Virus record (IMG/VR): IMGVR_UViG_3300021399_000099
Coordinates: 64,001-128,000 of that record
DNA: 64,000 nt
Source: a virus
Taxonomy: Duplodnaviria; Caudoviricetes
Strand: one strand, 5' to 3'
Shown: positions 1 through 64,000 of the stretch, in pieces
How the letters are laid out: each line of letters opens with the position of its first letter
Position numbering within the stretch: position 1 is the stretch's first letter
Translations under genes and position numbers: made by a program
The notes under the pieces: generated by a model
What the model was told of the DNA's origin: nothing
What the model saw: the letters and a program-made list of their open reading frames with translations, nothing else
The model's database searches: none

Positions 1-323
1 TCCCATTCCTCACCGTCGTAGTCTCCAAGTTCATTAATGACTTCATCGCGTTCTTCATCGCAAGCGACATCTGCTTTTACGTCTTGTTCCTCCAATAACC
101 TTAGTGCGTATTCCAGCCGGTCCAGCCCCGCCCCGTCAAGTTCGAACCTAAGTGTAAAAATGTTTCTTGGTATCGGGTGAAAATTGTAAATACCCGCATC
201 ACCTACGTCGTTTCCAATAGGACCTATAGTACCTAAAGGATGATGCCAAGGCTCTCCCTCCATCGGTTCTGCTTCACATTCAATGTCTGTTACTCCGTGT
301 CTTTGCAAAAGTTCATAATCCAT
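1..323 (-). CDS. hypothetical protein, truncated by window edge (MDYELLQRHG...)
   Basis: ATG at 321-323; open frame runs off the window; class-2 promoter at 363-394. Confidence 0.6.
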   Translation of the reverse strand, partial: MDYELLQRHGVTDIECEAEPMEGEPWHHPLGTIGPIGNDVGDAGIYNFHPIPRNIFTLRFELDGAGLDRLEYALRLLEEQDVKADVACDEERDEVINELGDYDGEEW

Positions 324-362
324 TCTTTTAAGTTAAACTTTATCTCTTTATTTTTCCTATAC

Positions 363-394
363 CTAAAGTACAAAAATTAAACGGCAAAACAAAA
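363..394 (-). promoter_or_regulatory. class-2 promoter (TTTG-N19-TACTTTAG), Bacteroidota sigmaA-like
   Basis: Same spacing and motif recur at 7 intergenic sites; resembles the -33 TTTG / -7 TAnnTTTG consensus. Confidence 0.55.
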
Positions 395-1027
395 TTATCC
401 TTTTCTTTCCGGGTGCATTTGTGCCATATATTCAAAGACCAGGCATACCTCATAATCGCTGAGGGAGAATTTCTTCTTAAGGTCTTTCTCGTGGATATTC
501 CTGAGGAAGTCAGCCAGACCCATAAGATAGCCCCTACGTTCCGGACTGATAATCTCCGGACTGAGACCGAATTTTTGTGTGCCATCTATATCTATACCGG
601 CATAATGTGTTTCCTCATAATGTGTTTCTTTGTCCTCCTTTTCAGGCATAGTATTTGCGTAATTGGGAAAACCATATGAGTAGGTTTCCACCTTGTATTC
701 CGGCTTGCTCTTTTCCTCCTTGCAATCCCCGAGACGTATATCCCCAATTCCGCATTCGTACTTTTCCATACACGTTTTATTGGTGATAATCTTATAGAGA
801 TACTCACTGTCCCAGCCAACGCCGTAACAAGCATCAATTTCCCTGTAAGCATCGTCAAAGTCGGTAATCGCCTTTGTAATGGAATCAACGGTCCATTCCT
901 CAGAAGATAACTTTCCCAGGACCGGAGATATCTCTTCGTCAAGCATATACCCGTCACAGTGATGATAGAGGAACCGCTCATAGCCGCTTTCCTCGTTGAT
1001 AATCCAAACTGTTGCTCTTGTACTCAT
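395..1027 (-). CDS. conserved phage protein of MSTR...YHHxDGY type; paralog of 63399..63896
   Basis: MSTRATV...LYHHCDGY motif shared with 63399..63896. Confidence 0.7.
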   Translation of the reverse strand: MSTRATVWIINEESGYERFLYHHCDGYMLDEEISPVLGKLSSEEWTVDSITKAITDFDDAYREIDACYGVGWDSEYLYKIITNKTCMEKYECGIGDIRLGDCKEEKSKPEYKVETYSYGFPNYANTMPEKEDKETHYEETHYAGIDIDGTQKFGLSPEIISPERRGYLMGLADFLRNIHEKDLKKKFSLSDYEVCLVFEYMAQMHPERKG

Positions 1028-1052
1028 ATCTTATTTCATTTATTGTTCAATA

Positions 1053-1084
1053 CTATAATACAAAAATTACGCGAAAAAACAAAA
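1053..1084 (-). promoter_or_regulatory. class-2 promoter (TTTG-N19-TATTATAG)
   Basis: Recurrent motif about 25 nt upstream of ATG 1027. Confidence 0.5.
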
Positions 1085-1125
1085 CCGGGACACCTATGTG
1101 TTGATTTTTTTATCATTTAAGATGA

Positions 1126-1132
1126 TATTTAT
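1126..1132 (+). promoter_or_regulatory. putative late promoter TATTTAT
   Basis: Recurrent motif upstream of virion-type genes. Confidence 0.55.
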
Positions 1133-1158
1133 CATAGGTAATTGTATATACTTAAGAA

Positions 1159-2406
1159 ATGGCAGAACAATTTAACGAAAAAGAAGGCTTGTTAAAAGCG
1201 ATAAAGACCGCATTGAAGAGTGACAACTTCATTATGGCGGTATTCAATATGTTATTCGGCGACAAGAATGGTGCCAGAGAGGTGGAATTCGAATTAAGGA
1301 AAGCCGGACAGGAGAATACTTTGAACGAAATGGTGGCTGTACATCGTTTCTTTAAGTCTAACCTTAACGAATCAAAACTCGGTAAAGCCAAGGATATCTT
1401 TAAAGCTGGAAAACTTATGAAGAAGATAGGAAGTCTTAAAGGTAAGTCGGTTGATTTTTATAGGGAAGTGTTGATTAGAACCTTGAAAAAACCAGGACAG
1501 TTAGCCGCCCTAATGTATATGATAAAGGCGGTCGTCACTCTCGGTTATCCCATTGACGACGTGATTGCGATGCCGGTAGCCATTAAGTTCTTCATTGGCC
1601 TCCTGGAAACTGCTGCAGAGGTATCAGGTGAGGAACAGACGGAAGAACAACCGAGCATCAACGAACAGATTATCACGAATAAACTTCGCCGCAGTCTTAA
1701 ACACGCTTCACACCGAGGCCAGATTAATGAAGAAATTGAAGATAAGTACGGCGGTAGAATGCCCGTAAATGTCTATACGGGGCGTTTTCAGCCATTCCAT
1801 CTCGGTCACCTATCCAACCTTGAAGAAGCAGCTAAAAGAGGCCTGAGGACCGTTATTTGCCCCGTTATGGCTGGAAAAACCGCTAAGTCAATAGCCGCAC
1901 ACCCGTTTAATGGGAAACTTGAAGAAGAAATGTTCAGCAAACTTAAAGCCACGTACGGCGACCTTATTGCTGACATCATACCAATCAGTAGGCCATCGCT
2001 TGATACTTGGGTTGAACCGATAAGGGAACGCGGGATGGAACCTATAACCTGGACAACCGGAATGGACAGAAAGCCGTCCTATGAGGCAATGATTAACAGA
2101 TACGGACAAGATTTCAACCTTGTAGATAATTTTGAAGTTATCGGTCTTGAAAAGGATATGGATGCTGAAGGCGGCTCGGCTGAAGATACCGGAAAGATAT
2201 CTGGTACCGCAATTAGGCAGTGTCTTATCGACGGAAACATAGAAGGATATAAGGCCCAGATGCCACAATGCCTATGGAATATGTTCGATGAATTTAGACA
2301 AGCTCTTATGCCAGCCCAGCAGACGATAAGTGAAAGCGATGCATATTTTGAATACAGAAAACGCCTGGACGAAGCAATCGAACGGCTTGTCAAAGGAGAG
2401 AAATAA
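1159..2406 (+). CDS. HxGH nucleotidyltransferase (cytidylyltransferase/NMNAT-like) with long N-terminal extension; possible head-packaged protein
   Basis: YTGRFQPFHLGH, TTGMDR and ISGTAIR motifs; several LNE/INE sites; late motif upstream. Confidence 0.75.
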   Translation: MAEQFNEKEGLLKAIKTALKSDNFIMAVFNMLFGDKNGAREVEFELRKAGQENTLNEMVAVHRFFKSNLNESKLGKAKDIFKAGKLMKKIGSLKGKSVDFYREVLIRTLKKPGQLAALMYMIKAVVTLGYPIDDVIAMPVAIKFFIGLLETAAEVSGEEQTEEQPSINEQIITNKLRRSLKHASHRGQINEEIEDKYGGRMPVNVYTGRFQPFHLGHLSNLEEAAKRGLRTVICPVMAGKTAKSIAAHPFNGKLEEEMFSKLKATYGDLIADIIPISRPSLDTWVEPIRERGMEPITWTTGMDRKPSYEAMINRYGQDFNLVDNFEVIGLEKDMDAEGGSAEDTGKISGTAIRQCLIDGNIEGYKAQMPQCLWNMFDEFRQALMPAQQTISESDAYFEYRKRLDEAIERLVKGEK

Positions 2407-2444
2407 AAAAAAAAACGGACTTACAATAATGTAGGTCCGTTTTT
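2407..2444. terminator. bidirectional intrinsic terminator
   Basis: A-run, stem AAAACGGACTTACA / TGTAGGTCCGTTTT, T-run, between convergent genes. Confidence 0.8.
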
Positions 2445-2460
2445 CTATGTAGTCAATGTT

Positions 2461-2628
2461 TTACTCGGCCACAACTTGAAGTGAATCAGCAGGTGCATCA
2501 ACTGAAGTGGAATCAACAGCCTCTACTACCTCCTCTTCAACAACAGCGTTCTTTTTCTGAGAGTTTCCACAAGATGTGGCAAAAATCATAGCAAGAACGA
2601 ATGCAATCCCATAAAGAATCTTCTTCAT
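2461..2628 (-). CDS. small Bacteroidota-type lipoprotein
   Basis: MKKILYGIAFVLAMIFATS-C lipobox; acidic tail with DST/DSL motifs. Confidence 0.75.
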   Translation of the reverse strand: MKKILYGIAFVLAMIFATSCGNSQKKNAVVEEEVVEAVDSTSVDAPADSLQVVAE

Positions 2629-2671
2629 CGCTTTGTTGTTTTTTATCAATTATAGGCATTACGCCCGAATA

Positions 2672-2681
2672 TATAAATAGT
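2672..2681 (-). promoter_or_regulatory. putative late promoter ACTATTTATA
   Basis: Full match to the recurrent motif upstream of the lipoprotein. Confidence 0.55.
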
Positions 2682-2694
2682 ATCTTTCCTGGAA

Positions 2695-4323
2695 TTACTT
2701 CACAAAAGCGAAGATTTCCTGGGAAAGTGCCTTCTGTACCATTTCCTCCATAGTCAGAGGCGTACCGTCCGGCTTGGTCTGCTCTTCACCGCCAAGCAGA
2801 AGTGTGACGATAGAACCGTCAAATCCGCTGAACACGTAGTTGCCACCCTGGTCCATTGTTGCAGGAACATCGTGACCGGCACCATCACGGGATGCACAAT
2901 ACCACCAGATGAAGTTGAAGTTATCAACAAATTCATCACTGAATACCGTGCGGAGGAGTGCCCTTGCCGCTTCCTGGTTTGTAGCCTCACGCTCGCTGCG
3001 ACGATTGTAGTAACCGCTAGGATTGAACTGCATATCAGAAACTACGAGCAGGGTCTGAGGGAACTCACTCTCCGGAATTGAAGGGTGCTTTTTCCTTTCA
3101 TCCACAAGGAGTTCCACAAGAGACATGAAGTTGGTACCACCCCAAGCCGTAGTTGCATTGCGGATTGCCTGCCACTTCTCGGAGAACGTACCGGAAAGCT
3201 TCATAACACGCGAAGTGTTATCAAACATGGCAACAGTGTTGTGGAAGTAGCCCTCGTTCAACTCCGAGAAGTAAATACCGAGGGAGACGCACACATCATA
3301 AGAAGAGAGCCCATTGACACCAGAGACACCACAAGCCATCGAGCCAGAGGTATCGAGTGCGCAAAGCACGTTACCCTTAAGACCGCCCTGGTCCTTCTTT
3401 GCGAGCTCAATGAGGCCATCAAACTGCTTGTTGATGGTGTAGATTGCCGCAGCCCTTGAAGGTGCTGTGTTCATTGAGAGATTACGACCCATAGCATCAA
3501 GCTTCATACCGAGCTCATAAACATAGCCGGTGAATTTGACGGTAGGCTGGCTCATCACCCACTTGAGGTAATCTTCGGTAAGTCCGTGATTATCAAGGAA
3601 CTTGCCAGAGATAAGGTGGGTAAGGGCACGACCGGGAATGGTCTTCCAGTCAATGTCGGCATAAGACCTGGAGCAGATAAGCTTCTGGAAATCGTGGGCT
3701 GTACCCGAAGCCTTCATCTTGCGGTATTCCTTAGCACTGAGACCGAGGAAAGAAGCGAAAGCCTTAGCAAGTACGTTAAGAGTCTTAGCCCGGTCAGTCT
3801 TGCACTTTTCAGCCGACTTAATTGCGGGCATGTACTTGCGGATAAGGTCACACTGGGTGGCATCGTCGAGTCCGGCAGCCATAATGCTGAAGATGAAGCC
3901 CTTATCAATCTTGTTCTGGTTCTCCATATCAAGGAGCATAAGGGTCCAAAGGTCCTTCCAAGAGCCCACAACCGGGAGGAGCCAAGCATTACGCTTAAAT
4001 GCCTCCGGCTGATTGTATGCAACCCAAAGAATACGCTTGAACGCCTCGTCCCTAAGACCAGCACCCTTCTGTACGGCCTCGGTCTTTTCGTTCTCACTAA
4101 CCTTTACCTTTCTGGTTACAAGGCGGAGGTAGAAGGGGAAACGGATAGCTGATTCGGGGTCTTCACGCCAAAGCTTTGCCTGTTCGGCGAATACAGTTTC
4201 AATCGGCCTACCAATGGCAGTACCGGCGTGAGAAAACTGGTCAATTATAGCCTTTCCGGCAGTTGCAAAGGAAACAGCTCCGTTCTCAGTGAGAGTAATG
4301 TTCTTGTCGTAAATTGTTGTCAT
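2695..4323 (-). CDS. TROVE-like/DUF2828-type protein with C-terminal vWA domain
   Basis: TLTENGA start, GAGLRD, GSWKDL, MIDAS DTSGSM, WGGTNF, VVSDMQF, SGFD motifs. Confidence 0.8.
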   Translation of the reverse strand: MTTIYDKNITLTENGAVSFATAGKAIIDQFSHAGTAIGRPIETVFAEQAKLWREDPESAIRFPFYLRLVTRKVKVSENEKTEAVQKGAGLRDEAFKRILWVAYNQPEAFKRNAWLLPVVGSWKDLWTLMLLDMENQNKIDKGFIFSIMAAGLDDATQCDLIRKYMPAIKSAEKCKTDRAKTLNVLAKAFASFLGLSAKEYRKMKASGTAHDFQKLICSRSYADIDWKTIPGRALTHLISGKFLDNHGLTEDYLKWVMSQPTVKFTGYVYELGMKLDAMGRNLSMNTAPSRAAAIYTINKQFDGLIELAKKDQGGLKGNVLCALDTSGSMACGVSGVNGLSSYDVCVSLGIYFSELNEGYFHNTVAMFDNTSRVMKLSGTFSEKWQAIRNATTAWGGTNFMSLVELLVDERKKHPSIPESEFPQTLLVVSDMQFNPSGYYNRRSEREATNQEAARALLRTVFSDEFVDNFNFIWWYCASRDGAGHDVPATMDQGGNYVFSGFDGSIVTLLLGGEEQTKPDGTPLTMEEMVQKALSQEIFAFVK

Positions 4324-4369
4324 AGTGATTGTGTTTTTTAAGTTAAACTTCGTGTTACATACATTATAT

Positions 4370-4387
4370 TACAAAAACCGTGCCAAA
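4370..4387 (-). promoter_or_regulatory. sigma54-type -24/-12 promoter TTTGGCACGGTTTTTGTA
   Basis: Matches TGGCACG-N4-TTG(C)W; 47 nt upstream of ATG 4323. Confidence 0.7.
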
Positions 4388-4482
4388 CACAAGGCTTTCG
4401 CTATTAACAATATTAAAATACAGACTTTTTTTCGAAAAACCAACTCTTATCAATATTTTTCATAAAAAAACCACATTAAAAG

Positions 4483-4492
4483 ACTATTTATA
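4483..4492 (+). promoter_or_regulatory. putative late promoter ACTATTTATA
   Basis: About 20 nt upstream of ATG 4512. Confidence 0.55.
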
Positions 4493-4511
4493 TGAAAAGA
4501 ATTCTTTTATT

Positions 4512-5156
4512 ATGACTATTAACGAAAAAAGACAACTAAGCAACTATATTAAAGGGCTTGTACGTGAATCCCTTGGTGAGATGGACAATATGCCCAGCTG
4601 GTACAATGAGAAGAATCACGGCTTCGGTGATGAAGACGAATACGACGACTTCAAGAGCGGTTTCGAAAATGACGAAACCGACGGTGGGTTTGATGATTAT
4701 TCTGGGGAGAACGATGGGAATGATTTCTGGGAAGAATATGGTCAGGAGCAGCCCGGAAGGCATTATGAGGGTCCGGATGTAAATCCAGTGGCCGATGAGG
4801 AAGATGAACCTGCAGGACTCGATGAACTCCGCCGGCTTGCTGAATCTTACGCCCGTCAATCAGTTGCTCAAATACTTTCCGAGAGCAAAAAAAAGAATAA
4901 AAGAAAGAACAAGAAAGAGAAATCTTCAAGTAAGGATAAAACCGTTATTTCTCAGTTAAATGCTGACGGTACAAATGCCGCCCACTACTACTACAAACTT
5001 TATGGTGTAGAGAATGGTACGGACGCAGAAAAAGCTGCCGCAAGAAGCAAGGGTTATAAAAAGGCTAAGGGTAAGAAAAACGACACAGGAGTTCCTTACA
5101 AATTCACTTCAAAGGAAAGGAACAGACTTAATTCCCTCCTTACCGACAAGAAATAA
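4512..5156 (+). CDS. acidic/basic low-complexity protein, candidate internal head protein
   Basis: Start reassigned to MTINE; LVRESLGE and ILSES leader-type motifs; acidic middle, Lys-rich C-terminus. Confidence 0.65.
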   Translation: MTINEKRQLSNYIKGLVRESLGEMDNMPSWYNEKNHGFGDEDEYDDFKSGFENDETDGGFDDYSGENDGNDFWEEYGQEQPGRHYEGPDVNPVADEEDEPAGLDELRRLAESYARQSVAQILSESKKKNKRKNKKEKSSSKDKTVISQLNADGTNAAHYYYKLYGVENGTDAEKAAARSKGYKKAKGKKNDTGVPYKFTSKERNRLNSLLTDKK

Positions 5157-5160
5157 AAAC

Positions 5161-5191
5161 AATCCCAGGCATTAAGGACCTGGGATTTTTT
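5161..5191. terminator. intrinsic terminator
   Basis: AATCCCAGG / CCTGGGATT stem plus T-run between convergent genes. Confidence 0.75.
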
Positions 5192-5372
5192 ATCTATAAA
5201 CAACAGTCAGCCTTCCATCCTGATGTTCTTTTATGAACTTTTTAGCTTTTCTTATGCTTTCCGTAAAATATTCATCAATGACCCAGGTAGTGTGCTCGCC
5301 CATTTTTCCTTCAATTGCCAACCAATGAATATATCTCGTGTATTCTATTCTATACCACTTTTTAGTTCTCAT
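5190..5372 (-). CDS. hypothetical protein
   Basis: ORF tiles the minus-strand operon. Confidence 0.55.
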   Translation of the reverse strand: MRTKKWYRIEYTRYIHWLAIEGKMGEHTTWVIDEYFTESIRKAKKFIKEHQDGRLTVVYR

Positions 5373-5383
5373 AAGATTTTATT

Positions 5384-5734
5384 CTAAAGCTCTTTCCAAG
5401 TATAATCATATGCCAGTTCATCTTCGGTAGCCAGGCCATCCTTGTCCCCGATATAAAAGCAATCCAAATCAAAGGCCCTTGCCCGGTAAGAACCATACGT
5501 GCCACAAAATTCGTATGCACTTGAAATAAGGTTATGCAGTTCAATCATCTCGCTCTTGTCAAGTTTTATCTTGGCGGCAAGCGGAACGTCTTTACCAGTC
5601 TTTTCCTTTAGGAAGCCCCGCATTTTGTCTGTAAATACTACGAGCCGATAGAAATCCTTGGTAATCTTGTATTTCCCGTCTTTCCACTCTTCAAGACCGG
5701 ATATTAGATTATAATCTAATTTAAAGCTCCCCAT
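5384..5734 (-). CDS. hypothetical protein
   Basis: ORF tiles the operon. Confidence 0.65.
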   Translation of the reverse strand: MGSFKLDYNLISGLEEWKDGKYKITKDFYRLVVFTDKMRGFLKEKTGKDVPLAAKIKLDKSEMIELHNLISSAYEFCGTYGSYRARAFDLDCFYIGDKDGLATEDELAYDYTWKEL

Positions 5735-5739
5735 AAGAA

Positions 5740-6273
5740 CTAAAGTTGCTTTTTCCTGATTTGAACAATGACTTCGTCACTCATTTTAAATTTATCAAGA
5801 ATATCATCTGGCCAATCGAGAACCGTGGGCCCAACTATCCAGCCCACCTTTGTATTGAATGACGCTCCCTGCCCAGCTATCCACTCGGCGCCGGCTTTGA
5901 ATATATTTTTAACTATTTCCGGCTTTAAAAAGTTTTTATTTTGTGTATCGGCATATTTCTCTGCTGCCTCATCAACATTATCCGGCAGTTTAGGAATCTG
6001 AGCATTACGCCACTCTGCTCCCTCCTTAAAAGATTCTCTCGCATAGGCGTGTTCAGAATAAGTACAATTATCTGCCGCCTCGTCAATGTTTGGGGAAAGT
6101 GAAGATTCAATAATTTCACCGAATTGCCCATCTAAAACCCTATGGCACATTTCGGCAATATCTTCAACTTTGTCTTGTGCGTATTCATCAGCCGTATAGT
6201 TCTCGTTGTTTATTACAAGGTCACATTTACGAATAATGAACTTTAACAAATCTTTTACGTCTTCTCTTGTCAT
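5740..6273 (-). CDS. hypothetical protein with duplicated N(I/V)DEAA...FK(E/A)GAEW module
   Basis: Start reassigned to MTREDV; internal repeat visible. Confidence 0.7.
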   Translation of the reverse strand: MTREDVKDLLKFIIRKCDLVINNENYTADEYAQDKVEDIAEMCHRVLDGQFGEIIESSLSPNIDEAADNCTYSEHAYARESFKEGAEWRNAQIPKLPDNVDEAAEKYADTQNKNFLKPEIVKNIFKAGAEWIAGQGASFNTKVGWIVGPTVLDWPDDILDKFKMSDEVIVQIRKKQL

Positions 6274-6278
6274 AATCT

Positions 6279-6476
6279 TTACTTGTATTGTTTTCCGTAA
6301 TCGTCTTCCACAACATAGACACCGTAGTTCTTGTGGTAGTCCTCGTTGAGTTCCTTGCACTTTTTCAGTGCGTCGCGGAGCGTATGGTTATCACTCCATA
6401 TGCAATCATACGAACCGTCAAAATGATACCGAACGATTGTGTATATCGGGAGGTTAATTGGTTGTTTATTTTCCAT
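6279..6476 (-). CDS. hypothetical protein
   Basis: ORF tiles the operon. Confidence 0.6.
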   Translation of the reverse strand: MENKQPINLPIYTIVRYHFDGSYDCIWSDNHTLRDALKKCKELNEDYHKNYGVYVVEDDYGKQYK

Positions 6477-6478
6477 AT

Positions 6479-6871
6479 CTATATTAAATTTTCAAGGCAA
6501 TATTTAATAGCCGCTTCACAGGCTTCTTCATAACTGTTAAACCAGTCCCATTGCATTTTACTTGGAATGGGAATTTCCTGTTTTTGAATGAATACTTCAT
6601 ATCCCCAATTTTTATCACTGCCTATTACAGTATTGATACCAATGAAAAGATTATGGGTTTTTCTCAACCACTTCATTGTCATTTGAAGTGTTGGGGCATG
6701 AATACACCCAATAAGCCCATCACTATAGTATATTGAAATTGGAGAGTCAAAAAATTTTATTTTTTCTGGCGTTTCAGATAAAGTATAATAGTAGCCAATA
6801 GTGTCTTCGTCAAATCCTTTCTTTTTCAAGAGTTTTGCCGTTTCAAAACTTACGTAATCTTCGGTAATCAT
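6479..6871 (-). CDS. family A paralog 1 (MITEDYVSF...KWLR...YCLENLI)
   Basis: Three constant blocks shared with 4 other copies. Confidence 0.85.
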   Translation of the reverse strand: MITEDYVSFETAKLLKKKGFDEDTIGYYYTLSETPEKIKFFDSPISIYYSDGLIGCIHAPTLQMTMKWLRKTHNLFIGINTVIGSDKNWGYEVFIQKQEIPIPSKMQWDWFNSYEEACEAAIKYCLENLI

Positions 6872-7119
6872 AATTCTTTTATTTCCCTGATATAAGCATC
6901 AATTTTTTTTCTTGTAAGCCATATTGTGTTACTTTTTCCGCCTTTTGTACGGAAAGTTCTAAACGTGCCCACACTTGTACCTTTGTACCATCCTTCAGAC
7001 TGTTCCTTTGAAACCTTTTTTCGGAACATAAGGAGGCGTTTTATGTTAGTTCCGAAATGTTTTTGGAAGTATTTGCGTTCGTAGTTATTCAATCCTACGG
7101 TATCATGTTTTTCGTACAT
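6868..7119 (-). CDS. hypothetical protein
   Basis: ATGA overlap with the next gene. Confidence 0.6.
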   Translation of the reverse strand: MYEKHDTVGLNNYERKYFQKHFGTNIKRLLMFRKKVSKEQSEGWYKGTSVGTFRTFRTKGGKSNTIWLTRKKIDAYIREIKEL

Positions 7120-7218
7120 TTTATTTCTTCTCCGTTATGTCTAGTTCTGGGTTTTTCCGGGTCTATCTTCCCACCCATATAATCATTAAGAATCTTTATT
7201 GCTTCTTCCTTATTCATA

Positions 7219-7446
7219 TTACATTGAGTTTAGTTTGTTGATAAGTTTGTCTAACATGAGTCTCCCACCATTAAGGGTGTCCTCATTTTTCCACTCCTTT
7301 TTATAAGCTTGTTTGAGCCACGCCTTCTGTCCTTTTGCCCAATCCAGCAGAACGTCCTTACTGAGATAGCAAACATGATAAGGCAAACTTTCCGTCAATT
7401 CTTCTGCACTTATCTCATGCACATAAATCTTATCTGGTGCTTTCAT
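7219..7446 (-). CDS. hypothetical protein (MKAPDKIY type)
   Basis: ORF tiles the operon. Confidence 0.6.
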   Translation of the reverse strand: MKAPDKIYVHEISAEELTESLPYHVCYLSKDVLLDWAKGQKAWLKQAYKKEWKNEDTLNGGRLMLDKLINKLNSM

Positions 7447-7610
7447 TTAGTTTCCTCATTTCTTACGTTAAAGTCTTCACAATATTCGTGACCAAACACA
7501 TGGACTATTGTCGTGTGCGGATTGGTGCATATACCCTCCGGCTCGGTGCCCTCTGAACCGCTTATCGTTGGCTCATAATACTTGCAATACAAACAATAAT
7601 ACTTACTCAT
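7443..7610 (-). CDS. small Cys-rich protein (MSKYYCLYC...), absent from the ORF track
   Basis: 55-aa ORF fills the gap with ATGA overlaps at both ends. Confidence 0.6.
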   Translation of the reverse strand: MSKYYCLYCKYYEPTISGSEGTEPEGICTNPHTTIVHVFGHEYCEDFNVRNEETK

Positions 7611-7885
7611 TTCTTCCTTGCTTTAAGACCAAGTTCGTAGAAGTAATAAGCAATATTATTTAAAGTACCCCACCCAAAATCGCCATTTGGCTTATACCTT
7701 CTTGCCGCTTCCTCTAATTCCTTTTCCAAATCAACCTCTGGCTGTTCCTGCTGGAGAGAGGTAATGATAGAAAGGACATGATAGAGATTACCCTGCAAAT
7801 TGTCATATCCGCTATCGATAAGAAACTGTATCTGCGTTTTCAGTTTATCTGCGTCAATATATTTGTTCATAACGTTACTTATCAA
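7607..7885 (-). CDS. family C paralog (KYIDADKL...TSLQQEQPE)
   Basis: N-terminal and QQEQP blocks shared with 8080..8487. Confidence 0.7.
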   Translation of the reverse strand: MISNVMNKYIDADKLKTQIQFLIDSGYDNLQGNLYHVLSIITSLQQEQPEVDLEKELEEAARRYKPNGDFGWGTLNNIAYYFYELGLKARKK

Positions 7886-8090
7886 GCCATTTTAATGTTT
7901 CGTAATCCACTTGAATCAAGGCAGAAGATACGCCATTTCTGTAATCTAACGCAACCATAGACAATGTTCCGTTGGAATATTTCCTTCCCCTATCGACTTG
8001 AACATTTACTGCACAGTCGCGACCGATGTCCGTACGAATTTCCTGTAACCTCTCAATAAGCCCGTCGAGAGTCATTAATTTATTTTCCAT
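7875..8090 (-). CDS. hypothetical protein
   Basis: ORF tiles the operon. Confidence 0.6.
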   Translation of the reverse strand: MENKLMTLDGLIERLQEIRTDIGRDCAVNVQVDRGRKYSNGTLSMVALDYRNGVSSALIQVDYETLKWLDK

Positions 8091-8487
8091 TTTGATTCTT
8101 CTTATAAGCCCATTCTTCGACTAAAGTTTGTTCATCCCACGTACTTTCATCTTCGAAAGTATAAACCCATCCATCTTCTTCGTCAAACTCAACATTTACA
8201 ATTTTACCGAGAAGATACTCTCCTTCTTCATTTGAAGTATTGATGTAATAGGCAAGAACATCACCGACATTCCACCTCGACTTTTTCCCATGGACATACT
8301 CGGTTGATAGATAGCCATATTCTGGTTGCTCATCCGGTTGTTCCTGCTGGATGGAGGTGATGAATCTCCTGATGTCTTTCAAGGCACATTTATATCCGTA
8401 TTCTGCGTCCCCATCTTCAAAACCTTGTTCTTGAAGTATCCGCCTTTCTATCTCGGCAATCAGTTTTTCTGCGTCGATGTATTTCAT
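8080..8487 (-). CDS. family C paralog (MKYIDAEKL...TSIQQEQP) with a different C-terminal module
   Basis: Shared blocks. Confidence 0.75.
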   Translation of the reverse strand: MKYIDAEKLIAEIERRILQEQGFEDGDAEYGYKCALKDIRRFITSIQQEQPDEQPEYGYLSTEYVHGKKSRWNVGDVLAYYINTSNEEGEYLLGKIVNVEFDEEDGWVYTFEDESTWDEQTLVEEWAYKKNQNGK

Positions 8488-8496
8488 AAACTAAAA

Positions 8497-8757
8497 TTAT
8501 TCTGGTACATAAGCCGGGCATGCGTCGGCCTCTTCCTTTGTTGCAAAAGCATTGTTTGGGGTTATTTTACCGGGGATGTTACACATTGGTCCCGCCTCCC
8601 CATCGTGATACATTTCAAGGTAGGACTGCTTACCCTCCTCAAGGAATACATAAACATCTACATGAGTGATTTTAACTTGCTTCGCCTCGTTGGTAACCAG
8701 GTTTTTTCTCCATACAGTATCGCCGGGGTTAAATTGCGTTTCTATTGTCAGTTTCAT
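8497..8757 (-). CDS. hypothetical protein
   Basis: ORF tiles the operon. Confidence 0.65.
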   Translation of the reverse strand: MKLTIETQFNPGDTVWRKNLVTNEAKQVKITHVDVYVFLEEGKQSYLEMYHDGEAGPMCNIPGKITPNNAFATKEEADACPAYVPE

Positions 8758-8760
8758 AGG

Positions 8761-9036
8761 CTAAAATAGTTTTAACAAATCGTTAAACAAATCCAGCAAT
8801 ACACCTTCATTTGCAACGGCATTTAATGCTTTCATTTGTTCCTTGCTGGGCTTCCAATTGGACTGGGGCGAAGAAAGTTTCTGGCAAGACTCAACAATAC
8901 CTATAGCTTGTCGTAATCCGGCATCCTTGCCCATTTCCCACTCGTCGTAATCTCTATCAAGAATGGTTGGCATTAGATGCTTTCTTAACCTGGCAATCAG
9001 TTTATCTGTATCAATGTATTTGTTCATATTAGTCAT
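8761..9036 (-). CDS. family C paralog (MNKYIDTDKL...WKPSKEQM)
   Basis: Shared N-terminal block. Confidence 0.7.
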   Translation of the reverse strand: MTNMNKYIDTDKLIARLRKHLMPTILDRDYDEWEMGKDAGLRQAIGIVESCQKLSSPQSNWKPSKEQMKALNAVANEGVLLDLFNDLLKLF

Positions 9037-9214
9037 AGATAAAGTAATCCTTAAACATACCCTGTTCCTTAAGTTGTCTCATTACGTCGTTAAAAATCTT
9101 TTTTTTAGATTTATAGTCCCTGTAATAGCTATCCGTATAGGCAAGACCTCGTTCCATTAACCCAATAAGCTTTCTTGCTTCTTTGGTTTCTAATTCAATC
9201 TGCTTCATATTCAT
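9029..9214 (-). CDS. hypothetical protein
   Basis: ORF tiles the operon. Confidence 0.55.
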   Translation of the reverse strand: MNMKQIELETKEARKLIGLMERGLAYTDSYYRDYKSKKKIFNDVMRQLKEQGMFKDYFIYD

Positions 9215-9234
9215 AGTACAAAAATTTTCAATCT

Positions 9235-9537
9235 TTACAAATTTTTAACGTCGTAGCCTGTTTCATATAAGGTCTTAAGACTATCAATCTGTTCGGTCAG
9301 CTGTTCTATCTTTTCCTTGTTTTGTTTGTCGATAATTCTGATGCACCTGAGAGAAAATGCCAACGTAATGGTAATCAAAACCAAGCTGTAGGCGAAAACC
9401 CTCCAACTAATCAATTTGTTTTTCTCGCTGTCTTCCTTTCCACTACAGATAGAAGATGCCACCAGGTCACATACAATGGCAAGGATGGCCCCCATAACCA
9501 GACTAATAAGAATCCAAAGTGTATTACTCATAATCAA
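9235..9537 (-). CDS. 2-TM membrane protein; similar layout to 15785..16084
   Basis: Two hydrophobic segments followed by a coiled-coil tail. Confidence 0.65.
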   Translation of the reverse strand: MIMSNTLWILISLVMGAILAIVCDLVASSICSGKEDSEKNKLISWRVFAYSLVLITITLAFSLRCIRIIDKQNKEKIEQLTEQIDSLKTLYETGYDVKNL

Positions 9538-9563
9538 AAAATTAAATGTTCTTTACTATCATA

Positions 9564-9581
9564 TGCAAAAACCGTGCCAAA
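9564..9581 (-). promoter_or_regulatory. sigma54-type promoter TTTGGCACGGTTTTTGCA
   Basis: Perfect -24 GG / -12 GC consensus. Confidence 0.75.
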
Positions 9582-9597
9582 CTATTCTTGTACAATT

Positions 9598-9798
9598 TTA
9601 CACATCCTCAGACCAGTCCCCATGGTTCCAACGCCATCCGCTCATCCAGTCGCCCGCCATGTATATCCCACGACCGACCTTCATGACACACCAGGCCAGC
9701 GCGAACCACGACACCACGAACGGAGCAAGCACATACCACAGAATCTTCTTCCACCACGGGCATGTTTTCAAAAAATCTTTTATTTCTTTGTTAGTCAT
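9598..9798 (-). CDS. small membrane protein
   Basis: One hydrophobic segment; ATGA overlap. Confidence 0.6.
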   Translation of the reverse strand: MTNKEIKDFLKTCPWWKKILWYVLAPFVVSWFALAWCVMKVGRGIYMAGDWMSGWRWNHGDWSEDV

Positions 9799-10025
9799 AT
9801 TCTGTTATTCCACTTTTCAATCATTTTCTCCTTAAGCCATTCGACATCATAACGAAATGCCGATTGTTCCATTGTCGCACCACACTCACACTTGATGGTT
9901 ATTGACTTCTTGTTGAACGCCTCATTCCGCCCCTTAAGATACCAGTAAGGTTTTTTACCACAGAAAGGGCACGGTTTAAGCTCTTCCGGGTAGGTAATGT
10001 GGTTATGTATCTCGCTCATAATCAT
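9795..10025 (-). CDS. Lar-like restriction alleviation family zinc-ribbon protein
   Basis: ELKPCPFCG...CECG...WNNR pattern. Confidence 0.7.
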   Translation of the reverse strand: MIMSEIHNHITYPEELKPCPFCGKKPYWYLKGRNEAFNKKSITIKCECGATMEQSAFRYDVEWLKEKMIEKWNNRI

Positions 10026-10340
10026 TTACTTAACGTATTTGTTGATGTTCTCGTTTGTATCCGCCAGCCACTGTTTGTGTTTCTCAAGGTCGCGATTGTA
10101 CCTGTCTTGGTTTGTTTCACAGTATTTGCAACTTGGCCAATGTACGATTTCAACATCATATATACCAGACCCAATATACGAGTGATTGAAAATAAACTGG
10201 TGCGTATGCCCTTCAAATGTGAGCTCAATGAGTTTCGTGTCGTCCTCTAATGACTTCTCAGAACCCGGAACAAGGTTTTCCGCATCAAAATCGCAGGAAC
10301 ACAGCATCATAGCCGCCAATAACAAAATAAACTTTTTCAT
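10026..10340 (-). CDS. lipoprotein; paralog of 30126..30350
   Basis: LCS-C lipobox; FEGH...VHxPxC motif. Confidence 0.7.
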   Translation of the reverse strand: MKKFILLLAAMMLCSCDFDAENLVPGSEKSLEDDTKLIELTFEGHTHQFIFNHSYIGSGIYDVEIVHWPSCKYCETNQDRYNRDLEKHKQWLADTNENINKYVK

Positions 10341-10372
10341 AACATTCTTTTAATATTTTCAGCCATACTATA

Positions 10373-10390
10373 TGCAAAAACCGTGCCATA
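10373..10390 (-). promoter_or_regulatory. sigma54-type promoter TATGGCACGGTTTTTGCA
   Basis: Perfect -24/-12 consensus. Confidence 0.75.
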
Positions 10391-10419
10391 TATCAGTTTC
10401 GTTTCCGTGATATATCATA

Positions 10420-10851
10420 TTATTCCCAAATTACATCAATCGTTATTTTTCCTTCCACGTCATCCCACTTGCATTGCTTGCAGATGTTCGGGAAATCTTT
10501 GCTCGTCTCAGGATACCACTCAGAAAGTATGTTTCCAATCTCATACGGGTATATTTCTGCGGCGTGCATTGATAAACAGTTCATACTGCAGATAAACCAG
10601 GCTTGTTCTGTGTCCGGTTCATCATCAAATGTGAAAAACATAACACCACTCCGCACGTATGTCACCGTCAATTTTCTCCAACGCATTTTTTCACCATCGT
10701 AATGCCAGAATTTCCTGCCGACCTTGATGTATGCTTTAACCGCCTCGTCATGCTTGCAGAAAAGTTCATATAAACGCGTGGCAAACGTAGTGCGACTATA
10801 GTTTTTGTTTATGAAATCAAGTATTTGTTGCTCTATGTTATCCTTTTCCAT
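10420..10851 (-). CDS. hypothetical protein
   Basis: ORF tiles the operon. Confidence 0.65.
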   Translation of the reverse strand: MEKDNIEQQILDFINKNYSRTTFATRLYELFCKHDEAVKAYIKVGRKFWHYDGEKMRWRKLTVTYVRSGVMFFTFDDEPDTEQAWFICSMNCLSMHAAEIYPYEIGNILSEWYPETSKDFPNICKQCKWDDVEGKITIDVIWE

Positions 10852-10852
10852 A

Positions 10853-11230
10853 TTAAATCAAGTTTTCAAGACAGTACTTAATAGCGGTTTCGCAGGCTTC
10901 TTTATAGGTAGAAAAACTGCATAATGATTCACCCATTTTTTGACTTGAATCATTCATAAGCCAAATAGACCACCACCATTTGTAGCTTGTTAAAGGGTCG
11001 ATAACTATAAAAAGAAAATGTACTTCCCTCAACCATTTCATTGCCATTTGGAGAGTAGGACAAGTACATGTCATATCTTCTCTTAAATCGCTATTCCACC
11101 ACTCATCACGCTTAAGATTCTTCAAATAACCTTCATGTGGCTTACAGTAGAACATCTCACAAACTTCGTTAAACCCCTTCTCCTTCAAAAGTTTAGCGAT
11201 TTCAAAACTGACGTAATCTTCAGTAATCAT
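10853..11230 (-). CDS. family A paralog 2
   Basis: Start reassigned to MITEDYVSF by paralog alignment. Confidence 0.85.
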   Translation of the reverse strand: MITEDYVSFEIAKLLKEKGFNEVCEMFYCKPHEGYLKNLKRDEWWNSDLREDMTCTCPTLQMAMKWLREVHFLFIVIDPLTSYKWWWSIWLMNDSSQKMGESLCSFSTYKEACETAIKYCLENLI

Positions 11231-11378
11231 AATTTTCTTTTTTATTTCCTTTCCACCAAGGACAACCGAGGCACATTTTATCAACCTCGTCCGGCTTCTT
11301 ATTTTCATCCGTTTTTTTACCAGAACACCACATTGGACTGTCCCATGACCAATGCATACCACATTTTGCAACAGCCAT
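11220..11378 (-). CDS. small Cys/Trp-rich protein (MAVAKCGMHW...), absent from the ORF track
   Basis: 52-aa ORF fills the gap between B1 and A2. Confidence 0.55.
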   Translation of the reverse strand: MAVAKCGMHWSWDSPMWCSGKKTDENKKPDEVDKMCLGCPWWKGNKKENYDY

Positions 11379-11390
11379 ATCTATTCAGTT

Positions 11391-11750
11391 TTAATACATT
11401 CCTTCTTTTGCTTCAAGAGCAAGCCCCATTGGAATAAGACCACGATAGTCAAAATGATTCTCAATTAACCACGTTATTAACTCTTCAGCATTTATCGCAT
11501 TGGGTCTTAGTGATAGTTCTTCAATGTGAATGTTATAATAGCCGGATTCATCGTATGTCATACTTTCCATAGGACGGAGATAGGGCTTGCACTCTCGCAC
11601 TACGACATTATCCGTATAATTTAGGGTTCCTGTTTTAATATCAACCTCACGTAATTCTATATTTGCACCATCATTTCTATGGTATATAACCCCGTAAGGT
11701 AACCTCGCAGAAAGGTCCTTTAATAGTAGTTCTTTTTCCTCTTGTGTCAT
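11391..11750 (-). CDS. family B paralog 1 (MTQEEKELLLKDL...KPYLRPM...FDYRGLI...ALEAKEGMY)
   Basis: Three constant blocks shared with 3 other copies. Confidence 0.85.
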   Translation of the reverse strand: MTQEEKELLLKDLSARLPYGVIYHRNDGANIELREVDIKTGTLNYTDNVVVRECKPYLRPMESMTYDESGYYNIHIEELSLRPNAINAEELITWLIENHFDYRGLIPMGLALEAKEGMY

Positions 11751-11752
11751 AT

Positions 11753-12163
11753 CTATATCAAGTTTTCAAGACAATACTTAATAGCTGCTTCACAGGCTTC
11801 TTCGTAAGAATCATATCCTGTCAGTGTGTCAATAAGTCCATTCTTTTTAATTTTACAAACATCGACATACCACCACAGTTCGTCATCAAGCCCCCAATCA
11901 AAAAGTAGCTCAATAGATAACCTATGCACTTCCCTTAACCATTTCATTACTATTTGAATGGAAACGTGGGGCGCCACCAGTGTCAATGTTTCAGAATCAA
12001 AAGGAAGTTCTGGGCTATATTCTTCGTTAGGAACAGTGTAACTATTGTTCTTCCGCCACTCATCTCTATCCTGCTCTGAATAAAATGGAGATTCAAGCCA
12101 ATCAAACCCCTTATCTTTCAAGAGTTTAGCGGTTTCAAACGAAACATAATCTTCTGTAATCAT
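11753..12163 (-). CDS. family A paralog 3
   Basis: Constant blocks. Confidence 0.85.
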   Translation of the reverse strand: MITEDYVSFETAKLLKDKGFDWLESPFYSEQDRDEWRKNNSYTVPNEEYSPELPFDSETLTLVAPHVSIQIVMKWLREVHRLSIELLFDWGLDDELWWYVDVCKIKKNGLIDTLTGYDSYEEACEAAIKYCLENLI

Positions 12164-12168
12164 ATTCT

Positions 12169-12735
12169 CTAATCTTCTTTTTTCTTCAAGAAATCAAAAT
12201 CATAATGCTTCCAATCTTTCAACTCGGTTTCCAACTTACTGAAATCCATACGGTGAGCACCAGTTTCCGCTACAATCTTTATGAGCGACTCGACGGCTTC
12301 ATTATTCACATCCAGAAGAATAGTGCTAACCAAGATACAAAACTGGAAGAACAAGAACCTTTGAACTTCTCCGGGGTAATCCACCATCCTATGGCGACCA
12401 CCGCCTACAAGCATTATATCGCCCATCAAGCAATTTGCTCCATCGACGGGAACCTTCCGTTCGTACTGTTTTCCATTCACATCGGTACGGAAATAAAGCA
12501 TGAATTTAGGATACAACGAATCAACACTCGCAATTTTAACAACCACTATATCAAAGTGGAAATCATTACGCGGACGCTCATCGCAAATATGGGCGACGAC
12601 CGATTCCCTTGCCTTTTCTTCCATTTCGTGGAGCATCTTAATAGACTCGTCCGTAGGTGCCCTGTGCTCATGGACGTTAATCGTATCAGGGAAATGGACG
12701 CTATGGTCCTCATGTACATGTGTAGTATTAAACAT
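12169..12735 (-). CDS. hypothetical protein
   Basis: 188-aa ORF in the operon. Confidence 0.7.
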   Translation of the reverse strand: MFNTTHVHEDHSVHFPDTINVHEHRAPTDESIKMLHEMEEKARESVVAHICDERPRNDFHFDIVVVKIASVDSLYPKFMLYFRTDVNGKQYERKVPVDGANCLMGDIMLVGGGRHRMVDYPGEVQRFLFFQFCILVSTILLDVNNEAVESLIKIVAETGAHRMDFSKLETELKDWKHYDFDFLKKKED

Positions 12736-12763
12736 TTTGATGAATTATTTTACTTGAATATAA

Positions 12764-13162
12764 CTAAATCAAATTTTCAAGGCAATACTTTATAGTCGCT
12801 TCAGCTGCTTCTTCGTAAGTGTTGAACTCCATTTCACCAAATGGATTTTTATATTCACCAGATTTACTGGAGAATCTGCACACGGACGGTGCGAAAAAGT
12901 AGTACTGATTATTATCAACGTCAAAACCCATCTCGACAGATATGTGGATTTTATGCACTTCCCTCAACCACTTCATTGCCATTTGAATAGAACAAACTTC
13001 TATAATCTCATCACCTATATTATAGTAGTATCCCTGTCCAGGGTTGCGTCTTAAAAACTCCCCATTAATAAACACCCCTCTAAAAGAATCATATGGTACA
13101 ACAAACCCCTTTTCCTTAAGGAGTTTCGCTGTATCAAAACTAACATAATCTTCTGTAATCAT
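12764..13162 (-). CDS. family A paralog 4
   Basis: Start reassigned to MITEDYVSF. Confidence 0.85.
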   Translation of the reverse strand: MITEDYVSFDTAKLLKEKGFVVPYDSFRGVFINGEFLRRNPGQGYYYNIGDEIIEVCSIQMAMKWLREVHKIHISVEMGFDVDNNQYYFFAPSVCRFSSKSGEYKNPFGEMEFNTYEEAAEATIKYCLENLI

Positions 13163-13164
13163 AA

Positions 13165-13533
13165 TCAAATCAATTTCTCCAAACAATATTTTATTGCTGC
13201 CTCACAAGCTTCTTCATAAGATGTTTTAGATAATCTTTTATCCCATCCCTGTATATTTGCGCCAGTTGTGCGATAAAGATATCCAATATAATTTCCATTA
13301 TTTTCAATTGCCATTGTAATATGAATGTTATGCACTTCCCTCAACCATTTCATTGCCATTTGAAGGGTCGGACAAAGAAACTCATCTGTTTGAATACATG
13401 ACAACAAATCATGCGAAAATATCATAGGATTCTCAAAATCTTCAGTGTAGTAACTTTTTGTAGTCGGTTCATCAAACCCCTTCTCTTTAAGGAGTTTAGC
13501 AGTTTCAAAAGAGACATAATCTTCGGTAATCAT
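13165..13533 (-). CDS. family A paralog 5
   Basis: Constant blocks. Confidence 0.85.
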   Translation of the reverse strand: MITEDYVSFETAKLLKEKGFDEPTTKSYYTEDFENPMIFSHDLLSCIQTDEFLCPTLQMAMKWLREVHNIHITMAIENNGNYIGYLYRTTGANIQGWDKRLSKTSYEEACEAAIKYCLEKLI

Positions 13534-14240
13534 ATTTTATCATTCAAATATTTAATAAATCTTTCTATAATATAATTCGACATATCATCAGGGTGTTCAA
13601 ATCCTTTCTTCTTCAACTCATTTTTCAATTCCGAGTCTGTGTCTGCCCATAATCCCCATTCATTTCTAATCCATCTACCCATTGAGTTATGCACAGAAAT
13701 TGCGCCGTTTTCGAGAAGGTAATCCCTGTCTTCTTTTGAAACTACCTTAGCCAAGATTTTGACTGCTTCATCAACGGTTTTTGGGGTGGGAATCTTGTAT
13801 TCTTCTTTATTATACATCCCTTCTTTAGCTTCAAGTGCGAGCCCCATAGGTATTAAACCACGGTAGTCAAATTGACGAGCATTGAGCCAATCAGAAATTT
13901 CTGCAATGGCTGATTCTCTTCCGACTTCAGCAAATGCTACTCGTTGTAGCTCTTGATTTCTGAAATCAAAGTATTCATTTCTTTCCTCCTCAGTCATGGA
14001 AGACATTGGACGGAGATATGGCTTTAATACAATATTATCATTGACAAAATCACTGATGATATTAGTATTAAGTATTTTTTTTACTGTAACGTTACGCACT
14101 TGATTAACAGGCATGCTTATACCGTTATTCATTGGTTTTAGTTCCCTGACTACACCTTTTTTGGTAATACTGCATTTTACCTTATAAGGCAACCTTGCAC
14201 AAAGGTCCTTGAGCAATATCTGTTTTTCTTCCTGTGTCAT
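13530..14240 (-). CDS. family B paralog 2 fused to a C-terminal DUF6794-like module
   Basis: B blocks followed by PKTVDEAV...GRWIRNEWGLW...HPDDMS. Confidence 0.8.
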   Translation of the reverse strand: MTQEEKQILLKDLCARLPYKVKCSITKKGVVRELKPMNNGISMPVNQVRNVTVKKILNTNIISDFVNDNIVLKPYLRPMSSMTEEERNEYFDFRNQELQRVAFAEVGRESAIAEISDWLNARQFDYRGLIPMGLALEAKEGMYNKEEYKIPTPKTVDEAVKILAKVVSKEDRDYLLENGAISVHNSMGRWIRNEWGLWADTDSELKNELKKKGFEHPDDMSNYIIERFIKYLNDKI

Positions 14241-14387
14241 ATTTTATGATTTTCAATGTCTTCAATTAACTTTTTAGCCATAGTTTTTATACTATAATCA
14301 GCATGCTCATCTAATTTTATCGCTATAGGCAAACCTATTATAAAAACCAAAGCAAACAATATTGGTAAGAAGTTCGTAATCATCTTA

Positions 14388-14876
14388 TTAACTTTTATAC
14401 ATATCTTCAGGTGCTTCGAGAGCGAGCCCCATAAGAATTAAACCTCGATAATCAAAGTGGTGAGCATTGAGCCAATCAAATACAAGTATTACTACATCAG
14501 ATGGAACTTCTGATAAGTAGAAATCAAGACATTTATATGTTCCATTTTGGAATGAAGCCAAATCAAGTTGTTCATATTTCAAACCACTATATTCTTTTAG
14601 TTTTTCAAATTCTTCCTCAGTCATACTTGACATTGGACGGAGATAAGGTTTAATGGTTTCTAAAAAACCCGTATAATGTACATCATCGGTAACTCTTCTA
14701 TAATCTTCGCCGCCAACACTTTTATATGTTTCCAACATCAGAAATAAATCATCAGAAACTCTACCAAACAGTGTATGTACTTGAGGCTCTGAATAACTTG
14801 TATTTTCTATTTTAACCCCATACGGCAACCTTGCACAAAGGTCTTTAAGCAATAGTTCTTTCTCTTCCTGTGTCAT
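14388..14876 (-). CDS. family B paralog 3
   Basis: Constant blocks. Confidence 0.85.
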   Translation of the reverse strand: MTQEEKELLLKDLCARLPYGVKIENTSYSEPQVHTLFGRVSDDLFLMLETYKSVGGEDYRRVTDDVHYTGFLETIKPYLRPMSSMTEEEFEKLKEYSGLKYEQLDLASFQNGTYKCLDFYLSEVPSDVVILVFDWLNAHHFDYRGLILMGLALEAPEDMYKS

Positions 14877-14879
14877 ACT

Positions 14880-15065
14880 TTAATCTCTTTCATAAAAAGT
14901 TTCTACTCTTCCGCACAAACTGCATTCTTGAAAGCCCCCGCTGTGCCATGTCTAGGTCTTATACCACTTATGGTTACATCTCTTTTGTTCATCCGTAAGA
15001 GGCTGCTTTTCTAATTCCTCCGCCTTTACGTATTCATTAAAAAGTTCTTTTTCTTCCTGTGTCAT
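14880..15065 (-). pseudogene. small zinc-finger-like gene with family B N-terminus, interrupted by in-frame TAG (14952-14954)
   Basis: MTQEEKELF...CNHKWYKT*TWHSGGFQECSLCGRVETFYERD*. Confidence 0.6.
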
Positions 15066-15376
15066 AATAGATTGTACTTTTTACAGAACCCATTAAGGGT
15101 TACATTATTATCCTCAATGTCTTCTAATTTGTCACCATTTTCATCCAATGCGAAGTAATAAACATCGTAGCCGTAGTACTCCTCGAAGAACTCCTGCCAG
15201 TCAATCTCTGTGGTGTTTTCTTCAATGTAGTTACTGAGCTGGTTTTCCATATCTTCATCGCCCCATTGATGGATGACGAAATCGATGAAATTCTTGTATC
15301 TTTTTTCGGTTACTTCGCTGTACTGATAAGCATCAATAACCGCCGCGTAAAAGTTCTTTTTTCCCATATCTACCAA
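15062..15376 (-). CDS. hypothetical acidic protein
   Basis: ORF tiles the operon. Confidence 0.65.
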   Translation of the reverse strand: MVDMGKKNFYAAVIDAYQYSEVTEKRYKNFIDFVIHQWGDEDMENQLSNYIEENTTEIDWQEFFEEYYGYDVYYFALDENGDKLEDIEDNNVTLNGFCKKYNLL

Positions 15377-15509
15377 TCGTATTCGTCTAATACCTCAACA
15401 TTCGTGATTTCCATATCATCCCTATAATTGGCATCTACGATAGTGTCGAATGGGTAATTACATTCATAATCATCTGGAACCTCAATGGTAACCTTTAATT
15501 CAATGCATT

Positions 15510-15779
15510 TCATATACTAATTCCATCATTATGTCTTTTTTCAATCCATTCATCAAGTGTCATTTTCTGTTCGCGGTCTCCACGCTTCCTGTTGTAGTAA
15601 TCCGGGCAATAGCAATCTCCATCAACAAAAGTGTAATCAAGATGGATATCGTTTCCTCCGTTATGCATATAGCATTTCCCGTTACCGAGTTTTTCAACAA
15701 GACCGCGGTTGGTAGTAATCCAATGCCTACCTTTCATTGCCTTGTACCACCAACAGTTTATGCAGCGTCCGTGATTCAT
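15510..15779 (-). CDS. Cys-rich hypothetical protein
   Basis: CxxC...C...CxC pattern. Confidence 0.65.
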   Translation of the reverse strand: MNHGRCINCWWYKAMKGRHWITTNRGLVEKLGNGKCYMHNGGNDIHLDYTFVDGDCYCPDYYNRKRGDREQKMTLDEWIEKRHNDGISI

Positions 15780-15784
15780 ATATT

Positions 15785-16084
15785 TTAAATGCTTACGGTT
15801 GTGGTGTCGGTTTGCGGCATAGGTTCCTCAAGCACTTCAATCCTGGTTTTCAGTTCTTTTATTTGTTTGTCATAGCTATAACAGGCCCGACCGAGCATCA
15901 AAGCCAGTGACAAGTAGATGGTCAAGCCGAATACATACAACCAAACACTAACTCTATTCTTCGCCTTTTCCTTGGTATCGTAGTCGGTTTCTCTCGAACA
16001 TTTCTTAACATTGTCGGCAACAATATCGGGGACAATACTCATAACGATGCCAAAAACGACCAAAATAATAAAATACAGTACCAT
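15785..16084 (-). CDS. 2-TM membrane protein
   Basis: Two hydrophobic segments. Confidence 0.65.
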   Translation of the reverse strand: MVLYFIILVVFGIVMSIVPDIVADNVKKCSRETDYDTKEKAKNRVSVWLYVFGLTIYLSLALMLGRACYSYDKQIKELKTRIEVLEEPMPQTDTTTVSI

Positions 16085-16842
16085 TACTCTCCTACGTTAA
16101 TAAGTTTCTCAATATATTCTCTTCCTTCTCCCTTGAAAATAGGGATGTTATAATCCACAACCCAGTGTCCTTCCTCGTCCTTGATGCAGCACATTCCTCT
16201 CTGCTGTTTGGTGGGGAGGTTGTTCCATAGAATACCGGTTTTTTCTTTAACCATTGTGATAATATCATCGGTACTCTTTTTGTGGAGTTCCTTGTGCGAA
16301 AAATGTGCCTGACCGAGTGCCTGGATGGAATTACGGATAGCGTCTTGTTGTCTCCAGAGCACACAATTTGTGACTTCCTCTTTCGGTACGTTGAAAGCTC
16401 GACAATCGAAGAAGACGCCCTTGCTCAATGCCTTGTCATAAACCTCCGGATTTCTCTCATTTGACAAAAACTTAAAGCTGCCCATGGCTTCGATAAACTT
16501 CCAGGTAGCCATTGAAGCCGCGACCGATACCATCTTCTGGATACTGTTGTTGAACCAAGAACTGGTATTAAGTTCCTGATAATCAACAAGAACCAGCGTA
16601 ATCTCGTCGCTTTGCGTATAGCCGAGGACACACCCCTGGATATTCTCACAAAGGTATCTCATCGTCATTTCCATGGACTTGGCAAAAATCTTGTCGTATG
16701 GCTTGGCAAATCCCTTGGTAAAAGTGTGGAATGCCCTGCCGTCAAGCCTTAATATAACCGGCATTCTGCTGATGAGGTGGTTTCTTGTGATATTCTCGTA
16801 TCCCTTCATGCGGTCACCGAGACTTGTCTTATCTGTCGCCAT
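16084..16842 (-). CDS. thg1: tRNA(His) guanylyltransferase Thg1-like protein (3'-5' polymerase)
   Basis: LGDRMKGYE, RLDGRAFHTFT, YTQSDEITL, FDCR, WRQQDAIRNSI motifs. Confidence 0.93.
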   Translation of the reverse strand: MATDKTSLGDRMKGYENITRNHLISRMPVILRLDGRAFHTFTKGFAKPYDKIFAKSMEMTMRYLCENIQGCVLGYTQSDEITLVLVDYQELNTSSWFNNSIQKMVSVAASMATWKFIEAMGSFKFLSNERNPEVYDKALSKGVFFDCRAFNVPKEEVTNCVLWRQQDAIRNSIQALGQAHFSHKELHKKSTDDIITMVKEKTGILWNNLPTKQQRGMCCIKDEEGHWVVDYNIPIFKGEGREYIEKLINVGE

Positions 16843-17156
16843 TATTTTGTTATCTTTATAGTTTTATCGTAAAACGTCTCTTTCTTAACGGAAATACTGA
16901 TAGATTCAAATGCCGGGTCTTCCAACAATTCGTCCAAGCCAATTCCGTTCGTGTCCTTGTAGTGCTCTTTGAAATGGGTGAGAACCAGGTCATAAAGTTC
17001 GTCATCACTCTTTTCACTGTCTTCACCCTCCAAGTTCAAATACCCGCTATAATTGAAATAAGGGAAGTGTGCCCCGTCATCTTTGCAGCGAATGCATACA
17101 TTATAGATGATAATCACGTGATTTCTGTAATTGATGGTGGTGTATTCAATATTCAT
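16842..17156 (-). CDS. hypothetical protein
   Basis: First gene after promoter 17190. Confidence 0.6.
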   Translation of the reverse strand: MNIEYTTINYRNHVIIIYNVCIRCKDDGAHFPYFNYSGYLNLEGEDSEKSDDELYDLVLTHFKEHYKDTNGIGLDELLEDPAFESISISVKKETFYDKTIKITK

Positions 17157-17189
17157 AATACAAAGTTTTTAAGTTTCTGTATAGAATAT

Positions 17190-17207
17190 TACAAAAACCG
17201 TGCCAAA
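17190..17207 (-). promoter_or_regulatory. sigma54-type promoter TTTGGCACGGTTTTTGTA
   Basis: Recurrent motif; heads the thg1 and cassette-array operon. Confidence 0.7.
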
Positions 17208-17221
17208 CTATATGGAAAACC

Positions 17222-18637
17222 TTAGGCGAGACCGATTTCCTTCGCCTTTTTCTTGACAAATGCCTCGGCCTCGTCAAAGTTGTTTCCAATCACACCGTCC
17301 AGAATTGCTTCCTTCACGGCATCTTTCAGCACAGCGATAGTCTTGGACGGCTTAAGGTGGAATGTCTCCATGATATAGTCGCCAGTAATCGGGTTTTTAA
17401 AGTTCCGGATTGCGTCTTTCTCTTCAACCTCAGCAATATGTTTCTCAATTATGATGAGGTTGTTGTAGATTCTCGTTCGCTTCTCTTCATACTTGGTAGT
17501 CACATCGCACTTTGCCAGAATGAGCAGGTCGTCGATATCGTCTCCGGCATCGAAAAGGAGCCTGCGAATTGCACTATCGGTAACCCCCTCCTCAGCAAGT
17601 GTAGTAGGACGCATATGCATATCGACCAGCTTTCTCACATGTTCCGCCATGTCCATAGGAAGGTGAAGCCTGCGGAATATACCTTCAATCATCTTGGCAC
17701 CTGCAGGGGCGTGACTTTCAAAAGTCCAACCGCGTTTTTCATCGTATTTCTTGGTCACGGCCTTACCGATATCATGGAGAAGGGCGGCCCAACGAAGTGT
17801 CAAGCTGTCAGACATTCCGGCAACATTGTCCAGGACCCTCATAGTGTGGTCAAAAATGTCCTTGTGACCCTTATCTCCGGGCATACGTAGGTTATCTACT
17901 TCCGGCAAAATAAATGGCAATAAACCGGTTTCTTTGAGCAATATGAAACCCTGTGACGGTTTCTTTGAGACCAGTATTTTGTTCAGTTCCTCGGTGATAC
18001 GCTCCCCGGAAAGAGTCTTTATTTCTTCCTTGCACTCTTTTATTGCCTCAAATGTCGGTGTAGCAATGTGGAACTCCTTACCTGGACGAGACAGTTTGCA
18101 ACGGAAGCGGATACAGCGAAGCATACGTAAAGCATCTTCCGTAAATCTGTCTTTCGGCTCGCCAACGCATCTTATAATTCCATCCTGTAAATCGTTTAGA
18201 CCACCAAATAAATCAACCAATTCACCAAAATCTGCATCATTGACACTTATACACATTGCGTTGATGGTAAAATCTCTTCTCTTCAAATCATCTTCGAGCG
18301 TCCCGTCAAACACAAACGGTTTTCTGGACCCCCTCTTATAGACTTCTTTCCTGGCGCCAACGAACTCCACCTTCTGGTCTCCGTATTTCACCATAGCCGT
18401 GCCAAAGTTCTCATACACAGTGAGTTCGCCATTGGTCAATTTTGAAAACTCCTTGGCGGCCTTGATACCGTCACCAACACACAGGAAGTCAATGTCATCG
18501 TTGTCAATGCCGAGAACAAGGTCCCTGACAAATCCACCTACAACATATATCTTGGCTCCGGTAATCTTGGCGGCACTGGAAGCCAGCAGGAAAACCGGGC
18601 ACTTAATCAATTCGTCTTTATAGTTCATTCTTGCCAT
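17222..18637 (-). CDS. cca: CCA tRNA nucleotidyltransferase (class II) with HD domain
   Basis: VGGFVRD, DIDF, DLKRRDFTINA, FTEDALRMLR, ERITEEL, LLHDIGK motifs. Confidence 0.92.
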   Translation of the reverse strand: MARMNYKDELIKCPVFLLASSAAKITGAKIYVVGGFVRDLVLGIDNDDIDFLCVGDGIKAAKEFSKLTNGELTVYENFGTAMVKYGDQKVEFVGARKEVYKRGSRKPFVFDGTLEDDLKRRDFTINAMCISVNDADFGELVDLFGGLNDLQDGIIRCVGEPKDRFTEDALRMLRCIRFRCKLSRPGKEFHIATPTFEAIKECKEEIKTLSGERITEELNKILVSKKPSQGFILLKETGLLPFILPEVDNLRMPGDKGHKDIFDHTMRVLDNVAGMSDSLTLRWAALLHDIGKAVTKKYDEKRGWTFESHAPAGAKMIEGIFRRLHLPMDMAEHVRKLVDMHMRPTTLAEEGVTDSAIRRLLFDAGDDIDDLLILAKCDVTTKYEEKRTRIYNNLIIIEKHIAEVEEKDAIRNFKNPITGDYIMETFHLKPSKTIAVLKDAVKEAILDGVIGNNFDEAEAFVKKKAKEIGLA

Positions 18638-18649
18638 ATTATTCTACAC

Positions 18650-18979
18650 TTAGTCAATTTTTTCATCAATGAACTGTTTCCAAATCTCAGCTTTTTTATA
18701 GTATTTTTTAGATACTTCACCATAACTCTCAGCAGCAGAACCGATTTTCTTCCAATATTTATCTTCAGACAATCTTTTGAAATCATCGCCTTTTTTCATA
18801 CAGTCATTATACATATCTTTTGCTAAAGCTTGAAGTGGAGATTCTTTATTAGCATCAAATCTATCAAGTATTTGTGAGATGAGATATACTTTATCCGCAT
18901 TACTAAAACTTGTAATTTTTTTAATAAGTTCTTCTAAATCAAGAGTTACGGAAACTTTATCAAATACAACTACATCCAT
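18650..18979 (-). CDS. hypothetical protein (AT-rich)
   Basis: ORF tiles the operon. Confidence 0.6.
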   Translation of the reverse strand: MDVVVFDKVSVTLDLEELIKKITSFSNADKVYLISQILDRFDANKESPLQALAKDMYNDCMKKGDDFKRLSEDKYWKKIGSAAESYGEVSKKYYKKAEIWKQFIDEKID

Positions 18980-18982
18980 AAT

Positions 18983-19372
18983 TTAGTCCTCCTCTTCTGG
19001 AATAATAGTTTCAGCGCCGTGGTCGAATCTATCAAACCGGCTCCAAGATTCTTCATCATCATAATAAAACCCGGTTAGTTCATACATTCTTTCAATCTGA
19101 GCCGTTGTGGGCCGCGGGCAACGGTCTTCATAACCAATTGAATGCTCACAACTCCATCTATCAATAGTAGTCGTAAATCTTACCCAACCACGTCTTTCGA
19201 GGGTTTCAGTAAAAGACTGATAAAAACCTCGTTCCTCCCAAGTTTCAAATCCAATAGGGGTAGTTCCATTCATAGGAAACTCATCCCTTAAAAGAAACTC
19301 GGCAGCGTCATCGTGCCTAAATTGTGGCACATAATATACATTCCCATAAGGGTCCATCCAACAATCTCTCAT
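18983..19372 (-). CDS. hypothetical protein
   Basis: WMDPYG...H...LERRGWVR pattern. Confidence 0.65.
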   Translation of the reverse strand: MRDCWMDPYGNVYYVPQFRHDDAAEFLLRDEFPMNGTTPIGFETWEERGFYQSFTETLERRGWVRFTTTIDRWSCEHSIGYEDRCPRPTTAQIERMYELTGFYYDDEESWSRFDRFDHGAETIIPEEED

Positions 19373-19456
19373 AATCCTTTACAAATTAAGCATCTCACAT
19401 AGTTTTGATTTTTGCAAACCGTCACCAGCTTTAATTTCGGCAGCGTTCTCCACCAA

Positions 19457-20050
19457 TCAAATATCATCATGGTCAGCTATCTCTCCATTATAAAGCTTTT
19501 CCCAACTTGGAAGCAGTTCTCGAACCTTTTCAAGTGCCTCTTTTTCTCCGCCGGTATATTCCTGGTACTGAACCAAGTTCCATAAAATCTTGTGTATCAG
19601 TCCCTTGGTTTCATTGTGGATTTTCGCCACCCTACTATTTTTCTCCCACCATTTGTATTCCCTGACAAATATGTCCTCGGCGGTTCCTTCATATGCCCTG
19701 CAAGCACCAAGCCAGTCGCACACCATTTCAACAACGTATTTAAACGGCATCTTGTGGGGAACTCCTCCATCGTTAAGTTTGTCAATCCAATATTCATAGT
19801 GATGTTTGTTAATTCCACGGTGATGCAGCCACGCGTACGAAATGCCGGTTTTCTCCTTCGCAACGAGAATAGGAGAACGTTTTCCGGTCCAATACCTCAC
19901 GCTTTCAAAAAATTCGGTCGGCGAAAACTTTGACATATCATGTACAAGCCCGCGCCAGGTATAACCGAGCCTGGAAGTGTAATAAAACACCCATCTCTTA
20001 TGCGTAAGCACGGTTTTCAAGTGCCCGAAAAACTTTTTGATATAAGTCAT
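19457..20050 (-). CDS. DUF5662-type HD-like protein
   Basis: HKRWV, HDMSKFSPTEF, WLHHRGINKHHYEYW, EMVCDW motifs. Confidence 0.8.
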   Translation of the reverse strand: MTYIKKFFGHLKTVLTHKRWVFYYTSRLGYTWRGLVHDMSKFSPTEFFESVRYWTGKRSPILVAKEKTGISYAWLHHRGINKHHYEYWIDKLNDGGVPHKMPFKYVVEMVCDWLGACRAYEGTAEDIFVREYKWWEKNSRVAKIHNETKGLIHKILWNLVQYQEYTGGEKEALEKVRELLPSWEKLYNGEIADHDDI

Positions 20051-20053
20051 TGC

Positions 20054-20287
20054 CTAGTTTTTAATTTGAAGAATATTGACCGGTTTAGTGAATGTTCCGT
20101 TAGTACAAACAATGCCTTCGGCTTCACCATTTTCAATCAAAGTCATAAGTTTTGATATCGTACAATATGCCTTTCTCATTCCATGCATTGTGTCACACAG
20201 GGTCCTTGCGTCGCCAGGATTCATACCACACGCTTTTTCGACAAGGTCCTTGAGGGTTTCCCAGTTCTGCTTGTAATTTTCTTCCAT
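20054..20287 (-). CDS. hypothetical protein
   Basis: ORF tiles the operon. Confidence 0.55.
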   Translation of the reverse strand: MEENYKQNWETLKDLVEKACGMNPGDARTLCDTMHGMRKAYCTISKLMTLIENGEAEGIVCTNGTFTKPVNILQIKN

Positions 20288-20298
20288 AATCCTAAATC

Positions 20299-20586
20299 TT
20301 ATTTTTCCTTATAATAAAACCAGTTCTTCTTAATTTCGTCTCGTATGGCTTGACGATGCTCCGCCGGAAACATGATACTATAATCGTCAATGAACGGTCT
20401 CCATTTTCCATTATAAAGCCCAAGTTCTGTCATCTTTGGAATAAGGTATGTATCAACGAATTCCATTGCCATCTTATAGTTCGTAATATGTGCCGGAAGT
20501 CTTTCGTCACCATAGTAAAACATCTTGGTTCTCCAGGCCCTTGCAAGTTGAAAACCTTTGTAAATGCAAATCATTTGATAACTCAT
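20299..20586 (-). CDS. hypothetical protein
   Basis: ORF tiles the operon. Confidence 0.6.
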   Translation of the reverse strand: MSYQMICIYKGFQLARAWRTKMFYYGDERLPAHITNYKMAMEFVDTYLIPKMTELGLYNGKWRPFIDDYSIMFPAEHRQAIRDEIKKNWFYYKEK

Positions 20587-20594
20587 AATTTTTT

Positions 20595-20750
20595 TTACTT
20601 TTCTTTTCTATCTATTGCTTTGTTCATCACCCATCTTACCCATTTTGGTTCATCATTTCCCCACAAATCAAGCACAATTGGAAGCCAAGCCCAAGGCAAA
20701 ATGAATAAGACAAAAACAAATTCCCAAAACAACATACTAATTAATTTCAT
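20595..20750 (-). CDS. small membrane protein (MKLISMLFWE...), absent from the ORF track
   Basis: 51-aa hydrophobic ORF directly after promoter 20762. Confidence 0.5.
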   Translation of the reverse strand: MKLISMLFWEFVFVLFILPWAWLPIVLDLWGNDEPKWVRWVMNKAIDRKEK

Positions 20751-20761
20751 ATCTTATCTCT

Positions 20762-20779
20762 ATCAAATATCGTGCCAAA
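20762..20779 (-). promoter_or_regulatory. sigma54-type promoter variant TTTGGCACGATATTTGAT
   Basis: -24 element intact, -12 is TTGA. Confidence 0.6.
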
Positions 20780-20782
20780 CTG

Positions 20783-20822
20783 AAAAAAAAATAAGCGGGG
20801 GATGTTAAAAATATCCTCCGCC
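20783..20822 (-). terminator. intrinsic terminator after the sigma gene
   Basis: GCGG-closed stem followed by a T-run on the minus strand. Confidence 0.65.
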
Positions 20823-20841
20823 ACAAAATATCTGCATAAAC

Positions 20842-21705
20842 TTAGAATGAAAGATGTTCGGCCACAGCAAACTTTTTCATCTTTTCAATGGCCCCGTTCT
20901 TTAACTGTCTAGCCCTTTCACTTGACATTCCCAGTTCCTCTGCAATCTCTGCATTGGTGTATTCCTTGTTGTACCCGATACCGAAAGACATTTTAATGAC
21001 GGTCTGTTCCCTTTCAGTAAGTGAGGATATAAGGGCTCCGCTTACAGCTGAGTTGAAATCATCGTCCATCACCGGGAGATAATCATTATCAACGGCGGTC
21101 TTTTCAGTAAAGTATGGGGTGTTTTCAAAGGCCCTGGCATCTTCATCATCAAAGCAAGTGTTGATGGAAGTTGTGGATATGTCGAGAAGGTCTGTTTTGT
21201 CCTTGATTTTAAGACCATATTCCGCCTCAAGGATAGCGGCAATCTCATCTACGTCCGGGTAGCGGTTGTTATCAGCGTAGAACTTTTCCTTAATCTTGGA
21301 AAGCTTATAAACGGTTTTCGTGTTGTTTGTCTTGCGAATCAGCAAGTTGTCATTGTTCAAGTAGGCATTGATTTCCCTTCTTATATACCAGATTGCATAC
21401 GAAAGAAAACGATTACCCTTGGAGGCGTCAAAGGTGTCAAGGGCCTGCATAAGACCGATATTACCTTCATTGACAAGGTCGAGTACGTTATCGTCATTAC
21501 CATATCTTTTGGCTACGGCATAAACAAAACGTTGATTTGCGGCGATAAGGTGATTCCTGGCATCAATGTCTCCATTCCTCATCTTTTTTATAAGGTCGGC
21601 TTCTTCGGCGGCAGTAAGAACTTTATACTTGTTGATTTCTTTGAGATACACACTGATTGAGTGGTCAGCATTAATAAATCCAGTTTTCTTTTCTTTTAAA
21701 TTCAT
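20842..21705 (-). CDS. phage-encoded RNA polymerase sigma factor, RpoD/SigA family (short Bacteroidota type)
   Basis: YLKEI region 1.2, ANQRFVYAVAKRY, DLVNEGNIGL, RFLSYAIWYIR, region 4 HTH SSERARQL; 287 aa. Confidence 0.92.
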   Translation of the reverse strand: MNLKEKKTGFINADHSISVYLKEINKYKVLTAAEEADLIKKMRNGDIDARNHLIAANQRFVYAVAKRYGNDDNVLDLVNEGNIGLMQALDTFDASKGNRFLSYAIWYIRREINAYLNNDNLLIRKTNNTKTVYKLSKIKEKFYADNNRYPDVDEIAAILEAEYGLKIKDKTDLLDISTTSINTCFDDEDARAFENTPYFTEKTAVDNDYLPVMDDDFNSAVSGALISSLTEREQTVIKMSFGIGYNKEYTNAEIAEELGMSSERARQLKNGAIEKMKKFAVAEHLSF

Positions 21706-21774
21706 ATCTTATATAAGTTTTGTAATATATTCTAATCAAGTCCTGCTATAAAGTCAAGCATTATTGGGAAAGCT

Positions 21775-22113
21775 TTAATCAAGGATAAACATATTTTTTA
21801 AGGAGACACTTTTAATGTCACCATAGCCGTTTTCTTCCTTTGTCTTATATTTTTCCAGCCAAGTTTTCATTTTCTGGGCCCGGTTTAAAGATGTGAATAT
21901 ACCATTAACCTCGGGCTCAGCGTTTTCGTATTCGGTAAAAACCACAAACACACCGGAATTCTGGTTTTTATAGTTCGATTTTTCTGTTCCGCCATCAAGT
22001 TCTATATAATCTTTACTATCTACCCATGCGTTGTGGATACTAAGGTGCTCGTAACCAACCTCAGCTTCCGGGGCCTGTTTAAGGATTTCAATTAATTCTT
22101 TTGCTTTCATCAC
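21775..22113 (-). CDS. hypothetical protein
   Basis: ORF tiles the operon. Confidence 0.6.
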   Translation of the reverse strand: MMKAKELIEILKQAPEAEVGYEHLSIHNAWVDSKDYIELDGGTEKSNYKNQNSGVFVVFTEYENAEPEVNGIFTSLNRAQKMKTWLEKYKTKEENGYGDIKSVSLKNMFILD

Positions 22114-22421
22114 TTGTAGATTTTTACTTGTTCGTTTGCGAGAGCGGTGTTAAGCCTGGCAGAAAGAACGTTAAAAGCCAGTTCAGTTGTTCGAACATCA
22201 ACAATATCTTCTACATTATTTGAATAGTTTGGAGATACATTATCAGGTTCAACCACCTGAGAAAGAATAGAATATTCAATTTTCCTTTTCATTGCTTCAA
22301 GAGGGGAGAAAACATACTGATAGCAAACTACAATCTTGTTCCATGCGGTTACACCAAGATGGAGGAAGTAAAGGCTGCCATTATATTTAATGGTCTTAGG
22401 AAGTGAATCGATATTAATCAT
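22110..22421 (-). CDS. hypothetical protein
   Basis: ORF with ATGA overlap. Confidence 0.6.
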   Translation of the reverse strand: MINIDSLPKTIKYNGSLYFLHLGVTAWNKIVVCYQYVFSPLEAMKRKIEYSILSQVVEPDNVSPNYSNNVEDIVDVRTTELAFNVLSARLNTALANEQVKIYK

Positions 22422-22475
22422 AATTATTCTGGGTATGTGTTATTAACGGTTAAATGCTGATTAAAGTGGTTTTGT

Positions 22476-23054
22476 TTATCTATTCTCTATGGCTTCGGCA
22501 ATACCGTCTTCCATTTTCTTCAACTCATTACTTATCTTCTCTTCAGTGAAGCCAAAGAACGTCATTTCGTAAAGGCAACCGGCGACGATGTCCTCCTTGC
22601 TAAAATTATTCAATGACTCCTGGGTGATGAACATAGAAACCCAATCAGCCCATGGGCAGAACTCCATACCATATCTCACATTGTCATTTTTGGGTTTGGT
22701 ACCGTATATGTCAAGGCATTTACCATCATCCAACGGGTACTGTGTCAATTCAGCAGCAATGAACGAATTGTTGAGGTTATGGCTTTTCTTCGGTGTCAAA
22801 GTGAGAAGCATATTGAACACCGATTCATAGCCGGATTTGTTTCTTTCCTCACCCGGATACCACTTGCAAAGACACTCAAACACCGGTTCAAACTCAACGT
22901 CTTTCAATATGGAAGCAAGAGTAGTGGTTTCAATTTCAGCCACACGAGGACACTTGGCGATATCTGCGAGCGAACATTTAGCCACGTTGCAAATATCATT
23001 GTGCTTCAAGAACTTGCACCACTTACTCTCTATTTTGCAAAACTTTTTTCCCAT
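22476..23054 (-). CDS. DUF6557-like protein
   Basis: EFCPWADW...IVAGCLYEMTFFGF motif. Confidence 0.6.
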   Translation of the reverse strand: MGKKFCKIESKWCKFLKHNDICNVAKCSLADIAKCPRVAEIETTTLASILKDVEFEPVFECLCKWYPGEERNKSGYESVFNMLLTLTPKKSHNLNNSFIAAELTQYPLDDGKCLDIYGTKPKNDNVRYGMEFCPWADWVSMFITQESLNNFSKEDIVAGCLYEMTFFGFTEEKISNELKKMEDGIAEAIENR

Positions 23055-23208
23055 ATTTATTCTTGTGCGAACGGCATCTTGCTTATAACCTCACCTTCGA
23101 GTGTCAGGACCACATACAATTTGTCATAACCCTCGTATTTCCAGTTAATTTTGAGGTTTTCTTTCAAATATTGTTTCAGTTCTTTCTTATCCATATATGT
23201 AATATTGT

Positions 23209-23226
23209 TACAAAAACCGTGCCAAA
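23209..23226 (-). promoter_or_regulatory. sigma54-type promoter TTTGGCACGGTTTTTGTA
   Basis: Abuts the TAG of the upstream gene. Confidence 0.7.
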
Positions 23227-24435
23227 CTACATGTTAAGCCCGTAATATTTGGCACGGCAATAAATGGTAAGGTCATTGACGAAATCCTTATCAACCTCGT
23301 CCGGCAGATTGCTCTTAGGAAGATTTTCATTTACATCAGCAAGAAGTTTCTCCGCATAGTCAATAAGATACTCGTAAGTATAATCACCATTTTTGATACC
23401 CATAAGGAAATCACGGTCATCAGTTCTCCAGAGATTGAAACCCTTACCCTCGGAGATTTCCTTGGCCATAGTGAGAAGACGTATGCAATGGCACATGTTC
23501 TTCTGGTTATAACCAGCCTCAACCGCCTTGGAATAACGCTTCTGGTTACGCTTCTCAACCCACTCCTGATACTCCTTATACTCACGGCAATGGCATGTAT
23601 AGGCGTCCTTGTTATAAGTCATGAAGCAAATAGGAACCTCACCCTTTGGAATCGAGGACAGACGCACCTCATTGGATTTCTCAATATCTTCCGGATAAAC
23701 GATACCGGAATAGTGGAAGAATTCTTTATTGTCAATCCTATATTCAATCTTACGGAGAGTATATTCATAATCACCGCCATGATACCAATTTTTCAGGATA
23801 CTATACCTATCAAGAGCACTATCAATCCCTTCAAACTTAAAGTATGCAGCGAAGTCATAATAAACTCCATACACATCTTTCATATTCGGGATACTAACAA
23901 GGCCACAATATCTCTGGTCAAGATTATGCTCTTTAAGCCATTCCTTAATCGGCTGGCTTCCCTGGTTCTTAAAGGTGTAGCAGAAATCCAGCACGTCCTT
24001 ACGCTCGGTTACCGGATTCACAATCTTCTTCCCGAGACCACGAGCCTTCTTAATCTGGTTGAAAGCGTAACCGGAAAGGGACTTGACAACCTCTTTGGAA
24101 ACGAACTTGTCCCTGTTTTTAAGAACTTCACGAATTACCGGATGAACATCCCCGACAGTAAGTCCGTCTGGCACAAAGAGACTCTCCAGTGCATTCGGGT
24201 TACCTTTACTGAGAAGGGTCATCCACTTGCCGAACTCATGATATGTCTCGTCATGCTTCTCGTCGGAAACCTCCTCCTGGTAGTCTGCACCAAGACCGAT
24301 GAGTGTAGCCAACGGAGCAAAATATACACCGTGATAGTCGATATCGCTGTCTGGACCGTCGAGATTCTGACTATGACTGCCAGCAACATACTTGTAACCA
24401 ATAAGGCCTTTCTCCTCAATATCTTTAATCGTCAT
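23227..24435 (-). CDS. predicted Pol-beta superfamily nucleotidyltransferase (Nuc-transf/YcgL-like)
   Basis: GSHSQNL...SDIDYHGVY, KGNPNALESL, KNMCHCIRLL, LMGIKNG motifs. Confidence 0.85.
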   Translation of the reverse strand: MTIKDIEEKGLIGYKYVAGSHSQNLDGPDSDIDYHGVYFAPLATLIGLGADYQEEVSDEKHDETYHEFGKWMTLLSKGNPNALESLFVPDGLTVGDVHPVIREVLKNRDKFVSKEVVKSLSGYAFNQIKKARGLGKKIVNPVTERKDVLDFCYTFKNQGSQPIKEWLKEHNLDQRYCGLVSIPNMKDVYGVYYDFAAYFKFEGIDSALDRYSILKNWYHGGDYEYTLRKIEYRIDNKEFFHYSGIVYPEDIEKSNEVRLSSIPKGEVPICFMTYNKDAYTCHCREYKEYQEWVEKRNQKRYSKAVEAGYNQKNMCHCIRLLTMAKEISEGKGFNLWRTDDRDFLMGIKNGDYTYEYLIDYAEKLLADVNENLPKSNLPDEVDKDFVNDLTIYCRAKYYGLNM

Positions 24436-24443
24436 AATAAATC

Positions 24444-24809
24444 TTATTTAAATCTAATACCTTGTTTTTCAAGGGCTTCTTTGTTTTTAGCGACAAGGAC
24501 CCAGTTTTTATATATTTCCTGGTACTGACGTTCATGCTCCGGACAACAGGCATTAATTGTTGAACTCTTTTTGACAAAAATCGTTTCGCAACCCGGTATG
24601 CAGCAAATGTGTGATGAACCAATCTGGTCGTCCTCGCATATCTGGTGGGCTCTTACTATATAGGAGGCGTCATTGCGAGGGGATTCAGAGTCTTCAATGT
24701 AGGTTTTAACTCCGCCTACAAAGCAATGAATAATAAATACAAGAGCAATAATCCCCAAGCCAACACCAATACCAATTTTTACAAAAAGATTAACAATCCG
24801 GAAAATCAT
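24444..24809 (-). CDS. membrane-anchored Cys-containing protein
   Basis: N-terminal TM; C-x3-GC...CC. Confidence 0.6.
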   Translation of the reverse strand: MIFRIVNLFVKIGIGVGLGIIALVFIIHCFVGGVKTYIEDSESPRNDASYIVRAHQICEDDQIGSSHICCIPGCETIFVKKSSTINACCPEHERQYQEIYKNWVLVAKNKEALEKQGIRFK

Positions 24810-24844
24810 AATAAAAATAATTTAATGTTTCTGGTATAGTATAT

Positions 24845-24862
24845 TACAAAAACCGTGCCAAA
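24845..24862 (-). promoter_or_regulatory. sigma54-type promoter TTTGGCACGGTTTTTGTA
   Basis: Recurrent motif immediately after the upstream stop. Confidence 0.7.
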
Positions 24863-24863
24863 C

Positions 24864-25541
24864 TTACTTTGCATCCGGATGTTTTGCCTTAAAAGCCTCA
24901 ACTGCAGCATGCACATCTTCACGGTTGTCGTAATAGCCCTCATCTCCAACCAGATAGCAAAGAGCCCCATGCATGAAAGGGAAAAGCTCGGTCTGGAAAA
25001 GCATCGTGTAGGCAAATGAAACCGCCATAGAACCGGAATTTCCACTGTGCCCATCGTTCCACTTATCATAGCCAGCCTTCTTTATCCCATCAACGAATTC
25101 AAAAGCATCCTTACCATCGCCGAAAGTGTCCCACATTTCCAGTTCTTTACCTGGATAAGTGCCCAAAAACCAATATGCAATGTTTTCAGCCTCGTTAATT
25201 ACACTCATCTCATAGTTGTACAGTGGAGAAGGGGCAGAGGGACGTTTTTCCCAAAGAGCCTGGATTTCCGGGTCCCTTTCGTTCTTAAGTTCCCAATTAT
25301 CGCACTCTCTATCCCAGCACGCTTTAAGATATTCATCATCGTTTTCGTAACCAAGTTCCTTGCACCTTGCCTGAAGCCTGGGATTATATACCTCTTCCCA
25401 TTCCCGCATCTTGTCCTCATACCTCACCCGTTCAATTTCCGGCTCTTCCTCAAACGTGTATCCCAGGGCTTTGAACCACAATTTGTTAAACCTTTCAATA
25501 CGCGCCTTTATGGCGTCTTTAATCTCTTCTTTTGTTGTCAT
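24864..25541 (-). CDS. hypothetical protein (GHSGNS motif)
   Basis: 225-aa ORF. Confidence 0.75.
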   Translation of the reverse strand: MTTKEEIKDAIKARIERFNKLWFKALGYTFEEEPEIERVRYEDKMREWEEVYNPRLQARCKELGYENDDEYLKACWDRECDNWELKNERDPEIQALWEKRPSAPSPLYNYEMSVINEAENIAYWFLGTYPGKELEMWDTFGDGKDAFEFVDGIKKAGYDKWNDGHSGNSGSMAVSFAYTMLFQTELFPFMHGALCYLVGDEGYYDNREDVHAAVEAFKAKHPDAK

Positions 25542-25573
25542 ATTTTTAATCTTTAAGTTTTGTTTGTATATTC

Positions 25574-25591
25574 TACAAAAACCGTACCAGA
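25574..25591 (-). promoter_or_regulatory. sigma54-type promoter variant TCTGGTACGGTTTTTGTA
   Basis: GG retained with correct spacing. Confidence 0.6.
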
Positions 25592-25837
25592 TTAGAACAT
25601 TTTGTCTTCATCTGGCAAGTTTTTCCAATAATGATAATCGGTACATTGGTGATAGTATTCCAGTATCTCTTTCTGTTTTTCGGTCGGTTCTAGTGCCTCG
25701 CGTGCCTCTGTGAATTCCTTCCCAAATGACCAATATTCTTCACTTCTTGGGTACAAAAGGTAGTTTCCGGTTTGAAGGTCGCAACCGAATTGAGAAATGA
25801 ATTCTTTTTCCTTTTCTGTCAGTATGCTATTCTTCAT
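25592..25837 (-). CDS. hypothetical protein
   Basis: ORF tiles the operon. Confidence 0.6.
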   Translation of the reverse strand: MKNSILTEKEKEFISQFGCDLQTGNYLLYPRSEEYWSFGKEFTEAREALEPTEKQKEILEYYHQCTDYHYWKNLPDEDKMF

Positions 25838-26306
25838 CTTTTTTTGTCAAGTACTTTTTAGATAGCGTTTTGATTTGTTTCAACATTTTTTCAAGGGCGG
25901 ACATAAACTCTTCTTCGTCAATAACTTGAATCGAGTCAATCATTTTTTCAAACTCTTCTTTTTCGGAAGAAAATATGTCAAATTCATACATATAGCTCCA
26001 GTTCCAATCCGTGGCGTCATAATATCCGGTAAATTCACCCCCGAACCCAAACCCACGGATTCTGCAGTTATAATCAAAGTTTTCATATCTAAACGAGTCA
26101 TCTACCCAATTAACATGTACGTAATGGGTATATCCATCTTCTTCGTACTTTATGAATTGTCCCTTCAGCCCAACTGGTAATGCCTGCTGCCGCTTTAGAT
26201 TGTGTAATTTTTTTCTTAGGTCAATTGCCTTTTCCCAAGCGGCATCATATTCTTTTTCAAGTGCTTCTATTTCAGAAACATCTACTTTCTTTACATACTT
26301 TCCCAT
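25827..26306 (-). CDS. hypothetical protein
   Basis: Start reassigned to MGKYVKK. Confidence 0.65.
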   Translation of the reverse strand: MGKYVKKVDVSEIEALEKEYDAAWEKAIDLRKKLHNLKRQQALPVGLKGQFIKYEEDGYTHYVHVNWVDDSFRYENFDYNCRIRGFGFGGEFTGYYDATDWNWSYMYEFDIFSSEKEEFEKMIDSIQVIDEEEFMSALEKMLKQIKTLSKKYLTKKDEE

Positions 26307-27364
26307 TTCTTGTCTTTTTGATATTTTCCAAACAACCCGAAAGTACACATTGAAGCAAAGATAGGCTTGTTAAGGTTGTATTGTTTGATAAGTTCTTTTG
26401 GCGTTACATCCATCTTTCCGTCCGTAATCTCCTCACCACAAACAGTTTCAACTACATAATCAATCTCACTTCTACCAATACAACAGGCAACCGACACTTT
26501 GACCGCCTGATTCGTTTCCTTTGCATATTTCCTTGCCATCTCCCTTGCGAAAAGATTCAGTGTGAGGTCTGCCTTTGAACCATCCTTAGTCCATGGGGAA
26601 CCGCCTCCGACATGCAGCTCACCGCCATAAAAATCAACGACGAGCTTCCTACCGGTAATACCACAATCGGCAATCGGACCGTGCATCACATAGTTTCCGG
26701 TTCCATTCAAAATAATATCGGGGTGCAGCGAAGAATCGGTTTTCAATGTATCGTACCAGTTGAAGATACTTTCCATAACTTGTGCATATTCCCCGTCATT
26801 TCTACAAGGTACTGCGGCGATAATTTTCTCAATCAGCCCATCCTTATCAAGAATGATTTCCGTCTTTATGTCTATACCACCGATGCCTTTGTCCTTTGCC
26901 TGCGTATAAAGCATATGGCACAGGTCTTTAGCCAATGAGTGAGAACGGGGGGTCATATATTCCTCATCTGGTTCAGCATAGCCAAAGAATATACCCTGGT
27001 CCCCCCATCCGTCCTTATTTACTCCTTGGCTGATATCAGGACTTTGCTTTGTTATGTCTGTCTTTATTGTGATGAAACTTGGGTTTATGACGTTATGTCT
27101 GCCCCAAGCTTTCCAATATTCCTCAGTGTATCCGATTTGCTTTATTGCGTCACTAACAAAACAGACATATTGTTCGTCTGTAAAATCTGCTGTGCTCGTA
27201 ATTTCCCCCGCCAGATGGACCATATTTCCCTTAATCATAACCTCAACGGCATATCTAACATTCGGGTCCAGTTCAAGGTATCTGTCAAGGATGTACTCAC
27301 TGATGTAGTCCGCTACCTTATCCGGATGCCCTGGACTTACATATTCACTAAATTTTCTTGTCAT
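26291..27364 (-). CDS. metK: S-adenosylmethionine synthetase
   Basis: EYVSPGHPDKVAD, QSPDISQGV, GDQGIFFGYA, GPIADCGITGRK, GGG..TKD.SKAD motifs. Confidence 0.93.
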   Translation of the reverse strand: MTRKFSEYVSPGHPDKVADYISEYILDRYLELDPNVRYAVEVMIKGNMVHLAGEITSTADFTDEQYVCFVSDAIKQIGYTEEYWKAWGRHNVINPSFITIKTDITKQSPDISQGVNKDGWGDQGIFFGYAEPDEEYMTPRSHSLAKDLCHMLYTQAKDKGIGGIDIKTEIILDKDGLIEKIIAAVPCRNDGEYAQVMESIFNWYDTLKTDSSLHPDIILNGTGNYVMHGPIADCGITGRKLVVDFYGGELHVGGGSPWTKDGSKADLTLNLFAREMARKYAKETNQAVKVSVACCIGRSEIDYVVETVCGEEITDGKMDVTPKELIKQYNLNKPIFASMCTFGLFGKYQKDKKWESM

Positions 27365-27385
27365 TATAAAAAATTATTTCTATCC

Positions 27386-27417
27386 TTAATATACAAAAAA
27401 ATAACCGGATTCCAAAA
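27386..27417 (-). promoter_or_regulatory. class-2 promoter (TTTG-N19-TATATTAA) for metK, overlapping a hairpin
   Basis: Recurrent motif; TAACCGG/CCGGTTA stem overlaps it. Confidence 0.55.
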
Positions 27418-27422
27418 CCCGG

Positions 27423-27836
27423 TTACTCTTCAACGACAATTTGATACTTCAGCTTCGGTATTTCTATCGGCTCAACTTCCGCTATTCCCTTATTATACAT
27501 AAATCCCCACATAACACTGTTGCAATATGCTTTATTTTTCTCTATCCTTTCATTAATATATGTGGCCTCGTCGACGATTTTGCTAATAGTTTGCGGCGAC
27601 ATACTATCAGAAACGGAATAGATGAGTTCTTGTTGGTAATTCCTGTCGTTCTCAAAGGAAATAGCGTCAGAATGTTTTGTTCCGAGTTCTATACTGGTAA
27701 TCATAAAAGGCACCGTGAATAACACAGCGAAAACGCACCCGATAGAAACGGCACAGTCATTATCCTTTTTGATGCCGATACATAAAAGGGTCCAGGCCCC
27801 AATCATTAAAATAGCAAGTAAAATATAACCAATCAT
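27423..27836 (-). CDS. 2-TM membrane protein
   Basis: Hydrophobic segments. Confidence 0.65.
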   Translation of the reverse strand: MIGYILLAILMIGAWTLLCIGIKKDNDCAVSIGCVFAVLFTVPFMITSIELGTKHSDAISFENDRNYQQELIYSVSDSMSPQTISKIVDEATYINERIEKNKAYCNSVMWGFMYNKGIAEVEPIEIPKLKYQIVVEE

Positions 27837-27854
27837 ATTAAAAAATTTTTAAAA

Positions 27855-28523
27855 TTACATATATTCCCCAATCCTCTGGCACACAGTATATTCGTACCCA
27901 TCCTTACCCTTTTCTTTCCCAAGTCCAGTAACGTGAATGCTTGCGTCAGTTGCCGGAGTCCATTCCCCATACTTTGCGGAAACCTGGAGGTCATCAGCAC
28001 TGAAACCAACGGAATAGATATCGCTAAGACCCCTCTCGTTGATGAAGTCAATAGTGGTCTGGACGAGGATTTCAAGGAGCTCTTTCATATCCTTCTCGGT
28101 TGTTATTGGGTCCTTGTAGTCATCATAATCGCGATACCAGCCCCAGGTTTCTTGTTGGAACACCTTTTTTGCAGCATCGTCCAAACTCTCATAGCCGCGA
28201 ATTACGGATTTCAAATCGTCCGGAAGGGCTTCAATCCTCTGCTCCCGTATTTTAAGACCCTGACGCTTTCTCTCGACCATTTCTTCATTACTCAAACGCC
28301 TGAGTTTTCCTTTTCTCTTCTGGTGGTGCTTCTTAGCCTCTTCCCTACGTTTCATCTTGGCGCCTTTCAGTTTGAGGAGGATTTCATCAACCTTGGTTCT
28401 GTGCTCATAATAAGCCTCGGAGTTTTCAAAACGAGACATTTCCTCGTCAAGTTCCTTATTGATTTCCTTTTCCTCGTCCGACTCCTTAAAGAGCCAGTCA
28501 TAATAAGTCATTTCTTCTTCCAT
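27855..28523 (-). CDS. hypothetical protein
   Basis: 222-aa charged ORF. Confidence 0.7.
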   Translation of the reverse strand: MEEEMTYYDWLFKESDEEKEINKELDEEMSRFENSEAYYEHRTKVDEILLKLKGAKMKRREEAKKHHQKRKGKLRRLSNEEMVERKRQGLKIREQRIEALPDDLKSVIRGYESLDDAAKKVFQQETWGWYRDYDDYKDPITTEKDMKELLEILVQTTIDFINERGLSDIYSVGFSADDLQVSAKYGEWTPATDASIHVTGLGKEKGKDGYEYTVCQRIGEYM

Positions 28524-29134
28524 AATATGTGTTCGTTTTCATACCAATCAGCAAACCGTTCCAATGAATCAAAACGTTGCATGTCAAGGCAGTTTGTTTC
28601 AAAAAACCATAGGTCTTCAAGATTAACGTCCAAATTGTATGGCGCATTTATAAGAACACCATGCTCGGCGTTGCACCCTTTAAAGTTCCACCAATTGTCA
28701 TCAATCATCCAGTCTAAGTGTAGGAGGGTCTTGTTCTTAAGAAAACAGAGTCCGTCCGGGTGTATTCCATTGTCATTCAGCCAGTTAAGGGTATCAAGCT
28801 TATTCTGGAATGACTTCTGGTAGGTAACGATGATTACTTGCCCGTATTTCTGCAATGTCTCGATGGCTTTCTTCATCCCTGGAAGTGCCGGAGACTTGAG
28901 GAACAACTCATGACTATGTTCCTGGAAAAACCACTTGGATGCCGTCTCCCCAGTAAATTCCATTACCTTCGGGAACGATACATCCACATCAAAATCCTTC
29001 ACATCATCCCTAGTCATATTCTCCCCGAAATTTTCATTGTAGAGAGACACCATTCCGTCAAGTAATGAGCGAAGCACCTCGTCGCAGTCAATACCGAAAG
29101 TGATTATTCCGTCAAATTTTTCATTGGTTTTCAT
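28508..29134 (-). CDS. HAD 5'(3')-deoxyribonucleotidase (NT5C-like)
   Basis: GIDCDEVL, IIVT, WL, MIDDN, APYN motifs. Confidence 0.8.
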   Translation of the reverse strand: MKTNEKFDGIITFGIDCDEVLRSLLDGMVSLYNENFGENMTRDDVKDFDVDVSFPKVMEFTGETASKWFFQEHSHELFLKSPALPGMKKAIETLQKYGQVIIVTYQKSFQNKLDTLNWLNDNGIHPDGLCFLKNKTLLHLDWMIDDNWWNFKGCNAEHGVLINAPYNLDVNLEDLWFFETNCLDMQRFDSLERFADWYENEHILWKKK

Positions 29135-29137
29135 AAA

Positions 29138-29365
29138 TCAATCTCTTAACTTGGAAGTTTGCAACTTGCCGGTCCGTACATCATAATAAAACCCCGGGAA
29201 ACGTTCATCCGTCAGTCCGCTATCAATAAGAATGTCCCGGATTCGACACCAAGGGCATTCCTGGAACATTTTTATGATGGTGTTGGCTTCTTCTTCCGTG
29301 GGGACTCTGCCGTCCTTTAATCTATTTTCTTGCCAAGCACCCCAATCAAACTTTTTAGTTTTCAT
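29138..29365 (-). CDS. hypothetical protein
   Basis: ORF tiles the operon. Confidence 0.55.
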   Translation of the reverse strand: MKTKKFDWGAWQENRLKDGRVPTEEEANTIIKMFQECPWCRIRDILIDSGLTDERFPGFYYDVRTGKLQTSKLRD

Positions 29366-29619
29366 CAGTAATCAAAATTAAATTGTTCGTCCAATCGTAA
29401 GTCTTCATGCGTTCCAATATACTTCTCCATCCACTCTTCATATGGATAGGCTTCCCTTATAATGAGCTTCGGAGTACCGGAATAGGCCGCTTCATAGTGA
29501 GGCCCGTAAGATTTATCTTGTATAAGGTTCAGGTCACGCATCCTTACCCAGGCCCCATTTTCCCCGATGTGCTGGTTCCACGCTATCGCGTTTTCAATGT
29601 ATTTCGGTTTCATTTTCAC
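29365..29619 (-). CDS. hypothetical protein
   Basis: ORF tiles the operon. Confidence 0.55.
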   Translation of the reverse strand: MKMKPKYIENAIAWNQHIGENGAWVRMRDLNLIQDKSYGPHYEAAYSGTPKLIIREAYPYEEWMEKYIGTHEDLRLDEQFNFDY

Positions 29620-30124
29620 GATTCAAAATCTTTATGGCCTTGTCAATGTCGGACTGGATTAAACCTGTAAGTCTATTTGTGCGGATGAAGTTATCTTTTT
29701 GACCCAGAAGGAAGTCACTGTCATCATCGAAGATAACATATTCATAATCAACATCTTCCTCTTTGAAATGCTTCCTGTAATAAGGGAAACCATTGTCATC
29801 CAGTCCATATCTGGTGCCCATTCCGCCAAAGTTGTCCTGTATCCATTTTTCAATCTCGTTCCCCCTGGTCAGCCAATCCTGGTAGAAATGGTCGGTGCAG
29901 CCAATTATCGGAAGTTCAAGCCCAACATCCTGCAGTGGCTTAATACCACTTTCTCCCCAACTGGAACTTATGACAACCTCGGCTCCGATGTCTTTTAGTT
30001 GGTTAAGGAGTGCAATGGCTTCGGGGTCAAAATCTCCGAACTTACCCCTTGTCTTGACATACCACTGCTCACTATTAACTACAGAGTCGATATCCAAAAA
30101 CACTATCTTTTTCCAGTCGCCCAT
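29594..30124 (-). CDS. HAD phosphatase, Swiss-Army-Knife RNA repair type (HAD_SAK_2-like)
   Basis: VFLDIDSVVN, VVISSSW, RGNEIEKW, YVIFDDDSDFL, GL..D..KAIKIL motifs. Confidence 0.8.
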   Translation of the reverse strand: MGDWKKIVFLDIDSVVNSEQWYVKTRGKFGDFDPEAIALLNQLKDIGAEVVISSSWGESGIKPLQDVGLELPIIGCTDHFYQDWLTRGNEIEKWIQDNFGGMGTRYGLDDNGFPYYRKHFKEEDVDYEYVIFDDDSDFLLGQKDNFIRTNRLTGLIQSDIDKAIKILNRENETEIH

Positions 30125-30125
30125 G

Positions 30126-30350
30126 TCAATCGTAATCTACCATGCACCAGCAGTTAGGGTCATGTACAAAACCGGTATAGTTGTCATAACCAGGAATATT
30201 CCGATAAAACTCAATATACTGGTGCTCTTCAAACATAAACTTTCTTGCGTAAATCTTTGTCCCGTCATCACCATATACGGCTTTCTGTGTATCCGGTTTG
30301 CATCCAAGCAGCAAAATGCCCGTAAAAATCATTGCTATCAGCTTTTTCAT
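30126..30350 (-). CDS. lipoprotein; paralog of 10026..10340
   Basis: LLG-C lipobox; FEEHQY...VHDPNC. Confidence 0.7.
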   Translation of the reverse strand: MKKLIAMIFTGILLLGCKPDTQKAVYGDDGTKIYARKFMFEEHQYIEFYRNIPGYDNYTGFVHDPNCWCMVDYD

Positions 30351-30368
30351 ATTCGTAAAATTTTTAAA

Positions 30369-30800
30369 TTATTCAATACGTTTTCCAACGACTTTCATGT
30401 GAAGTTCGCTGAAATCACCATTCACAATCAGCGAGCCCCACTTGAAAGAATCCGTAATGTCCTGTCCGATTGTAAGTTTATTATAATAGTCTTTATTAAC
30501 CGGGATTTCTATCTCAATGGAATTCATCTCGTTCTTGGCGTGTTCAAGAATGTCAAGCGTAAAAGTGCCCTGCTTGATTTTGAATTTGACGATGTACTTG
30601 ATTTCTTTTCCGGTCACCAGAGAATTCTTCTGAACTTTAAGGTCGTGAATCTCCGTGTTAAGAGCACTTACCTGCCCCTGGAGATGTTGCTTTTCGCTGG
30701 CAAGACTTTTACATTCCTGCTGCAGTCTTGCCCGGTCTTCGTTCGTATAGCAAGACACTGATAGAATTGCGATTAACGCGAGTACGATGAACTTTTTCAT
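30369..30800 (-). CDS. lipoprotein with coiled coil
   Basis: SVS-C lipobox. Confidence 0.7.
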   Translation of the reverse strand: MKKFIVLALIAILSVSCYTNEDRARLQQECKSLASEKQHLQGQVSALNTEIHDLKVQKNSLVTGKEIKYIVKFKIKQGTFTLDILEHAKNEMNSIEIEIPVNKDYYNKLTIGQDITDSFKWGSLIVNGDFSELHMKVVGKRIE

Positions 30801-31078
30801 TTTCTTTTTATTTTTTTGTGGTTTTCAAGTTTTCTTTCGTAATCAGGGTCGTTTTCGTTGGGCTCTTCGCAATACTGTTTTCCATCTTTTGCAAAAGCAT
30901 ATACCTGGCTTATTTCTTCAAGGCGCTCGGGGAATTCAGCTTCTTCTTCCCTCATAACCCTTTCAAGGGCCTCCCTCTCCTTATTACGGAATGCTTTGTG
31001 GGAAGCCTCCTTGTCCTTCTTCTCGCTCTCAGCACCTGTCCAGCCGCCGTAAGCGTTTTTCTTGTAACTTTTTCCCAT
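30797..31078 (-). CDS. hypothetical charged protein (MGKSYKK type)
   Basis: ORF directly after promoter 31094. Confidence 0.65.
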   Translation of the reverse strand: MGKSYKKNAYGGWTGAESEKKDKEASHKAFRNKEREALERVMREEEAEFPERLEEISQVYAFAKDGKQYCEEPNENDPDYERKLENHKKIKRK

Positions 31079-31093
31079 AGCTATATAACGTAT

Positions 31094-31111
31094 TACAAAT
31101 ATCGTGCCAAA
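31094..31111 (-). promoter_or_regulatory. sigma54-type promoter TTTGGCACGATATTTGTA
   Basis: Abuts the TAG of rfbB. Confidence 0.65.
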
Positions 31112-32182
31112 CTATATCTCGTTTTTCTTTTTTTCTATATTTTTCACCCAATCCTGGTTTTCAAGGTACCAATCAACCGTTTTTGTGACCGCTTGTAACA
31201 GACCTACTTTCGGTACCCATCCAAGTTCATCGGTAATCTTGCTATGGTTTATCGAATAGCGGAAATCGTGCCCGGGCCTGGCATTTTCTACACATTTTAT
31301 TTTGTTAAGGGTCTTTTCATATTTGTCACGGTATTCCTCGACACCATTTGTAGTTTTAAGGACCACTTGATTTATAATATTGGTAATCAATTGAAAGTTT
31401 TGTACCTCTTCCCCAGACCCAATATTGTATGCCTCACCAAGGGCACCCTTTTCGAATACGGTCATTGCAGCTGATACAATGTCGTCGGTATAAATCCACT
31501 CCCTGACCTGCTCACCTTTGTCATAAACGATAATAGGTTCATTGTTAATGATACGCTGGATTGTGGCTGGCACGAGCTTTTCCGGATATTGATTAGGACC
31601 GATGGCGTTGCACATATGACTGGTTACTACCGGGAGCTTGAATGTCTTCCAGTATGCCTTTACAAGAAGGTCGCCGCACGCCTTCGAAGCAGAATATGGG
31701 CTGGAGGGGTCAAGCTTGTTCTCCTCGGTAAAGCTCTCCCCATCCTTGTCCAGGAAACCGAAAACCTCGTCGGTGGAGAAATAATAGAACTTATGACCTG
31801 GTTCATTCCCCCAACACTTCCTCGCTTCTTCAAGCAAGTTGAATGTACCCACGATGTTTGTCTCAATAAAAGGTCTAGGCCCGGTAATGCTGTTATCCAC
31901 ATGAGACTCTGCGGCAAGATGAATGACGTCGGTTATGTCGTATTCGTCAAAAACCCATTCAACCTCTTCTGGGTCACGAATATCATAACGAGTCCATTGA
32001 TAATTGTTGGTTGCTGGCGTTTGAATGTCCTTCAGGTTATCCGGATTACCAGCATATGTTTCGCAATCCATATTAACAATGAACCAGTCCTTGTGTTCAT
32101 TGACCAAGTGTCTTACGATGTGACTACCGATAAAGCCAAGCCCACCGGTAACAAGAATTCTTTTAGCGTAATTTTTTTTCAT
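31112..32182 (-). CDS. rfbB: dTDP-glucose 4,6-dehydratase
   Basis: VTGGLGFIGS, TYAGN, HLAAESHVDNSI, STDEVFG, PSSPYSASK, YPEKL, RPGHDFRY motifs. Confidence 0.93.
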   Translation of the reverse strand: MKKNYAKRILVTGGLGFIGSHIVRHLVNEHKDWFIVNMDCETYAGNPDNLKDIQTPATNNYQWTRYDIRDPEEVEWVFDEYDITDVIHLAAESHVDNSITGPRPFIETNIVGTFNLLEEARKCWGNEPGHKFYYFSTDEVFGFLDKDGESFTEENKLDPSSPYSASKACGDLLVKAYWKTFKLPVVTSHMCNAIGPNQYPEKLVPATIQRIINNEPIIVYDKGEQVREWIYTDDIVSAAMTVFEKGALGEAYNIGSGEEVQNFQLITNIINQVVLKTTNGVEEYRDKYEKTLNKIKCVENARPGHDFRYSINHSKITDELGWVPKVGLLQAVTKTVDWYLENQDWVKNIEKKKNEI

Positions 32183-32198
32183 ATTTTTATTCTTTACT

Positions 32199-32231
32199 TA
32201 CAATATACGAAAAAAACCCGAGATATCAAAA
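32199..32231 (-). promoter_or_regulatory. class-2 promoter (TTTG-N19-TATATTGT) overlapping a terminator-like hairpin
   Basis: Recurrent motif; AAACCCG/CGGGTTT stem. Confidence 0.5.
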
Positions 32232-32244
32232 TCACGGGTTTCTT

Positions 32245-33423
32245 TTACTTATTATGCTCTTGTTTGTATTTTTCGAGTTTTGACTGTTTTGGTTTCGGGT
32301 CCCTCTTCTGGAAATAGAGTTCAGCCACCTTCATTGCCCTTCTAAATAATATATCCAAAAGTTGTTCGGTTCTTGAAATAAAACGTTCCTTTACCTTTTC
32401 ATTGAATCTCTCTCCGTTATAGGCATCGCCTCTGCCTCTTGGTCGCATATTCATTACGTCTGCGGCTGAGGCCCAAATGGCTGAAGTTGCTGGGACTTTC
32501 CTTAAGTTATCCAACAATATGTTCAGTTCTTTTATGTTTCTGGCGACCTGTGTCTTAGGGTACAGCGTCTTGAAGTTCTCTCTGGTGGCCCCAAGTTCTT
32601 TAAGGTCTCCATATATGGATTCAGCCCGGGCGTTTCTTTCGGTCCTTTCCCATACCGAATAAAAAATAAAGTTCATATTGCGAAAAGCTTCTTCATCGCT
32701 CCCAAAGCTAATTCTTCTCAACATATCCAGCGCCGGGTCTTGTTGATAACCATAATGGACCATTTTGTGCGGATGATTAGAGGCGCGGCGTGACATCGTA
32801 GTTAAATCAAGACGGTCTAACTCATTGTCCGGCAAATCCTTTCTATTCTTTTTAATCTGCAAGCCGGTAAAAGCGTGATTCAGCTCGTGGTATAAGGTCG
32901 AATGGAAATTTTTTGTTTGAAGTTCTCCCAGGATAGCCGGTACGGTTAGGTCAATCCTTCCGTTTTCCATTTTGAACGTGGTTTTATTGAAGCGGCTGTA
33001 TTGACCCCCACCCTGCCATGTAGCTGCTTCGGTGCCTCGCTCGTTGTCCCCGAAAAGAGGTAGATACTTGGTGTCAAAAATAAAGTTTTCTATCATTACA
33101 TTGATTTGTAGATGGTCGGCAATATCAAGTTTTTCGGTTATGGTTTCGGGTATTAAAAGGACATAATATTCGACTTTTCCACCATTTGCATCACCATCTT
33201 TAAAATCGTCCTTAAACTCGAACGTACCAACATCAACTGGAGGTTTGTTGAACAGTTTAAATAAATCCCACTTTTTCTCTACATATTGGACTATTTCATC
33301 GATGGCGTCTTCTTTATTTGACATTGCACTGCTCATAACCTCCTGGACAGACTCATTCAGGACAGCATGAACAGTGCGTTGAATCATTTCATTAATATCT
33401 TTATGTGTTAAACGTATTACCAT
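32245..33423 (-). CDS. HExxH zincin-like protein with head-protein type leader
   Basis: MVIRLTHKDINEMIQRTVHAVLNES leader; LYHELNH and downstream ERNARAE; late motif upstream. Confidence 0.7.
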   Translation of the reverse strand: MVIRLTHKDINEMIQRTVHAVLNESVQEVMSSAMSNKEDAIDEIVQYVEKKWDLFKLFNKPPVDVGTFEFKDDFKDGDANGGKVEYYVLLIPETITEKLDIADHLQINVMIENFIFDTKYLPLFGDNERGTEAATWQGGGQYSRFNKTTFKMENGRIDLTVPAILGELQTKNFHSTLYHELNHAFTGLQIKKNRKDLPDNELDRLDLTTMSRRASNHPHKMVHYGYQQDPALDMLRRISFGSDEEAFRNMNFIFYSVWERTERNARAESIYGDLKELGATRENFKTLYPKTQVARNIKELNILLDNLRKVPATSAIWASAADVMNMRPRGRGDAYNGERFNEKVKERFISRTEQLLDILFRRAMKVAELYFQKRDPKPKQSKLEKYKQEHNK

Positions 33424-33444
33424 TGTCTAATAACGACTATTTTG

Positions 33445-33765
33445 TTATAAATAGTCCTTGGTAATCGTTTTGTCCGGGTAGATATAAAGTTTTCTCCCAC
33501 CAGTTTGTTTAACACCGACAGCAAAATAGTCATATCCGTCTTTTGCCTCTTTGACAAGATTCTTGGGAAAACGGTAGCCGAAAAGTTCATCTATGTTATC
33601 GGCATTTTCCATAGTGATTCTTTTAAAGGCTTCGACCGGCGTATCCAGAAAAATCAGTTCATCGCCTTCTTTACTCTCGTACTCGGTGAAAACGAAAGCT
33701 TTTTTCTTATCTCTGGACATCACAATGTTGCTTTCAAATCTATATGTGTTTTGGTTCTTAAACAT
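33445..33765 (-). CDS. hypothetical protein
   Basis: ORF. Confidence 0.6.
   Translation of the reverse strand: MFKNQNTYRFESNIVMSRDKKKAFVFTEYESKEGDELIFLDTPVEAFKRITMENADNIDELFGYRFPKNLVKEAKDGYDYFAVGVKQTGGRKLYIYPDKTITKDYL
33446..33455 (-). promoter_or_regulatory. putative late promoter ACTATTTATA
   Basis: 23 nt upstream of ATG 33423. Confidence 0.55.
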
Positions 33766-33767
33766 TT

Positions 33768-34037
33768 TTAATCATTTAAGATAGTTTTTGTACCCTGATT
33801 GTATTTCTCATTGAACTCATTATCGGTCATGAAAAGGATAGAGAAACAATCAACAATCTTTTTAACCCATAGTACAAGTAACGGAATAAGACCGATTACA
33901 AGCCAGGAAGTCAAAATACCAAGGATGCACCAGAAAAGATATTTCTTTCCTTCCGCCTGTTCATTGAGATAAAACTTGTGAATTCCCCACTCTCCGAGGA
34001 AGAACGCCAAAAGCGCTGCGATAATTTTTTCTTTCAT
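33768..34037 (-). CDS. TM2 domain membrane protein
   Basis: KIIAALLAFFLGEWGIHKFYL motif. Confidence 0.85.
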   Translation of the reverse strand: MKEKIIAALLAFFLGEWGIHKFYLNEQAEGKKYLFWCILGILTSWLVIGLIPLLVLWVKKIVDCFSILFMTDNEFNEKYNQGTKTILND

Positions 34038-34059
34038 ATTCTTTAATTGTTTATTTAAG

Positions 34060-34108
34060 TATTATTAATATTAATAATATTATATATATAATAAATATTA
34101 ATATATAT
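34060..34108. repeat. 49-nt pure A/T tract with 20-bp perfect palindrome (34060-34079)
   Basis: TATTATTAAT|ATTAATAATA; also contains ATAAATA (late motif on the minus strand). Confidence 0.7.
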
Positions 34109-34110
34109 CT

Positions 34111-34482
34111 TTAGAATGAAACCGCCAAATCTATCTTTAAGGGAACATCGGCGCACTTCAACTCCGGGAACATACTTTCCATAATTTTTGGTATTCGTAT
34201 ATTAACTTCCCCCTCAGACAAGAGAAACGGCTGGCCAGATGACGCGTTAATGTATTTCTTTGGTCGCTCGTTTGAAAGATACTTGGCACCTGTTTCCGGG
34301 TCTTTAAAATACCACAAACTCATTGTCTTCCCTGTGGGCTCAAACGGTGCATTATCTGCCAATAGCTTAATAACCAGAATATCAATCAGTTGCTCTTTGG
34401 TCAGCTTCTTGAGCATTTTTTCGTAATCGCTAGCTTCACTGAGAGTTTCCGTTATATTTTTAAAATCTTCAGTAACGTTCAT
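34111..34482 (-). CDS. hypothetical protein
   Basis: ORF. Confidence 0.6.
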   Translation of the reverse strand: MNVTEDFKNITETLSEASDYEKMLKKLTKEQLIDILVIKLLADNAPFEPTGKTMSLWYFKDPETGAKYLSNERPKKYINASSGQPFLLSEGEVNIRIPKIMESMFPELKCADVPLKIDLAVSF

Positions 34483-35161
34483 CTCTTTCTTTTCTATATT
34501 CGTTCAATATTTTTTTTATCTCCTTATAGGACCCTTCTGGCATTGGGGTGTAAAAGCCATAGGTACGTTCCCAAACATATTTCTTTTTCCTCTCGTAGTA
34601 TTCTTCCTTATCAATTTTTCCTGCAAGGTACTCGTTTCTGGTTGTTTTATATGATAGATTGTCTTCAAGACGGTAGTCAATCTGTTCATAATCATATACA
34701 TACAAATCAACATCAGTAAGCTTCTCTTCAAGGAGTTTCATTATTCTTTCCCTGTCGCCGCCCCCTTCAAAGTCTGCGTATCCAATAATCGTCGTTGCCA
34801 CCCGCTTTCCATTGAACTCCTTGTTAATCAGTTCTAAACAGTTCGCAAGTGCTTCATAATCAACGGTATCCGGTATCTTGTCCGGTCTATATCTTCCCCG
34901 GCTTATATAGCATAGGGCAAACAATGGGGAAGCAAGCGGTGCCTTACCCCTGACGACCCTGACTGTGCCAAGTTTCCTGGGGTCTCCATATGCCGTTTCC
35001 TTATTGCTCATTGCGACGTTTTTAAAACTGAGTGCGACTTTATGCTGAAAGCCGTTTCCCATTGTGTTCATAATATTTACGCCGACGAGCACGACATCAT
35101 AGCCATTGACGTCATAAATCAGGTCCTTGTCTTCAATGATTGTCATGGCATTTTTATTCAT
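34469..35161 (-). CDS. macro-domain-like protein
   Basis: DLI...VLVGVNIMNTMGNGF, LGTV, DYEALANCL, IG...GGD motifs. Confidence 0.7.
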   Translation of the reverse strand: MNKNAMTIIEDKDLIYDVNGYDVVLVGVNIMNTMGNGFQHKVALSFKNVAMSNKETAYGDPRKLGTVRVVRGKAPLASPLFALCYISRGRYRPDKIPDTVDYEALANCLELINKEFNGKRVATTIIGYADFEGGGDRERIMKLLEEKLTDVDLYVYDYEQIDYRLEDNLSYKTTRNEYLAGKIDKEEYYERKKKYVWERTYGFYTPMPEGSYKEIKKILNEYRKERDERY

Positions 35162-35684
35162 ACATTTCTTCCTTTGCTTCAAGGGCAAGACCCTTCTCAA
35201 TTAAGCCACGATAATCAAAATGATGAGCATTGAGCCAATCGTATATTTCGGAGAACTCACTTATTTCAATTGAACCAATGTCTGGATGTTGTGCTTGCAA
35301 TCCATAATAATAAGGCGGCTCTTGTATGAAAAAGTATGCGATGTTTCCGTACTTCTCATTCAATTCTTTTAACTCTTCCTCAGTCATACTTGACATTGGA
35401 CGGAGATAAGGTTTGAAATCATCTATGGTATAGGGGTCTCCCCAGGCCTGTTGCTCTTCTATGAAATCAACGGTATCTTCATTACCGATAGCAACCACAT
35501 GTATTTCTTCTGTTGAAGTGTTGATATCATCCAGTATCACATCAAATGGTGAGTTAAAAAATATCATGTCTCCATTTATATCATATTCCCCATTTGTGGT
35601 TTCAGCATACACTCTGCCTTTTACATCATACGGCAATCTTGCACAAAGGTCCTTAAGTAAAAGTTGTTTTTCTTCTTGTGTCAT
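35154..35684 (-). CDS. family B paralog 4
   Basis: Constant blocks; 41-nt block identical to copy 3. Confidence 0.85.
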   Translation of the reverse strand: MTQEEKQLLLKDLCARLPYDVKGRVYAETTNGEYDINGDMIFFNSPFDVILDDINTSTEEIHVVAIGNEDTVDFIEEQQAWGDPYTIDDFKPYLRPMSSMTEEELKELNEKYGNIAYFFIQEPPYYYGLQAQHPDIGSIEISEFSEIYDWLNAHHFDYRGLIEKGLALEAKEEMYE

Positions 35685-36067
35685 TTTTCTTTAACTTTTA
35701 ATGGTACAAAAACATCATATCCATCATCATCCTGGAAATGGTTTATATCCTCATCATATGTGCAGCCGAACTTGGTACGCTTATAAGTAAAAACTTTGCC
35801 ATTCCACACCGCTTCGCTTGCATTCCGGCAGTTTCCAATATAGGTCTCTCCAACGACTAACTTATCCTTTGGAATAGCCCCGCAACGGATAAAGTTAGGG
35901 ATTACATACTTGTCATACAGTTCCTTGTCAAGAACCGGTGGCTCGGGTATGAACTCCTCCGTAAAAGGCTCCATCTCCTCCAACCGCTTGATAATCTTTG
36001 GAATACGGTTTTCTCTTTCTTCCCGTAGCTTGTCATATATTTTCTGTATGTTTTCTGGTGTTGTCAT
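35681..36067 (-). CDS. conserved phage hypothetical protein
   Basis: IPKDKL..G..Y.G.CRNA..AVW...DDGYDVFVP. Confidence 0.7.
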   Translation of the reverse strand: MTTPENIQKIYDKLREERENRIPKIIKRLEEMEPFTEEFIPEPPVLDKELYDKYVIPNFIRCGAIPKDKLVVGETYIGNCRNASEAVWNGKVFTYKRTKFGCTYDEDINHFQDDDGYDVFVPLKVKEK

Positions 36068-36070
36068 AAT

Positions 36071-36256
36071 TTACTCAATATTTATATAATCAAAATCCGG
36101 TCGGTTCCACGGATAATTAGTATCCACCCACGTCCTCTGTGATATCTCAAGCTTGTTGTAATCAGCTTCCGGGGGCCACATAATATTCATATCAACGGCG
36201 ACCGGCATATCCTGTGGGCACTTCTTCAGTTCATCAATCAGTTCTCTTACCGTCAT
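36071..36256 (-). CDS. hypothetical protein (MTVRELI type)
   Basis: ORF tiles the operon. Confidence 0.6.
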   Translation of the reverse strand: MTVRELIDELKKCPQDMPVAVDMNIMWPPEADYNKLEISQRTWVDTNYPWNRPDFDYINIE

Positions 36257-36259
36257 ATG

Positions 36260-36514
36260 TTAATCCTCATTAAACTTCGGTATCGGCATCCAAGCGACTA
36301 TCCCGTGGCATATTTGCCCCTGGTACCATCCACGTTTCTCGCTTCTCCACTCGCCATTCCTCGTATAATCTATTATCGCGCCATATATCGAGTCCCATGC
36401 TAAGACCCTCTCGCTTTCAGTCCATTCGTGGTGTCCCTGCATATTGTCGGATTCGTACTTATGTTCTTCCGGCATCCGTTCGCTACACTTAATCCATTCC
36501 ATATCACTTCTCAT
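36260..36514 (-). CDS. DUF551-like protein
   Basis: WIKCSERMPE...VAWMPIP. Confidence 0.75.
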   Translation of the reverse strand: MRSDMEWIKCSERMPEEHKYESDNMQGHHEWTESERVLAWDSIYGAIIDYTRNGEWRSEKRGWYQGQICHGIVAWMPIPKFNED

Positions 36515-36686
36515 TATTTTCTATCCAGCTTTCGATTTTCAAATCCACACTGGTACAATTTTCCTTATCGGAACCGTCATAACCACCCCATCCGTAGATT
36601 GCAAGCGCCTTGGTCACATAATCGCTGTCAATGATGCAAAGCTCAGCCTCCGGGTTAAATTCAAATAAATCCTTTACTTTCATATC

Positions 36687-37784
36687 TTATTTCTCCTTCT
36701 TGTATTCTTCCAGTGCCTTTCTCTGTTCCTTGCTTAGCTTGGTCGGCACGTCATATTTTATAATAACAATGTAGTCTCCTTTCATTGCCGCGTATCCATT
36801 TGTGTTTAAAAATCCGCCCCTGTTTTTTGTGAAACGCTCTTCTGGTGCAGTGCATTCGTGGATGTTTATGGTCCAGTCACTTCCGTCCGGGCATTTTACT
36901 GTGATTTTTCCACCAAGCAAAGCATCAACAAAGCTGACCGTTTCTTCGTGGTAGATGTTTAAATCATTAGCGTCTCCAATTTCGAAATAGCCAGGGGTTT
37001 CTTGGACGACAGTTAGATGGAGCAACAAATTTCCCTTTGGATACCCAGGAGTTCCGTCTTCACCCATTTGGCTGTAAATAATTGTCATTCCATCACGAAG
37101 CCCTCCGGGTATATTCAACGTTACCTTCTCTTCTTCTTCAACGAAGCCGGTACCGCCACATTCTTTGCAGGGTTTATCTATCTGCTTACCGGTTCCGTGG
37201 CAATGCTGGCAAGGCGTCTGGTACATCGTAAATGCGTTACCCTGTCTCTGTGTCTTTGTTTCCATCCCGGTTCCGTGGCAGTATGGACATTCATGCTTCT
37301 GTCCGTCCTCACTTCCTGTGCCATTACAATGATGACAAGAAACACTCTTTTTAATAGTAACTTCCTTTTCAAGTCTTTCTTTAAGTGACTCAGCAAAAGT
37401 AATTGTTACGTAAGCATCTACATCCCTACCTGCATGACCACTTTGTCTTCTATGACTGCCAAAACTACTGAAGAAATCGCCGAAACCACCCATTCCAGCA
37501 GCCTGTCGCATAGCCTCGAACGGGTCAAAACCACCACCCATATCCTGCCATTGCTCATCTGCGCCACTGTCATATTGCTTACGTTTCTCTTCATCACCGA
37601 GAACACCATAAGCCTCGGCGACCTTTTTGAATTCGTCTTCAGCTTTTTTCTTCTCGTCTTCGGTGCCATTAACCCAACGGTCCGGGTGCCATTTCATGGC
37701 CAATTTCCTATATGCGGATTTTATTTCTTCCTGGCTTGCATTCTCGGCAACCCCAAGTGTCTTATAATATCCTTTAATGTCCAT
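36687..37784 (-). CDS. dnaJ: DnaJ chaperone (type I)
   Basis: J domain with HPD, G/F region, four CxxCxGxG repeats. Confidence 0.93.
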
Positions 37785-37810
37785 TATTTAATCTCTTTTC
37801 CTTTCTATAC

Positions 37811-37828
37811 TACAAATATCGTGTTAAA
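37811..37828 (-). promoter_or_regulatory. degenerate sigma54-type element TTTAACACGATATTTGTA
   Basis: Identical to the 31094 copy except GG to AA. Confidence 0.45.
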
Positions 37829-38089
37829 CTAAATTAAACCCATGTGAATATCCTCACACATCTCCTCATACCACGCCAGCCAAGCCTTGTACGACTTGAA
37901 ACCGGCTTCCTTCCACTGTGGTGTCTCCTTCGGTGGCTTCTCCATAGTCTTCTTGACCTCATAGTGGAGACCGAGTTTTCCCTCAATGGATTTGGCAATC
38001 TTGTGGTACATAGCCTTCTTAACCTTCTTGTGGGAATGGTAGGTAGCAATAAGCTCACCATTCTCGTATAAGTTCCAAATAATTTTCAT
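37829..38089 (-). CDS. hypothetical basic protein
   Basis: ORF after promoter 38115. Confidence 0.65.
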   Translation of the reverse strand: MKIIWNLYENGELIATYHSHKKVKKAMYHKIAKSIEGKLGLHYEVKKTMEKPPKETPQWKEAGFKSYKAWLAWYEEMCEDIHMGLI

Positions 38090-38114
38090 ATCACATCCGT
38101 TTTACCCCCTATAC

Positions 38115-38132
38115 TACAAATACCGTGCCAAA
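38115..38132 (-). promoter_or_regulatory. sigma54-type promoter TTTGGCACGGTATTTGTA
   Basis: Heads the minus-strand block at the strand switch. Confidence 0.7.
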
Positions 38133-38262
38133 CTTCAATGCGTTTTGCACTATTATACAAGGCATATATAACAGTGCATTTTATACATATGGCTCCACTA
38201 AGCCTTAATATAATATTACATAAATCTTTGGAAGAAAACAAGCATTATTTCTCAGTCCTCGT

Positions 38263-38271
38263 ACTATTTAT
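38263..38271 (+). promoter_or_regulatory. putative late promoter ACTATTTAT
   Basis: About 25 nt upstream of ATG 38296. Confidence 0.55.
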
Positions 38272-38295
38272 GTACGGAATAATGTATAACAGATA

Positions 38296-40431
38296 ATGCC
38301 TCAAAATATTAAGATAAACAATGTCCGTAGCTTAGATGCCAAAATCCGCCTTGATGAGTATTATGACTTCATGCTCTATAAGGGAGAGGCTTATGGTGCC
38401 GATACGAGTGATGAGTGTCTTGTAGCTGATTTTAGTAAGTTTGACATAGACGAGGCCGGCAAGCTGCATTCCCTTGTGTCGTGGTCAGGTGCTTCCAATG
38501 AGGGCGTCGAAATGAATGACATAGGTTTTACGGGCATTGACAACGGTTTTATCAAATATCGCAAGGATATGATATCAAACCAGGACTTTATGAACATACT
38601 GACCGGTTCGACATACGACATATCTTCCGCGGATACCAGGTTTTTCCTCTCACCGATAACCGGAAATACCCTTGACTACAAGTACCCTATGAGTGCTGTG
38701 ACAAACGACGAGGGTAATGTTGAATATCTTTCATTTAACGGTGGTTTCTACCAGGGCTTCTACAAACTCTTCGGTTTTGATTATCAAACACTTCCAGTAG
38801 GTCTTGGCTATGGCTGGACGCTTAACTTCAAACTCAGGCCCAGATGTGACTACGAAACGGTTCCTGGGACAATAAATTACAAGCACCCTGAAAACGAGGG
38901 GATGTTCTTCTATATGGGTACCAGGGCGGAAAACAAGTTCTGGGAGTATTATCCTAACAGCTCAGCACTTATGGAAGAGTTCAGGGTCGTTGATGCTGAC
39001 AGCGAAGGATATATGAGTAATGAGTGTGGTGAAGGTGAGATTTACGATATCTATACAAATCACGTCGCAGAAAGTGAGTGGTTGCAAGATGAACTCCCAG
39101 AAGAGCCGGAACCCGGATATTTCATTGACGGTTACGCTGCCAGTGCAATAACTCCGGATTGCCCTTGTATTCAAGACCTTATGAAAAAGGATTGTAATTA
39201 CTTCCCGCTTGAATATTTCCAGGATGATTATTTCTATTTTAGTGATGCAAGGATTCCAAATCCGTACAAGTATGACGGAAGCTATGTAAAACAAACCGTA
39301 TCATATCAGGAAGTAGTACAAGAAGTAAAGAAAAGTGGGTGTGGATGTTCTCAGGCTAGCGTTATAAAGAAAACAATTACAAAGACTTATAATGTTCCTA
39401 AGACATCGAAGTGTGGCTGCCTCCCAATTGAAGAAAACAATTATGCCGAGGTTTGTAAGACGTGTGAAGACTACTTTGCCGATGCCTACTACAATGATAT
39501 GTGTGTCGATAGCCCGAAAGCAATCGAGCTCGACTATGTGATGGAAGACATAAAAATTGACAAGACCGGCTCAGACATCACTGATTCAATCGGCCACCTT
39601 TTCGCAAGGACCGGCTATTACGAAATCACGACCGACAACAAGTTCCTCTTCTTTAACCGGACAAAGACGGGTTTCACCACCTGCAACTGGACTGAGGGTT
39701 CGCTTGTGACTTTTACCGGCAGGACAAACTGGAGCAACGCCAACTATTTCCTTCTTATGAACAGGACCTGCACCGGCTTTACGACATCAACTATTGAAAA
39801 ATACAACGAGGCCCACGAAAAGCCTTATGACATCTATAAAGACATTAAGAACAACGCATTTGGATTAAGGATTACCAAGGGCGGGGCCATAGGCTATCGT
39901 TACGGTGTCCTTGACTGTGAAACATCAGCCAGCAACCATTACTCTGTCATCGAAGAATATAGCAAGGACGGAATGGTGAAGTGCAACGAATGGAACGACA
40001 TCACAGTAAAGATTGCGGTTCTTAACCCGTACTATTCACAGATTCAGACGTCATATAAGCTTAACGGTCTTCTCAGTGGGGTTACGATATGTAACAATAC
40101 CGGAGTTACCGGGTCTCACAGAATTAAAATATATGTGTATGTGAATGGTTACCTCAAACTTGTTTCAAAGGAACTGCCGGAGTTTGCATTCAGGGAACTC
40201 AACGACGTTTATCAAAAACAGGAGGGCGTCCCATTCAACATTTCACTTGGTGGTGGAACACAGGGGCTTATGGAGACAATCGGTCCGGATTATATGAATT
40301 CGACCAAATATGTCCTACCGCTTGAACGCGATTTTGGTGGTTCGTTTAACGGTGATATAAAATCATTTAAAATGTATTCCTGTCCGCTCGATTATTCCAC
40401 AATCAAAGACTATTTATCTAAAAATAACTAA
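38296..40431 (+). CDS. putative virion structural protein, ConA/LamG-like fold with Cys-rich insertion
   Basis: WNDITV...IKIYVYVNG...FNGDIKSFKMY pattern; structural cluster. Confidence 0.6.
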   Translation: MPQNIKINNVRSLDAKIRLDEYYDFMLYKGEAYGADTSDECLVADFSKFDIDEAGKLHSLVSWSGASNEGVEMNDIGFTGIDNGFIKYRKDMISNQDFMNILTGSTYDISSADTRFFLSPITGNTLDYKYPMSAVTNDEGNVEYLSFNGGFYQGFYKLFGFDYQTLPVGLGYGWTLNFKLRPRCDYETVPGTINYKHPENEGMFFYMGTRAENKFWEYYPNSSALMEEFRVVDADSEGYMSNECGEGEIYDIYTNHVAESEWLQDELPEEPEPGYFIDGYAASAITPDCPCIQDLMKKDCNYFPLEYFQDDYFYFSDARIPNPYKYDGSYVKQTVSYQEVVQEVKKSGCGCSQASVIKKTITKTYNVPKTSKCGCLPIEENNYAEVCKTCEDYFADAYYNDMCVDSPKAIELDYVMEDIKIDKTGSDITDSIGHLFARTGYYEITTDNKFLFFNRTKTGFTTCNWTEGSLVTFTGRTNWSNANYFLLMNRTCTGFTTSTIEKYNEAHEKPYDIYKDIKNNAFGLRITKGGAIGYRYGVLDCETSASNHYSVIEEYSKDGMVKCNEWNDITVKIAVLNPYYSQIQTSYKLNGLLSGVTICNNTGVTGSHRIKIYVYVNGYLKLVSKELPEFAFRELNDVYQKQEGVPFNISLGGGTQGLMETIGPDYMNSTKYVLPLERDFGGSFNGDIKSFKMYSCPLDYSTIKDYLSKNN
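40409..40417 (+). promoter_or_regulatory. putative late promoter ACTATTTAT
   Basis: Upstream of ATG 40450. Confidence 0.5.
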
Positions 40432-40449
40432 ACGAGAAATATTATAAAA

Positions 40450-42699
40450 ATGGCTGAAATAGTACCTAACAAAGTGCCTTGCAGTAAGAAATCTACTCCG
40501 ACTCCGACACCGGAACCTACGCCTGTTGCCCTATGCGACTTGACTGGCATTAAATATTTTAAACTGCATAGCGACATTTCCGGCGACTACACAAAGAACT
40601 GTGGCCTGCTTGGTAATGAAATCGACGAAAACTTCTATTTCCTCCGCAGTATGGATATCAAATCTGCCTACACAATTGACGAGTCAGGCAGAAAAATACT
40701 TGTGCTTGAAAGAGTCAATTGTAACAGGGACATCAAGGTTGATATTACCGATGATGATGCTTATCAGTTCAGGCTTGAAGACGGCTACATGTACATTCTT
40801 TTCCCTGATGGGCATGAGCAGAAACTTGGAAGATTCCTTGTGGAGGGCGATAACGTACATATTGTTACCGAAGCTTCATTGCAGGGTGACGGTTCGTACG
40901 GAAAGCCCATCGGCATCGACCTTGCATACCGCACCGGAACATATATGCCGGCTGATTTCTACGCTGACCTCACTTGCACGGCTGCTACACTTGATTCCCT
41001 CCCTCCTATCGGTCACGGTCACGCTGTCGTCACAAAGGAGAACGTGAGTCGTTTCGGGGCTCTTTATACTTGGGACCAGGCGGACAAACTTGACAAGGCT
41101 CTTGATAAGGAAGGACACGGCTGGAGGCTCCCTAGCAAGGAAGACTGGGCTGTACTACTTAACTGGGCTGAGGAAAAGGACGAAAACAGAAACCACGACA
41201 CCAATAAGTCCGGTAACTTCGGTTGTATCGCCGGTAACCGCTTGAAATCAACAGAATACTGGATGGTTGAAAGTCCGGCCACTGACCCTGTTGATGATTT
41301 TGGTTTCACAATTTACCCTGTTGGCGTATGCCCTGAGAATTACAATGCAAGAGAACCCAAGGAATACGGCTTCACGGGACTTTACAAGACTACATCATTC
41401 TGGACTTCAAGCTCAGCCGAAACCGGTGAGCACTACGTCCGCACCTTCTCATATGCCCACGACGATGTTGCTCAATTTACCGAAAGCAAGAAAAAGAGAC
41501 TAAGCATTCGTCTTGTAAGGGACGTTGATGCTGACTTCGACATTGACGGCTACGCTGACATTCTTGGTAACCATGTGCCTGTCGTTATCACTTCTGACGG
41601 AAAACAGTTATGGACCAGCATAAACGTAAGCATTAAAAATTATGATGGTTACAACCAGAACGAAGTTACAATACCGGAAGAATGGAATGACATTGAAACC
41701 GATATCAACACTGTCGGTTACTTCACAACTGGGGTAACAACCGGAGGTGTATTATATTATGATTTTGAACACGTCTATGATATATATGACCTTCCATCGT
41801 ACATTGACCCGGAAAGTATTGAAGAGTACGATTCGTTTGATGATGTACCTGAACCAACAACCGCATCACCGGAGTATGTAGCTGTAAAATATATCATCCA
41901 TCTCGATATGGTCACCGAAGCAAAGTTCTACTTCAATGCTTGGGACGGAAACGAGTGGCACAAGAAACTAATCCGTGAAGGTGAGTCTGTTGTTTTACTC
42001 CAGGAAGATTTTGAAACCGGTTGTGATACCGCAGCTACTCCTTATGTGACCAGCGCGAATACAAATCATGAATGGAGACTGTTCGTAAATCCTCAGACCG
42101 GACTTGACGAGCTCATTGATACGGCAGATGCTCTCAAGCGTGAATTTGACGAAGAGTTCAAGAAGATTGAAAGAGATATCTCTGGCCTTACTGAAGATGT
42201 AACGACACTAAGTGGTTTCGTTGGTGATATGTACGACGAGATGCAGAGTGGTTTTACCAGTGCATTCACTGCAATTGCGGAACTCCAAGAAGAATTGGAT
42301 GACGAGATTTCTGCCCGTACCATTGCCGATGAAGAACTCTGGGAGGCCATTGAGGCACTTGATGTTGCATTGAGTGCAGAAACAGCTGAAAGGATTGCTG
42401 CTGATGAAGAACTCTGGGATGCCCTTAGTGCAGAAACCGCCGAGAGAATTGCCGCCGACGAATATCTCCAAGAACAGATTGATGAACTTAAGGACAGAAG
42501 TATCGAAGCTTTGGACGATTCAATCATAGTCGAAATTTCTGGAAACACAACTTCAATTGGTGTTCAGATTTCCGAAGCAGAAAAGCAACTTAAACTCAGT
42601 GATGGCACCGAAGTTGAATACTATGATTCAGCCGGTCACCCAATCTACATACCTAAGGGTCTTTACCTTGATATGGATTTCGGGGAGTTCGAAGACTAA
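40450..42699 (+). CDS. virion/fiber protein with FISUMP (Fib_succ_major)-like domain and C-terminal coiled-coil repeats
   Basis: GALYTW, GWRLPSKEDW, FGFTIYPVG, FWTSS, LSIRLVRD; AETAERIAADEEL repeats. Confidence 0.75.
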   Translation: MAEIVPNKVPCSKKSTPTPTPEPTPVALCDLTGIKYFKLHSDISGDYTKNCGLLGNEIDENFYFLRSMDIKSAYTIDESGRKILVLERVNCNRDIKVDITDDDAYQFRLEDGYMYILFPDGHEQKLGRFLVEGDNVHIVTEASLQGDGSYGKPIGIDLAYRTGTYMPADFYADLTCTAATLDSLPPIGHGHAVVTKENVSRFGALYTWDQADKLDKALDKEGHGWRLPSKEDWAVLLNWAEEKDENRNHDTNKSGNFGCIAGNRLKSTEYWMVESPATDPVDDFGFTIYPVGVCPENYNAREPKEYGFTGLYKTTSFWTSSSAETGEHYVRTFSYAHDDVAQFTESKKKRLSIRLVRDVDADFDIDGYADILGNHVPVVITSDGKQLWTSINVSIKNYDGYNQNEVTIPEEWNDIETDINTVGYFTTGVTTGGVLYYDFEHVYDIYDLPSYIDPESIEEYDSFDDVPEPTTASPEYVAVKYIIHLDMVTEAKFYFNAWDGNEWHKKLIREGESVVLLQEDFETGCDTAATPYVTSANTNHEWRLFVNPQTGLDELIDTADALKREFDEEFKKIERDISGLTEDVTTLSGFVGDMYDEMQSGFTSAFTAIAELQEELDDEISARTIADEELWEAIEALDVALSAETAERIAADEELWDALSAETAERIAADEYLQEQIDELKDRSIEALDDSIIVEISGNTTSIGVQISEAEKQLKLSDGTEVEYYDSAGHPIYIPKGLYLDMDFGEFED

Positions 42700-42718
42700 T
42701 TACTAAATAAAATATTTT

Positions 42719-42753
42719 AAAAACACGGGTAACTTCAATTACTCGTGTTTTTT
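42719..42753 (+). terminator. intrinsic terminator
   Basis: AAACACGGGTAA/TTACTCGTGTTT stem plus T-run. Confidence 0.7.
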
Positions 42754-42765
42754 AGTGTCTTTCTG

Positions 42766-42775
42766 ACTATTTATA
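42766..42775 (+). promoter_or_regulatory. putative late promoter ACTATTTATA
   Basis: About 18 nt upstream of ATG 42793. Confidence 0.55.
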
Positions 42776-42792
42776 ACAAAAATACTAGAAAA

Positions 42793-45700
42793 ATGAAAAA
42801 CAGATTACAGTTCAACAGACATTTTGCCTTGTATAACTCAAGAGAAGAGGCAATAACCGCACTTAATAACCGAATTGCTGACCCTAGTTTTATTCCTCTC
42901 ATTGGCGAACCTATCGTTCTTCGCTATAAGGACGAGGATGGTAATATCCAGTTAATCCTCGCTATTGGTAAAAAAGCCGGCACTACACTTAGTGAAAGGG
43001 AATATCACGTTGTGGATACCGCAGAGCTCGACGAAAAGATTGCTGCTGAAGTTGTCGCACGCGAAGAACTTGATGCTGAGACTATTAAGAAGATTTTTTT
43101 CGACGGAATTGAATCTGATTTCGCCGAAAATGTTGCTAGCTTAAGTGTCAGTGCAAATGTTATTCCTGTGGGCGAAGATTATGAAAGCCATGTTATACCG
43201 AGTAACCCAGAAGGAAAACCGCACCCGATTCATGCAAATTACACAGTAACAGACGCCATAAAACAACTCGACATTAATTTCATCGATTTCAAGGGAAAAG
43301 CCGAGGAAAAATTCCAGGAGCTTGATGAAAAGATAGATGCCGAAACGGAGAGAGCTACCGCAGCTGAGGATTCTATAAGCGGACAAACTAGCGCTTTAAG
43401 TGGTGCAGTCATTGCTTTTAGTGCTGAAACCGTCGATGAACTTGCTGAGTTAAGCGGCACTGCGAAGAGCATTCAGGAAGAGCTCGATGCTACCCAAGTA
43501 GGTGCCGGACTTGGAAACGATGGGAAATATACACCGGTAGAAAACTCGAATTATATATCTGAAGCATCTTCATTAAGAGACGCCGACGCAAAACTTGATG
43601 TAGCTGTTGGGTCTTTAAGTGGGGTTGTAGGCTCTTTCAGTGCAAATACTGCCGCTGAAATCGAGGGACTTAAAGCCGATATCGCCGCCGAAACTGAAAG
43701 GGCTACCGCAGCTGAAAACTCAATAAGCGGGAGCGTTGCTGCATTCAGTGCCAAAACTGTTTCTGAAATATCAAGACTTGATGGAAAAATCGATACTGAA
43801 ACCGAAAGGGCAAGTAATATTGAAAATATATTAAGCTCACTCACCCAAGGACTCAGTTCATCTACTATGAGCGAAATAGAAAGAATCGATTCAGTAATTA
43901 CCAGGAACAAAGTTAAATCAACTGGTAACACTGTCGTCGTATCTGAGGCCGCAGAGGGTACAAATCTTGAAGCCAATATCGACAGAAAAACGATTTTAAG
44001 TAACAACGGTGTTTTAAAAACCGGACTTAAAGTTGCACATGTTTCGGACCTCGAAGCTAATGTCAGAGAAGCTTTTAGACTTGTTGATAACGAGGGCAAT
44101 CCTGTAGATAATACAATCATTAAGATTTACAAGAGCAGTTCGCTTGTAAATGTTGAACTTGTTAATGTTAGTGGTACTGATTACGTAAGAATCACATACA
44201 TTGATAATGAGGGTGTAACAAAAACAATGGACCTAAACATTCAGCAACTTATTTTTGAAGCTGAATTTAAGGATGGTTTGACTGTTGATGCGGCTGGTGA
44301 AGTTAAGGTATTGATTGACCCTCTTTCGGAACCTTATTTAAGCGTAAGTTCTAATGGTGTAAAACTTGACGGTATTTCTAATGCAATAACTTCTGCAGTA
44401 GAAAACGAAAAACTTCGTGCTACGTCCGCCGAAAACGCATTAAGAACTGATTTGAACAGTGAAATAGCAAATCGTACAAATGCTGATACAGTACTTAACA
44501 ATGCTATAACAGCCGAAACTGCAAGTAGAATAAGTGCAGATAATGTTCTTGACAGTAAAATTACAACTGAAAGGGAACGTGCAATTGGTGTTGAAAACGA
44601 AATTAAAAATAACTTTAACTCATTTACTGCTTCAACACAGAGTAGTCTTACAAGTCTTAACGAAGCCATTAACACTGAAACTACAAACAGAATAAATGGT
44701 GACACCGCTCTTGATAATAAGATTTCTGTCGAAAGAGAACGTGCAATTTCAGCTGAAACAGCACTTAGAGCTTCAATCCAAGCAGAAGCGTCAGCAAGAG
44801 AAAATGCAGATAATGTTCTTGAAGAAAAAATTGCACATGAAATAACGCGTGCAACAGCTGCTGAAAACAGTCTCAACACCAAGATAGAATCAGAAACAAC
44901 AAGAGCTACCGCTGCTGAAAACAGTCTCAATACCAAGATAGAATCAGAAACAACCCGCGCTACTGAGGCTGAAAATAGTCTTAACACCAAGATAGAAGCC
45001 GAGATTACGCGTGCTACTGGGGCAGAAAATTCGCTTCGTACCTCAATCACGACGGCAATAGATGATTTGACGTTAGCTTACACCCAGGCTGACCAGGCCA
45101 TTGTGGATGCTTATACCGCCGCAATCGCCCAGGAAAGCGAAAGTCGAATTGACACCGATAATATGCTGTTAAATTTAATTAACGGTGCTACGGGAGACAT
45201 AACAAACCTTGAAACGAGGCTCAATAACGAGATTACTCGTGCAACAAATACAGAAAACCTCATAAGTGGAAGCGTCATTAACGTCAATAATAACGTAACA
45301 AACCTTAGCGGGCAGCTTTCTACATTCAGTTCAAGTACTGTCAATGAAATTAATAATATTAACAACAGGATTAATAATCTTGACAGTAAAACAATTAGTG
45401 GGGAAAATGCAATAAAGACAAACGTAAGTGGCTCTGACACAAAGGTTTCTCTTTTGATAAACGGTTCTGACAAGGTTCTTTCACAAGATAACTCCGGTCT
45501 ATACACCCAATTAAGTATCGAACTTAGCAACGATGGAAAGGCCCTTTACCTCAAGGGAAAGAACGGGGCCACCATTTCTACAATAGACACCACATCGTTT
45601 GTTAAGGACGGTATGCTTGATAACGTTGTATTCGACGGTAGTTCAAAAACACTTAAATTTACCTTCAATACAGACTCCGGAAAGCAGCAAATTGATGTCC

Positions 45701-46686
45701 CTCTTGGCTCGCTCGTAGATATCTATACGGTATCTGCCACTTCGACCAGCTATATGGTAATTGACAACTATAAGATTGGCCTTAATGTTGATGTAACCAA
45801 TGGTCTTGCAAGCTATAGTGCTTTAAGAGATGTTGATAATAAACTCAGCTACCTCAGCGGAACTGTTCAGACAATAGACGGAAGGGTTACAGAAAATACC
45901 ACCAAGATAAACAATATTAGCGGCAGTGTGATTAATTTAAGCGCCGTAACCGTTGAACTTAGTGCAATGACATCAAGCATGTCGGGTAAGACCAGCGGCA
46001 TTCTAACATTGAAACTTAACGGAGTTGAACAGGGTAAATATTGTCCTTCCGCTAGTACTTCAATTAATATTGATACTGGTCAGGACGTATCAAGTCTTTC
46101 AGCTGCAGTTGTGACAAACAAGACGAACATTGAACTTTTGTCCGCATCAACGGTAAATATTAAGAATATTGTTGATAACCTTTCCGGTAACGTTGTAAAT
46201 AATATCAACAAGATATCGTCACTTTCATCGGCTACGGTTAATATCGAAAATATCGTAAATAACCTTTCCGGAAGTGTTGTTGAAAATAGGGAGTTAATCA
46301 ACAATATATCAGCAAACACGTATAACAAAAATGAAATAAACCAGTTGATTTCTGGTGCCACACAGACAAAATATACGACTGCTGGTACGTTGGCTAATTT
46401 GACGTTGAACGAATTCCTTACGATTGCGAAGATTGCCGGAGATACAACGTTGAGTATCGCAACTACAGGACTTCCTACCTTGCCGGCAAATGGTGTAGCA
46501 GAAAGGCATGTTATAATTGAAAATACCGGAAGTACCGATGCGGTTGTAACAGTTTCGTCCGACTCAAGAATTAAATTTACATTGGGAAACAAGATTGCAA
46601 TCGACCGTAACGGTGGTATTGGAGAACTTAACGCCCTTATCACTTATGACGGAAGTTCATACACAATCTACGTTATAACAATCTAA
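42793..46686 (+). CDS. long coiled-coil tail fiber-like protein
   Basis: Start reassigned to MKNRLQF; many E..RA..AE repeats; FVKDGML motif. Confidence 0.8.
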   Translation: MKNRLQFNRHFALYNSREEAITALNNRIADPSFIPLIGEPIVLRYKDEDGNIQLILAIGKKAGTTLSEREYHVVDTAELDEKIAAEVVAREELDAETIKKIFFDGIESDFAENVASLSVSANVIPVGEDYESHVIPSNPEGKPHPIHANYTVTDAIKQLDINFIDFKGKAEEKFQELDEKIDAETERATAAEDSISGQTSALSGAVIAFSAETVDELAELSGTAKSIQEELDATQVGAGLGNDGKYTPVENSNYISEASSLRDADAKLDVAVGSLSGVVGSFSANTAAEIEGLKADIAAETERATAAENSISGSVAAFSAKTVSEISRLDGKIDTETERASNIENILSSLTQGLSSSTMSEIERIDSVITRNKVKSTGNTVVVSEAAEGTNLEANIDRKTILSNNGVLKTGLKVAHVSDLEANVREAFRLVDNEGNPVDNTIIKIYKSSSLVNVELVNVSGTDYVRITYIDNEGVTKTMDLNIQQLIFEAEFKDGLTVDAAGEVKVLIDPLSEPYLSVSSNGVKLDGISNAITSAVENEKLRATSAENALRTDLNSEIANRTNADTVLNNAITAETASRISADNVLDSKITTERERAIGVENEIKNNFNSFTASTQSSLTSLNEAINTETTNRINGDTALDNKISVERERAISAETALRASIQAEASARENADNVLEEKIAHEITRATAAENSLNTKIESETTRATAAENSLNTKIESETTRATEAENSLNTKIEAEITRATGAENSLRTSITTAIDDLTLAYTQADQAIVDAYTAAIAQESESRIDTDNMLLNLINGATGDITNLETRLNNEITRATNTENLISGSVINVNNNVTNLSGQLSTFSSSTVNEINNINNRINNLDSKTISGENAIKTNVSGSDTKVSLLINGSDKVLSQDNSGLYTQLSIELSNDGKALYLKGKNGATISTIDTTSFVKDGMLDNVVFDGSSKTLKFTFNTDSGKQQIDVPLGSLVDIYTVSATSTSYMVIDNYKIGLNVDVTNGLASYSALRDVDNKLSYLSGTVQTIDGRVTENTTKINNISGSVINLSAVTVELSAMTSSMSGKTSGILTLKLNGVEQGKYCPSASTSINIDTGQDVSSLSAAVVTNKTNIELLSASTVNIKNIVDNLSGNVVNNINKISSLSSATVNIENIVNNLSGSVVENRELINNISANTYNKNEINQLISGATQTKYTTAGTLANLTLNEFLTIAKIAGDTTLSIATTGLPTLPANGVAERHVIIENTGSTDAVVTVSSDSRIKFTLGNKIAIDRNGGIGELNALITYDGSSYTIYVITI
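44839..45036 (+). repeat. 54-bp (18-aa) tandem repeat ETTRATAAENSLNTKIES, about 3.7 copies
   Basis: GCTGAAAACAGTCTCAA(C/T)ACCAAGATAGAATCAGAAACAAC repeated. Confidence 0.85.
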
Positions 46687-46697
46687 AAAAACTAAAA

Positions 46698-49600
46698 ATG
46701 AGTAGAAGAAGATTTTTCAAATCCTTTTTTTACATAAACTATGGCGGAACAGCACATGGTGAGACAGTTATCGTCTCACCATTTGTTGCTGGAGGCGCGT
46801 CTGATACAATAGAACTCGTCTCGTGGAAACCATGGGTCATAACAAATGGCTTATCGTGGCTTACCGTCAGTAGTTTAAGTAACAAAAGTGGAACATATAC
46901 AATTACGCTGACGGCATCACAAAATACAGAGCATAGCCAGCGTACCGGTTCTTTCACCGCAAAGACGCTTGACGATAAATACTCAATCGTCATATCCGTA
47001 TCGCAGGAAGCAGCTCCGAGTGAGAAGTACCTCCGTATTGAACCTACATCCGTCAATATGGCGGCTGTTGGAACATATAATGCTTTAAAGTGCTATTTCT
47101 CTTATAATGGCAGTGAAACAGAAGTTACACCTACGTGGTCTTCGAACAATACCGCTGTAACAATATCAACATATGGAGTATTGGCTAGTAACAACACCAC
47201 AACAAACCCGCTGACTGTCACTATAACAGCTACTTATGTTGATGGTGGTGACACTCTCACTGCAACATCGATTGTAAATGTTGCTGCTGCCGGTGCTTAT
47301 TTCTATATCGGTAGTAGTGTGGCAAATGCTCTTTCAACTTCTGCAACAACATATGCATATCCTACAACTGTTGCGTCTGCTGATACTGCAAGTAAAACTG
47401 TTTATTTTGCCACTAATTATAGTGCTTCAGAAGTAGAGGCATTAGCTGTTAATTATCCTTCAAGTATAAGTAATGTCAGTGTTAATACTTCAAACAGTTC
47501 TATTACTTTTAACTTTATCGCGAGACCGATAGTTACAGGCGATACTGCAACAACAAGAAACGCAACCATTACTGTCGGTACGGCAACAATTACGGCAACA
47601 CAAGCAGCACCAGCATACTTTAAATGGAATAGTCCAAGTGTAACAGTTGGTTCTGCTGCTGGTTCTGTGGGCTCAAATACCTATTCTTCAAATATTGCTT
47701 ATAGTGACATAACGCCAAGTAAAAGTTCAACAGGAACATTTATTACTACTGGTCCGACAATGAACAATACGGGTGTTACCTTCTCGGTTGCCGCTAATAC
47801 AACAACAGAAGATAAAACATGTACCATCACCGCAAGTCTTGGTTCAACAACACTTGATACATTCACAGTTACACAAAACGGTGCAGACGCTTATTTCTGG
47901 ACAGGTTCAATGAATGTTACTGCTGCGACAACATCTGTTGATTCAACCGGACAAACAGGCTGCGAAGTACAATGTTATTCAAATAGGTCTTCTTCTTACC
48001 TTAACGCTATAACAGTTTCAGGAGATTCAAGTTCTTGGATTACTAATATCTCTTGGAATCCTTCAACTCAAAAAGTTACTTTCAATGTAAGTAGCTATGG
48101 CGGGACCGATTCAAGAAGTGGTGTTATTGGTATATATAATAGTACTGGAACTATGATTGGTAGTATTAATGTCAATCAAGGTGCTGCTGCTCCATATTTT
48201 AGATTTGTACCAAATAGTTCTACTGCATATACTTATAATACAGATACAAGTGCCGCAACAGCATTTACTGTTGCAATTGATACCAACTATAATTTAAGTG
48301 ATATCAAAACGACACGAGCCGGCAGTGGTATAAATACTCATACTTATTCATCAACAACTGAAGTAGGTGTAACTACATCTAGTAACCCTTATGACTACCC
48401 AAGAACTGGTTATATATATTTCTATACAGGTGCAACTTATAATACTGGTAGAATAGGCGTGCTAACTGTTACACAAGATGCAGGACCATATGCTAGAATA
48501 ACAGGTGGTGGTAATTATTCTACAGGTGCTACTGCTGGTACTGTATATTTTGAAACTAATTTTGATAGTTTTTCACTTAGTTATCTTAGATTAGAAGTAA
48601 GTGGTGATACTTGGTTGTCACTTGATAGTTATTCAACACCGTTAGTTGATAGTACAAATTATACGTATAGACTTTCAAGTAACACTGGTACATCACAAAG
48701 AACTGGATATATTTTACTTAAAGATACTTATAGTAACCAAACAATTGATTTTGCAACAATAAATCAAGAAGGACAAGGGTTACCAACCTATTACCTTTAC
48801 TTTACTAATTATAGTTCAGTTACCGCTAGAACAGTAACTGTTAATTCGACAGATACTAGTTATAGTGAAGCAATTACTTATAATTATCCTAGTTTATCAA
48901 CAGAAAAAACAGGCAATATTTCATCAGTTTCATATAGCTATAATTCAATGACAGCAAACTTTGATGCTAATACTTCAAGAGACGAAAGAACTGTTGGTAC
49001 TGCAACTGTTACTGGAACAGGTGGTGCTGGTGCTCCTATTACACTTACGCTTGAAATTAAACAATATGGTGTTCCAGCATATCTTACTTGGGATGATGGT
49101 ACTACTTCAGCCAGTGTAAATGCAAGCAGTACTGGTGGTAGTAACACAAAAACTGTTCGTACTAACTGGACAACCGCAGAACTTAATGCTTTAACTGTAA
49201 GTAGTAGTGTTGATTGGCTAACAGGCGGTAGTATTACCACAGCTTCTGCAAGTTACTCTGTTGGCGGTAATCCTGCCGGCGGCTCTTCACGTAATGGAAC
49301 TATTACCTGGAAAAATGGTTCTACTACTGTTCTTACGCTTACAGTAAATCAAGAAGCCGGTGAAAGTTATTATTTCAATTGGAGTGGTGGAACATCTGCT
49401 GCTTCAACAACAAATATATCTTCTGCAGCAACGAGTGCTGGAAATAAGTACAGTACTAATTATCCAAGTATTACATTTGAACATAGTGGTATGACAACAG
49501 GTGTAACAACAGGCGCTAGTTCTTCTGTAACAGCCAATTTTACAACCAATCCAGCCGGCTCTTCATCAAGAAGTGGATGGATAATTGCCTTCTATGGTTC

Positions 49601-50603
49601 AACAGTTGTTGGCGTTTGGTCATTAACTCAAAATGCAGGGGCTAGTTATGAGTTTTATTGGGAAAATAGCAGTAGCACTATATCAGTTAATGTTACTTCA
49701 AGTGCTACAAATACAACTGTAATAAAATATCATTCAACATATCCAAACACAACATTTGACTATGGTGGAATGGTAACAGGTGTGACTGATAATGGTAATA
49801 ATGGTGTTGTCGCAAGATTTACAGCCAATTCAACCACATCAGAAAGAACTGGCTATGTTTATGCTAAATCTAATGGTACAACTATTGGTACTATGACAAT
49901 TACTCAAGCTGGAATGTCATATTACTTTACTTGGGAGAGAGGTGATAGTACTAGTGTTGCATATAATAGTATAGCAGCGACTAACACTTATTCTACAAAT
50001 TATTCATCAATTACATTTACAACATCGGGAATTGTGACCAGTGTATCAACAGGTTCAAGTTCTTCTGTAACAGCTAATTATAGTAATAATACCACAAAAT
50101 TCGAAAGAACTGGTTGGGTAATTGCTAAATATGGCTCAACAACAGTTGGAACTTGGACAATTACACAACAGGCACAGCCATCTAGAACCATATTCATCTA
50201 TGGCATACAGCCCTTTAATTGTAACTATAATTCTGGCCCGACAATAAGCGAAAGAACGGCGATTGCGTTAGAATTTAATGGCGGTGCTGCTGGAACCGGT
50301 CAATTAGTTTGGATATCGGATAATGTTGGTTCTCCGGGGGGGTCAAAACAATTTACACCGGCGGGAAGCACCCAATATATTACTCTTGAAGACGTCACGT
50401 TTGAATCTTTTACCATCACAGTATCTTGTGTGGCTGTATATACTGATAGAATATACGGAGGACAAGGAAGTATAAATACTAGTAGTGGTACTTATACTAT
50501 TACAGTACGTTCAGGCACCGATGACGAGAGTATTTATTTTGACGCTGACCATTTTAGAGATTTCCCAAATCCTACTGTAAATTTTACTTTACCGAATAAT
50601 TAA
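46698..50603 (+). CDS. Ser/Thr-rich multi-BACON/Ig-like repeat protein (virion adhesin)
   Basis: Repeated W(L/I)T...N....R.G.I.....(V/I).Q units of about 90-100 aa. Confidence 0.8.
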   Translation: MSRRRFFKSFFYINYGGTAHGETVIVSPFVAGGASDTIELVSWKPWVITNGLSWLTVSSLSNKSGTYTITLTASQNTEHSQRTGSFTAKTLDDKYSIVISVSQEAAPSEKYLRIEPTSVNMAAVGTYNALKCYFSYNGSETEVTPTWSSNNTAVTISTYGVLASNNTTTNPLTVTITATYVDGGDTLTATSIVNVAAAGAYFYIGSSVANALSTSATTYAYPTTVASADTASKTVYFATNYSASEVEALAVNYPSSISNVSVNTSNSSITFNFIARPIVTGDTATTRNATITVGTATITATQAAPAYFKWNSPSVTVGSAAGSVGSNTYSSNIAYSDITPSKSSTGTFITTGPTMNNTGVTFSVAANTTTEDKTCTITASLGSTTLDTFTVTQNGADAYFWTGSMNVTAATTSVDSTGQTGCEVQCYSNRSSSYLNAITVSGDSSSWITNISWNPSTQKVTFNVSSYGGTDSRSGVIGIYNSTGTMIGSINVNQGAAAPYFRFVPNSSTAYTYNTDTSAATAFTVAIDTNYNLSDIKTTRAGSGINTHTYSSTTEVGVTTSSNPYDYPRTGYIYFYTGATYNTGRIGVLTVTQDAGPYARITGGGNYSTGATAGTVYFETNFDSFSLSYLRLEVSGDTWLSLDSYSTPLVDSTNYTYRLSSNTGTSQRTGYILLKDTYSNQTIDFATINQEGQGLPTYYLYFTNYSSVTARTVTVNSTDTSYSEAITYNYPSLSTEKTGNISSVSYSYNSMTANFDANTSRDERTVGTATVTGTGGAGAPITLTLEIKQYGVPAYLTWDDGTTSASVNASSTGGSNTKTVRTNWTTAELNALTVSSSVDWLTGGSITTASASYSVGGNPAGGSSRNGTITWKNGSTTVLTLTVNQEAGESYYFNWSGGTSAASTTNISSAATSAGNKYSTNYPSITFEHSGMTTGVTTGASSSVTANFTTNPAGSSSRSGWIIAFYGSTVVGVWSLTQNAGASYEFYWENSSSTISVNVTSSATNTTVIKYHSTYPNTTFDYGGMVTGVTDNGNNGVVARFTANSTTSERTGYVYAKSNGTTIGTMTITQAGMSYYFTWERGDSTSVAYNSIAATNTYSTNYSSITFTTSGIVTSVSTGSSSSVTANYSNNTTKFERTGWVIAKYGSTTVGTWTITQQAQPSRTIFIYGIQPFNCNYNSGPTISERTAIALEFNGGAAGTGQLVWISDNVGSPGGSKQFTPAGSTQYITLEDVTFESFTITVSCVAVYTDRIYGGQGSINTSSGTYTITVRSGTDDESIYFDADHFRDFPNPTVNFTLPNN

Positions 50604-50605
50604 AT

Positions 50606-50638
50606 AAAGGAGGGACTTAAAAATCCCTCCTTTTTTTT
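50606..50638. terminator. bidirectional intrinsic terminator
   Basis: AAAGGAGGGA/TCCCTCCTTT stem with T-run. Confidence 0.8.
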
Positions 50639-51393
50639 TATTTAATGCACTCATATATCGTAAGCAACGTGTCGTCCGGCAGTGGTTCGATGAAAATCGG
50701 GTAGAAGTTCCTTACCCAAACAAACTGGTCCATTTCATCTTCCAGCTCAGCCCAACCGTTTTTACTTACAAAAGCATAACCCCAGAAAGCTGTATTGCCA
50801 AGCACATAATTTTCCTTCGTTCCGAACTTCTCGAAGTAAGCTGTGCGTGCCTTCATGTTATCGTAAATCTGTTTCTCATAGTCATTCTGCGGTTCTGAGC
50901 CTTCCATGACCATTTCCCAGGCCCGTTCATAAATCTCTCCACCGTGTAAGTGCATCAGCTCCCAATTTATGTCTCCCTTTCTTGCTTGGAATGTTTCGGT
51001 CCCATCTTTGAGTATAAAGGGGACCGAGAATAGTTTCCCAAGCCGGTAGGAAGACCAAGCACCATCAGGATTTTCTTTCGTTAATGCATCTCCTGTCTCC
51101 GGGTCGTGGTCATAATCCATCGTAAGGTCAAGGTAAAAATCTTCGGCCGTCTGATTCTCAATGACCGCGAGCTTGTCCTTGGCATCCTCCTTGAATGGTC
51201 CATCAGGTATTTTGTTGCTGGAAACGATTGACCTATAAACATTTATGTACTGGTCTCTTAGTTTCCCCGCATCCTCATACTTATAAACCACCCTGGGCTC
51301 AGTTTCTATGTTCTTGTCATATGGCGACATAATGACTTCCGGGTTATCCCCAGCCACAATCGCCACGAAGTGATTATATTGGTCTATGGCCAT
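50638..51393 (-). CDS. conserved phage hypothetical protein
   Basis: 251-aa ORF. Confidence 0.75.
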   Translation of the reverse strand: MAIDQYNHFVAIVAGDNPEVIMSPYDKNIETEPRVVYKYEDAGKLRDQYINVYRSIVSSNKIPDGPFKEDAKDKLAVIENQTAEDFYLDLTMDYDHDPETGDALTKENPDGAWSSYRLGKLFSVPFILKDGTETFQARKGDINWELMHLHGGEIYERAWEMVMEGSEPQNDYEKQIYDNMKARTAYFEKFGTKENYVLGNTAFWGYAFVSKNGWAELEDEMDQFVWVRNFYPIFIEPLPDDTLLTIYECIK

Positions 51394-51613
51394 TGTTATA
51401 TTCGTAAAAATCCATTATTCTTTGGAACGCCAGCTGGTTTGCCTTTTTCTGACCAAGAGCTTTCCTATTCACCTCCGAGATTATGAGGTACATTTCCTTG
51501 TAGGTCATCTTCTTTATGGGTCTGAATGTAATGAGGCAGAACAAGAAATACATAAAGTTGTTTTTCGGCAACTTTTTAAGGCGTTCGTTTGTCCATTCTA
51601 AATTGGCTTCCAT
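51374..51613 (-). CDS. hypothetical protein
   Basis: ORF tiles the operon. Confidence 0.55.
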   Translation of the reverse strand: MEANLEWTNERLKKLPKNNFMYFLFCLITFRPIKKMTYKEMYLIISEVNRKALGQKKANQLAFQRIMDFYEYNNGHRPI

Positions 51614-51614
51614 A

Positions 51615-51818
51615 CTACAATACTATAACACCGGCCCAAGCGATAGACATTACAAGTCCAATGATGAGCCTGAACTTTGCCTTGCTGTTATCTTCTATCT
51701 GGTCATCGTTTGACGGAAACCTGAAAGCATTAAAAGATATGCTGGTCAAAATACTGCTAACATATAAAGTCGTCGCATAAATCGCAATGACCGCACATAT
51801 GAACTTTAAAAAGAGCAT
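51615..51818 (-). CDS. 2-TM small membrane protein
   Basis: Hydrophobic segments. Confidence 0.6.
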   Translation of the reverse strand: MLFLKFICAVIAIYATTLYVSSILTSISFNAFRFPSNDDQIEDNSKAKFRLIIGLVMSIAWAGVIVL

Positions 51819-52150
51819 TACTTGTTCCTCTCAAAAAAACTAACGAGGTCCGCCTTCGGCTGATTTCCTTGCACCCTATCAACTTCCTCACCGTTCTTGT
51901 AGGCAAAAAGGACCGGAATACCCCTTATTTTTAATTCATCGAGCTTGTCTTCAAACCACTCGTCATCAACATTTACTTCCGCAATGAGAACGCCTTTAAC
52001 TTCTTCCTGGGAAAGGCTCTGGATTGTGTTGCTTAAAATCCTGCAAGGGCCGCACCAATCAGCAAAGCACTTGATTACGTTCAAAGTGCCAGGTGAGTTA
52101 ATGAAATCGTTATATTCTTCAATACTATTCAGTTTCTTAATGTCTGCCAT
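51818..52150 (-). CDS. trxA: thioredoxin
   Basis: FADWCGPC, IRGIP motifs. Confidence 0.92.
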   Translation of the reverse strand: MADIKKLNSIEEYNDFINSPGTLNVIKCFADWCGPCRILSNTIQSLSQEEVKGVLIAEVNVDDEWFEDKLDELKIRGIPVLFAYKNGEEVDRVQGNQPKADLVSFFERNK

Positions 52151-52327
52151 TATTTATCCTCTTATAATTTTATTGTTAATCGTCCCAATAATCTGCAAGC
52201 TCACGAAGAACCTCTGCAACGCTACTATCTCCTACATAGTACCCGTTCTTTACGAGACATTCTTTAAGCTGTTGGGAAAGAGCGTTTTTCTCAAGTTCAG
52301 TCATAATATCTAATTTTTATTCGATAA

Positions 52328-52363
52328 TGGGCCAATATCGAGTTTTTATTAGATATTGGCCCA
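52328..52363. terminator. stem-loop downstream of ssb
   Basis: TGGGCCAATATC/GATATTGGCCCA 12-bp inverted repeat. Confidence 0.65.
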
Positions 52364-52371
52364 CATTTATT

Positions 52372-52878
52372 TTAGAAAGGAAGGTCGTCACCGGTATCCC
52401 AACTTGCCGGGGCTGCTGAAACACTTACCTGCTGCTGGGGCTGGGTTGCAGGGGCTGTATTCTCGCGAACCTCCTGGACCTGGGGAGTCTGTGGCTTTGC
52501 AACCTCTTCAGACTTTGTTCCGCCAGTAAAGGTAGAAACCTGTACCTCATTGTTCTCCTCCTTCTTTGTTCCAAGAGAAGGGAGCTCGATGTTGTTTGCG
52601 GTTACGTAGTTGTTGAGGTAGATTTTACCGTTCTTGTTCGTTACCTCACTGTTAAGTGTGCCTTGTACAATGATGTAGCGGCCCTTGGTGAGGAACTTTG
52701 ATTGGTTCTCTACTACAAACTGGTCAAAAGAAGTGATATCAAACCACTCGGTCTTATTTGCTCCGTTTATAAAAGTGTCGTTTGCAAGACTGAAGCGAAT
52801 GTAGTTCTTACCCTTTGCTGTCTGAAAGGTCTTTGCACCATCCTTACCGATGCGTCCGTCCAATGTAATGGTTTTCAT
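52372..52878 (-). CDS. ssb: single-stranded DNA-binding protein
   Basis: GRIGKD, FSLA, TEWF, LTKG..I.V.G.L; acidic tail DDLPF. Confidence 0.9.
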   Translation of the reverse strand: MKTITLDGRIGKDGAKTFQTAKGKNYIRFSLANDTFINGANKTEWFDITSFDQFVVENQSKFLTKGRYIIVQGTLNSEVTNKNGKIYLNNYVTANNIELPSLGTKKEENNEVQVSTFTGGTKSEEVAKPQTPQVQEVRENTAPATQPQQQVSVSAAPASWDTGDDLPF

Positions 52879-52933
52879 AATTCTAAAAAAATTAAGTTTT
52901 AATAATTCTTATACATAATAATTTCTTCTATTT

Positions 52934-52966
52934 CTAATATACACACTTTTTTATTCCAAAACAAAA
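52934..52966 (-). promoter_or_regulatory. class-2 promoter (TTTG-N20-TATATTAG) for ssb
   Basis: Recurrent motif, back-to-back with TATTTATA at 52967-52974 (+). Confidence 0.5.
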
Positions 52967-52986
52967 TATTTATAGAAAAAGTAAGT

Positions 52987-53430
52987 ATGAAAAAAACATT
53001 TTTAGAATGGGTAGCCTACTGTCTGTTGTTTATCTGGCAGCTCCCACAGAATATTGTTGGACTTTTCACTATGTTATATTTTTTGATAGTAGGAAAAGTG
53101 AGAAAAATAGATGAAACAAAATGGTCTGCGGCCTATGAATCAACAAAGATGCTTGGCGGTATTTCTCTTGGCTGTTTCTGTTTTGTAAGCGATTTAAGTT
53201 CCAAGAGAAAAGAGTATGTAGCCCACGAATTAAAAGGGCATACCGTTGATAGCCGTATTATGGGTCCGTTTTATCTCCTCATTATTGGTCTGCCTTCATT
53301 ATTAAATGCGATGTTCGGTTTCACCAAGTGCTATTACGACTTCTATACCGAGGTAAGAAGTAACCGGCATGCAGGGCTCGGGGTTGATGAAAATTGCAGA
53401 CTTTATTTTTTAAATGACAAGGAAAAATAA
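52987..53430 (+). CDS. membrane protein with HE..GH metal-binding-like motif
   Basis: IWQLPQNIVG, GISLG, AHELKGH, GPFYLLIIGLPS, FYTE; late motif upstream. Confidence 0.7.
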   Translation: MKKTFLEWVAYCLLFIWQLPQNIVGLFTMLYFLIVGKVRKIDETKWSAAYESTKMLGGISLGCFCFVSDLSSKRKEYVAHELKGHTVDSRIMGPFYLLIIGLPSLLNAMFGFTKCYYDFYTEVRSNRHAGLGVDENCRLYFLNDKEK

Positions 53431-53435
53431 TAAAC

Positions 53436-53467
53436 AAAAAGCCACTGTTAAAGTGGCTTTTTTTTTT
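53436..53467. terminator. bidirectional intrinsic terminator
   Basis: AAAAAGCCACT/AGTGGCTTTTT. Confidence 0.8.
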
Positions 53468-53708
53468 AAATCATCGACTTGCCTACTTTTGGATTAGCCG
53501 GCACGACATAGTTCCAGCCATTTGCAGCCTCCCGCTTTAAAAGCTCACGGAAATCGTACTGATAATCCGGACTAAGCAAAATGCTGTCCAGATAAAACAC
53601 GCCATTGGTTAGATAGAGCTCACGCCCCTTTTGAATCATTTTCTCTCCCTTAGGGTCAAGTGGAATATCCTTCGCTATAAGGTATCTTCCGTCTTTTACT
53701 TCTGCCAT
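53466..53708 (-). CDS. hypothetical protein
   Basis: ORF. Confidence 0.6.
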   Translation of the reverse strand: MAEVKDGRYLIAKDIPLDPKGEKMIQKGRELYLTNGVFYLDSILLSPDYQYDFRELLKREAANGWNYVVPANPKVGKSMI

Positions 53709-53913
53709 AATATATTGATTGTTAATTAGTTATTCTTCAACTTCTATCGGTTTTCTCAACTCTTTTTCGCGTTTCTCGTTGCGGCTTAGTTTATCGTCTA
53801 TCTTGCCGCACTTCCTGTCAAAATACTGATTTACAACGGCTGGAACATCGTCGCCATAAACGCCTCGTCTGGTTTTACCCTTTTCTTTGTGTAATTTACT
53901 GTCTGACATATAT

Positions 53914-54786
53914 TTAACTGTTTATCTTCAATGCAAATCTTAATCTTCCAACCTCGTCCTTCATCTTTATCTTTTCATATGAGCCATCCGGAAGCAGCCA
54001 TATAATCCGTCTGCCGATTACTTTAAGACCCAATTTTTCAATAGGGATAGAGTAAAGAGAGAGCTGGAGCTGATAATGTGAAAGCGATTCTTCCACCAAA
54101 TCATCAAACGGGGCTTTCATCATCTTTCCGGTATCCCTGCAATAATCGTTCGACAAGTCTTTATTCGTTTTATAATCAAATACGACCAGTCCATTTTTCG
54201 GGTCATTCTTCCCCTTATAGTAATAAAACAATATATCAAATGTTCCGGCATATGGGGTTCCCTCCTGGTTGAATACCTTTGTCTCGGCAAGTACCGGAAC
54301 GAAACTCTCCGGGATATCCTTCCAAAACTGTATAACTGCCTCTTCGTGCTTATTCTTTGCTACTGGTTCGTCTCCGGCAAATTGTTCCTTATATTCGGGC
54401 AAAATCTTATCGTCCTCCCCAATCATCCAATAGAACATACTCTCACCAAACCCATGAACCAATGTACCGAAATCACACGCCTCTTTCGCATTTTTATCCC
54501 AGAGTTCCCGGATTTCGTCCTTTGACATTCCGTAATATTTGTAATCCTTCTTCCACTGGGCTTTCTTGGCACACCCTTCAAGCATCGCCTCGCGGTCATT
54601 GTTTTCCCACCTCTTTATTATATCGCTCACGCAGGTATATTCAACTCCGTCAAGGAAATACTGGTGGGTCTCTTCAATGAACTGAAGTCTGTTTGAGTAC
54701 GCCTCGACTATCTGTTTCCTTATCTTCTTTATCTCCGGCAGGTCATAGTAATCAGCCCATTTCCTCCTCGTCTTTTTTATCATCAC
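53914..54786 (-). CDS. PD-(D/E)XK exonuclease (phage Cas4-like)
   Basis: F.EETHQY, GTLVH..E, E...YAGTFDIL, DYKTN, YQLQLSLY motifs. Confidence 0.85.
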   Translation of the reverse strand: MMIKKTRRKWADYYDLPEIKKIRKQIVEAYSNRLQFIEETHQYFLDGVEYTCVSDIIKRWENNDREAMLEGCAKKAQWKKDYKYYGMSKDEIRELWDKNAKEACDFGTLVHGFGESMFYWMIGEDDKILPEYKEQFAGDEPVAKNKHEEAVIQFWKDIPESFVPVLAETKVFNQEGTPYAGTFDILFYYYKGKNDPKNGLVVFDYKTNKDLSNDYCRDTGKMMKAPFDDLVEESLSHYQLQLSLYSIPIEKLGLKVIGRRIIWLLPDGSYEKIKMKDEVGRLRFALKINS

Positions 54787-55072
54787 CTTCTTTCTTATCT
54801 GTTATGAATGACCACAATGATTTCGCTATCATCCCCTCAACATTAGTCTTGTCTATCTCAGCCACGAAGAGAGTATCACAATCATAGTTCTCGAAATGTA
54901 AATGCGGTATTAGAAGTTGGGATATTTCCTTCGCTGTCTTATCACTATTTACTATCCAGGCAGACTCTATAATATGTTTGTTCTCCGGGAAATTGACCTT
55001 AATTGCTTCATAAAACGGAGAATAGTCTCTTGAATTATTGCGAAAATGGTATGTTATAATATATTTCTTCAT
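54752..55072 (-). CDS. small ferredoxin-fold-like protein (Cas2-like DUF type)
   Basis: YIITY....DY..FYEAIK...ESAWIV...D.LFVAEI pattern. Confidence 0.5.
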   Translation of the reverse strand: MKKYIITYHFRNNSRDYSPFYEAIKVNFPENKHIIESAWIVNSDKTAKEISQLLIPHLHFENYDCDTLFVAEIDKTNVEGMIAKSLWSFITDKKEGDDKKDEEEMG

Positions 55073-55213
55073 TTCTTCTTTCTGTTCGCTTTATATTCCC
55101 CGGCATTAAACAGCCATTCGTCAAGCTCATCGGTGACATACAAGGGGTTTTTCCTCCTTTTCTTTATTATGTCCCGGTTCATTTCACGTATTTGCAAGTG
55201 AAGTTTCCAGGTC

Positions 55214-55429
55214 TTACTTGTCATTCCCTTTGGCTTTTTCATTGTTTTTGTACGCGATTATCTCATCAACCAATTTAGCTGCCTGGACATATATCTTCGA
55301 CTGCTCAAACGGATTACTGCCAACAGAAAACCTGAAGCTCTTGTCATTTATAACGAGTACCGGGTCTCCATCTGGTAATCTGTATCCATCTAAAACCGTA
55401 TCTCCGTCGCCTGAAATTATCTTAATCAT
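55214..55429 (-). CDS. hypothetical protein
   Basis: ORF. Confidence 0.55.
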   Translation of the reverse strand: MIKIISGDGDTVLDGYRLPDGDPVLVINDKSFRFSVGSNPFEQSKIYVQAAKLVDEIIAYKNNEKAKGNDK

Positions 55430-55435
55430 ACCTAT

Positions 55436-55816
55436 CTATTTCGCTATGTTTGTAATTGTTGCCCAATCCTTAATCCAATAAACTTTGTCATCATCTTTCA
55501 TATAAAGAACAGACTTTGGTAGCCAGAAAAGAATATCGTGGTCAAGGCTTGTTTCGACACTCCTATCAACCCTAAATAAAATAGCTTTTTCTGTTTTCTT
55601 CACAATGATGCAGACGTACGTAAAACCCGTCCTTTTTAAAACCACACTATCCCCTTCCGGATAATCGTGAATAGGTTTAAAACGAGCTGGACGATACGTC
55701 CTTATGGTCGGGTATCCATATATATCATCAAAATCATATTCGTAGTAATACCCATCAATGTCATCGATGTAGTCATTGAAACCCGCCTCAATTGACATTT
55801 CTGCATACTCACCCAT
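55436..55816 (-). CDS. hypothetical protein (TEKAIL...WLPKS motif)
   Basis: ORF. Confidence 0.65.
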   Translation of the reverse strand: MGEYAEMSIEAGFNDYIDDIDGYYYEYDFDDIYGYPTIRTYRPARFKPIHDYPEGDSVVLKRTGFTYVCIIVKKTEKAILFRVDRSVETSLDHDILFWLPKSVLYMKDDDKVYWIKDWATITNIAK

Positions 55817-56189
55817 TACCGTTCCTCCTTTCCTTTGCTTCTTTAATCTTTTCTTTCATCAACCTCTTTTCCAGCTTATCTTTGATGACATCGCAATGGC
55901 ACCGCTCTGGCTTGCAATAGCACTCCAGGTAGATATCCTCTCCGTTCTTGTATTTTTCATATATTTCGTCAATGATGTACTTGAACGGGGCGTTTCCTTT
56001 GTACATGCGGTCAAAATAGGCATCATATCTGTCTATGGCTTCGTCCCTATTTTTAACAACAAACATTGCCAGCGTCTTCTTATCCTTTATGTGAGTATAA
56101 GGATTTGAGAGCAAGCTGGGTCTATAACACGGATAATTGCCATCCCTATCGCTGTAGTCTTCCTTTGTTCTGTTATACACGTAAATCAT
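55809..56189 (-). CDS. DUF4326-like protein
   Basis: RPSLLSNPY, RDEAIDRY, LECYCKPERCHCDVI motifs. Confidence 0.8.
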   Translation of the reverse strand: MIYVYNRTKEDYSDRDGNYPCYRPSLLSNPYTHIKDKKTLAMFVVKNRDEAIDRYDAYFDRMYKGNAPFKYIIDEIYEKYKNGEDIYLECYCKPERCHCDVIKDKLEKRLMKEKIKEAKERRNGNG

Positions 56190-56434
56190 TTTCCTGGCAC
56201 ACCTCCAATTTGCTTTCCCGTTTTAATCTCTTCTATCATTACGCAGCTTTCATAGCATTTCTTGCAAACATACGGAACTGCCTGATAACCAGGGTGATGT
56301 ACCATCGGAGACGGGTCTAGGAAATCATAGTCTTCACCGCTGTATTCCTTATAGAACTCCCTGGCAGGAACCCAATTATGTTTGCATTTGATTATTCCTT
56401 TTCGGTATAGCCACCTTTTAAAATTATTCCACAT
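56186..56434 (-). CDS. small zinc-finger-like protein (CKHNW...CKKC)
   Basis: Motif. Confidence 0.6.
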   Translation of the reverse strand: MWNNFKRWLYRKGIIKCKHNWVPAREFYKEYSGEDYDFLDPSPMVHHPGYQAVPYVCKKCYESCVMIEEIKTGKQIGGVPGK

Positions 56435-56657
56435 AAAAATCGTAAATCATAAGTTCAACTTCTCCCGTATCTGGGTTTATGTCAAGGATAAACGAGGTAC
56501 TATCCCCGTTGCCCTTAGCATCCCATGAACCGCTGTTTTCTTCGACCGGGATTTCCCTTCCAAGGTTAAGTAGTTGTCTTATAAGAAGTTGCGGAATTTC
56601 AATGTCGGTTTCATATTCCTCGCCCCTGTTTGATGCTCTAGATACTGTCACTTTCAT
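56424..56657 (-). CDS. hypothetical protein
   Basis: ORF. Confidence 0.55.
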   Translation of the reverse strand: MKVTVSRASNRGEEYETDIEIPQLLIRQLLNLGREIPVEENSGSWDAKGNGDSTSFILDINPDTGEVELMIYDFYVE

Positions 56658-56851
56658 AGTTTTATTACTCCTTCTTTTTTAAGTGTATGAAAAATAAACA
56701 AAACCGTAACCACACCGGCAACGATAACCCCTAACGGACTGCCAAAATATATCGTTCCGGCCACAAAACAATACTTAATCCCATAATAGCCAACCAGAAA
56801 TAGGGCTATATATTCTATGGCTACCAGTATTTTTCTTAAAAAATCTCTCAT
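56654..56851 (-). CDS. 2-TM small membrane protein
   Basis: Start reassigned to MRDFLRK after the class-2 promoter. Confidence 0.55.
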   Translation of the reverse strand: MRDFLRKILVAIEYIALFLVGYYGIKYCFVAGTIYFGSPLGVIVAGVVTVLFIFHTLKKEGVIKL

Positions 56852-56855
56852 ATAC

Positions 56856-56888
56856 AAATTATACAAAAAATTATGCAGAAAAACAAAA
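56856..56888 (-). promoter_or_regulatory. class-2 promoter (TTTG-N20-TATAATTT)
   Basis: Recurrent motif. Confidence 0.5.
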
Positions 56889-56930
56889 CCCACGCACTTG
56901 ATTGCTCAAAGGTACGTGGGAATAAAAACC

Positions 56931-57554
56931 CTAAAACATATATAGGAACATAGCCCCGACCGAATGCTGATTTAGTTTCGTGTTATATTGATACTGCAAA
57001 CCAAAACCCGCGTCCTGCCGGAAGAACATACCTCCCTGGGCCATCAAGGAGCCATCAGTCGAAAGACCAGCACCGATATAAGGCAAGTATTTCCTCGTTA
57101 CCGTGACAGTTTCCGTGACCTGTCTCTGCATCGGCTTGAAAGTATATTCAAAACTCGCCATTCGGTTATATTTGACGGTCGCATCATACGAGAACCGTCC
57201 AAGGGTATCGTTGTCAAACAATACCTCGCCGTAGTATCTCTCTGTCGCCCAGTCCTTTAAAACCTTAACGGTGTCATCAGCGGTTATATAAATCGTATCT
57301 TTCTTTTCTGGAAACAATTCACTATATAAACCTTCCTTGATGCAGGTCATAATTATGTTCAACGTGTCAGCCGGCTCTACAACCTTATATGGTACCGGCT
57401 TAGGAATACTGTCATGTATGGGCGGCAATTCAATATATTCTATCTTGGGTTTCACATTCACCTCTCTTTGCCGACCAATGAAAAATCCGCCAAAGAAAAG
57501 AGCCAGTGCTACCAATGCCATAAAAGCTATTTTCCACCAATTTGTTTGTTCCAT
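56931..57554 (-). CDS. membrane protein, candidate spanin-like lysis protein (DUF6808-like)
   Basis: N-terminal TM; IHDSIPKP and DT motifs; C-terminal amphipathic beta-strands ending in F; TATTTAT upstream at 57575-57581. Confidence 0.6.
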   Translation of the reverse strand: MEQTNWWKIAFMALVALALFFGGFFIGRQREVNVKPKIEYIELPPIHDSIPKPVPYKVVEPADTLNIIMTCIKEGLYSELFPEKKDTIYITADDTVKVLKDWATERYYGEVLFDNDTLGRFSYDATVKYNRMASFEYTFKPMQRQVTETVTVTRKYLPYIGAGLSTDGSLMAQGGMFFRQDAGFGLQYQYNTKLNQHSVGAMFLYMF

Positions 57555-57583
57555 CAGTTAAAGTGTTTCTTTAAATAAATACA

Positions 57584-58021
57584 TCAAAGGAGTCTTTTCT
57601 CAACCATTTTGTTATGGAACTTAACGACCTTGGACATTTCTTCCTTCGTTATCTTTCGTACGACCTCGAGAGCTGTTTCATTAAGAACACTGGCCCCGAA
57701 AGAAAAACCGTTGTGTTCATCATAAGTGGTATAGACGCTGTCGCCATCATTGTCAGTTTCACCATCGAGCGGATTAAAGGGAAGGGTCAAAGATGGACCC
57801 TGCAGGTTTATTGACTTTCCGTGATTGCGTATATTCTGGTATTCAACTTTCATAAAGATATAGTCTTCTCCGTCATAATACACAACATATGAATCTTTGA
57901 AGTCGCCTCCGTTGCCAACTATAATCTCATCCATTTCACGCTGGCAATCGTCAAGCTCCTTATTCAAGCGGTCCATTTCCTTTCTAAGTTCGTCGATTTT
58001 GTTTTCTACTTTTTCATTCAT
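57584..58021 (-). CDS. hypothetical protein
   Basis: ORF. Confidence 0.65.
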   Translation of the reverse strand: MNEKVENKIDELRKEMDRLNKELDDCQREMDEIIVGNGGDFKDSYVVYYDGEDYIFMKVEYQNIRNHGKSINLQGPSLTLPFNPLDGETDNDGDSVYTTYDEHNGFSFGASVLNETALEVVRKITKEEMSKVVKFHNKMVEKRLL

Positions 58022-58578
58022 TTCTCGTAAGCATGTTTTATTTGACTTATTTCGGTATAGTTTTCAACGGTTGTAAAAAAAGAACTAAGTGTCTTATAAA
58101 CCATCTTGCCCCAAGTTCCATTACGGTAAAACTCTCCACCACAACGACCCAGGGTTCTTCCAAGTTTTATAACGCTGACATCATAATTCACATAAACATC
58201 GACTTTGACATTCAGTGGATTAATATAATCGAGGGTTCCATCTTCATTTACCGGCAGTCTCCAGTTGTCTTCGGGTCGTTTCACATATATTTGTACCACG
58301 GCATCATTCGTTTCGTTATTCAAACTCAAAAGGAAGAAAAGGTTCTGGTAAAAAATTACATGCGTACCTTCCATTTCCATTACTTTTATGAATATTGGCT
58401 CGGTATCGCAATCAACGGTGAGTTTTCCATTTCCGTCAAACGGTCCTGTTATATCTCCGGCAACCATATATACCTTCCCATAATCCTCAGCTGTCCCAAC
58501 ATAATGGAAAAGGTCTGTCTGGCGAAGTTTCTGGGCACTCAAAAAACCATATAATCTATCATTTAATCTATTAAACAT
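58018..58578 (-). CDS. hypothetical protein
   Basis: ORF. Confidence 0.65.
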   Translation of the reverse strand: MFNRLNDRLYGFLSAQKLRQTDLFHYVGTAEDYGKVYMVAGDITGPFDGNGKLTVDCDTEPIFIKVMEMEGTHVIFYQNLFFLLSLNNETNDAVVQIYVKRPEDNWRLPVNEDGTLDYINPLNVKVDVYVNYDVSVIKLGRTLGRCGGEFYRNGTWGKMVYKTLSSFFTTVENYTEISQIKHAYEK

Positions 58579-58583
58579 ATCTT

Positions 58584-58769
58584 TTATTTAATTAAGTAAT
58601 CGTTGTACTCCATAATCCTTGCTATGTCGTTCTCGTCGATATCCGGCACTTCATAGGTAATCCCGTTCGCAAAAGATACGCGATATCCGCCATCATTCGG
58701 GTCTTTGTAGATTATTGTCACCCCCTCAAGATTTATGAGGTTATTTTCCTTCGTTCTGTAAAGTTTCAT
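58584..58769 (-). CDS. hypothetical protein
   Basis: ORF. Confidence 0.55.
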   Translation of the reverse strand: MKLYRTKENNLINLEGVTIIYKDPNDGGYRVSFANGITYEVPDIDENDIARIMEYNDYLIK

Positions 58770-58998
58770 ATTCTTTTGCTAATTTCTTACAATATTCTTC
58801 TCTTTGCCTGTACCATTCCTCAAAGTCTTCAATAACTTCTCCGTAATGGTCTTTCGCTGGCCTGTATTCTTCACCTGGCATAAACCAAGGGGGAAGAATA
58901 TCAAACGGCAATGCCCTAATTTTTCCTAGGGTTCTGGGTACCGATGGATGCCATTTCTCTACCCATTCCCTCATATAGTCGAATCTATATTCTTTCAT
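58741..58998 (-). CDS. hypothetical protein
   Basis: Start MKEYRF after the class-2 promoter. Confidence 0.55.
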   Translation of the reverse strand: MKEYRFDYMREWVEKWHPSVPRTLGKIRALPFDILPPWFMPGEEYRPAKDHYGEVIEDFEEWYRQREEYCKKLAKEYETLQNEGK

Positions 58999-59002
58999 AA
59001 TC

Positions 59003-59034
59003 TTAATATACAAAAACTATGCCTAAAAACAAAA
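59003..59034 (-). promoter_or_regulatory. class-2 promoter (TTTG-N19-TATATTAA), adjoining the terminator of the OmpA-family gene
   Basis: Recurrent motif; AAATCCCG/CGGGATTT stem adjacent. Confidence 0.55.
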
Positions 59035-59080
59035 AATCCCGAGAAAAAATTCCCGGGATTTACGTTGGTTAATCTTTTTT

Positions 59081-60232
59081 TTACTGAACTGTAAGGGTTA
59101 CGATTGCACTCCTGGAGGTCTTGACATTATCAGTTGCGTCAAGCCTGCTGTCGGTTTCAATTCTGTCTCCGGAAATGCCGCATTTAATAAGAGCATTTTT
59201 AACTACGTTGGCTCTATTTCTTGCAAGGGCATAGTTTCTCGGTTCGGTACCGGTCTTGCTGTCAGCAGAGCCAACAACTTTAATCAAAGTACCATCAACA
59301 AGATTCTTTGCAAAAGCCTCTACCTTTGCAGCTTCGGTATCACTCAAAACACAACTGCCAATAGGGAATGTAATAATATTGCTGCCAACAAGAACCTGCG
59401 TCTCCTTGACAATAACTTCTTTCACCTTAGGGTTCCTATTGTTGCAATCAATAAGCTGGTTCTTAAGGTCGCTATTTTCAGCCTCGAGGGAACCGACACG
59501 CTTATTAAGTTCGTTGTATTCATCAAGTGTGAAAGGCATTACAGGAGGGGCTACGGTTGAATATCGGTCAAAGTTCTTTTTCTTCCCGAGATTAAATGAA
59601 AGCCCTACGGTTGCACTAGGAAGAACACAAACTGGTCCAATAGCTGGATTACAGAACTGTGATTCCTTAGTAACAACAGCACCGAGTTCAATGTTCAAAT
59701 TGACAACCGGTCCAAGACGAAGTTCATTAATAAGACCGGCACCGACACCGAATTCTCTGTCAAGGTTTGCTCCTGCTTTGTTATGTACCATTAACAAACC
59801 AGCCTGTGCATAAGGAATGAAATCCCAGAATCTGGTTTCCTTATATCCACTAATTGAGTTTGAAATATTGAAAAGAACATCTCCATGCACATAATGCTGA
59901 TAGAACATTCCTTCAAACTTCGGGTTAGTCTTTACGTTGTTTGTCAAACCGTTATATCCTACACGAAGACCCATGGACGGAGTGAGCCACTTACCGACGT
60001 TTGCATTAACTGCGATACCAATATTTCCAACTTCGAGGTTGTTGTAAAATGTGTTCATTCCAACGCCTAAACCGACGAACCAATTTGCGCCACCACCATT
60101 TGTAAGGTAAGGGCCCTTTACTACGTAACCGTTTGCGTCGCGGTTTCCGTCTTCCTGAGCATACACATTGGTTGTGCCCAGGGCAAAAATCATTGCAACA
60201 AGTGCAACTAAAATAAACTTAAACTTCTTCAT
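59081..60232 (-). CDS. OmpA-family outer membrane protein (Bacteroidales Omp40/41-like)
   Basis: Signal peptide ending VYA-Q; NWFV..G.G, VGKWLTP..GLR beta-barrel; C-terminal GSAD.KTG....N..LA.NRA..V domain. Confidence 0.88.
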   Translation of the reverse strand: MKKFKFILVALVAMIFALGTTNVYAQEDGNRDANGYVVKGPYLTNGGGANWFVGLGVGMNTFYNNLEVGNIGIAVNANVGKWLTPSMGLRVGYNGLTNNVKTNPKFEGMFYQHYVHGDVLFNISNSISGYKETRFWDFIPYAQAGLLMVHNKAGANLDREFGVGAGLINELRLGPVVNLNIELGAVVTKESQFCNPAIGPVCVLPSATVGLSFNLGKKKNFDRYSTVAPPVMPFTLDEYNELNKRVGSLEAENSDLKNQLIDCNNRNPKVKEVIVKETQVLVGSNIITFPIGSCVLSDTEAAKVEAFAKNLVDGTLIKVVGSADSKTGTEPRNYALARNRANVVKNALIKCGISGDRIETDSRLDATDNVKTSRSAIVTLTVQ

Positions 60233-60310
60233 ACTTTAAATAATGTTTTTTAGTTTTATTAATATACATAAATATATTGAAACAAACAAATAAAGAAAGC
60301 GGGTTTTATA

Positions 60311-60320
60311 ACTATTTATA
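60311..60320 (+). promoter_or_regulatory. putative late promoter ACTATTTATA
   Basis: About 20 nt upstream of ATG 60341. Confidence 0.55.
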
Positions 60321-60340
60321 TGATAAAATACGTAAAGATA

Positions 60341-61507
60341 ATGGAACATACTAACTTATTTTTCTACAGAGATAAAGCCGACCTTGAAGCTGCATACCCT
60401 GACGGAAAGGTCGATGTCGTACCTGGCGTAGCATATGCAAGGGGTGCAGCCGGAGAAAACGGAACAACCCTTTTCAATAAAAAACTTGTGAAATACGAGG
60501 TCACACTCCTGCTTAAGAACAAGAGCGGGGAGACTGTCGGTGACTCGGAGTCCGTATTGACAAAAGACGTCCTTGAAGGCCAGAGCATTAAGGTTAATAT
60601 CGTTGCTCCTGAGGTTGAAAACTATAAACCAAGGCTTAAAGTTGAAAAGATTGAAGTTTCCGCAGACACAGAGCATACAGTAATATACCTTGGAAAGACA
60701 GCATATACCGTTACGGTTCATCACGTATTTGACGGTGAGCCCATTGCCCCAGATACTGAAATAGAAATCGACGACGTATGGGACGAGAGTTCGGTTGTCG
60801 TAACTGTCGAACCTGCATCGGTTGTCGGTTATACTGCTGAAACTCACACGATTACCGTATCTGGCAGCTGCGAATATACACTTGAATATGAAGAGCCCAG
60901 CTACAAGGCAATCGACCTTGGTCTTCCTTCTGGCACATTATGGTGTTCTTGTAATGTAGGTGCTTCATCACCAGAACAATATGGTGATTACTTTGCTTGG
61001 GGAGAAATCGAGCCAAATAAGGCTACCGCTTATACCGAAGAGAACTATAGATTTTACAATGGCAGCGGAAACGAGTATTCTAAATACAATTCTAACGATG
61101 GACTACAAGAACTTGAACTTGCCGATGACGCGGCTAATGTTATGATGGGCGGTGATTGGCATATACCGACCGATTCACAGGCGAATGAACTTTTCGAAAA
61201 CACTACCTCTTCCTGGACAACTGACTATAATGGTACTGGGGTTGCCGGTCTTATTCTAACATCAACTGCGAATGGTAATTCAATTTTTATTCCGGCTGCA
61301 GGCGACTATTTGCTGGGAGGACTGGATGGTGTTGGCGAGTATTCTGACCTTTGGTGCCAGGGACTTTTAAATGTTTATTCTGCTTATGAGTTTGGATTTG
61401 ACAATTCTGGGGGTGGCGTGTGGGACAAGAATAGGTTTGGAGGTCTTACAATTCGTGGTGTTATCGGTGAAGGGCCAGAACCAGGACCAGGTCCAAAGTT
61501 AGCTTAA
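60341..61507 (+). CDS. virion adhesin-like protein: MucBP-like repeats plus C-terminal DLGLPSGTLW (FISUMP/C-lectin-like) domain
   Basis: IDLGLPSGTLW..CNVGA..PE.YGDYFAWGE, DDAA, W.IPT, NGNSIFIPAAG, GLTIRGV. Confidence 0.8.
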   Translation: MEHTNLFFYRDKADLEAAYPDGKVDVVPGVAYARGAAGENGTTLFNKKLVKYEVTLLLKNKSGETVGDSESVLTKDVLEGQSIKVNIVAPEVENYKPRLKVEKIEVSADTEHTVIYLGKTAYTVTVHHVFDGEPIAPDTEIEIDDVWDESSVVVTVEPASVVGYTAETHTITVSGSCEYTLEYEEPSYKAIDLGLPSGTLWCSCNVGASSPEQYGDYFAWGEIEPNKATAYTEENYRFYNGSGNEYSKYNSNDGLQELELADDAANVMMGGDWHIPTDSQANELFENTTSSWTTDYNGTGVAGLILTSTANGNSIFIPAAGDYLLGGLDGVGEYSDLWCQGLLNVYSAYEFGFDNSGGGVWDKNRFGGLTIRGVIGEGPEPGPGPKLA

Positions 61508-61522
61508 AATATTTTTAAAACA

Positions 61523-62341
61523 ATGTGTGCAATATTAAACTTTTTAAAAAATGTCTTCGTTAAAAATGAAGATATTGAAGAAGAAGTTGTCAGTGAGATG
61601 ATTTCGAACGAAGAGACTATACCGGAAACAAATGATAATCCGGTTGATGATACGGTTCCAGCTGTTATTGATGAACCAATCAGTGCCGGCAATAACACTT
61701 ATTCCGGCAGTAACTTCGTCGTTCTCCTTGACAATGGCCACGCCAAATCTACTCCAGGCAAGAGAAGCCCCAAACTTGATGACGGCAGAATATTCTATGA
61801 GTGGGAATTCAACCGAGACATTGTGTCCAGGATTGCTGACGGACTTACAAAACTCGGTATAAAGCACCATATCCTTGTGCCGGAGATTGAAACTGACGTG
61901 GCATTAAGTGAGAGGGCAAACCGGGCAAACAAATATTGCAAACAGTACGGTGCAAAAAATTGTTTCTTCATATCCGTACATTCAAACGCATTCGGCAAGG
62001 AAGGAAAGTGGGAAGACCCCGGAAGATGGTCTGTATGGACTACCGTCGGTGTTACAAAAAGTGACGAATACGGCAAGATTTTCTACAAGGTGGCAGAAGA
62101 GATGCTCGAGCCGTACGGATTCGCTTGCAGGGACGGAAAAGTGCAAGGAAACGGCAATGACGGACCAGACTACGAGAGCAACTTCACTGTAATCTACAAA
62201 ACCTGGTGTCCGGCAATCCTCACCGAAAACCTGTTCTACACTAACAAGAAAGAGTGTGAGTGGCTTATGACCGATGAAGGCAGGCAGGTAATAGCCGATA
62301 TACACATAGAGGCAATAAAGAGGATAATCGACAGCCTTTAA
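61523..62341 (+). CDS. N-acetylmuramoyl-L-alanine amidase (Amidase_3), endolysin
   Basis: LLDNGH, TPGKRSP, YEWEFN, LSERANRAN, ISVHSNA, PAILTENLF motifs. Confidence 0.92.
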   Translation: MCAILNFLKNVFVKNEDIEEEVVSEMISNEETIPETNDNPVDDTVPAVIDEPISAGNNTYSGSNFVVLLDNGHAKSTPGKRSPKLDDGRIFYEWEFNRDIVSRIADGLTKLGIKHHILVPEIETDVALSERANRANKYCKQYGAKNCFFISVHSNAFGKEGKWEDPGRWSVWTTVGVTKSDEYGKIFYKVAEEMLEPYGFACRDGKVQGNGNDGPDYESNFTVIYKTWCPAILTENLFYTNKKECEWLMTDEGRQVIADIHIEAIKRIIDSL

Positions 62342-62349
62342 AAAAGAGA

Positions 62350-62376
62350 AACCCCGTGGATATGTTCCATGGGGTT
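62350..62376. terminator. intrinsic terminator between convergent genes
   Basis: AACCCCGTGGA/TCCATGGGGTT stem. Confidence 0.7.
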
Positions 62377-62381
62377 ATTCT

Positions 62382-62732
62382 TTACTCATTGACCGGGTCT
62401 TTTGAAACCATCTGGCGATACAGAAATTCTGCTATATCAACACGTACCTTGGGTTCTTCTCCCTTGGCATAACGGAGAGCCTGACGAGCCAGATAACTTG
62501 CTTGCATATGGAGTGCATCGCGGAGTTTTTCCTGCTTGTATTCCTCCCATTCAGCGTCCATATCGATTATTTCGTCGGCAGTTTCGTTAGCCTTGAAAAG
62601 CAGGTCGGTCCTTGTAATCTCTTTCCCGGTCGCTTTTTCATACATTCGTTGGTCGCCGCTTAGCAATACGTCGAACCATTCATTTTCCGGCGCGTCCTTA
62701 TAACGAGCCATAACTAACATATCTTCTTCCAT
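62382..62732 (-). CDS. hypothetical protein
   Basis: ORF. Confidence 0.65.
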   Translation of the reverse strand: MEEDMLVMARYKDAPENEWFDVLLSGDQRMYEKATGKEITRTDLLFKANETADEIIDMDAEWEEYKQEKLRDALHMQASYLARQALRYAKGEEPKVRVDIAEFLYRQMVSKDPVNE

Positions 62733-62762
62733 ATTCTTTAATTAATTCTCTAACTGTTTCTA

Positions 62763-63239
62763 TTACAGCAATCCACTTTTTACCCACTCCTCACTGAAGT
62801 AGATATTGTCTGGGTAGTTTCCCGTATAGTCGGTCGCAGCAACAAACATCTTCATAAGGTCCCTTCCAGCATACCCGCAAAGTGTCACCTCGTCCGGGCT
62901 ATTTCTGTATGCGACCTTGAATTTCTTGTCCGGGTGTTCTTCTGCGCACTTGTAAAGTTTCTTTATACTTTCAACAATGGTATCGAACGGGAGCGACTGC
63001 CTTGCGTAGTTACTTACACGGGGGTCACTGGCATCTACCTGGTTTTTGTAACGTAATTCTGTTGTTGGTAGCGCATAAGCATTTCCCTGGAGTCCCTCAC
63101 CTTGTCCATAAATCGCACCGAACTGTAATCTTGCTACCTTTGCAGAGCCCGAGCCGTGTCTCCCTTCCGGATTTGAACCGAATACGAATATTGTATCTGG
63201 CTCTGGCGTGATGTTTCCTGTATAGTTTTTCATCAGCAA
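62763..63239 (-). CDS. A1S_2505-family (macro-like) phage protein
   Basis: IFVFGSNPEGRHGSGSAKVA...FGAIYGQGEGLQGNAYALPT. Confidence 0.8.
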   Translation of the reverse strand: MLMKNYTGNITPEPDTIFVFGSNPEGRHGSGSAKVARLQFGAIYGQGEGLQGNAYALPTTELRYKNQVDASDPRVSNYARQSLPFDTIVESIKKLYKCAEEHPDKKFKVAYRNSPDEVTLCGYAGRDLMKMFVAATDYTGNYPDNIYFSEEWVKSGLL

Positions 63240-63415
63240 TTGATTTTTATTTTGTATCCTTTGTCTATCAAGCCCTTAAGTCCATCCATATCAACATCTA
63301 CTTCCTGCCAGTGTTCAATATTGCTTTTGGTACTGTGTTCATACCATCCGTAATATGGATTGTAATGGTCTTTGTTGGCAAATTCATCCCAAGGGTCATT
63401 AATCTTTACTTTCAT
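63233..63415 (-). CDS. hypothetical protein
   Basis: ORF tiles the operon. Confidence 0.55.
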   Translation of the reverse strand: MKVKINDPWDEFANKDHYNPYYGWYEHSTKSNIEHWQEVDVDMDGLKGLIDKGYKIKINC

Positions 63416-63896
63416 TGGTCATAAACTTTTCAAGCGGCGTCCAGTCATCACACCTTTCGTCATAATCTCCACGTACGTACCACTTGTCTCCCTTGAACAT
63501 GTAGTCGTACTCCTCCTCCATCTTATGATTTTCACTGATGGGCTTCGGCTTGATGCTTTCCCAGTCCTCGCACTTCCTTGTCGCATATGGAGTGTATGTC
63601 CCGTTGATACTTGAGCAGTCTCCGCCAAGTACAAGGTTCAGTGCGTCCTCATAACTGTTATACTTCTTATAAAGCGTTTTGCCAACACCTTCAATGTAGC
63701 CGTCCCAGTGATGATAAATCATAAGTGCTTCTGCTCCTTCAGGATTTACGGTTTCCCACATTCCTTCTTCCAGCTGGTCCTCTCCCCATTCGTTTTCCAA
63801 AAGGTCCTTAGACTGCCTTTCATTCGGTACAAACTTCAAATCCTTGTTCCGGTCCTCCTCCCTGAGAATGACTCGGATATTGCTTCTTGTTGACAT
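63399..63896 (-). CDS. conserved phage protein of MSTRS...YHHWDGY type; paralog of 395..1027
   Basis: MSTRSNI, IYHHWDGYIEGVG, EEYDY motifs. Confidence 0.75.
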   Translation of the reverse strand: MSTRSNIRVILREEDRNKDLKFVPNERQSKDLLENEWGEDQLEEGMWETVNPEGAEALMIYHHWDGYIEGVGKTLYKKYNSYEDALNLVLGGDCSSINGTYTPYATRKCEDWESIKPKPISENHKMEEEYDYMFKGDKWYVRGDYDERCDDWTPLEKFMTNESKD

Positions 63897-64000
63897 TATT
63901 GTATATTTAAAATTTCTTTAGGTATCTTAATTTTAAAAATGTCTTCCGCCTTGAACGGTATATTGTGTAGTTCCCTGTAATATTGTATATGATTTACCCA

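Follow-up and report, generated by a model that had tools for sequence, protein, structure and literature searches.

Putative sigma-54-type (-24/-12) promoters, probably read by host RpoN, in front of non-structural genes of a jumbo phage

Sigma-54 (RpoN) is the sole bacterial sigma factor structurally unrelated to sigma70, and its holoenzyme stays locked pending promoter opening by an ATPase; an enhancer-binding protein (bEBP) is normally needed. Textbook phages use sigma70-type promoters or self-encoded polymerases, with sigma cascades known from SPO1 (gp28, then gp33/34) and T4 (early promoters, then gp55). Among bacterial sigma-54 promoters, 96% keep a C at -12 (PMC4551910). In Flavobacterium psychrophilum, TSS-mapped sigma-54 promoters drive groES-EL, dnaK, grpE-dnaJ, htpG, clpB, and lon (PMC9723704), and sigma-54 control of the same chaperone-type genes has been predicted for Bacteroidia (PMC12316311). 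Phage use of sigma-54 promoters also has a published precedent, contrary to the preliminary description of the DNA analyzed here, which knew of no phage programme of this kind: the sigma-54-like promoter P015 of Pseudomonas phage YuA (Ceyssens et al. 2008; re-mapped in PMC10914365) has TSS support and is read in a lytic phage with host machinery, as we propose below. YuA has one or a few sigma-54-type promoters beside sigma70-type and phage-specific ones, whereas in our phage the sigma-54 type is dominant and the sigmaA type is missing.

The window, as we call the whole 64,000-nt stretch analyzed, is contained in G000, a 216,910-bp jumbo-phage contig that comes from rumen and gut metagenomes and is 61% complete (CheckV), with a full genome of ~350 kb and a likely host in the Bacteroidota, order Bacteroidales. 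A search of the window with TTTGGCACGRTWTTTGYA, allowing up to 2 mismatches, recovered exactly the 11 minus-strand copies of the preliminary description, against a chance expectation of 0.01, and none of 100 shuffled windows reached 11 copies. When the entire window was scanned with a PWM, the same 11 sites emerged, along with a marginal one at 59007-59028 (minus strand). Nine of the 11 deviate from TGGCACG-N4-TTGCW at no more than 1 position, and the two copies described as perfect, at 9564 and 10373, were confirmed. As had been claimed, the copies lie upstream of start codons, each co-oriented with the next ORF and ending 11-46 nt before its ATG, and five (23209, 24845, 25574, 31094, and 37811) abut the upstream stop codon. 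These sites, hereafter the putative class I promoters, and the sigma factor gene behind one of them are as follows.

4370..4387, minus strand: class I promoter, PWM score 30.6, 46 nt from the ATG of a TROVE/Ro60-like RNA-binding protein gene (2695-4323)
9564..9581, minus strand: class I promoter with a perfect TGGCACG-N4-TTGCA, PWM score 34.4, 32 nt from the ATG of a 98-aa ORF
10373..10390, minus strand: class I promoter with a perfect core, 32 nt from the ATG of a 104-aa ORF with a signal-peptide-like start
17190..17207, minus strand: class I promoter followed by a 104-aa ORF and a Thg1-like tRNA-His guanylyltransferase gene (16084-16842); it sits downstream of a CCA-adding enzyme gene (17222-18637)
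20762..20779, minus strand: class I variant with TTGAT at -12, PWM score 22.7, 11 nt from the ATG of a 51-aa membrane-like ORF; the predicted transcript would be nearly leaderless
20842..21705, minus strand: phage sigma70-family factor of 287 aa, closest to SigA/RpoD/RpoS, with regions 1.2, 2, and 4
23209..23226, minus strand: class I promoter of an operon with a 45-aa ORF, DUF6557, 103-aa and 112-aa ORFs, and the phage sigma70-family factor
24845..24862, minus strand: class I promoter followed by a 121-aa ORF and an RlaP-like nucleotidyltransferase gene (23227-24435)
25574..25591, minus strand: class I variant (TGGTAC), 32 nt from the ATG of a 225-aa ORF
31094..31111, minus strand: class I promoter abutting the stop of a GDP-mannose 4,6-dehydratase-like gene (31112-32182), 15 nt from the ATG of a 93-aa ORF
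37811..37828, minus strand: degenerate copy without GG (TTTAACACG), PWM score 14.2 (noise level), before the DnaJ gene (36687-37784)
38115..38132, minus strand: class I promoter, first of the minus-strand block, PWM score 30.5, followed by an 86-aa ORF and DnaJ

The motif extends well past the window, and the regulon is about sevenfold larger than first noted. G000 holds 46 exact copies of TGGCACG-N4-TTGYW (reversed-pattern control, 0) and 73 matches with at most 1 mismatch (~70 near-exact copies), as against only 0-2 exact copies in each Bacteroidales genome of 2-5 Mb. The extended G000 consensus, aGTTTGGCACGr-N3-TTGCA, equals the sigma-54 consensus YTGGCACGr-N3-TTGCW down to its weakly conserved positions. 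The originally claimed match, exact spacing included, was thus borne out and extended by two flanking positions, Y ahead of TGG and R behind CG; the same profile, aGTTTGGCACG(g/a)-N3-TTGCA, with these two positions and the W after TTGC, was found in G000 and in a relative, G004. Its information is concentrated in two blocks spaced by one helical turn, with an invariant 10-bp spacing between the GG and GC dinucleotides; GG is present in 10 of the 11 window copies, and the G at -13 is invariant. Seven of the ten scored window copies carry T, not C, at -12, in line with the earlier remark that TTGT outnumbers TTGC.

In core sequence and GG-to-GC spacing, the phage sites are identical to bacterial sigma-54 promoters such as glnAp2, pspA, and nifH, and like these they are oriented upstream of genes; the start would lie ~11 nt after -12. 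Unlike these, the phage has ~70 copies in 217 kb, with no cognate bEBP gene or conserved upstream activator site found, carries T at -12 in most copies outside a 28-58 kb block, and places the motif before tRNA genes too. We consider it probable that host RpoN reads the motif as a sigma-54-type (-24 GG / -12 GC or GT) promoter core, and the best reading of the sequence is that this type would be the main promoter class of the phage for non-structural genes.

The position of the motif relative to genes bears on this assignment. The ~70 sites in G000 are co-oriented with the next ORF, whose ATG typically lies 22-38 nt downstream (mode, 33), and the leader part of the profile is conserved as TGTAAC(C)AAT from ~12 nt after the GC onward; transcription is predicted to start ~11-12 nt past the -12 element. 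Some copies directly precede tRNA genes. At contig position 183035, a tRNA-Arg starts 14 nt after the motif, and a -24/-12 start leaves a 4-nt leader. A -35/-10 reading of this site, with a start 6-8 nt after the -10 hexamer, was rejected, as the start would fall inside the tRNA-Arg and the conserved blocks are 4 bp apart, not 16-18. The motif-to-tRNA geometry, which fits -24/-12 and not -35/-10, favors a sigma-54 promoter.

Behind the class I sites lie small early-type cassettes, genes for RNA-repair, tRNA-maturation, nucleotide-sugar, and NAD enzymes, and DnaJ, as well as a 47-tRNA array and the phage sigma70-family factor gene. The proposed restriction to accessory, non-virion genes holds, since the large plus-strand genes carry a different motif, ACTATTTAT, which would mark a separate promoter class (class II) for large, probably virion or surface, genes.

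38264..38271, plus strand: class II promoter-like motif (A)CTATTTAT, followed 24 nt on by a 711-aa gene
40410, 42767, 60312, and 4484 (plus strand), 2673 and 33447 (minus strand): further copies of the class II motif

Distant relatives, 80-361 kb in size, have class I promoters as well, with leaders and tRNA placement like those of G000: G004 (35% GC, 36 sites in 80 kb), G010 and G011 (82-93% complete), and G012, a complete genome of 361 kb. A relative devoid of the motif, G013, instead carries canonical Bacteroidetes sigmaA promoters (TTTG-N18-21-TAnnTTTG, i.e., -33 TTTG / -7 TAnnTTTG; 8 versus 1.2 expected), one of which precedes the sigma-factor orthologue. Such promoters did not rise above chance in G000 (4 versus 4.0 expected) or in the window (1 versus 2.0). 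This suggests that one promoter class has been replaced by another.

The preliminary description had raised the possibility of a phage-encoded RpoN or GAFTGA activator, and neither was found, even in the complete relative: G000 and G012 yielded no Sigma54_DBD/CBD, match to a custom Bacteroidales RpoN HMM, GAFTGA, bEBP, or RNAP beta', and G010 and G011 no Sigma54_DBD, RpoN-HMM match, GAFTGA, or bEBP. PF00158 matches in the phage searches corresponded to a ClpB-like protein and a classical-clade AAA. No upstream activator site was conserved in G000, where only a ATTTTAATATACCCC box occurred in a subset of promoters. Nor did any of the motif-bearing relatives encode an RNA polymerase. As the phage clade lacks both sigma-54 and an activator ATPase, host sigma-54 machinery is most likely borrowed.

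On the host side, rpoN was present in 150 of 151 sampled Bacteroidales, and the RpoN box does not vary in an alignment of Bacteroidales RpoN. Of 33 Bacteroidales, 19 had a -24/-12 motif before groES (control, 1; shuffles, 0.2); such motifs likewise lay upstream of grpE and htpG. These host motifs, (t)TTGGCAC-N5-T.GC, sometimes have T at -12, as in the phage, and the heat-shock promoters of F. psychrophilum (motif SM4; PMC9723704) are of the same type and from the same phylum as the likely phage host. Host heat-shock promoters differ from the phage sites in their weaker -12 element and in leaders that are longer, at 33-79 nt to the ATG; upstream TGTCA/TGACA inverted repeats, frequent at the host promoters, are absent from G000 promoters and enriched at those of G012.

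With host RpoN as the reader, host core RNA polymerase with sigma-54 would bind class I sites and initiate ~11 nt past -12. Because sigma-54 of Bacteroidota controls a chaperone (proteotoxic-stress) regulon, the phage promoters may be seen as idealized copies of host heat-shock promoters, which a host stress-responsive enhancer-binding ATPase could fire without a dedicated upstream site; weakened repression at -12, where T replaces C, and a melting region rich in AT might aid firing. Within this reading, activation through the host heat-shock bEBP, by which infection stress itself would trigger phage genes, is conceivable at somewhat under even chances. An unspecified phage helper or a partial bypass of the activator is a more doubtful proposition, for which T at -12, the AT-rich melting region, and a non-bEBP helper (the conserved classical-clade AAA+ protein, for instance) would be candidates. 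Class I would constitute an early/accessory programme yielding the phage sigma70-family factor, which would redirect polymerase to the ACTATTTAT class before large structural-type genes. Only tentatively do we propose the full scenario, in which a ~350-kb Bacteroidota phage lineage dropped housekeeping-sigma promoters and has its early/accessory genes, tRNA array, and own sigma factor launched by host sigma-54 holoenzyme without a phage enhancer-binding ATPase, via the host heat-shock circuit or activator bypass.

Several observations count against host RpoN as the reader. With ~70 or more promoters in every genome copy, a sigma factor that is normally scarce would be strongly titrated. T at -12, a phage without a bEBP, the lack of a conserved upstream activator site in G000, and two phage sigma70-family factors point the same way, as does the subclass in the 28-58 kb block, in which TTGGCA is followed ~16-17 bp on by TATAGT in a superficially -35/-10-like manner. 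A phage-encoded specificity factor, namely either sigma70-family protein (20842-21705 or contig ~206.8-207.6 kb) or an unrecognized protein, might read the motif instead, with a convergent likeness to sigma-54. The two sigma70-family genes and the ~16-bp distance between TTGGCA and TATAGT would suit such a factor, which would also remove the activator and titration problems. Conservation is, however, concentrated in TGGCACG and TTGCA, 4 bp apart; the TATAGT region shows only weak conservation and is missing from the window subclass. Furthermore, all 12 of 12 consensus positions and the spacing fit sigma-54, which is very unlikely by chance, and a -35/-10 start would lie within the tRNA-Arg. 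Sigma70-family genes occur in motif-less relatives too, without co-variation with the motif, and in G010-G012 the motif stands before the ~295-aa sigma gene itself, so that this factor could not initiate the programme. We therefore regard a phage reader as unlikely.

A divergent phage rpoN and/or enhancer-binding ATPase encoded in the 39% of the genome outside the contig would be compatible with its 61% completeness (CheckV) and would solve titration, but this is quite improbable given that the complete G012 and the 82-93% complete G010 and G011 have the promoters and none of the four signatures sought in all of them, and that a scan of IMG/VR with the Bacteroidales RpoN alignment gave only two contigs with a host-like rpoN. 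T4-type phages have promoter-stem-loop cassettes that flank small ORFs. Least probable of all is that the sites are not primarily promoters but serve for recombination at cassette junctions, as handles, or bind sigma-54 holoenzyme without firing, as decoys or roadblocks: several copies adjoin stop codons, the 28-58 kb block repeats a hairpin-promoter-leader unit flanking diverse small ORFs, and sigma-54 complexes remain closed without an activator, yet the strict co-orientation, the fixed distance to start codons and tRNA 5' ends, and the lack of any other promoter class at these genes speak against it, a decoy needing neither orientation nor position and a recombination role being compatible with promoter function.

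Host RpoN as the reader would give the phage a familiar order of expression. As in SPO1 and T4, host-read early promoters and small cassettes would lead to a phage sigma factor and then to late structural promoters, and the hairpin, promoter, and small-ORF units of T4-type early cassettes resemble those of G000; the entry point differs, being sigma-54 here and the housekeeping sigma in SPO1 and T4. The class I programme probably yields the 287-aa factor, which in turn probably reads a later promoter class, and its orthologues in G010, G011, and G012 lie directly behind class I motifs. If the proposal is true, the phage could shut off all sigma70-family host transcription, unharmed itself, and its expression would be tied to a host stress circuit, in Bacteroidota the chaperone regulon. 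It also raises the mechanistic question of how ~70 enhancer-dependent promoters fire without an enhancer or a phage activator. For Bacteroidota genetics, class I sites could be a source of strong, compact, orthogonal promoters.

The copy at 37811, already termed degenerate in the preliminary description, has probably decayed to a nonfunctional state, and DnaJ is likely co-transcribed from the 38115 promoter. Both DnaJ and ClpB have homologues encoded by the phage. The variant promoter at 25574 was identical in four further metagenome assemblies.

Our scan of the window recovered all 11 copies of the 18-nt motif proposed in the preliminary description (4370, 9564, 10373, 17190, 20762, 23209, 24845, 25574, 31094, 37811, and 38115), every one on the minus strand, against 0.01 expected by chance. 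The proposed likeness to the sigma-54 consensus TGGCACG-N4-TTGCW also held, with at most one mismatch in nine copies and a perfect match in two. Each copy was co-oriented with the next open reading frame (ORF) and ended 11-46 nt 5′ of its ATG, five adjoined the upstream stop codon, and T, not C, occupied −12 in most (7/10), all in agreement with what had been described. A PWM derived from the full set of genomic copies returned the same 11 sites and one marginal match (59007-59028); the copy at 37811, which lacks the GG dinucleotide, scored at noise level. Site-to-gene geometry was judged from same-strand ORFs, crude ORF calling having produced spurious antisense ORFs. The suggested extension of the scan to the whole IMG/VR contig, a linear sequence of 216,910 bp in which the window spans 64001-128000 and which CheckV rates as 61% complete (implying a genome of about 350 kb), yielded 46 exact matches to TGGCACG-N4-TTGYW and none to the reversed-pattern control. 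With one mismatch allowed there were 73 matches, about 70 of which seem genuine. Their orientation was always that of the downstream ORF, the ATG typically lay 22-38 nt downstream (mode, 33), and almost every small ORF at contig 28-58 kb had its own copy. Each of four Bacteroidales genomes (2-5 Mb) scanned for comparison held only 0-2 exact matches.

The architecture of these sites fitted that of a −24/−12 promoter. The extended consensus, aGTTTGGCACG(g/a)-N3-TTGCA, packs its information into two blocks one helical turn apart and also matches the minor sigma-54 positions (Y before TGG, R after CG), and the 10 nt 3′ of the motif are 77-79% A+T, compared with 58% for the genome. The leader has a conserved block (TGTAAC(C)AAT) starting about 12 nt 3′ of the GC, the position at which transcription from a sigma-54 promoter is expected to begin. 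Copies also stood directly 5′ of tRNA genes (contig 183035, 180967, and 177920), some tRNAs having sigma-54-type promoters 14-56 nt upstream. The tRNA array lies outside the window, on the minus strand at contig 162435-183020, and comprises 47 tRNA genes with a tmRNA and a tRNA bearing a CUA anticodon (amber suppressor-type). For the copy at contig 183035, 14 nt separate the motif from the mature 5′ end of tRNA-Arg, so that a −24/−12 start would give a 4-nt leader. Were TTGGCA there a −35 element, paired with a −10 hexamer 17 bp 3′ of it, transcription would start inside the tRNA, and this reading was rejected. Bacteroidetes sigmaA promoters (TTTG-N18-21-TAnnTTTG) were not enriched in the window (1 vs. 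2.0 expected) or the contig (4 vs. 4.0).

The products encoded behind the window copies included a SAM synthetase, a nucleotide-sugar dehydratase, DnaJ, and a sigma70-family factor, together with a set for RNA repair and tRNA maturation:

window 2695-4323, minus strand, TROVE/Ro60-like protein
window 16084-16842, minus strand, Thg1-like guanylyltransferase
window 17222-18637, minus strand, CCA-adding enzyme with an HD domain
window 23227-24435, minus strand, RlaP-like nucleotidyltransferase

The enterobacterial RNA repair operon, rsr-rtcBA, is sigma-54 dependent. Searching assemblies with a 225-aa protein returned only near-identical DNA, which was uninformative on conservation or transcript ends.

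The preliminary description had allowed for a phage-encoded RpoN or a phage-encoded activator, neither of which was found. A six-frame Pfam search of the contig detected no Sigma54_DBD or Sigma54_CBD, Sigma54_DBD gave nothing significant in the four motif-bearing relatives described below (G004, G010, G011, and G012), and a custom HMM of four Bacteroidales RpoN proteins matched neither the contig nor G012. Scanning viral contigs on the basis of a Bacteroidales RpoN alignment, by two peptide patterns of limited sensitivity, revealed a host-like rpoN on only two (45% identity). No GAFTGA-like loop, the hallmark of the AAA+ enhancer-binding ATPases (bEBPs) that open sigma-54 promoters, was present, and the Sigma54_activat (PF00158) matches belonged to ClpB-like chaperones and a classical-clade AAA protein of about 380 aa. 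Both matches in the studied contig were therefore rejected as bEBPs:

contig 5106-7742, plus strand, ClpB/ClpA-type two-ring chaperone (878 aa, two AAA modules)
contig 10519-11649, plus strand, classical-clade AAA+ protein without GAFTGA (376 aa)

Orthologues of the 376-aa protein occur in G010-G012 (48-50% identity), but one is also partly conserved in the motif-less relative G013, making it a weak helper candidate. Searches for an RNAP beta′ domain were negative. One G012 ORF has a DYDGD motif resembling the beta′ catalytic loop, but it encodes a prohead protease of the T4 gp21 type that carries an insertion. With no phage sigma-54, activator, or polymerase found, dependence on the host core polymerase is indicated.

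Near-identical DNA came from eight studies, in metagenomes of the rumen and of the bovine and goat gut. A 15-kb megablast query gave no match in the phage collection, and a search for relatives with a 1313-aa protein found none. Two large proteins, predicted from their domains to be probably surface or receptor-binding virion proteins, bear on the identity of the host:

window 40450-42699, plus strand, Fib_succ_major protein
window 46698-50603, plus strand, protein with three BACON domains

These domains, together with a GDP-mannose dehydratase-like gene whose best genomic matches were all in Bacteroidota (45-50% identity), point to a host in Bacteroidota, probably in Bacteroidales. Within this order, rpoN was present in 150 of the 151 genomes sampled, and in the RpoN proteins Region I was intact and the RpoN box did not vary. 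In Flavobacterium psychrophilum, groES-EL, lon, dnaK, grpE-dnaJ, htpG, and clpB are driven by TSS-mapped −24/−12 promoters (PMC9723704); a PSSM survey found the same protein-quality-control enrichment in Bacteroidia and reports that grpE and groES depend on sigma-54 in B. thetaiotaomicron (PMC12316311). Consistent with this, 19 of the 33 Bacteroidales genomes examined had a −24/−12 motif 33-79 nt 5′ of groES (reverse-complement control, 1; shuffle mean, 0.2), and the motif was also present upstream of grpE (3/4 genomes), htpG (3/3), and one clpB. The phage promoters thus resemble idealized versions of host heat-shock promoters.

Related jumbo-phage contigs carrying the motif were found by scanning for the exact pattern and for the RlaP-like protein:

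G004, 80 kb, 23% complete, GC 35%, 36 sites with at most one mismatch
G010, 302 kb, 82% complete, 16 exact sites
G011, 344 kb, 93% complete, 6 exact sites
G012, 361 kb, 100% complete, GC 34%, about 17 sites, most of them within a single 20-kb block, and another preceding a tRNA

The leader type was common to the studied contig and these relatives, and the motif was absent from the more distant relatives G013-G025. Shared proteins were only 38-60% identical, indicating that the promoter type has been kept across deep divergence. Every member of the wider phage group, whether or not it carries the motif, encodes two sigma70-family factors (about 290 and 235 aa), which hence do not covary with the motif. 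Those of the studied phage are as follows:

window 20842-21705, minus strand, 287 aa, regions 1.2, 2, and 4, nearest SigA/RpoD/RpoS
contig about 206847-207557, minus strand, 236 aa

The Bacteroides primary sigma factor is about the size of the larger one. In G010, G011, and G012, the gene of about 295 aa stands directly behind sigma-54-type motifs, and in the studied phage it closes the operon that begins at the 23209 promoter, whereas its orthologue in G013 follows a textbook Bacteroidetes sigmaA promoter, a class enriched in that relative (8 vs. 1.2 expected in 77 kb). This suggests that sigma-54-type sites fill the slot held by host-holoenzyme (early) promoters in the relative. A highly conserved 32-nt sigmaA-type promoter, TTTGCAAAATTGAAAAATTTTACTTAnnTTTG, was observed in G013, 19-38 nt 5′ of ATGs (regions L241-L244; for example, G013 contig 255784, 263198, 276014, 290344, and 302523).

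A second promoter-like motif (class II), (A)CTATTTAT, accompanied some 14 nt upstream by a T-run, lay 16-41 nt 5′ of the ATGs of large genes encoding 711, 749, and 1297 aa in the window, and 1121, 796, 591 aa, and others. About 23 gene-proximal copies were counted in the contig, and the motif is shared with G012 (44/66 copies gene-proximal). The window copies were the following:

38264-38271, 40410, 42767, 60312, and 4484, plus strand, class II motif
2673 and 33447, minus strand, class II motif

These ACTATTTAT promoters are likely to be read by a phage sigma factor and probably constitute a late class.

We propose that host sigma-54 holoenzyme would bind the class I (−24/−12) sites and start about 11 nt downstream. 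A host bEBP might activate these sites, the most plausible candidate being the controller of the proteostasis regulon, turned on by infection stress; alternatively, a phage helper or partial bypass may operate, aided by the −12 T and the AT-rich melting region. The output would include the phage sigma70-family factor, which could then turn on class II. The −12 base differed by region, being C in 39 of 44 sites at contig 28-58 kb and T in 11 of 16 at 128-184 kb; in bacterial sigma-54 promoters, the −12 C is 96% conserved, and activator-independent transcription correlates with a non-consensus −12 element (PMC4551910). At least 70 sites per genome copy, which could titrate a scarce sigma factor, pose a problem for the mechanism, as does the failure to find an enhancer in the studied contig. 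TGTCA/TGACA inverted repeats, often 20-60 bp upstream of host heat-shock sigma-54 promoters (L181, L183, L184, L187, L190, and L191; Bacteroidales groES, grpE, and htpG upstream regions), are candidate enhancer sites of a Bacteroidia heat-shock bEBP. They were enriched 3.4-fold 5′ of G012 promoters, where GTTGTCAG was enriched 15-fold, but not 5′ of those of the studied phage or G004, so that a general enhancer role across the phage regulon is rejected.

Sigma-54 promoters themselves are classical. One sigma-54-like promoter has been mapped in a phage, YuA (PMC10914365), and our literature search found no paper on a phage program dominated by them. New here are the scale of their use, which extends to tRNA genes and the gene for a phage sigma factor; the lack of sigmaA-type promoters; the exchange of promoter class seen in a relative; and the connection with the sigma-54 heat-shock regulon of Bacteroidota.

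At contig 30-47 kb, a subset of class I promoters carried a box, ATTTTAATATACCCC, at about −45 to −30 (for example, upstream of sites 32443, 36410, 38262, 42594, 43971, and 46104), which may serve as a regulator site or mark a cassette junction. TATACCCC was enriched 34-fold in intergenic DNA, and a GGTAC...GTACC hairpin preceded other promoters.

Follow-up and report, generated by a model that had tools for sequence, protein, structure and literature searches.

Exchange of variable modules between phages in a family of small acidic proteins built from three constant blocks

The window analyzed here, a 64,000-nucleotide stretch of a jumbo phage whose 216.9-kb virus record is 61% complete, contains five paralogs of a gene family, termed family A, all of which lie on the minus strand and encode proteins of 122-136 amino acids. 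These are A1 (6479..6871, 130 aa; V1 type 3, V2 type 4), A2 (10853..11230, 125 aa; V1 type 1, V2 type 46), A3 (11753..12163, 136 aa; V1 type 0, V2 type 0), A4 (12764..13162, 132 aa; V1 type 2, V2 type 1), and A5 (13165..13533, 122 aa; V1 type 6, V2 type 5). The start of A2 is the ATG at 11230, the call of the ORF tool (10853-11371) being an in-frame upstream extension, and A4 starts at 13162 rather than at 13186. Alignment of the five proteins revealed 37 invariant columns, which are grouped into three blocks: an N block of residues 1-20 (MITEDYVSF..AKLLK.KGF), a central block (Q..MKWLR..H...I), and a C block comprising the final ~17 residues (Y.EA.E..IKYCLE.LI). The N, central, and C blocks are located at 6812-6871, 6656-6694, and 6479-6532 in A1; at 11171-11230, 11021-11059, and 10853-10906 in A2; at 12104-12163, 11927-11965, and 11753-11806 in A3; at 13103-13162, 12956-12994, and 12764-12817 in A4; and at 13474-13533, 13333-13371, and 13165-13218 in A5. 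They frame two segments, V1 and V2, that are unalignable and of unequal length among the copies, and this confirms the arrangement described in a sequence-only reading of the window. A search of the whole window for the family A motifs found no copy besides these five; two further copies lie beyond it in the same virus record (G000:C1:139024-139401 and 158091-158450).

The family A genes sit in an array of small genes that abut or overlap, with hardly any intergenic DNA. The array includes a Lar-type restriction-alleviation gene (9795-10025) and, downstream of A2 on the minus strand, a 143-aa gene (10420..10851) with 75-82% nucleotide identity to L001:4846-5323 of another phage. A family B gene fused to DUF6794 (13530..14240, minus strand; PF20594, E = 2.2e-20) is the conserved upstream neighbor of a family A slot. 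A sigma54-like motif, TGGCACGGTTTTTGC, was considered as a recombination handle and rejected, since its two occurrences inside the array do not flank family A genes. A tRNA scan of the window found none, and megablast of 6000-14500 against GenBank phages returned no match.

All five copies match PHROG 12005, a phage family without assigned function, over nearly its full length (profile positions 2-127 of 137; E = 1.7e-16 to 2.3e-10), so that the shared pattern is not due to chance. This is the only PHROG matched by A1-A5. Pfam searches gave no family above threshold for A1-A5 and nothing for seven longer fused forms (P0261, P0259, and others), and a PDB sequence profile search gave no match. 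We found at least 8000 close homologs and at least 14,126 cluster representatives at E <= 1e-3, with copy numbers of 1 to 9 per locus; related contigs hold as many as 9 copies in 20 kb. Atlas clusters containing family A are 100% viral, and Atlas structure and feature searches returned only viral hypothetical clusters, with feature scores below 0.9. Among 185,579 species genomes, matches occurred only in 18 metagenome bins, several of which are labelled rumen or ruminant-gut and some of whose matching contigs reach 410 kb; family A is found almost only in large ruminant-gut phage contigs. Literature searches on family A, DUF6794, and shuffled multigene families in huge phages revealed nothing relevant.

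AlphaFold models of A5 (pLDDT 80.8) and A3 (pLDDT 86.1) share the topology a1-(V1)-a2-bbb(V2)-a3, in which the constant blocks form the three helices, V2 is a three-stranded beta meander, and V1 is structurally variable. The variable parts had been expected to be surface loops; the models instead show beta modules between three conserved helices. The five proteins are acidic (pI 4.35-5.04). The matches from a wide VIA-align search were confined to dsRBD-like and small-inhibitor-like a-b3-a structures at Z <= 6.5, which is insufficient for assigning a fold family. Residues 54-122 matched dsRBDs with Z 5.0-6.5 and an rmsd of 2.5-3.3 Å over ~60 residues, which according to the tool may reflect only a common arrangement. 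Pfam gave no hit for the five copies at E <= 1, the dsrm family included, and Foldseek against the PDB gave nothing at E <= 0.001.

Conservation of the blocks extends to the DNA, as had been noticed in the sequence: the string CAAATGGCAATGAA(A/G)TGGTTGAGGGAAGT occurs in A2, A4, and A5, with an exact 29-nt match between A2 and A5. The conserved DNA lies entirely within coding sequence (start codon to codon 20, the center, and the final 17 codons). These blocks of 40-60 bp, which encode the three helices, are ~78% identical between any two family members and 77-82% identical among the five window copies. The same codon is used in a fraction of 0.53-0.63 of block positions, compared to 0.41-0.51 expected, and codons far from background usage are shared family-wide at fixed positions (CTC in 63 of 102, GGG in 57 of 96, and AAG in 78 of 101 genes). 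Saturated synonymous sites in the blocks together with a fixed copy number and order had been named as the signature of ordinary old paralogs; we found an excess of shared codons, and copy number and order vary among relatives. At synonymous sites, however conserved the protein, the blocks lie only modestly above saturation, which indicates that protein-level constraint explains most of the block conservation. Between the window copies, the longest exact matches span 11-29 nt, a length that does not exceed what RecA-type recombination usually requires to be efficient, and their V types all differ. Comparison of V types, block identity, and exact matches gave no sign of recent exchange among the five copies. 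All five are old inhabitants of a hyperplastic region of small genes and have diverged from one another.

Exchange with another phage was seen at A1. Its body is 100% identical over 276 nt and 98% identical over 393 nt to L001:4503-4892, while the flanks of the two genes are unrelated. The upstream flank of the L001 gene is instead that of A5 (90% over 290 nt), whose body is unrelated to the L001 gene. The last 21 nt of the L001 gene and its downstream gene match those of A2, the gene directly downstream being an ortholog of the 143-aa gene. The crossovers at the A1-like gene fall within the N- and C-terminal blocks. The phage carrying L001 (G001, 170 kb, complete) has no further DNA in common with the window across the 30 kb tested, and nothing is shared with 15.5-35.4 kb. 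A1 is probably a recent import or export. Orthologs of the family B/DUF6794 flank in L001, L014, and L017/L062 show 76-90% identity, and the family A body that follows differs in each case; L014_9441 has the V1 type of A4 in the slot filled here by A5. Comparisons of 300-nt flanks are partly non-independent, since such a flank may include a neighboring family A gene, and weight was placed only on visually checked pairs.

An unbiased BLAST of gene bodies returned 14 pairs (~9 distinct when identical phage records are collapsed) with 91-100% identity without comparable flank homology. Seven distinct cases involved half a gene, and here the end of the match lay in the central block or no more than ~10 nt from it. 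In each of the 12 chimeric DNA pairs that we inspected, the switch of identity occurs inside this block, roughly CCnACnCTnCAAATGGCAATGAAGTGGyTGAGrGA. The shared V segment of chimeric pairs had an identity of 0.80-1.00 and the non-shared one of 0.44-0.57, compared to random-pair baselines of 0.49 for V1, 0.51 for V2, and 0.75-0.79 for the blocks.

The same picture emerged from 280 unique proteins, which comprise 173 V1 types and 179 V2 types. Only V1 is shared in 388 pairs and only V2 in 216, while both are shared in 6, a count that is lowered by the enrichment of the sample for relatives of the window copies and its pre-clustering at 90% identity. With 270 distinct V1/V2 combinations compared to 274.8 +/- 2.1 after shuffling, the two slots are close to linkage equilibrium. 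The V1 type of A2 recurs in 11 other proteins with a different V2 in each; V1 type 0 (present in A3; n = 32) is paired with 28 V2 types and V2 type 0 (also in A3; n = 21) with 21 V1 types; and the V1 and V2 types of A4 each recur, separately, in other proteins. The segments that had been called hypervariable are unalignable and of differing lengths, as stated, but they are discrete conserved types rather than continuously hypervariable sequence. The proposed swapping of variable segments and neighboring genes holds between phages, where single V1 or V2 segments, whole bodies, and flanking genes have been exchanged, and in related phage contigs the junctions lie inside the constant blocks. A role of the N, central, and C blocks as recombination handles is accordingly seen between phages, but not in recent exchange within the window.

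In at least 29 relatives the V1 slot is occupied, in-frame, by a complete NUMOD4/HNH homing endonuclease, beside 29 different V2 segments. The order in these proteins is N block, NUMOD4/HNH_3, an a1-like repeat, a short V1, central block, V2, and C block. Their HNH parts have a median identity of 78%, compared to 19% for V2, and 337 of 338 pairs with an HNH identity of at least 70% have a V2 identity below 40%. A 300-kb phage carries such a gene at a position one gene downstream of a family B gene. The PF13392/PF07463 cassette is absent from the five window copies, and the 61% complete virus record yielded no relative of this embedded endonuclease; the one HNH_3 ORF of the record is unrelated and lies outside the window. 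The presence of the endonuclease on 29 different V2 segments suggests break-induced gene conversion, and because it fills the V1 slot in so many relatives, such conversion would be a likely driver of exchange. The description of the array as recombinase-free holds insofar as no dedicated recombinase, as in an integron or shufflon, was matched among the ~16 neighboring ORFs scanned, a subset of the small ORFs of the array, and no inverted sites were seen; it does not extend to the relatives with an endonuclease in the slot. RecA/UvsX and RecT were not found in the virus record, which at 61% completeness is weak evidence of absence.

Taken as a whole, these data are probably best explained by a very large, phage-restricted family of small acidic alpha/beta proteins with block-jointed exchange and an endonuclease among the drivers. 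Each gene offers two slots, either of which is occupied by a module belonging to one of numerous discrete conserved types. Phages, some of them otherwise unrelated, have exchanged V1 alone, V2 alone, whole bodies, and neighboring genes, the junctions falling inside the blocks, so that family A behaves as a community-wide combinatorial cassette pool. The exchanges probably proceed by general homologous recombination or the repair of double-strand breaks, the blocks acting as short homology arms, and endonuclease-made breaks repaired from a homologous copy are likely to be one driver. The handle role would be largely a by-product, since the blocks are presumably conserved mainly for building the protein core.

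The five window copies by themselves could be read as ordinary old paralogs that arose by duplication and divergence, with purifying selection on three helices and no special recombination, given that their block DNA is only 77-82% identical, codon identity is 0.58 compared to 0.41 expected, and long exact repeats are lacking. The nearly independent assortment of V1 and V2 types, half- and whole-gene identities of 91-100% with unrelated flanks, different bodies in an orthologous slot, and copy numbers from 1 to 9 per locus make this reading very improbable. Mis-assembly across short conserved blocks deserves mention because all comparison sequences are metagenome assemblies, i.e., the relatives are all assembled contigs, and exact runs of 20-50 nt common to the blocks could confuse small-k assembly graphs. 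However, shared modules are mostly 80-99% rather than 100% identical and thus diverged after exchange, and the same V type occurs in dozens of proteins from different sources and assemblers (ENA, Logan, JGI, NCBI). Moreover, A1 and its L001 counterpart differ in both flanks in both contigs, which a single mis-join cannot produce, and their shared tract (276-393 nt) far exceeds any k-mer; we regard mis-assembly as very improbable. Practically no weight falls on targeted hypermutation by a diversity-generating retroelement or similar, in spite of the constant scaffold with variable segments: no RVT_1/reverse transcriptase match was found in the 61% complete virus record, the segments are discrete conserved types that differ in length, and there is no adenine-specific substitution pattern.

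A further reading goes beyond exchange as a by-product. It holds that block DNA is maintained as landing pads for recombination or homing, yielding new binder combinations for counter-defence or host takeover. The family-wide, position-specific codons far from background usage, the near linkage equilibrium, the endonuclease built into the slot architecture, the Lar-type gene in the same array, the acidity of the proteins, and a weak fold likeness to the small phage inhibitors T7 Gp1.2 (Z 6.2) and AcrIF4 (Z 5.6) are consistent with such an adaptive system. On the other hand, the codon excess is modest and homogenization alone could give it, the two fold matches are below the level that the tool calls meaningful, and family A had no match in PADLOC defence-system models or solved structures. 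We therefore consider maintenance of the blocks for diversification unlikely, albeit far less so than the three readings above, and prefer block-jointed exchange of modules between helices that are conserved mainly for the protein core.

Conserved flanks or motifs also serve as homology for cassette exchange in antigenic variation by segmental gene conversion (Anaplasma msp2/p44, Neisseria pilE/pilS) and in the C-terminal swapping of the polymorphic toxins Rhs/CdiA. These systems operate within a genome, with one expression site and silent donors or orphan modules, whereas every family A copy is a complete gene and exchange has been documented between phage genomes. In the gp38 adhesins of T-even phages, conserved glycine-rich motifs lie between hypervariable segments (Trojet et al. 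2011, PMC3157838; earlier work by Tetart et al. 1996, 1998, as cited in PMC3157838). In both cases short conserved coding motifs that form a structural core separate variable segments, and recombination occurs at the motifs. The likeness is one of mode of working and not of homology: family A matches PHROG 12005 only and has no sequence or fold relation to gp38, its blocks are three helices rather than glycine-rich motifs, it has two slots rather than four, and a slot may hold a homing endonuclease. In addition, family A proteins are small, acidic, and encoded in multiple copies in a small-gene array, whereas gp38 belongs to the tail-fibre locus.

In T4-type phages, the modules of hyperplastic regions are shuffled by way of promoter/stem-loop cassettes, or PeSLs (Arbiol et al. 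2010, PMC2839356; PMC4122927). As in family A, short repeated conserved sequences among small accessory genes provide homology through which the intervening genes are inserted, deleted, or replaced. A PeSL is a regulatory motif located between genes, whereas the conserved DNA of family A is coding and no conserved intergenic motif of this type was found; with the handles inside the shuffled genes, recombination reaches parts of proteins in addition to whole genes. In T4-like phages, free-standing homing endonucleases (SegB, SegG, MobE) cause co-conversion and marker exclusion (PMC2790892, PMC2330249, PMC2988022). HNH and GIY-YIG enzymes cut endonuclease-free alleles, and repair copies the endonuclease gene with its flanks, which fits the spread of NUMOD4/HNH_3 over 29 V2 segments. 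The family A endonuclease is putative and differs in being fused in-frame within a multicopy gene family, between the N block and the second a1-like repeat.

Family A numbers over 14,000 representative clusters, and a genome often carries several copies, which makes it one of the commoner unexplained gene families in the large phages of gut and rumen. It offers a clean natural case of protein-module exchange, with slots near equilibrium, junctions in ~40 bp blocks, and the A1 tract shared by two phages with no other common DNA over the 30 kb tested, and the homing endonuclease in the V1 slot on 29 partner modules provides a testable mechanism for the onset of shuffling. That the family A product is a host-interaction or counter-defence binder is a tentative guess from genomic context, which we hold to be somewhat doubtful. 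More doubtful still, family A may be a community-level diversity generator, in which the DNA coding for the three helices was co-opted to give homing endonucleases and homologous recombination their landing pads, and unrelated ruminant-gut jumbo phages continually re-assort two independent binding modules (hundreds of V1 by hundreds of V2) of a counter-defence or host-takeover protein. If true, this would be a recombinational analogue of antigenic variation that acts between viral genomes instead of within one. Should the modules bind host defence or takeover targets, they would constitute a ready-made library of natural binder variants, and family A would be a model for the diversification of phage accessory genes.

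The window contains five paralogous family A genes, all on the minus strand: A1 (6479-6871), A3 (11753-12163) and A5 (13165-13533), and A2 (10853-11230) and A4 (12764-13162), which start at the ATG opening MITEDY. The longer ORFs listed for A2 and A4 are in-frame upstream extensions and not true starts. The encoded proteins comprise 122-136 aa and are acidic (pI 4.35-5.04). Their alignment showed 37 invariant columns in three blocks: residues 1-20 (N block), a central Q..MKWLR..H block and the final ~17 residues (C block). The two segments between these blocks, V1 and V2, are unalignable and of unequal length. ORFs and alignment confirm what the sequence-only reading had described, five paralogs in which three constant blocks frame two variable segments; the constant DNA string that it quoted was found in A2, A4 and A5, with A2 and A5 identical there over 29 nt. 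Two further family A copies lie outside the window in the same IMG/VR virus record (216.9 kb, estimated 61% complete).

All five proteins match PHROG 12005 (function unknown; E = 1e-10 to 1e-16), and Pfam returned no fitting family for them. A word-indexed search gave at least 7,999 significant relatives among 8,000 candidates, and an exhaustive profile search 14,126 cluster representatives at E ≤ 1e-3, 4,299 of them with E ≤ 1e-10. Viral contigs carrying the family are mostly 100-400 kb long, with 1 to 9 copies per 20 kb, and the Atlas clusters sharing its fold are 100% viral. Matches occurred in 18 of 185,579 species genomes, all of them metagenome bins and several labelled as rumen or ruminant-gut (RUG, goat, roe deer); some of the contigs hit, up to 410 kb long, resemble binned phages. 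Some relatives join the family A domain to DUF6794 (P0046 and others), P0357 joins it to a GNAT acetyltransferase and P0358 to a RelA/SpoT nucleotide pyrophosphokinase domain; the last two fusions may be clues to an adaptor or sensor role. Additionally, L077, a locus from a related phage contig, encodes two adjacent 129-aa paralogs (7173-7562 and 7559-7948) with a similar three-block layout, starting with YTD.EQSK.LAEILP, with WSLAALM.LLP at the centre and a C-terminal helix. This pair may represent a distant sister family.

The family A genes are part of an array of small genes. A second paralog family, family B (phrog_10841), has minus-strand copies at 11391-11750, 13530-14240 and 14388-14876 in which the start (MTQEEKELLLKDL..RLPYG) and the end (DYRGLI..GLALEA) are constant; the copy at 13530-14240, upstream of A5, is fused to DUF6794. 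Family B is present in 51 of 77 family A loci and lies less than 3 kb from 86 of 139 family A genes. The three genes of another small family (7607-7885, 8080-8487 and 8761-9036, minus strand) have an N-terminal MNKYID.DKL block in common, and the first two also an internal QQEQP block; conservation of both blocks extends to the DNA (repeat families D7 and D12). A 52-aa Cys-rich ORF (11220-11378, minus strand) overlaps the A2 start by 11 nt and may be a real small gene, since its region is 86% conserved in the related locus L007, where the family A body downstream of it is a different one.

Inside the array, we also found a gene for a 76-aa zinc-ribbon protein of the Lar restriction alleviation type (9795-10025, minus strand; PF14354, E = 1.6e-10). 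Defence-system models gave no match to the family A copies, and the Lar-type neighbour and the domain fusions are context hints only; any role for family A is a guess. A sigma54-like -24/-12 motif, TGGCACGGTTTTTG(C/T), occurs on the minus strand at 9565-9579 and 10374-10388 and also elsewhere, e.g. at 4371, 17191, 23210 and 24846. Allowing up to one mismatch, there are 15 matches, mostly on the minus strand, compared to 2.8 expected by chance, and the genes at 9235-9537 and 10026-10340 are preceded by a pair of 19-nt copies that match exactly. The larger genes of the window match phage families, among them nucleotidyltransferases, a Thg1-like tRNA-His guanylyltransferase (16084-16842; PHROG, E = 5e-89) and a CCA-adding enzyme (17222-18637; PHROG, E = 4e-73). 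Together with a Ro/TROVE-like RNA-binding protein (2695-4323; PHROG, E = 3e-47), the latter two suggest a tRNA/RNA repair toolkit adjoining the array.

Judged by the DNA of the window alone, A1-A5 would pass for old paralogs. Identity between copies is 77-82% in the constant blocks, and the longest exact matches, every one within the blocks, span 11-29 nt; no recent exchange among the window's own copies is seen. Where amino acids are identical, the codon also agrees in 58% of comparisons in the blocks (41% expected from local codon usage) and in 50% in the variable parts (42% expected). A family-wide test on 102 distinct genes, with codon usage in their variable parts as reference, gave mean same-codon fractions in the blocks of 0.53-0.63 versus 0.41-0.51 expected, with non-random choices such as CTC at one Leu (63/102), GGG at Gly (57/96) and AAG at the central Lys (78/101). 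This bias is compatible with a gene pool whose blocks have been homogenised, or with some DNA-level selection.

The comparison with related phage contigs revealed a different picture for A1. The family A gene at locus L001 of G001, a complete 170-kb phage with terminal repeats, matches A1 at 98% identity over 393 nt, rising to 100% in the 276-nt body. Upstream, it is flanked by an ortholog of the A5 flank, i.e. the family B/DUF6794 gene (83-90% identity), and downstream by an ortholog of the gene that follows A2 (75-82% identity). The 3' crossover lies inside the C block, since over its final 21 nt the L001 gene is identical to A2 and differs from A1; the 5' junction falls within approximately the first 20 nt of the gene. 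Otherwise, G001 and the window have only short, block-sized patches in common between 5.0 and 15.5 kb, and no shared DNA was found between 15.5 and 35.4 kb. By these alignments, A1 and the L001 gene appear to be the product of a recent whole-body exchange between otherwise unrelated phages.

Such exchanges extend beyond A1. A gene-body BLAST run blind to the block model yielded 14 pairs with 91-100% identity without comparable flank homology, corresponding to ~9 distinct cases after merging identical phage records. Two of these cover the whole body and seven about half of the gene, and all seven half-gene matches end in the central block or within ~10 nt of it. In 12 of 12 inspected chimeric pairs, DNA identity falls from >90% to random inside the central block, as exemplified by the clean chimera L038, which combines V1 of the L034 gene with V2 of the L071 gene. 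Shared variable segments are 0.80-1.00 identical and non-shared ones 0.44-0.57, the random-pair baselines being 0.49 for V1, 0.51 for V2 and 0.75-0.79 for the blocks. Because the blocks adjoining a shared segment are often at baseline, a single variable segment moves as a cassette with a block on either side. The window, L001, L014 and L017 differ in the family A body that fills the slot downstream of the B/DUF6794 gene. Several other pairs show 88-96% flank homology that breaks off where the N block ends or sets in at the C block. Chimeras could also arise as assembly artefacts. This is unlikely, because the shared modules are usually 80-99% and not 100% identical and recur in proteins of several independent sources, and because neither flank of the A1 body is the same in the two contigs. 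With junctions located in the blocks, the comparative evidence supports the core of the earlier proposal that the constant blocks are recombination joints swapping variable segments and neighbouring genes.

At the protein level, V1 and V2 appear to assort almost freely. We distinguished 173 V1 and 179 V2 types among 280 unique proteins. This sample over-represents relatives of the window copies, and concordant near-duplicates were lost from it through prior clustering at 90% identity. V1 only was common to 388 protein pairs, V2 only to 216 and both to 6. V1 type 0, which includes A3, is paired with 28 V2 types and V2 type 0 with 21 V1 types; the 270 distinct combinations compare to 274.8 ± 2.1 after shuffling.

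AlphaFold models of A5 (pLDDT 80.8) and A3 (pLDDT 86.1, type-matched alignment) agree in their layout, in which the N, central and C blocks form helices α1, α2 and α3. V2 is a well-predicted three-stranded antiparallel meander in both, and V1 differs by copy: A5 has three short strands here, A3 two strands and a helix. In these predictions, the variable parts are whole β modules between helices and not the loops that had been assumed. The α2-βββ-α3 half resembles dsRNA-binding domains (α-β3-α; Z 5.0-6.5) and small phage inhibitors such as T7 Gp1.2 (Z 6.2) and AcrIF4 (Z 5.6), at levels that the tool itself rates as not diagnostic. Foldseek and PDB sequence searches gave no match.

In approximately 40 longer relatives (254-308 aa; P0286, P0289, P0301, L077:6001-6873 and others), the V1 slot carries an in-frame homing endonuclease with PF13392 (HNH_3) and in some cases also PF07463 (NUMOD4). 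Their order is N block, complete NUMOD4/HNH, an α1-like repeat (ELVKLLFEKGY), a short constant V1, central block, V2 and C block. One such gene, from a 300-kb phage, lies one gene downstream of a family B copy. Across the 29 relatives that could be parsed, the endonuclease has a median identity of 78%, the 32 residues preceding the central block are 91% identical and V2 is 19% identical, and V2 is unrelated in 337 of 338 pairs with similar endonucleases. A conserved cassette next to a V2 that differs each time is the pattern expected if the cassette invaded family A members through break repair, with a conversion tract that would stop at the next homology, the central block. We infer that breaks made by this putative enzyme at a putative target would be one driver of the shuffling. 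The sequence-only reading had called the system recombinase-free. The HNH endonuclease in the V1 slot of relatives means that this term has to be qualified. RecA, RecT and reverse transcriptase were not found in the 61%-complete record, which showed no NUMOD4/HNH family A cassette and one unrelated HNH_3 ORF outside the window.

Similar principles operate in known systems of which family A is not a member. In T-even gp38 adhesins, conserved coding motifs separating variable segments serve as exchange sites (PMC3157838), a working principle that they have in common with family A. PeSLs resemble it in the shuffling of small accessory genes by short repeated motifs (PMC2839356), and the T4 Seg and Mob enzymes resemble the endonuclease-bearing relatives in their endonuclease-driven co-conversion (PMC2790892, PMC2988022). 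Overall, family A represents a new and very large family that joins gp38-, PeSL- and Seg/Mob-like features in a small multicopy protein, with the in-frame endonuclease as one of its slot types.
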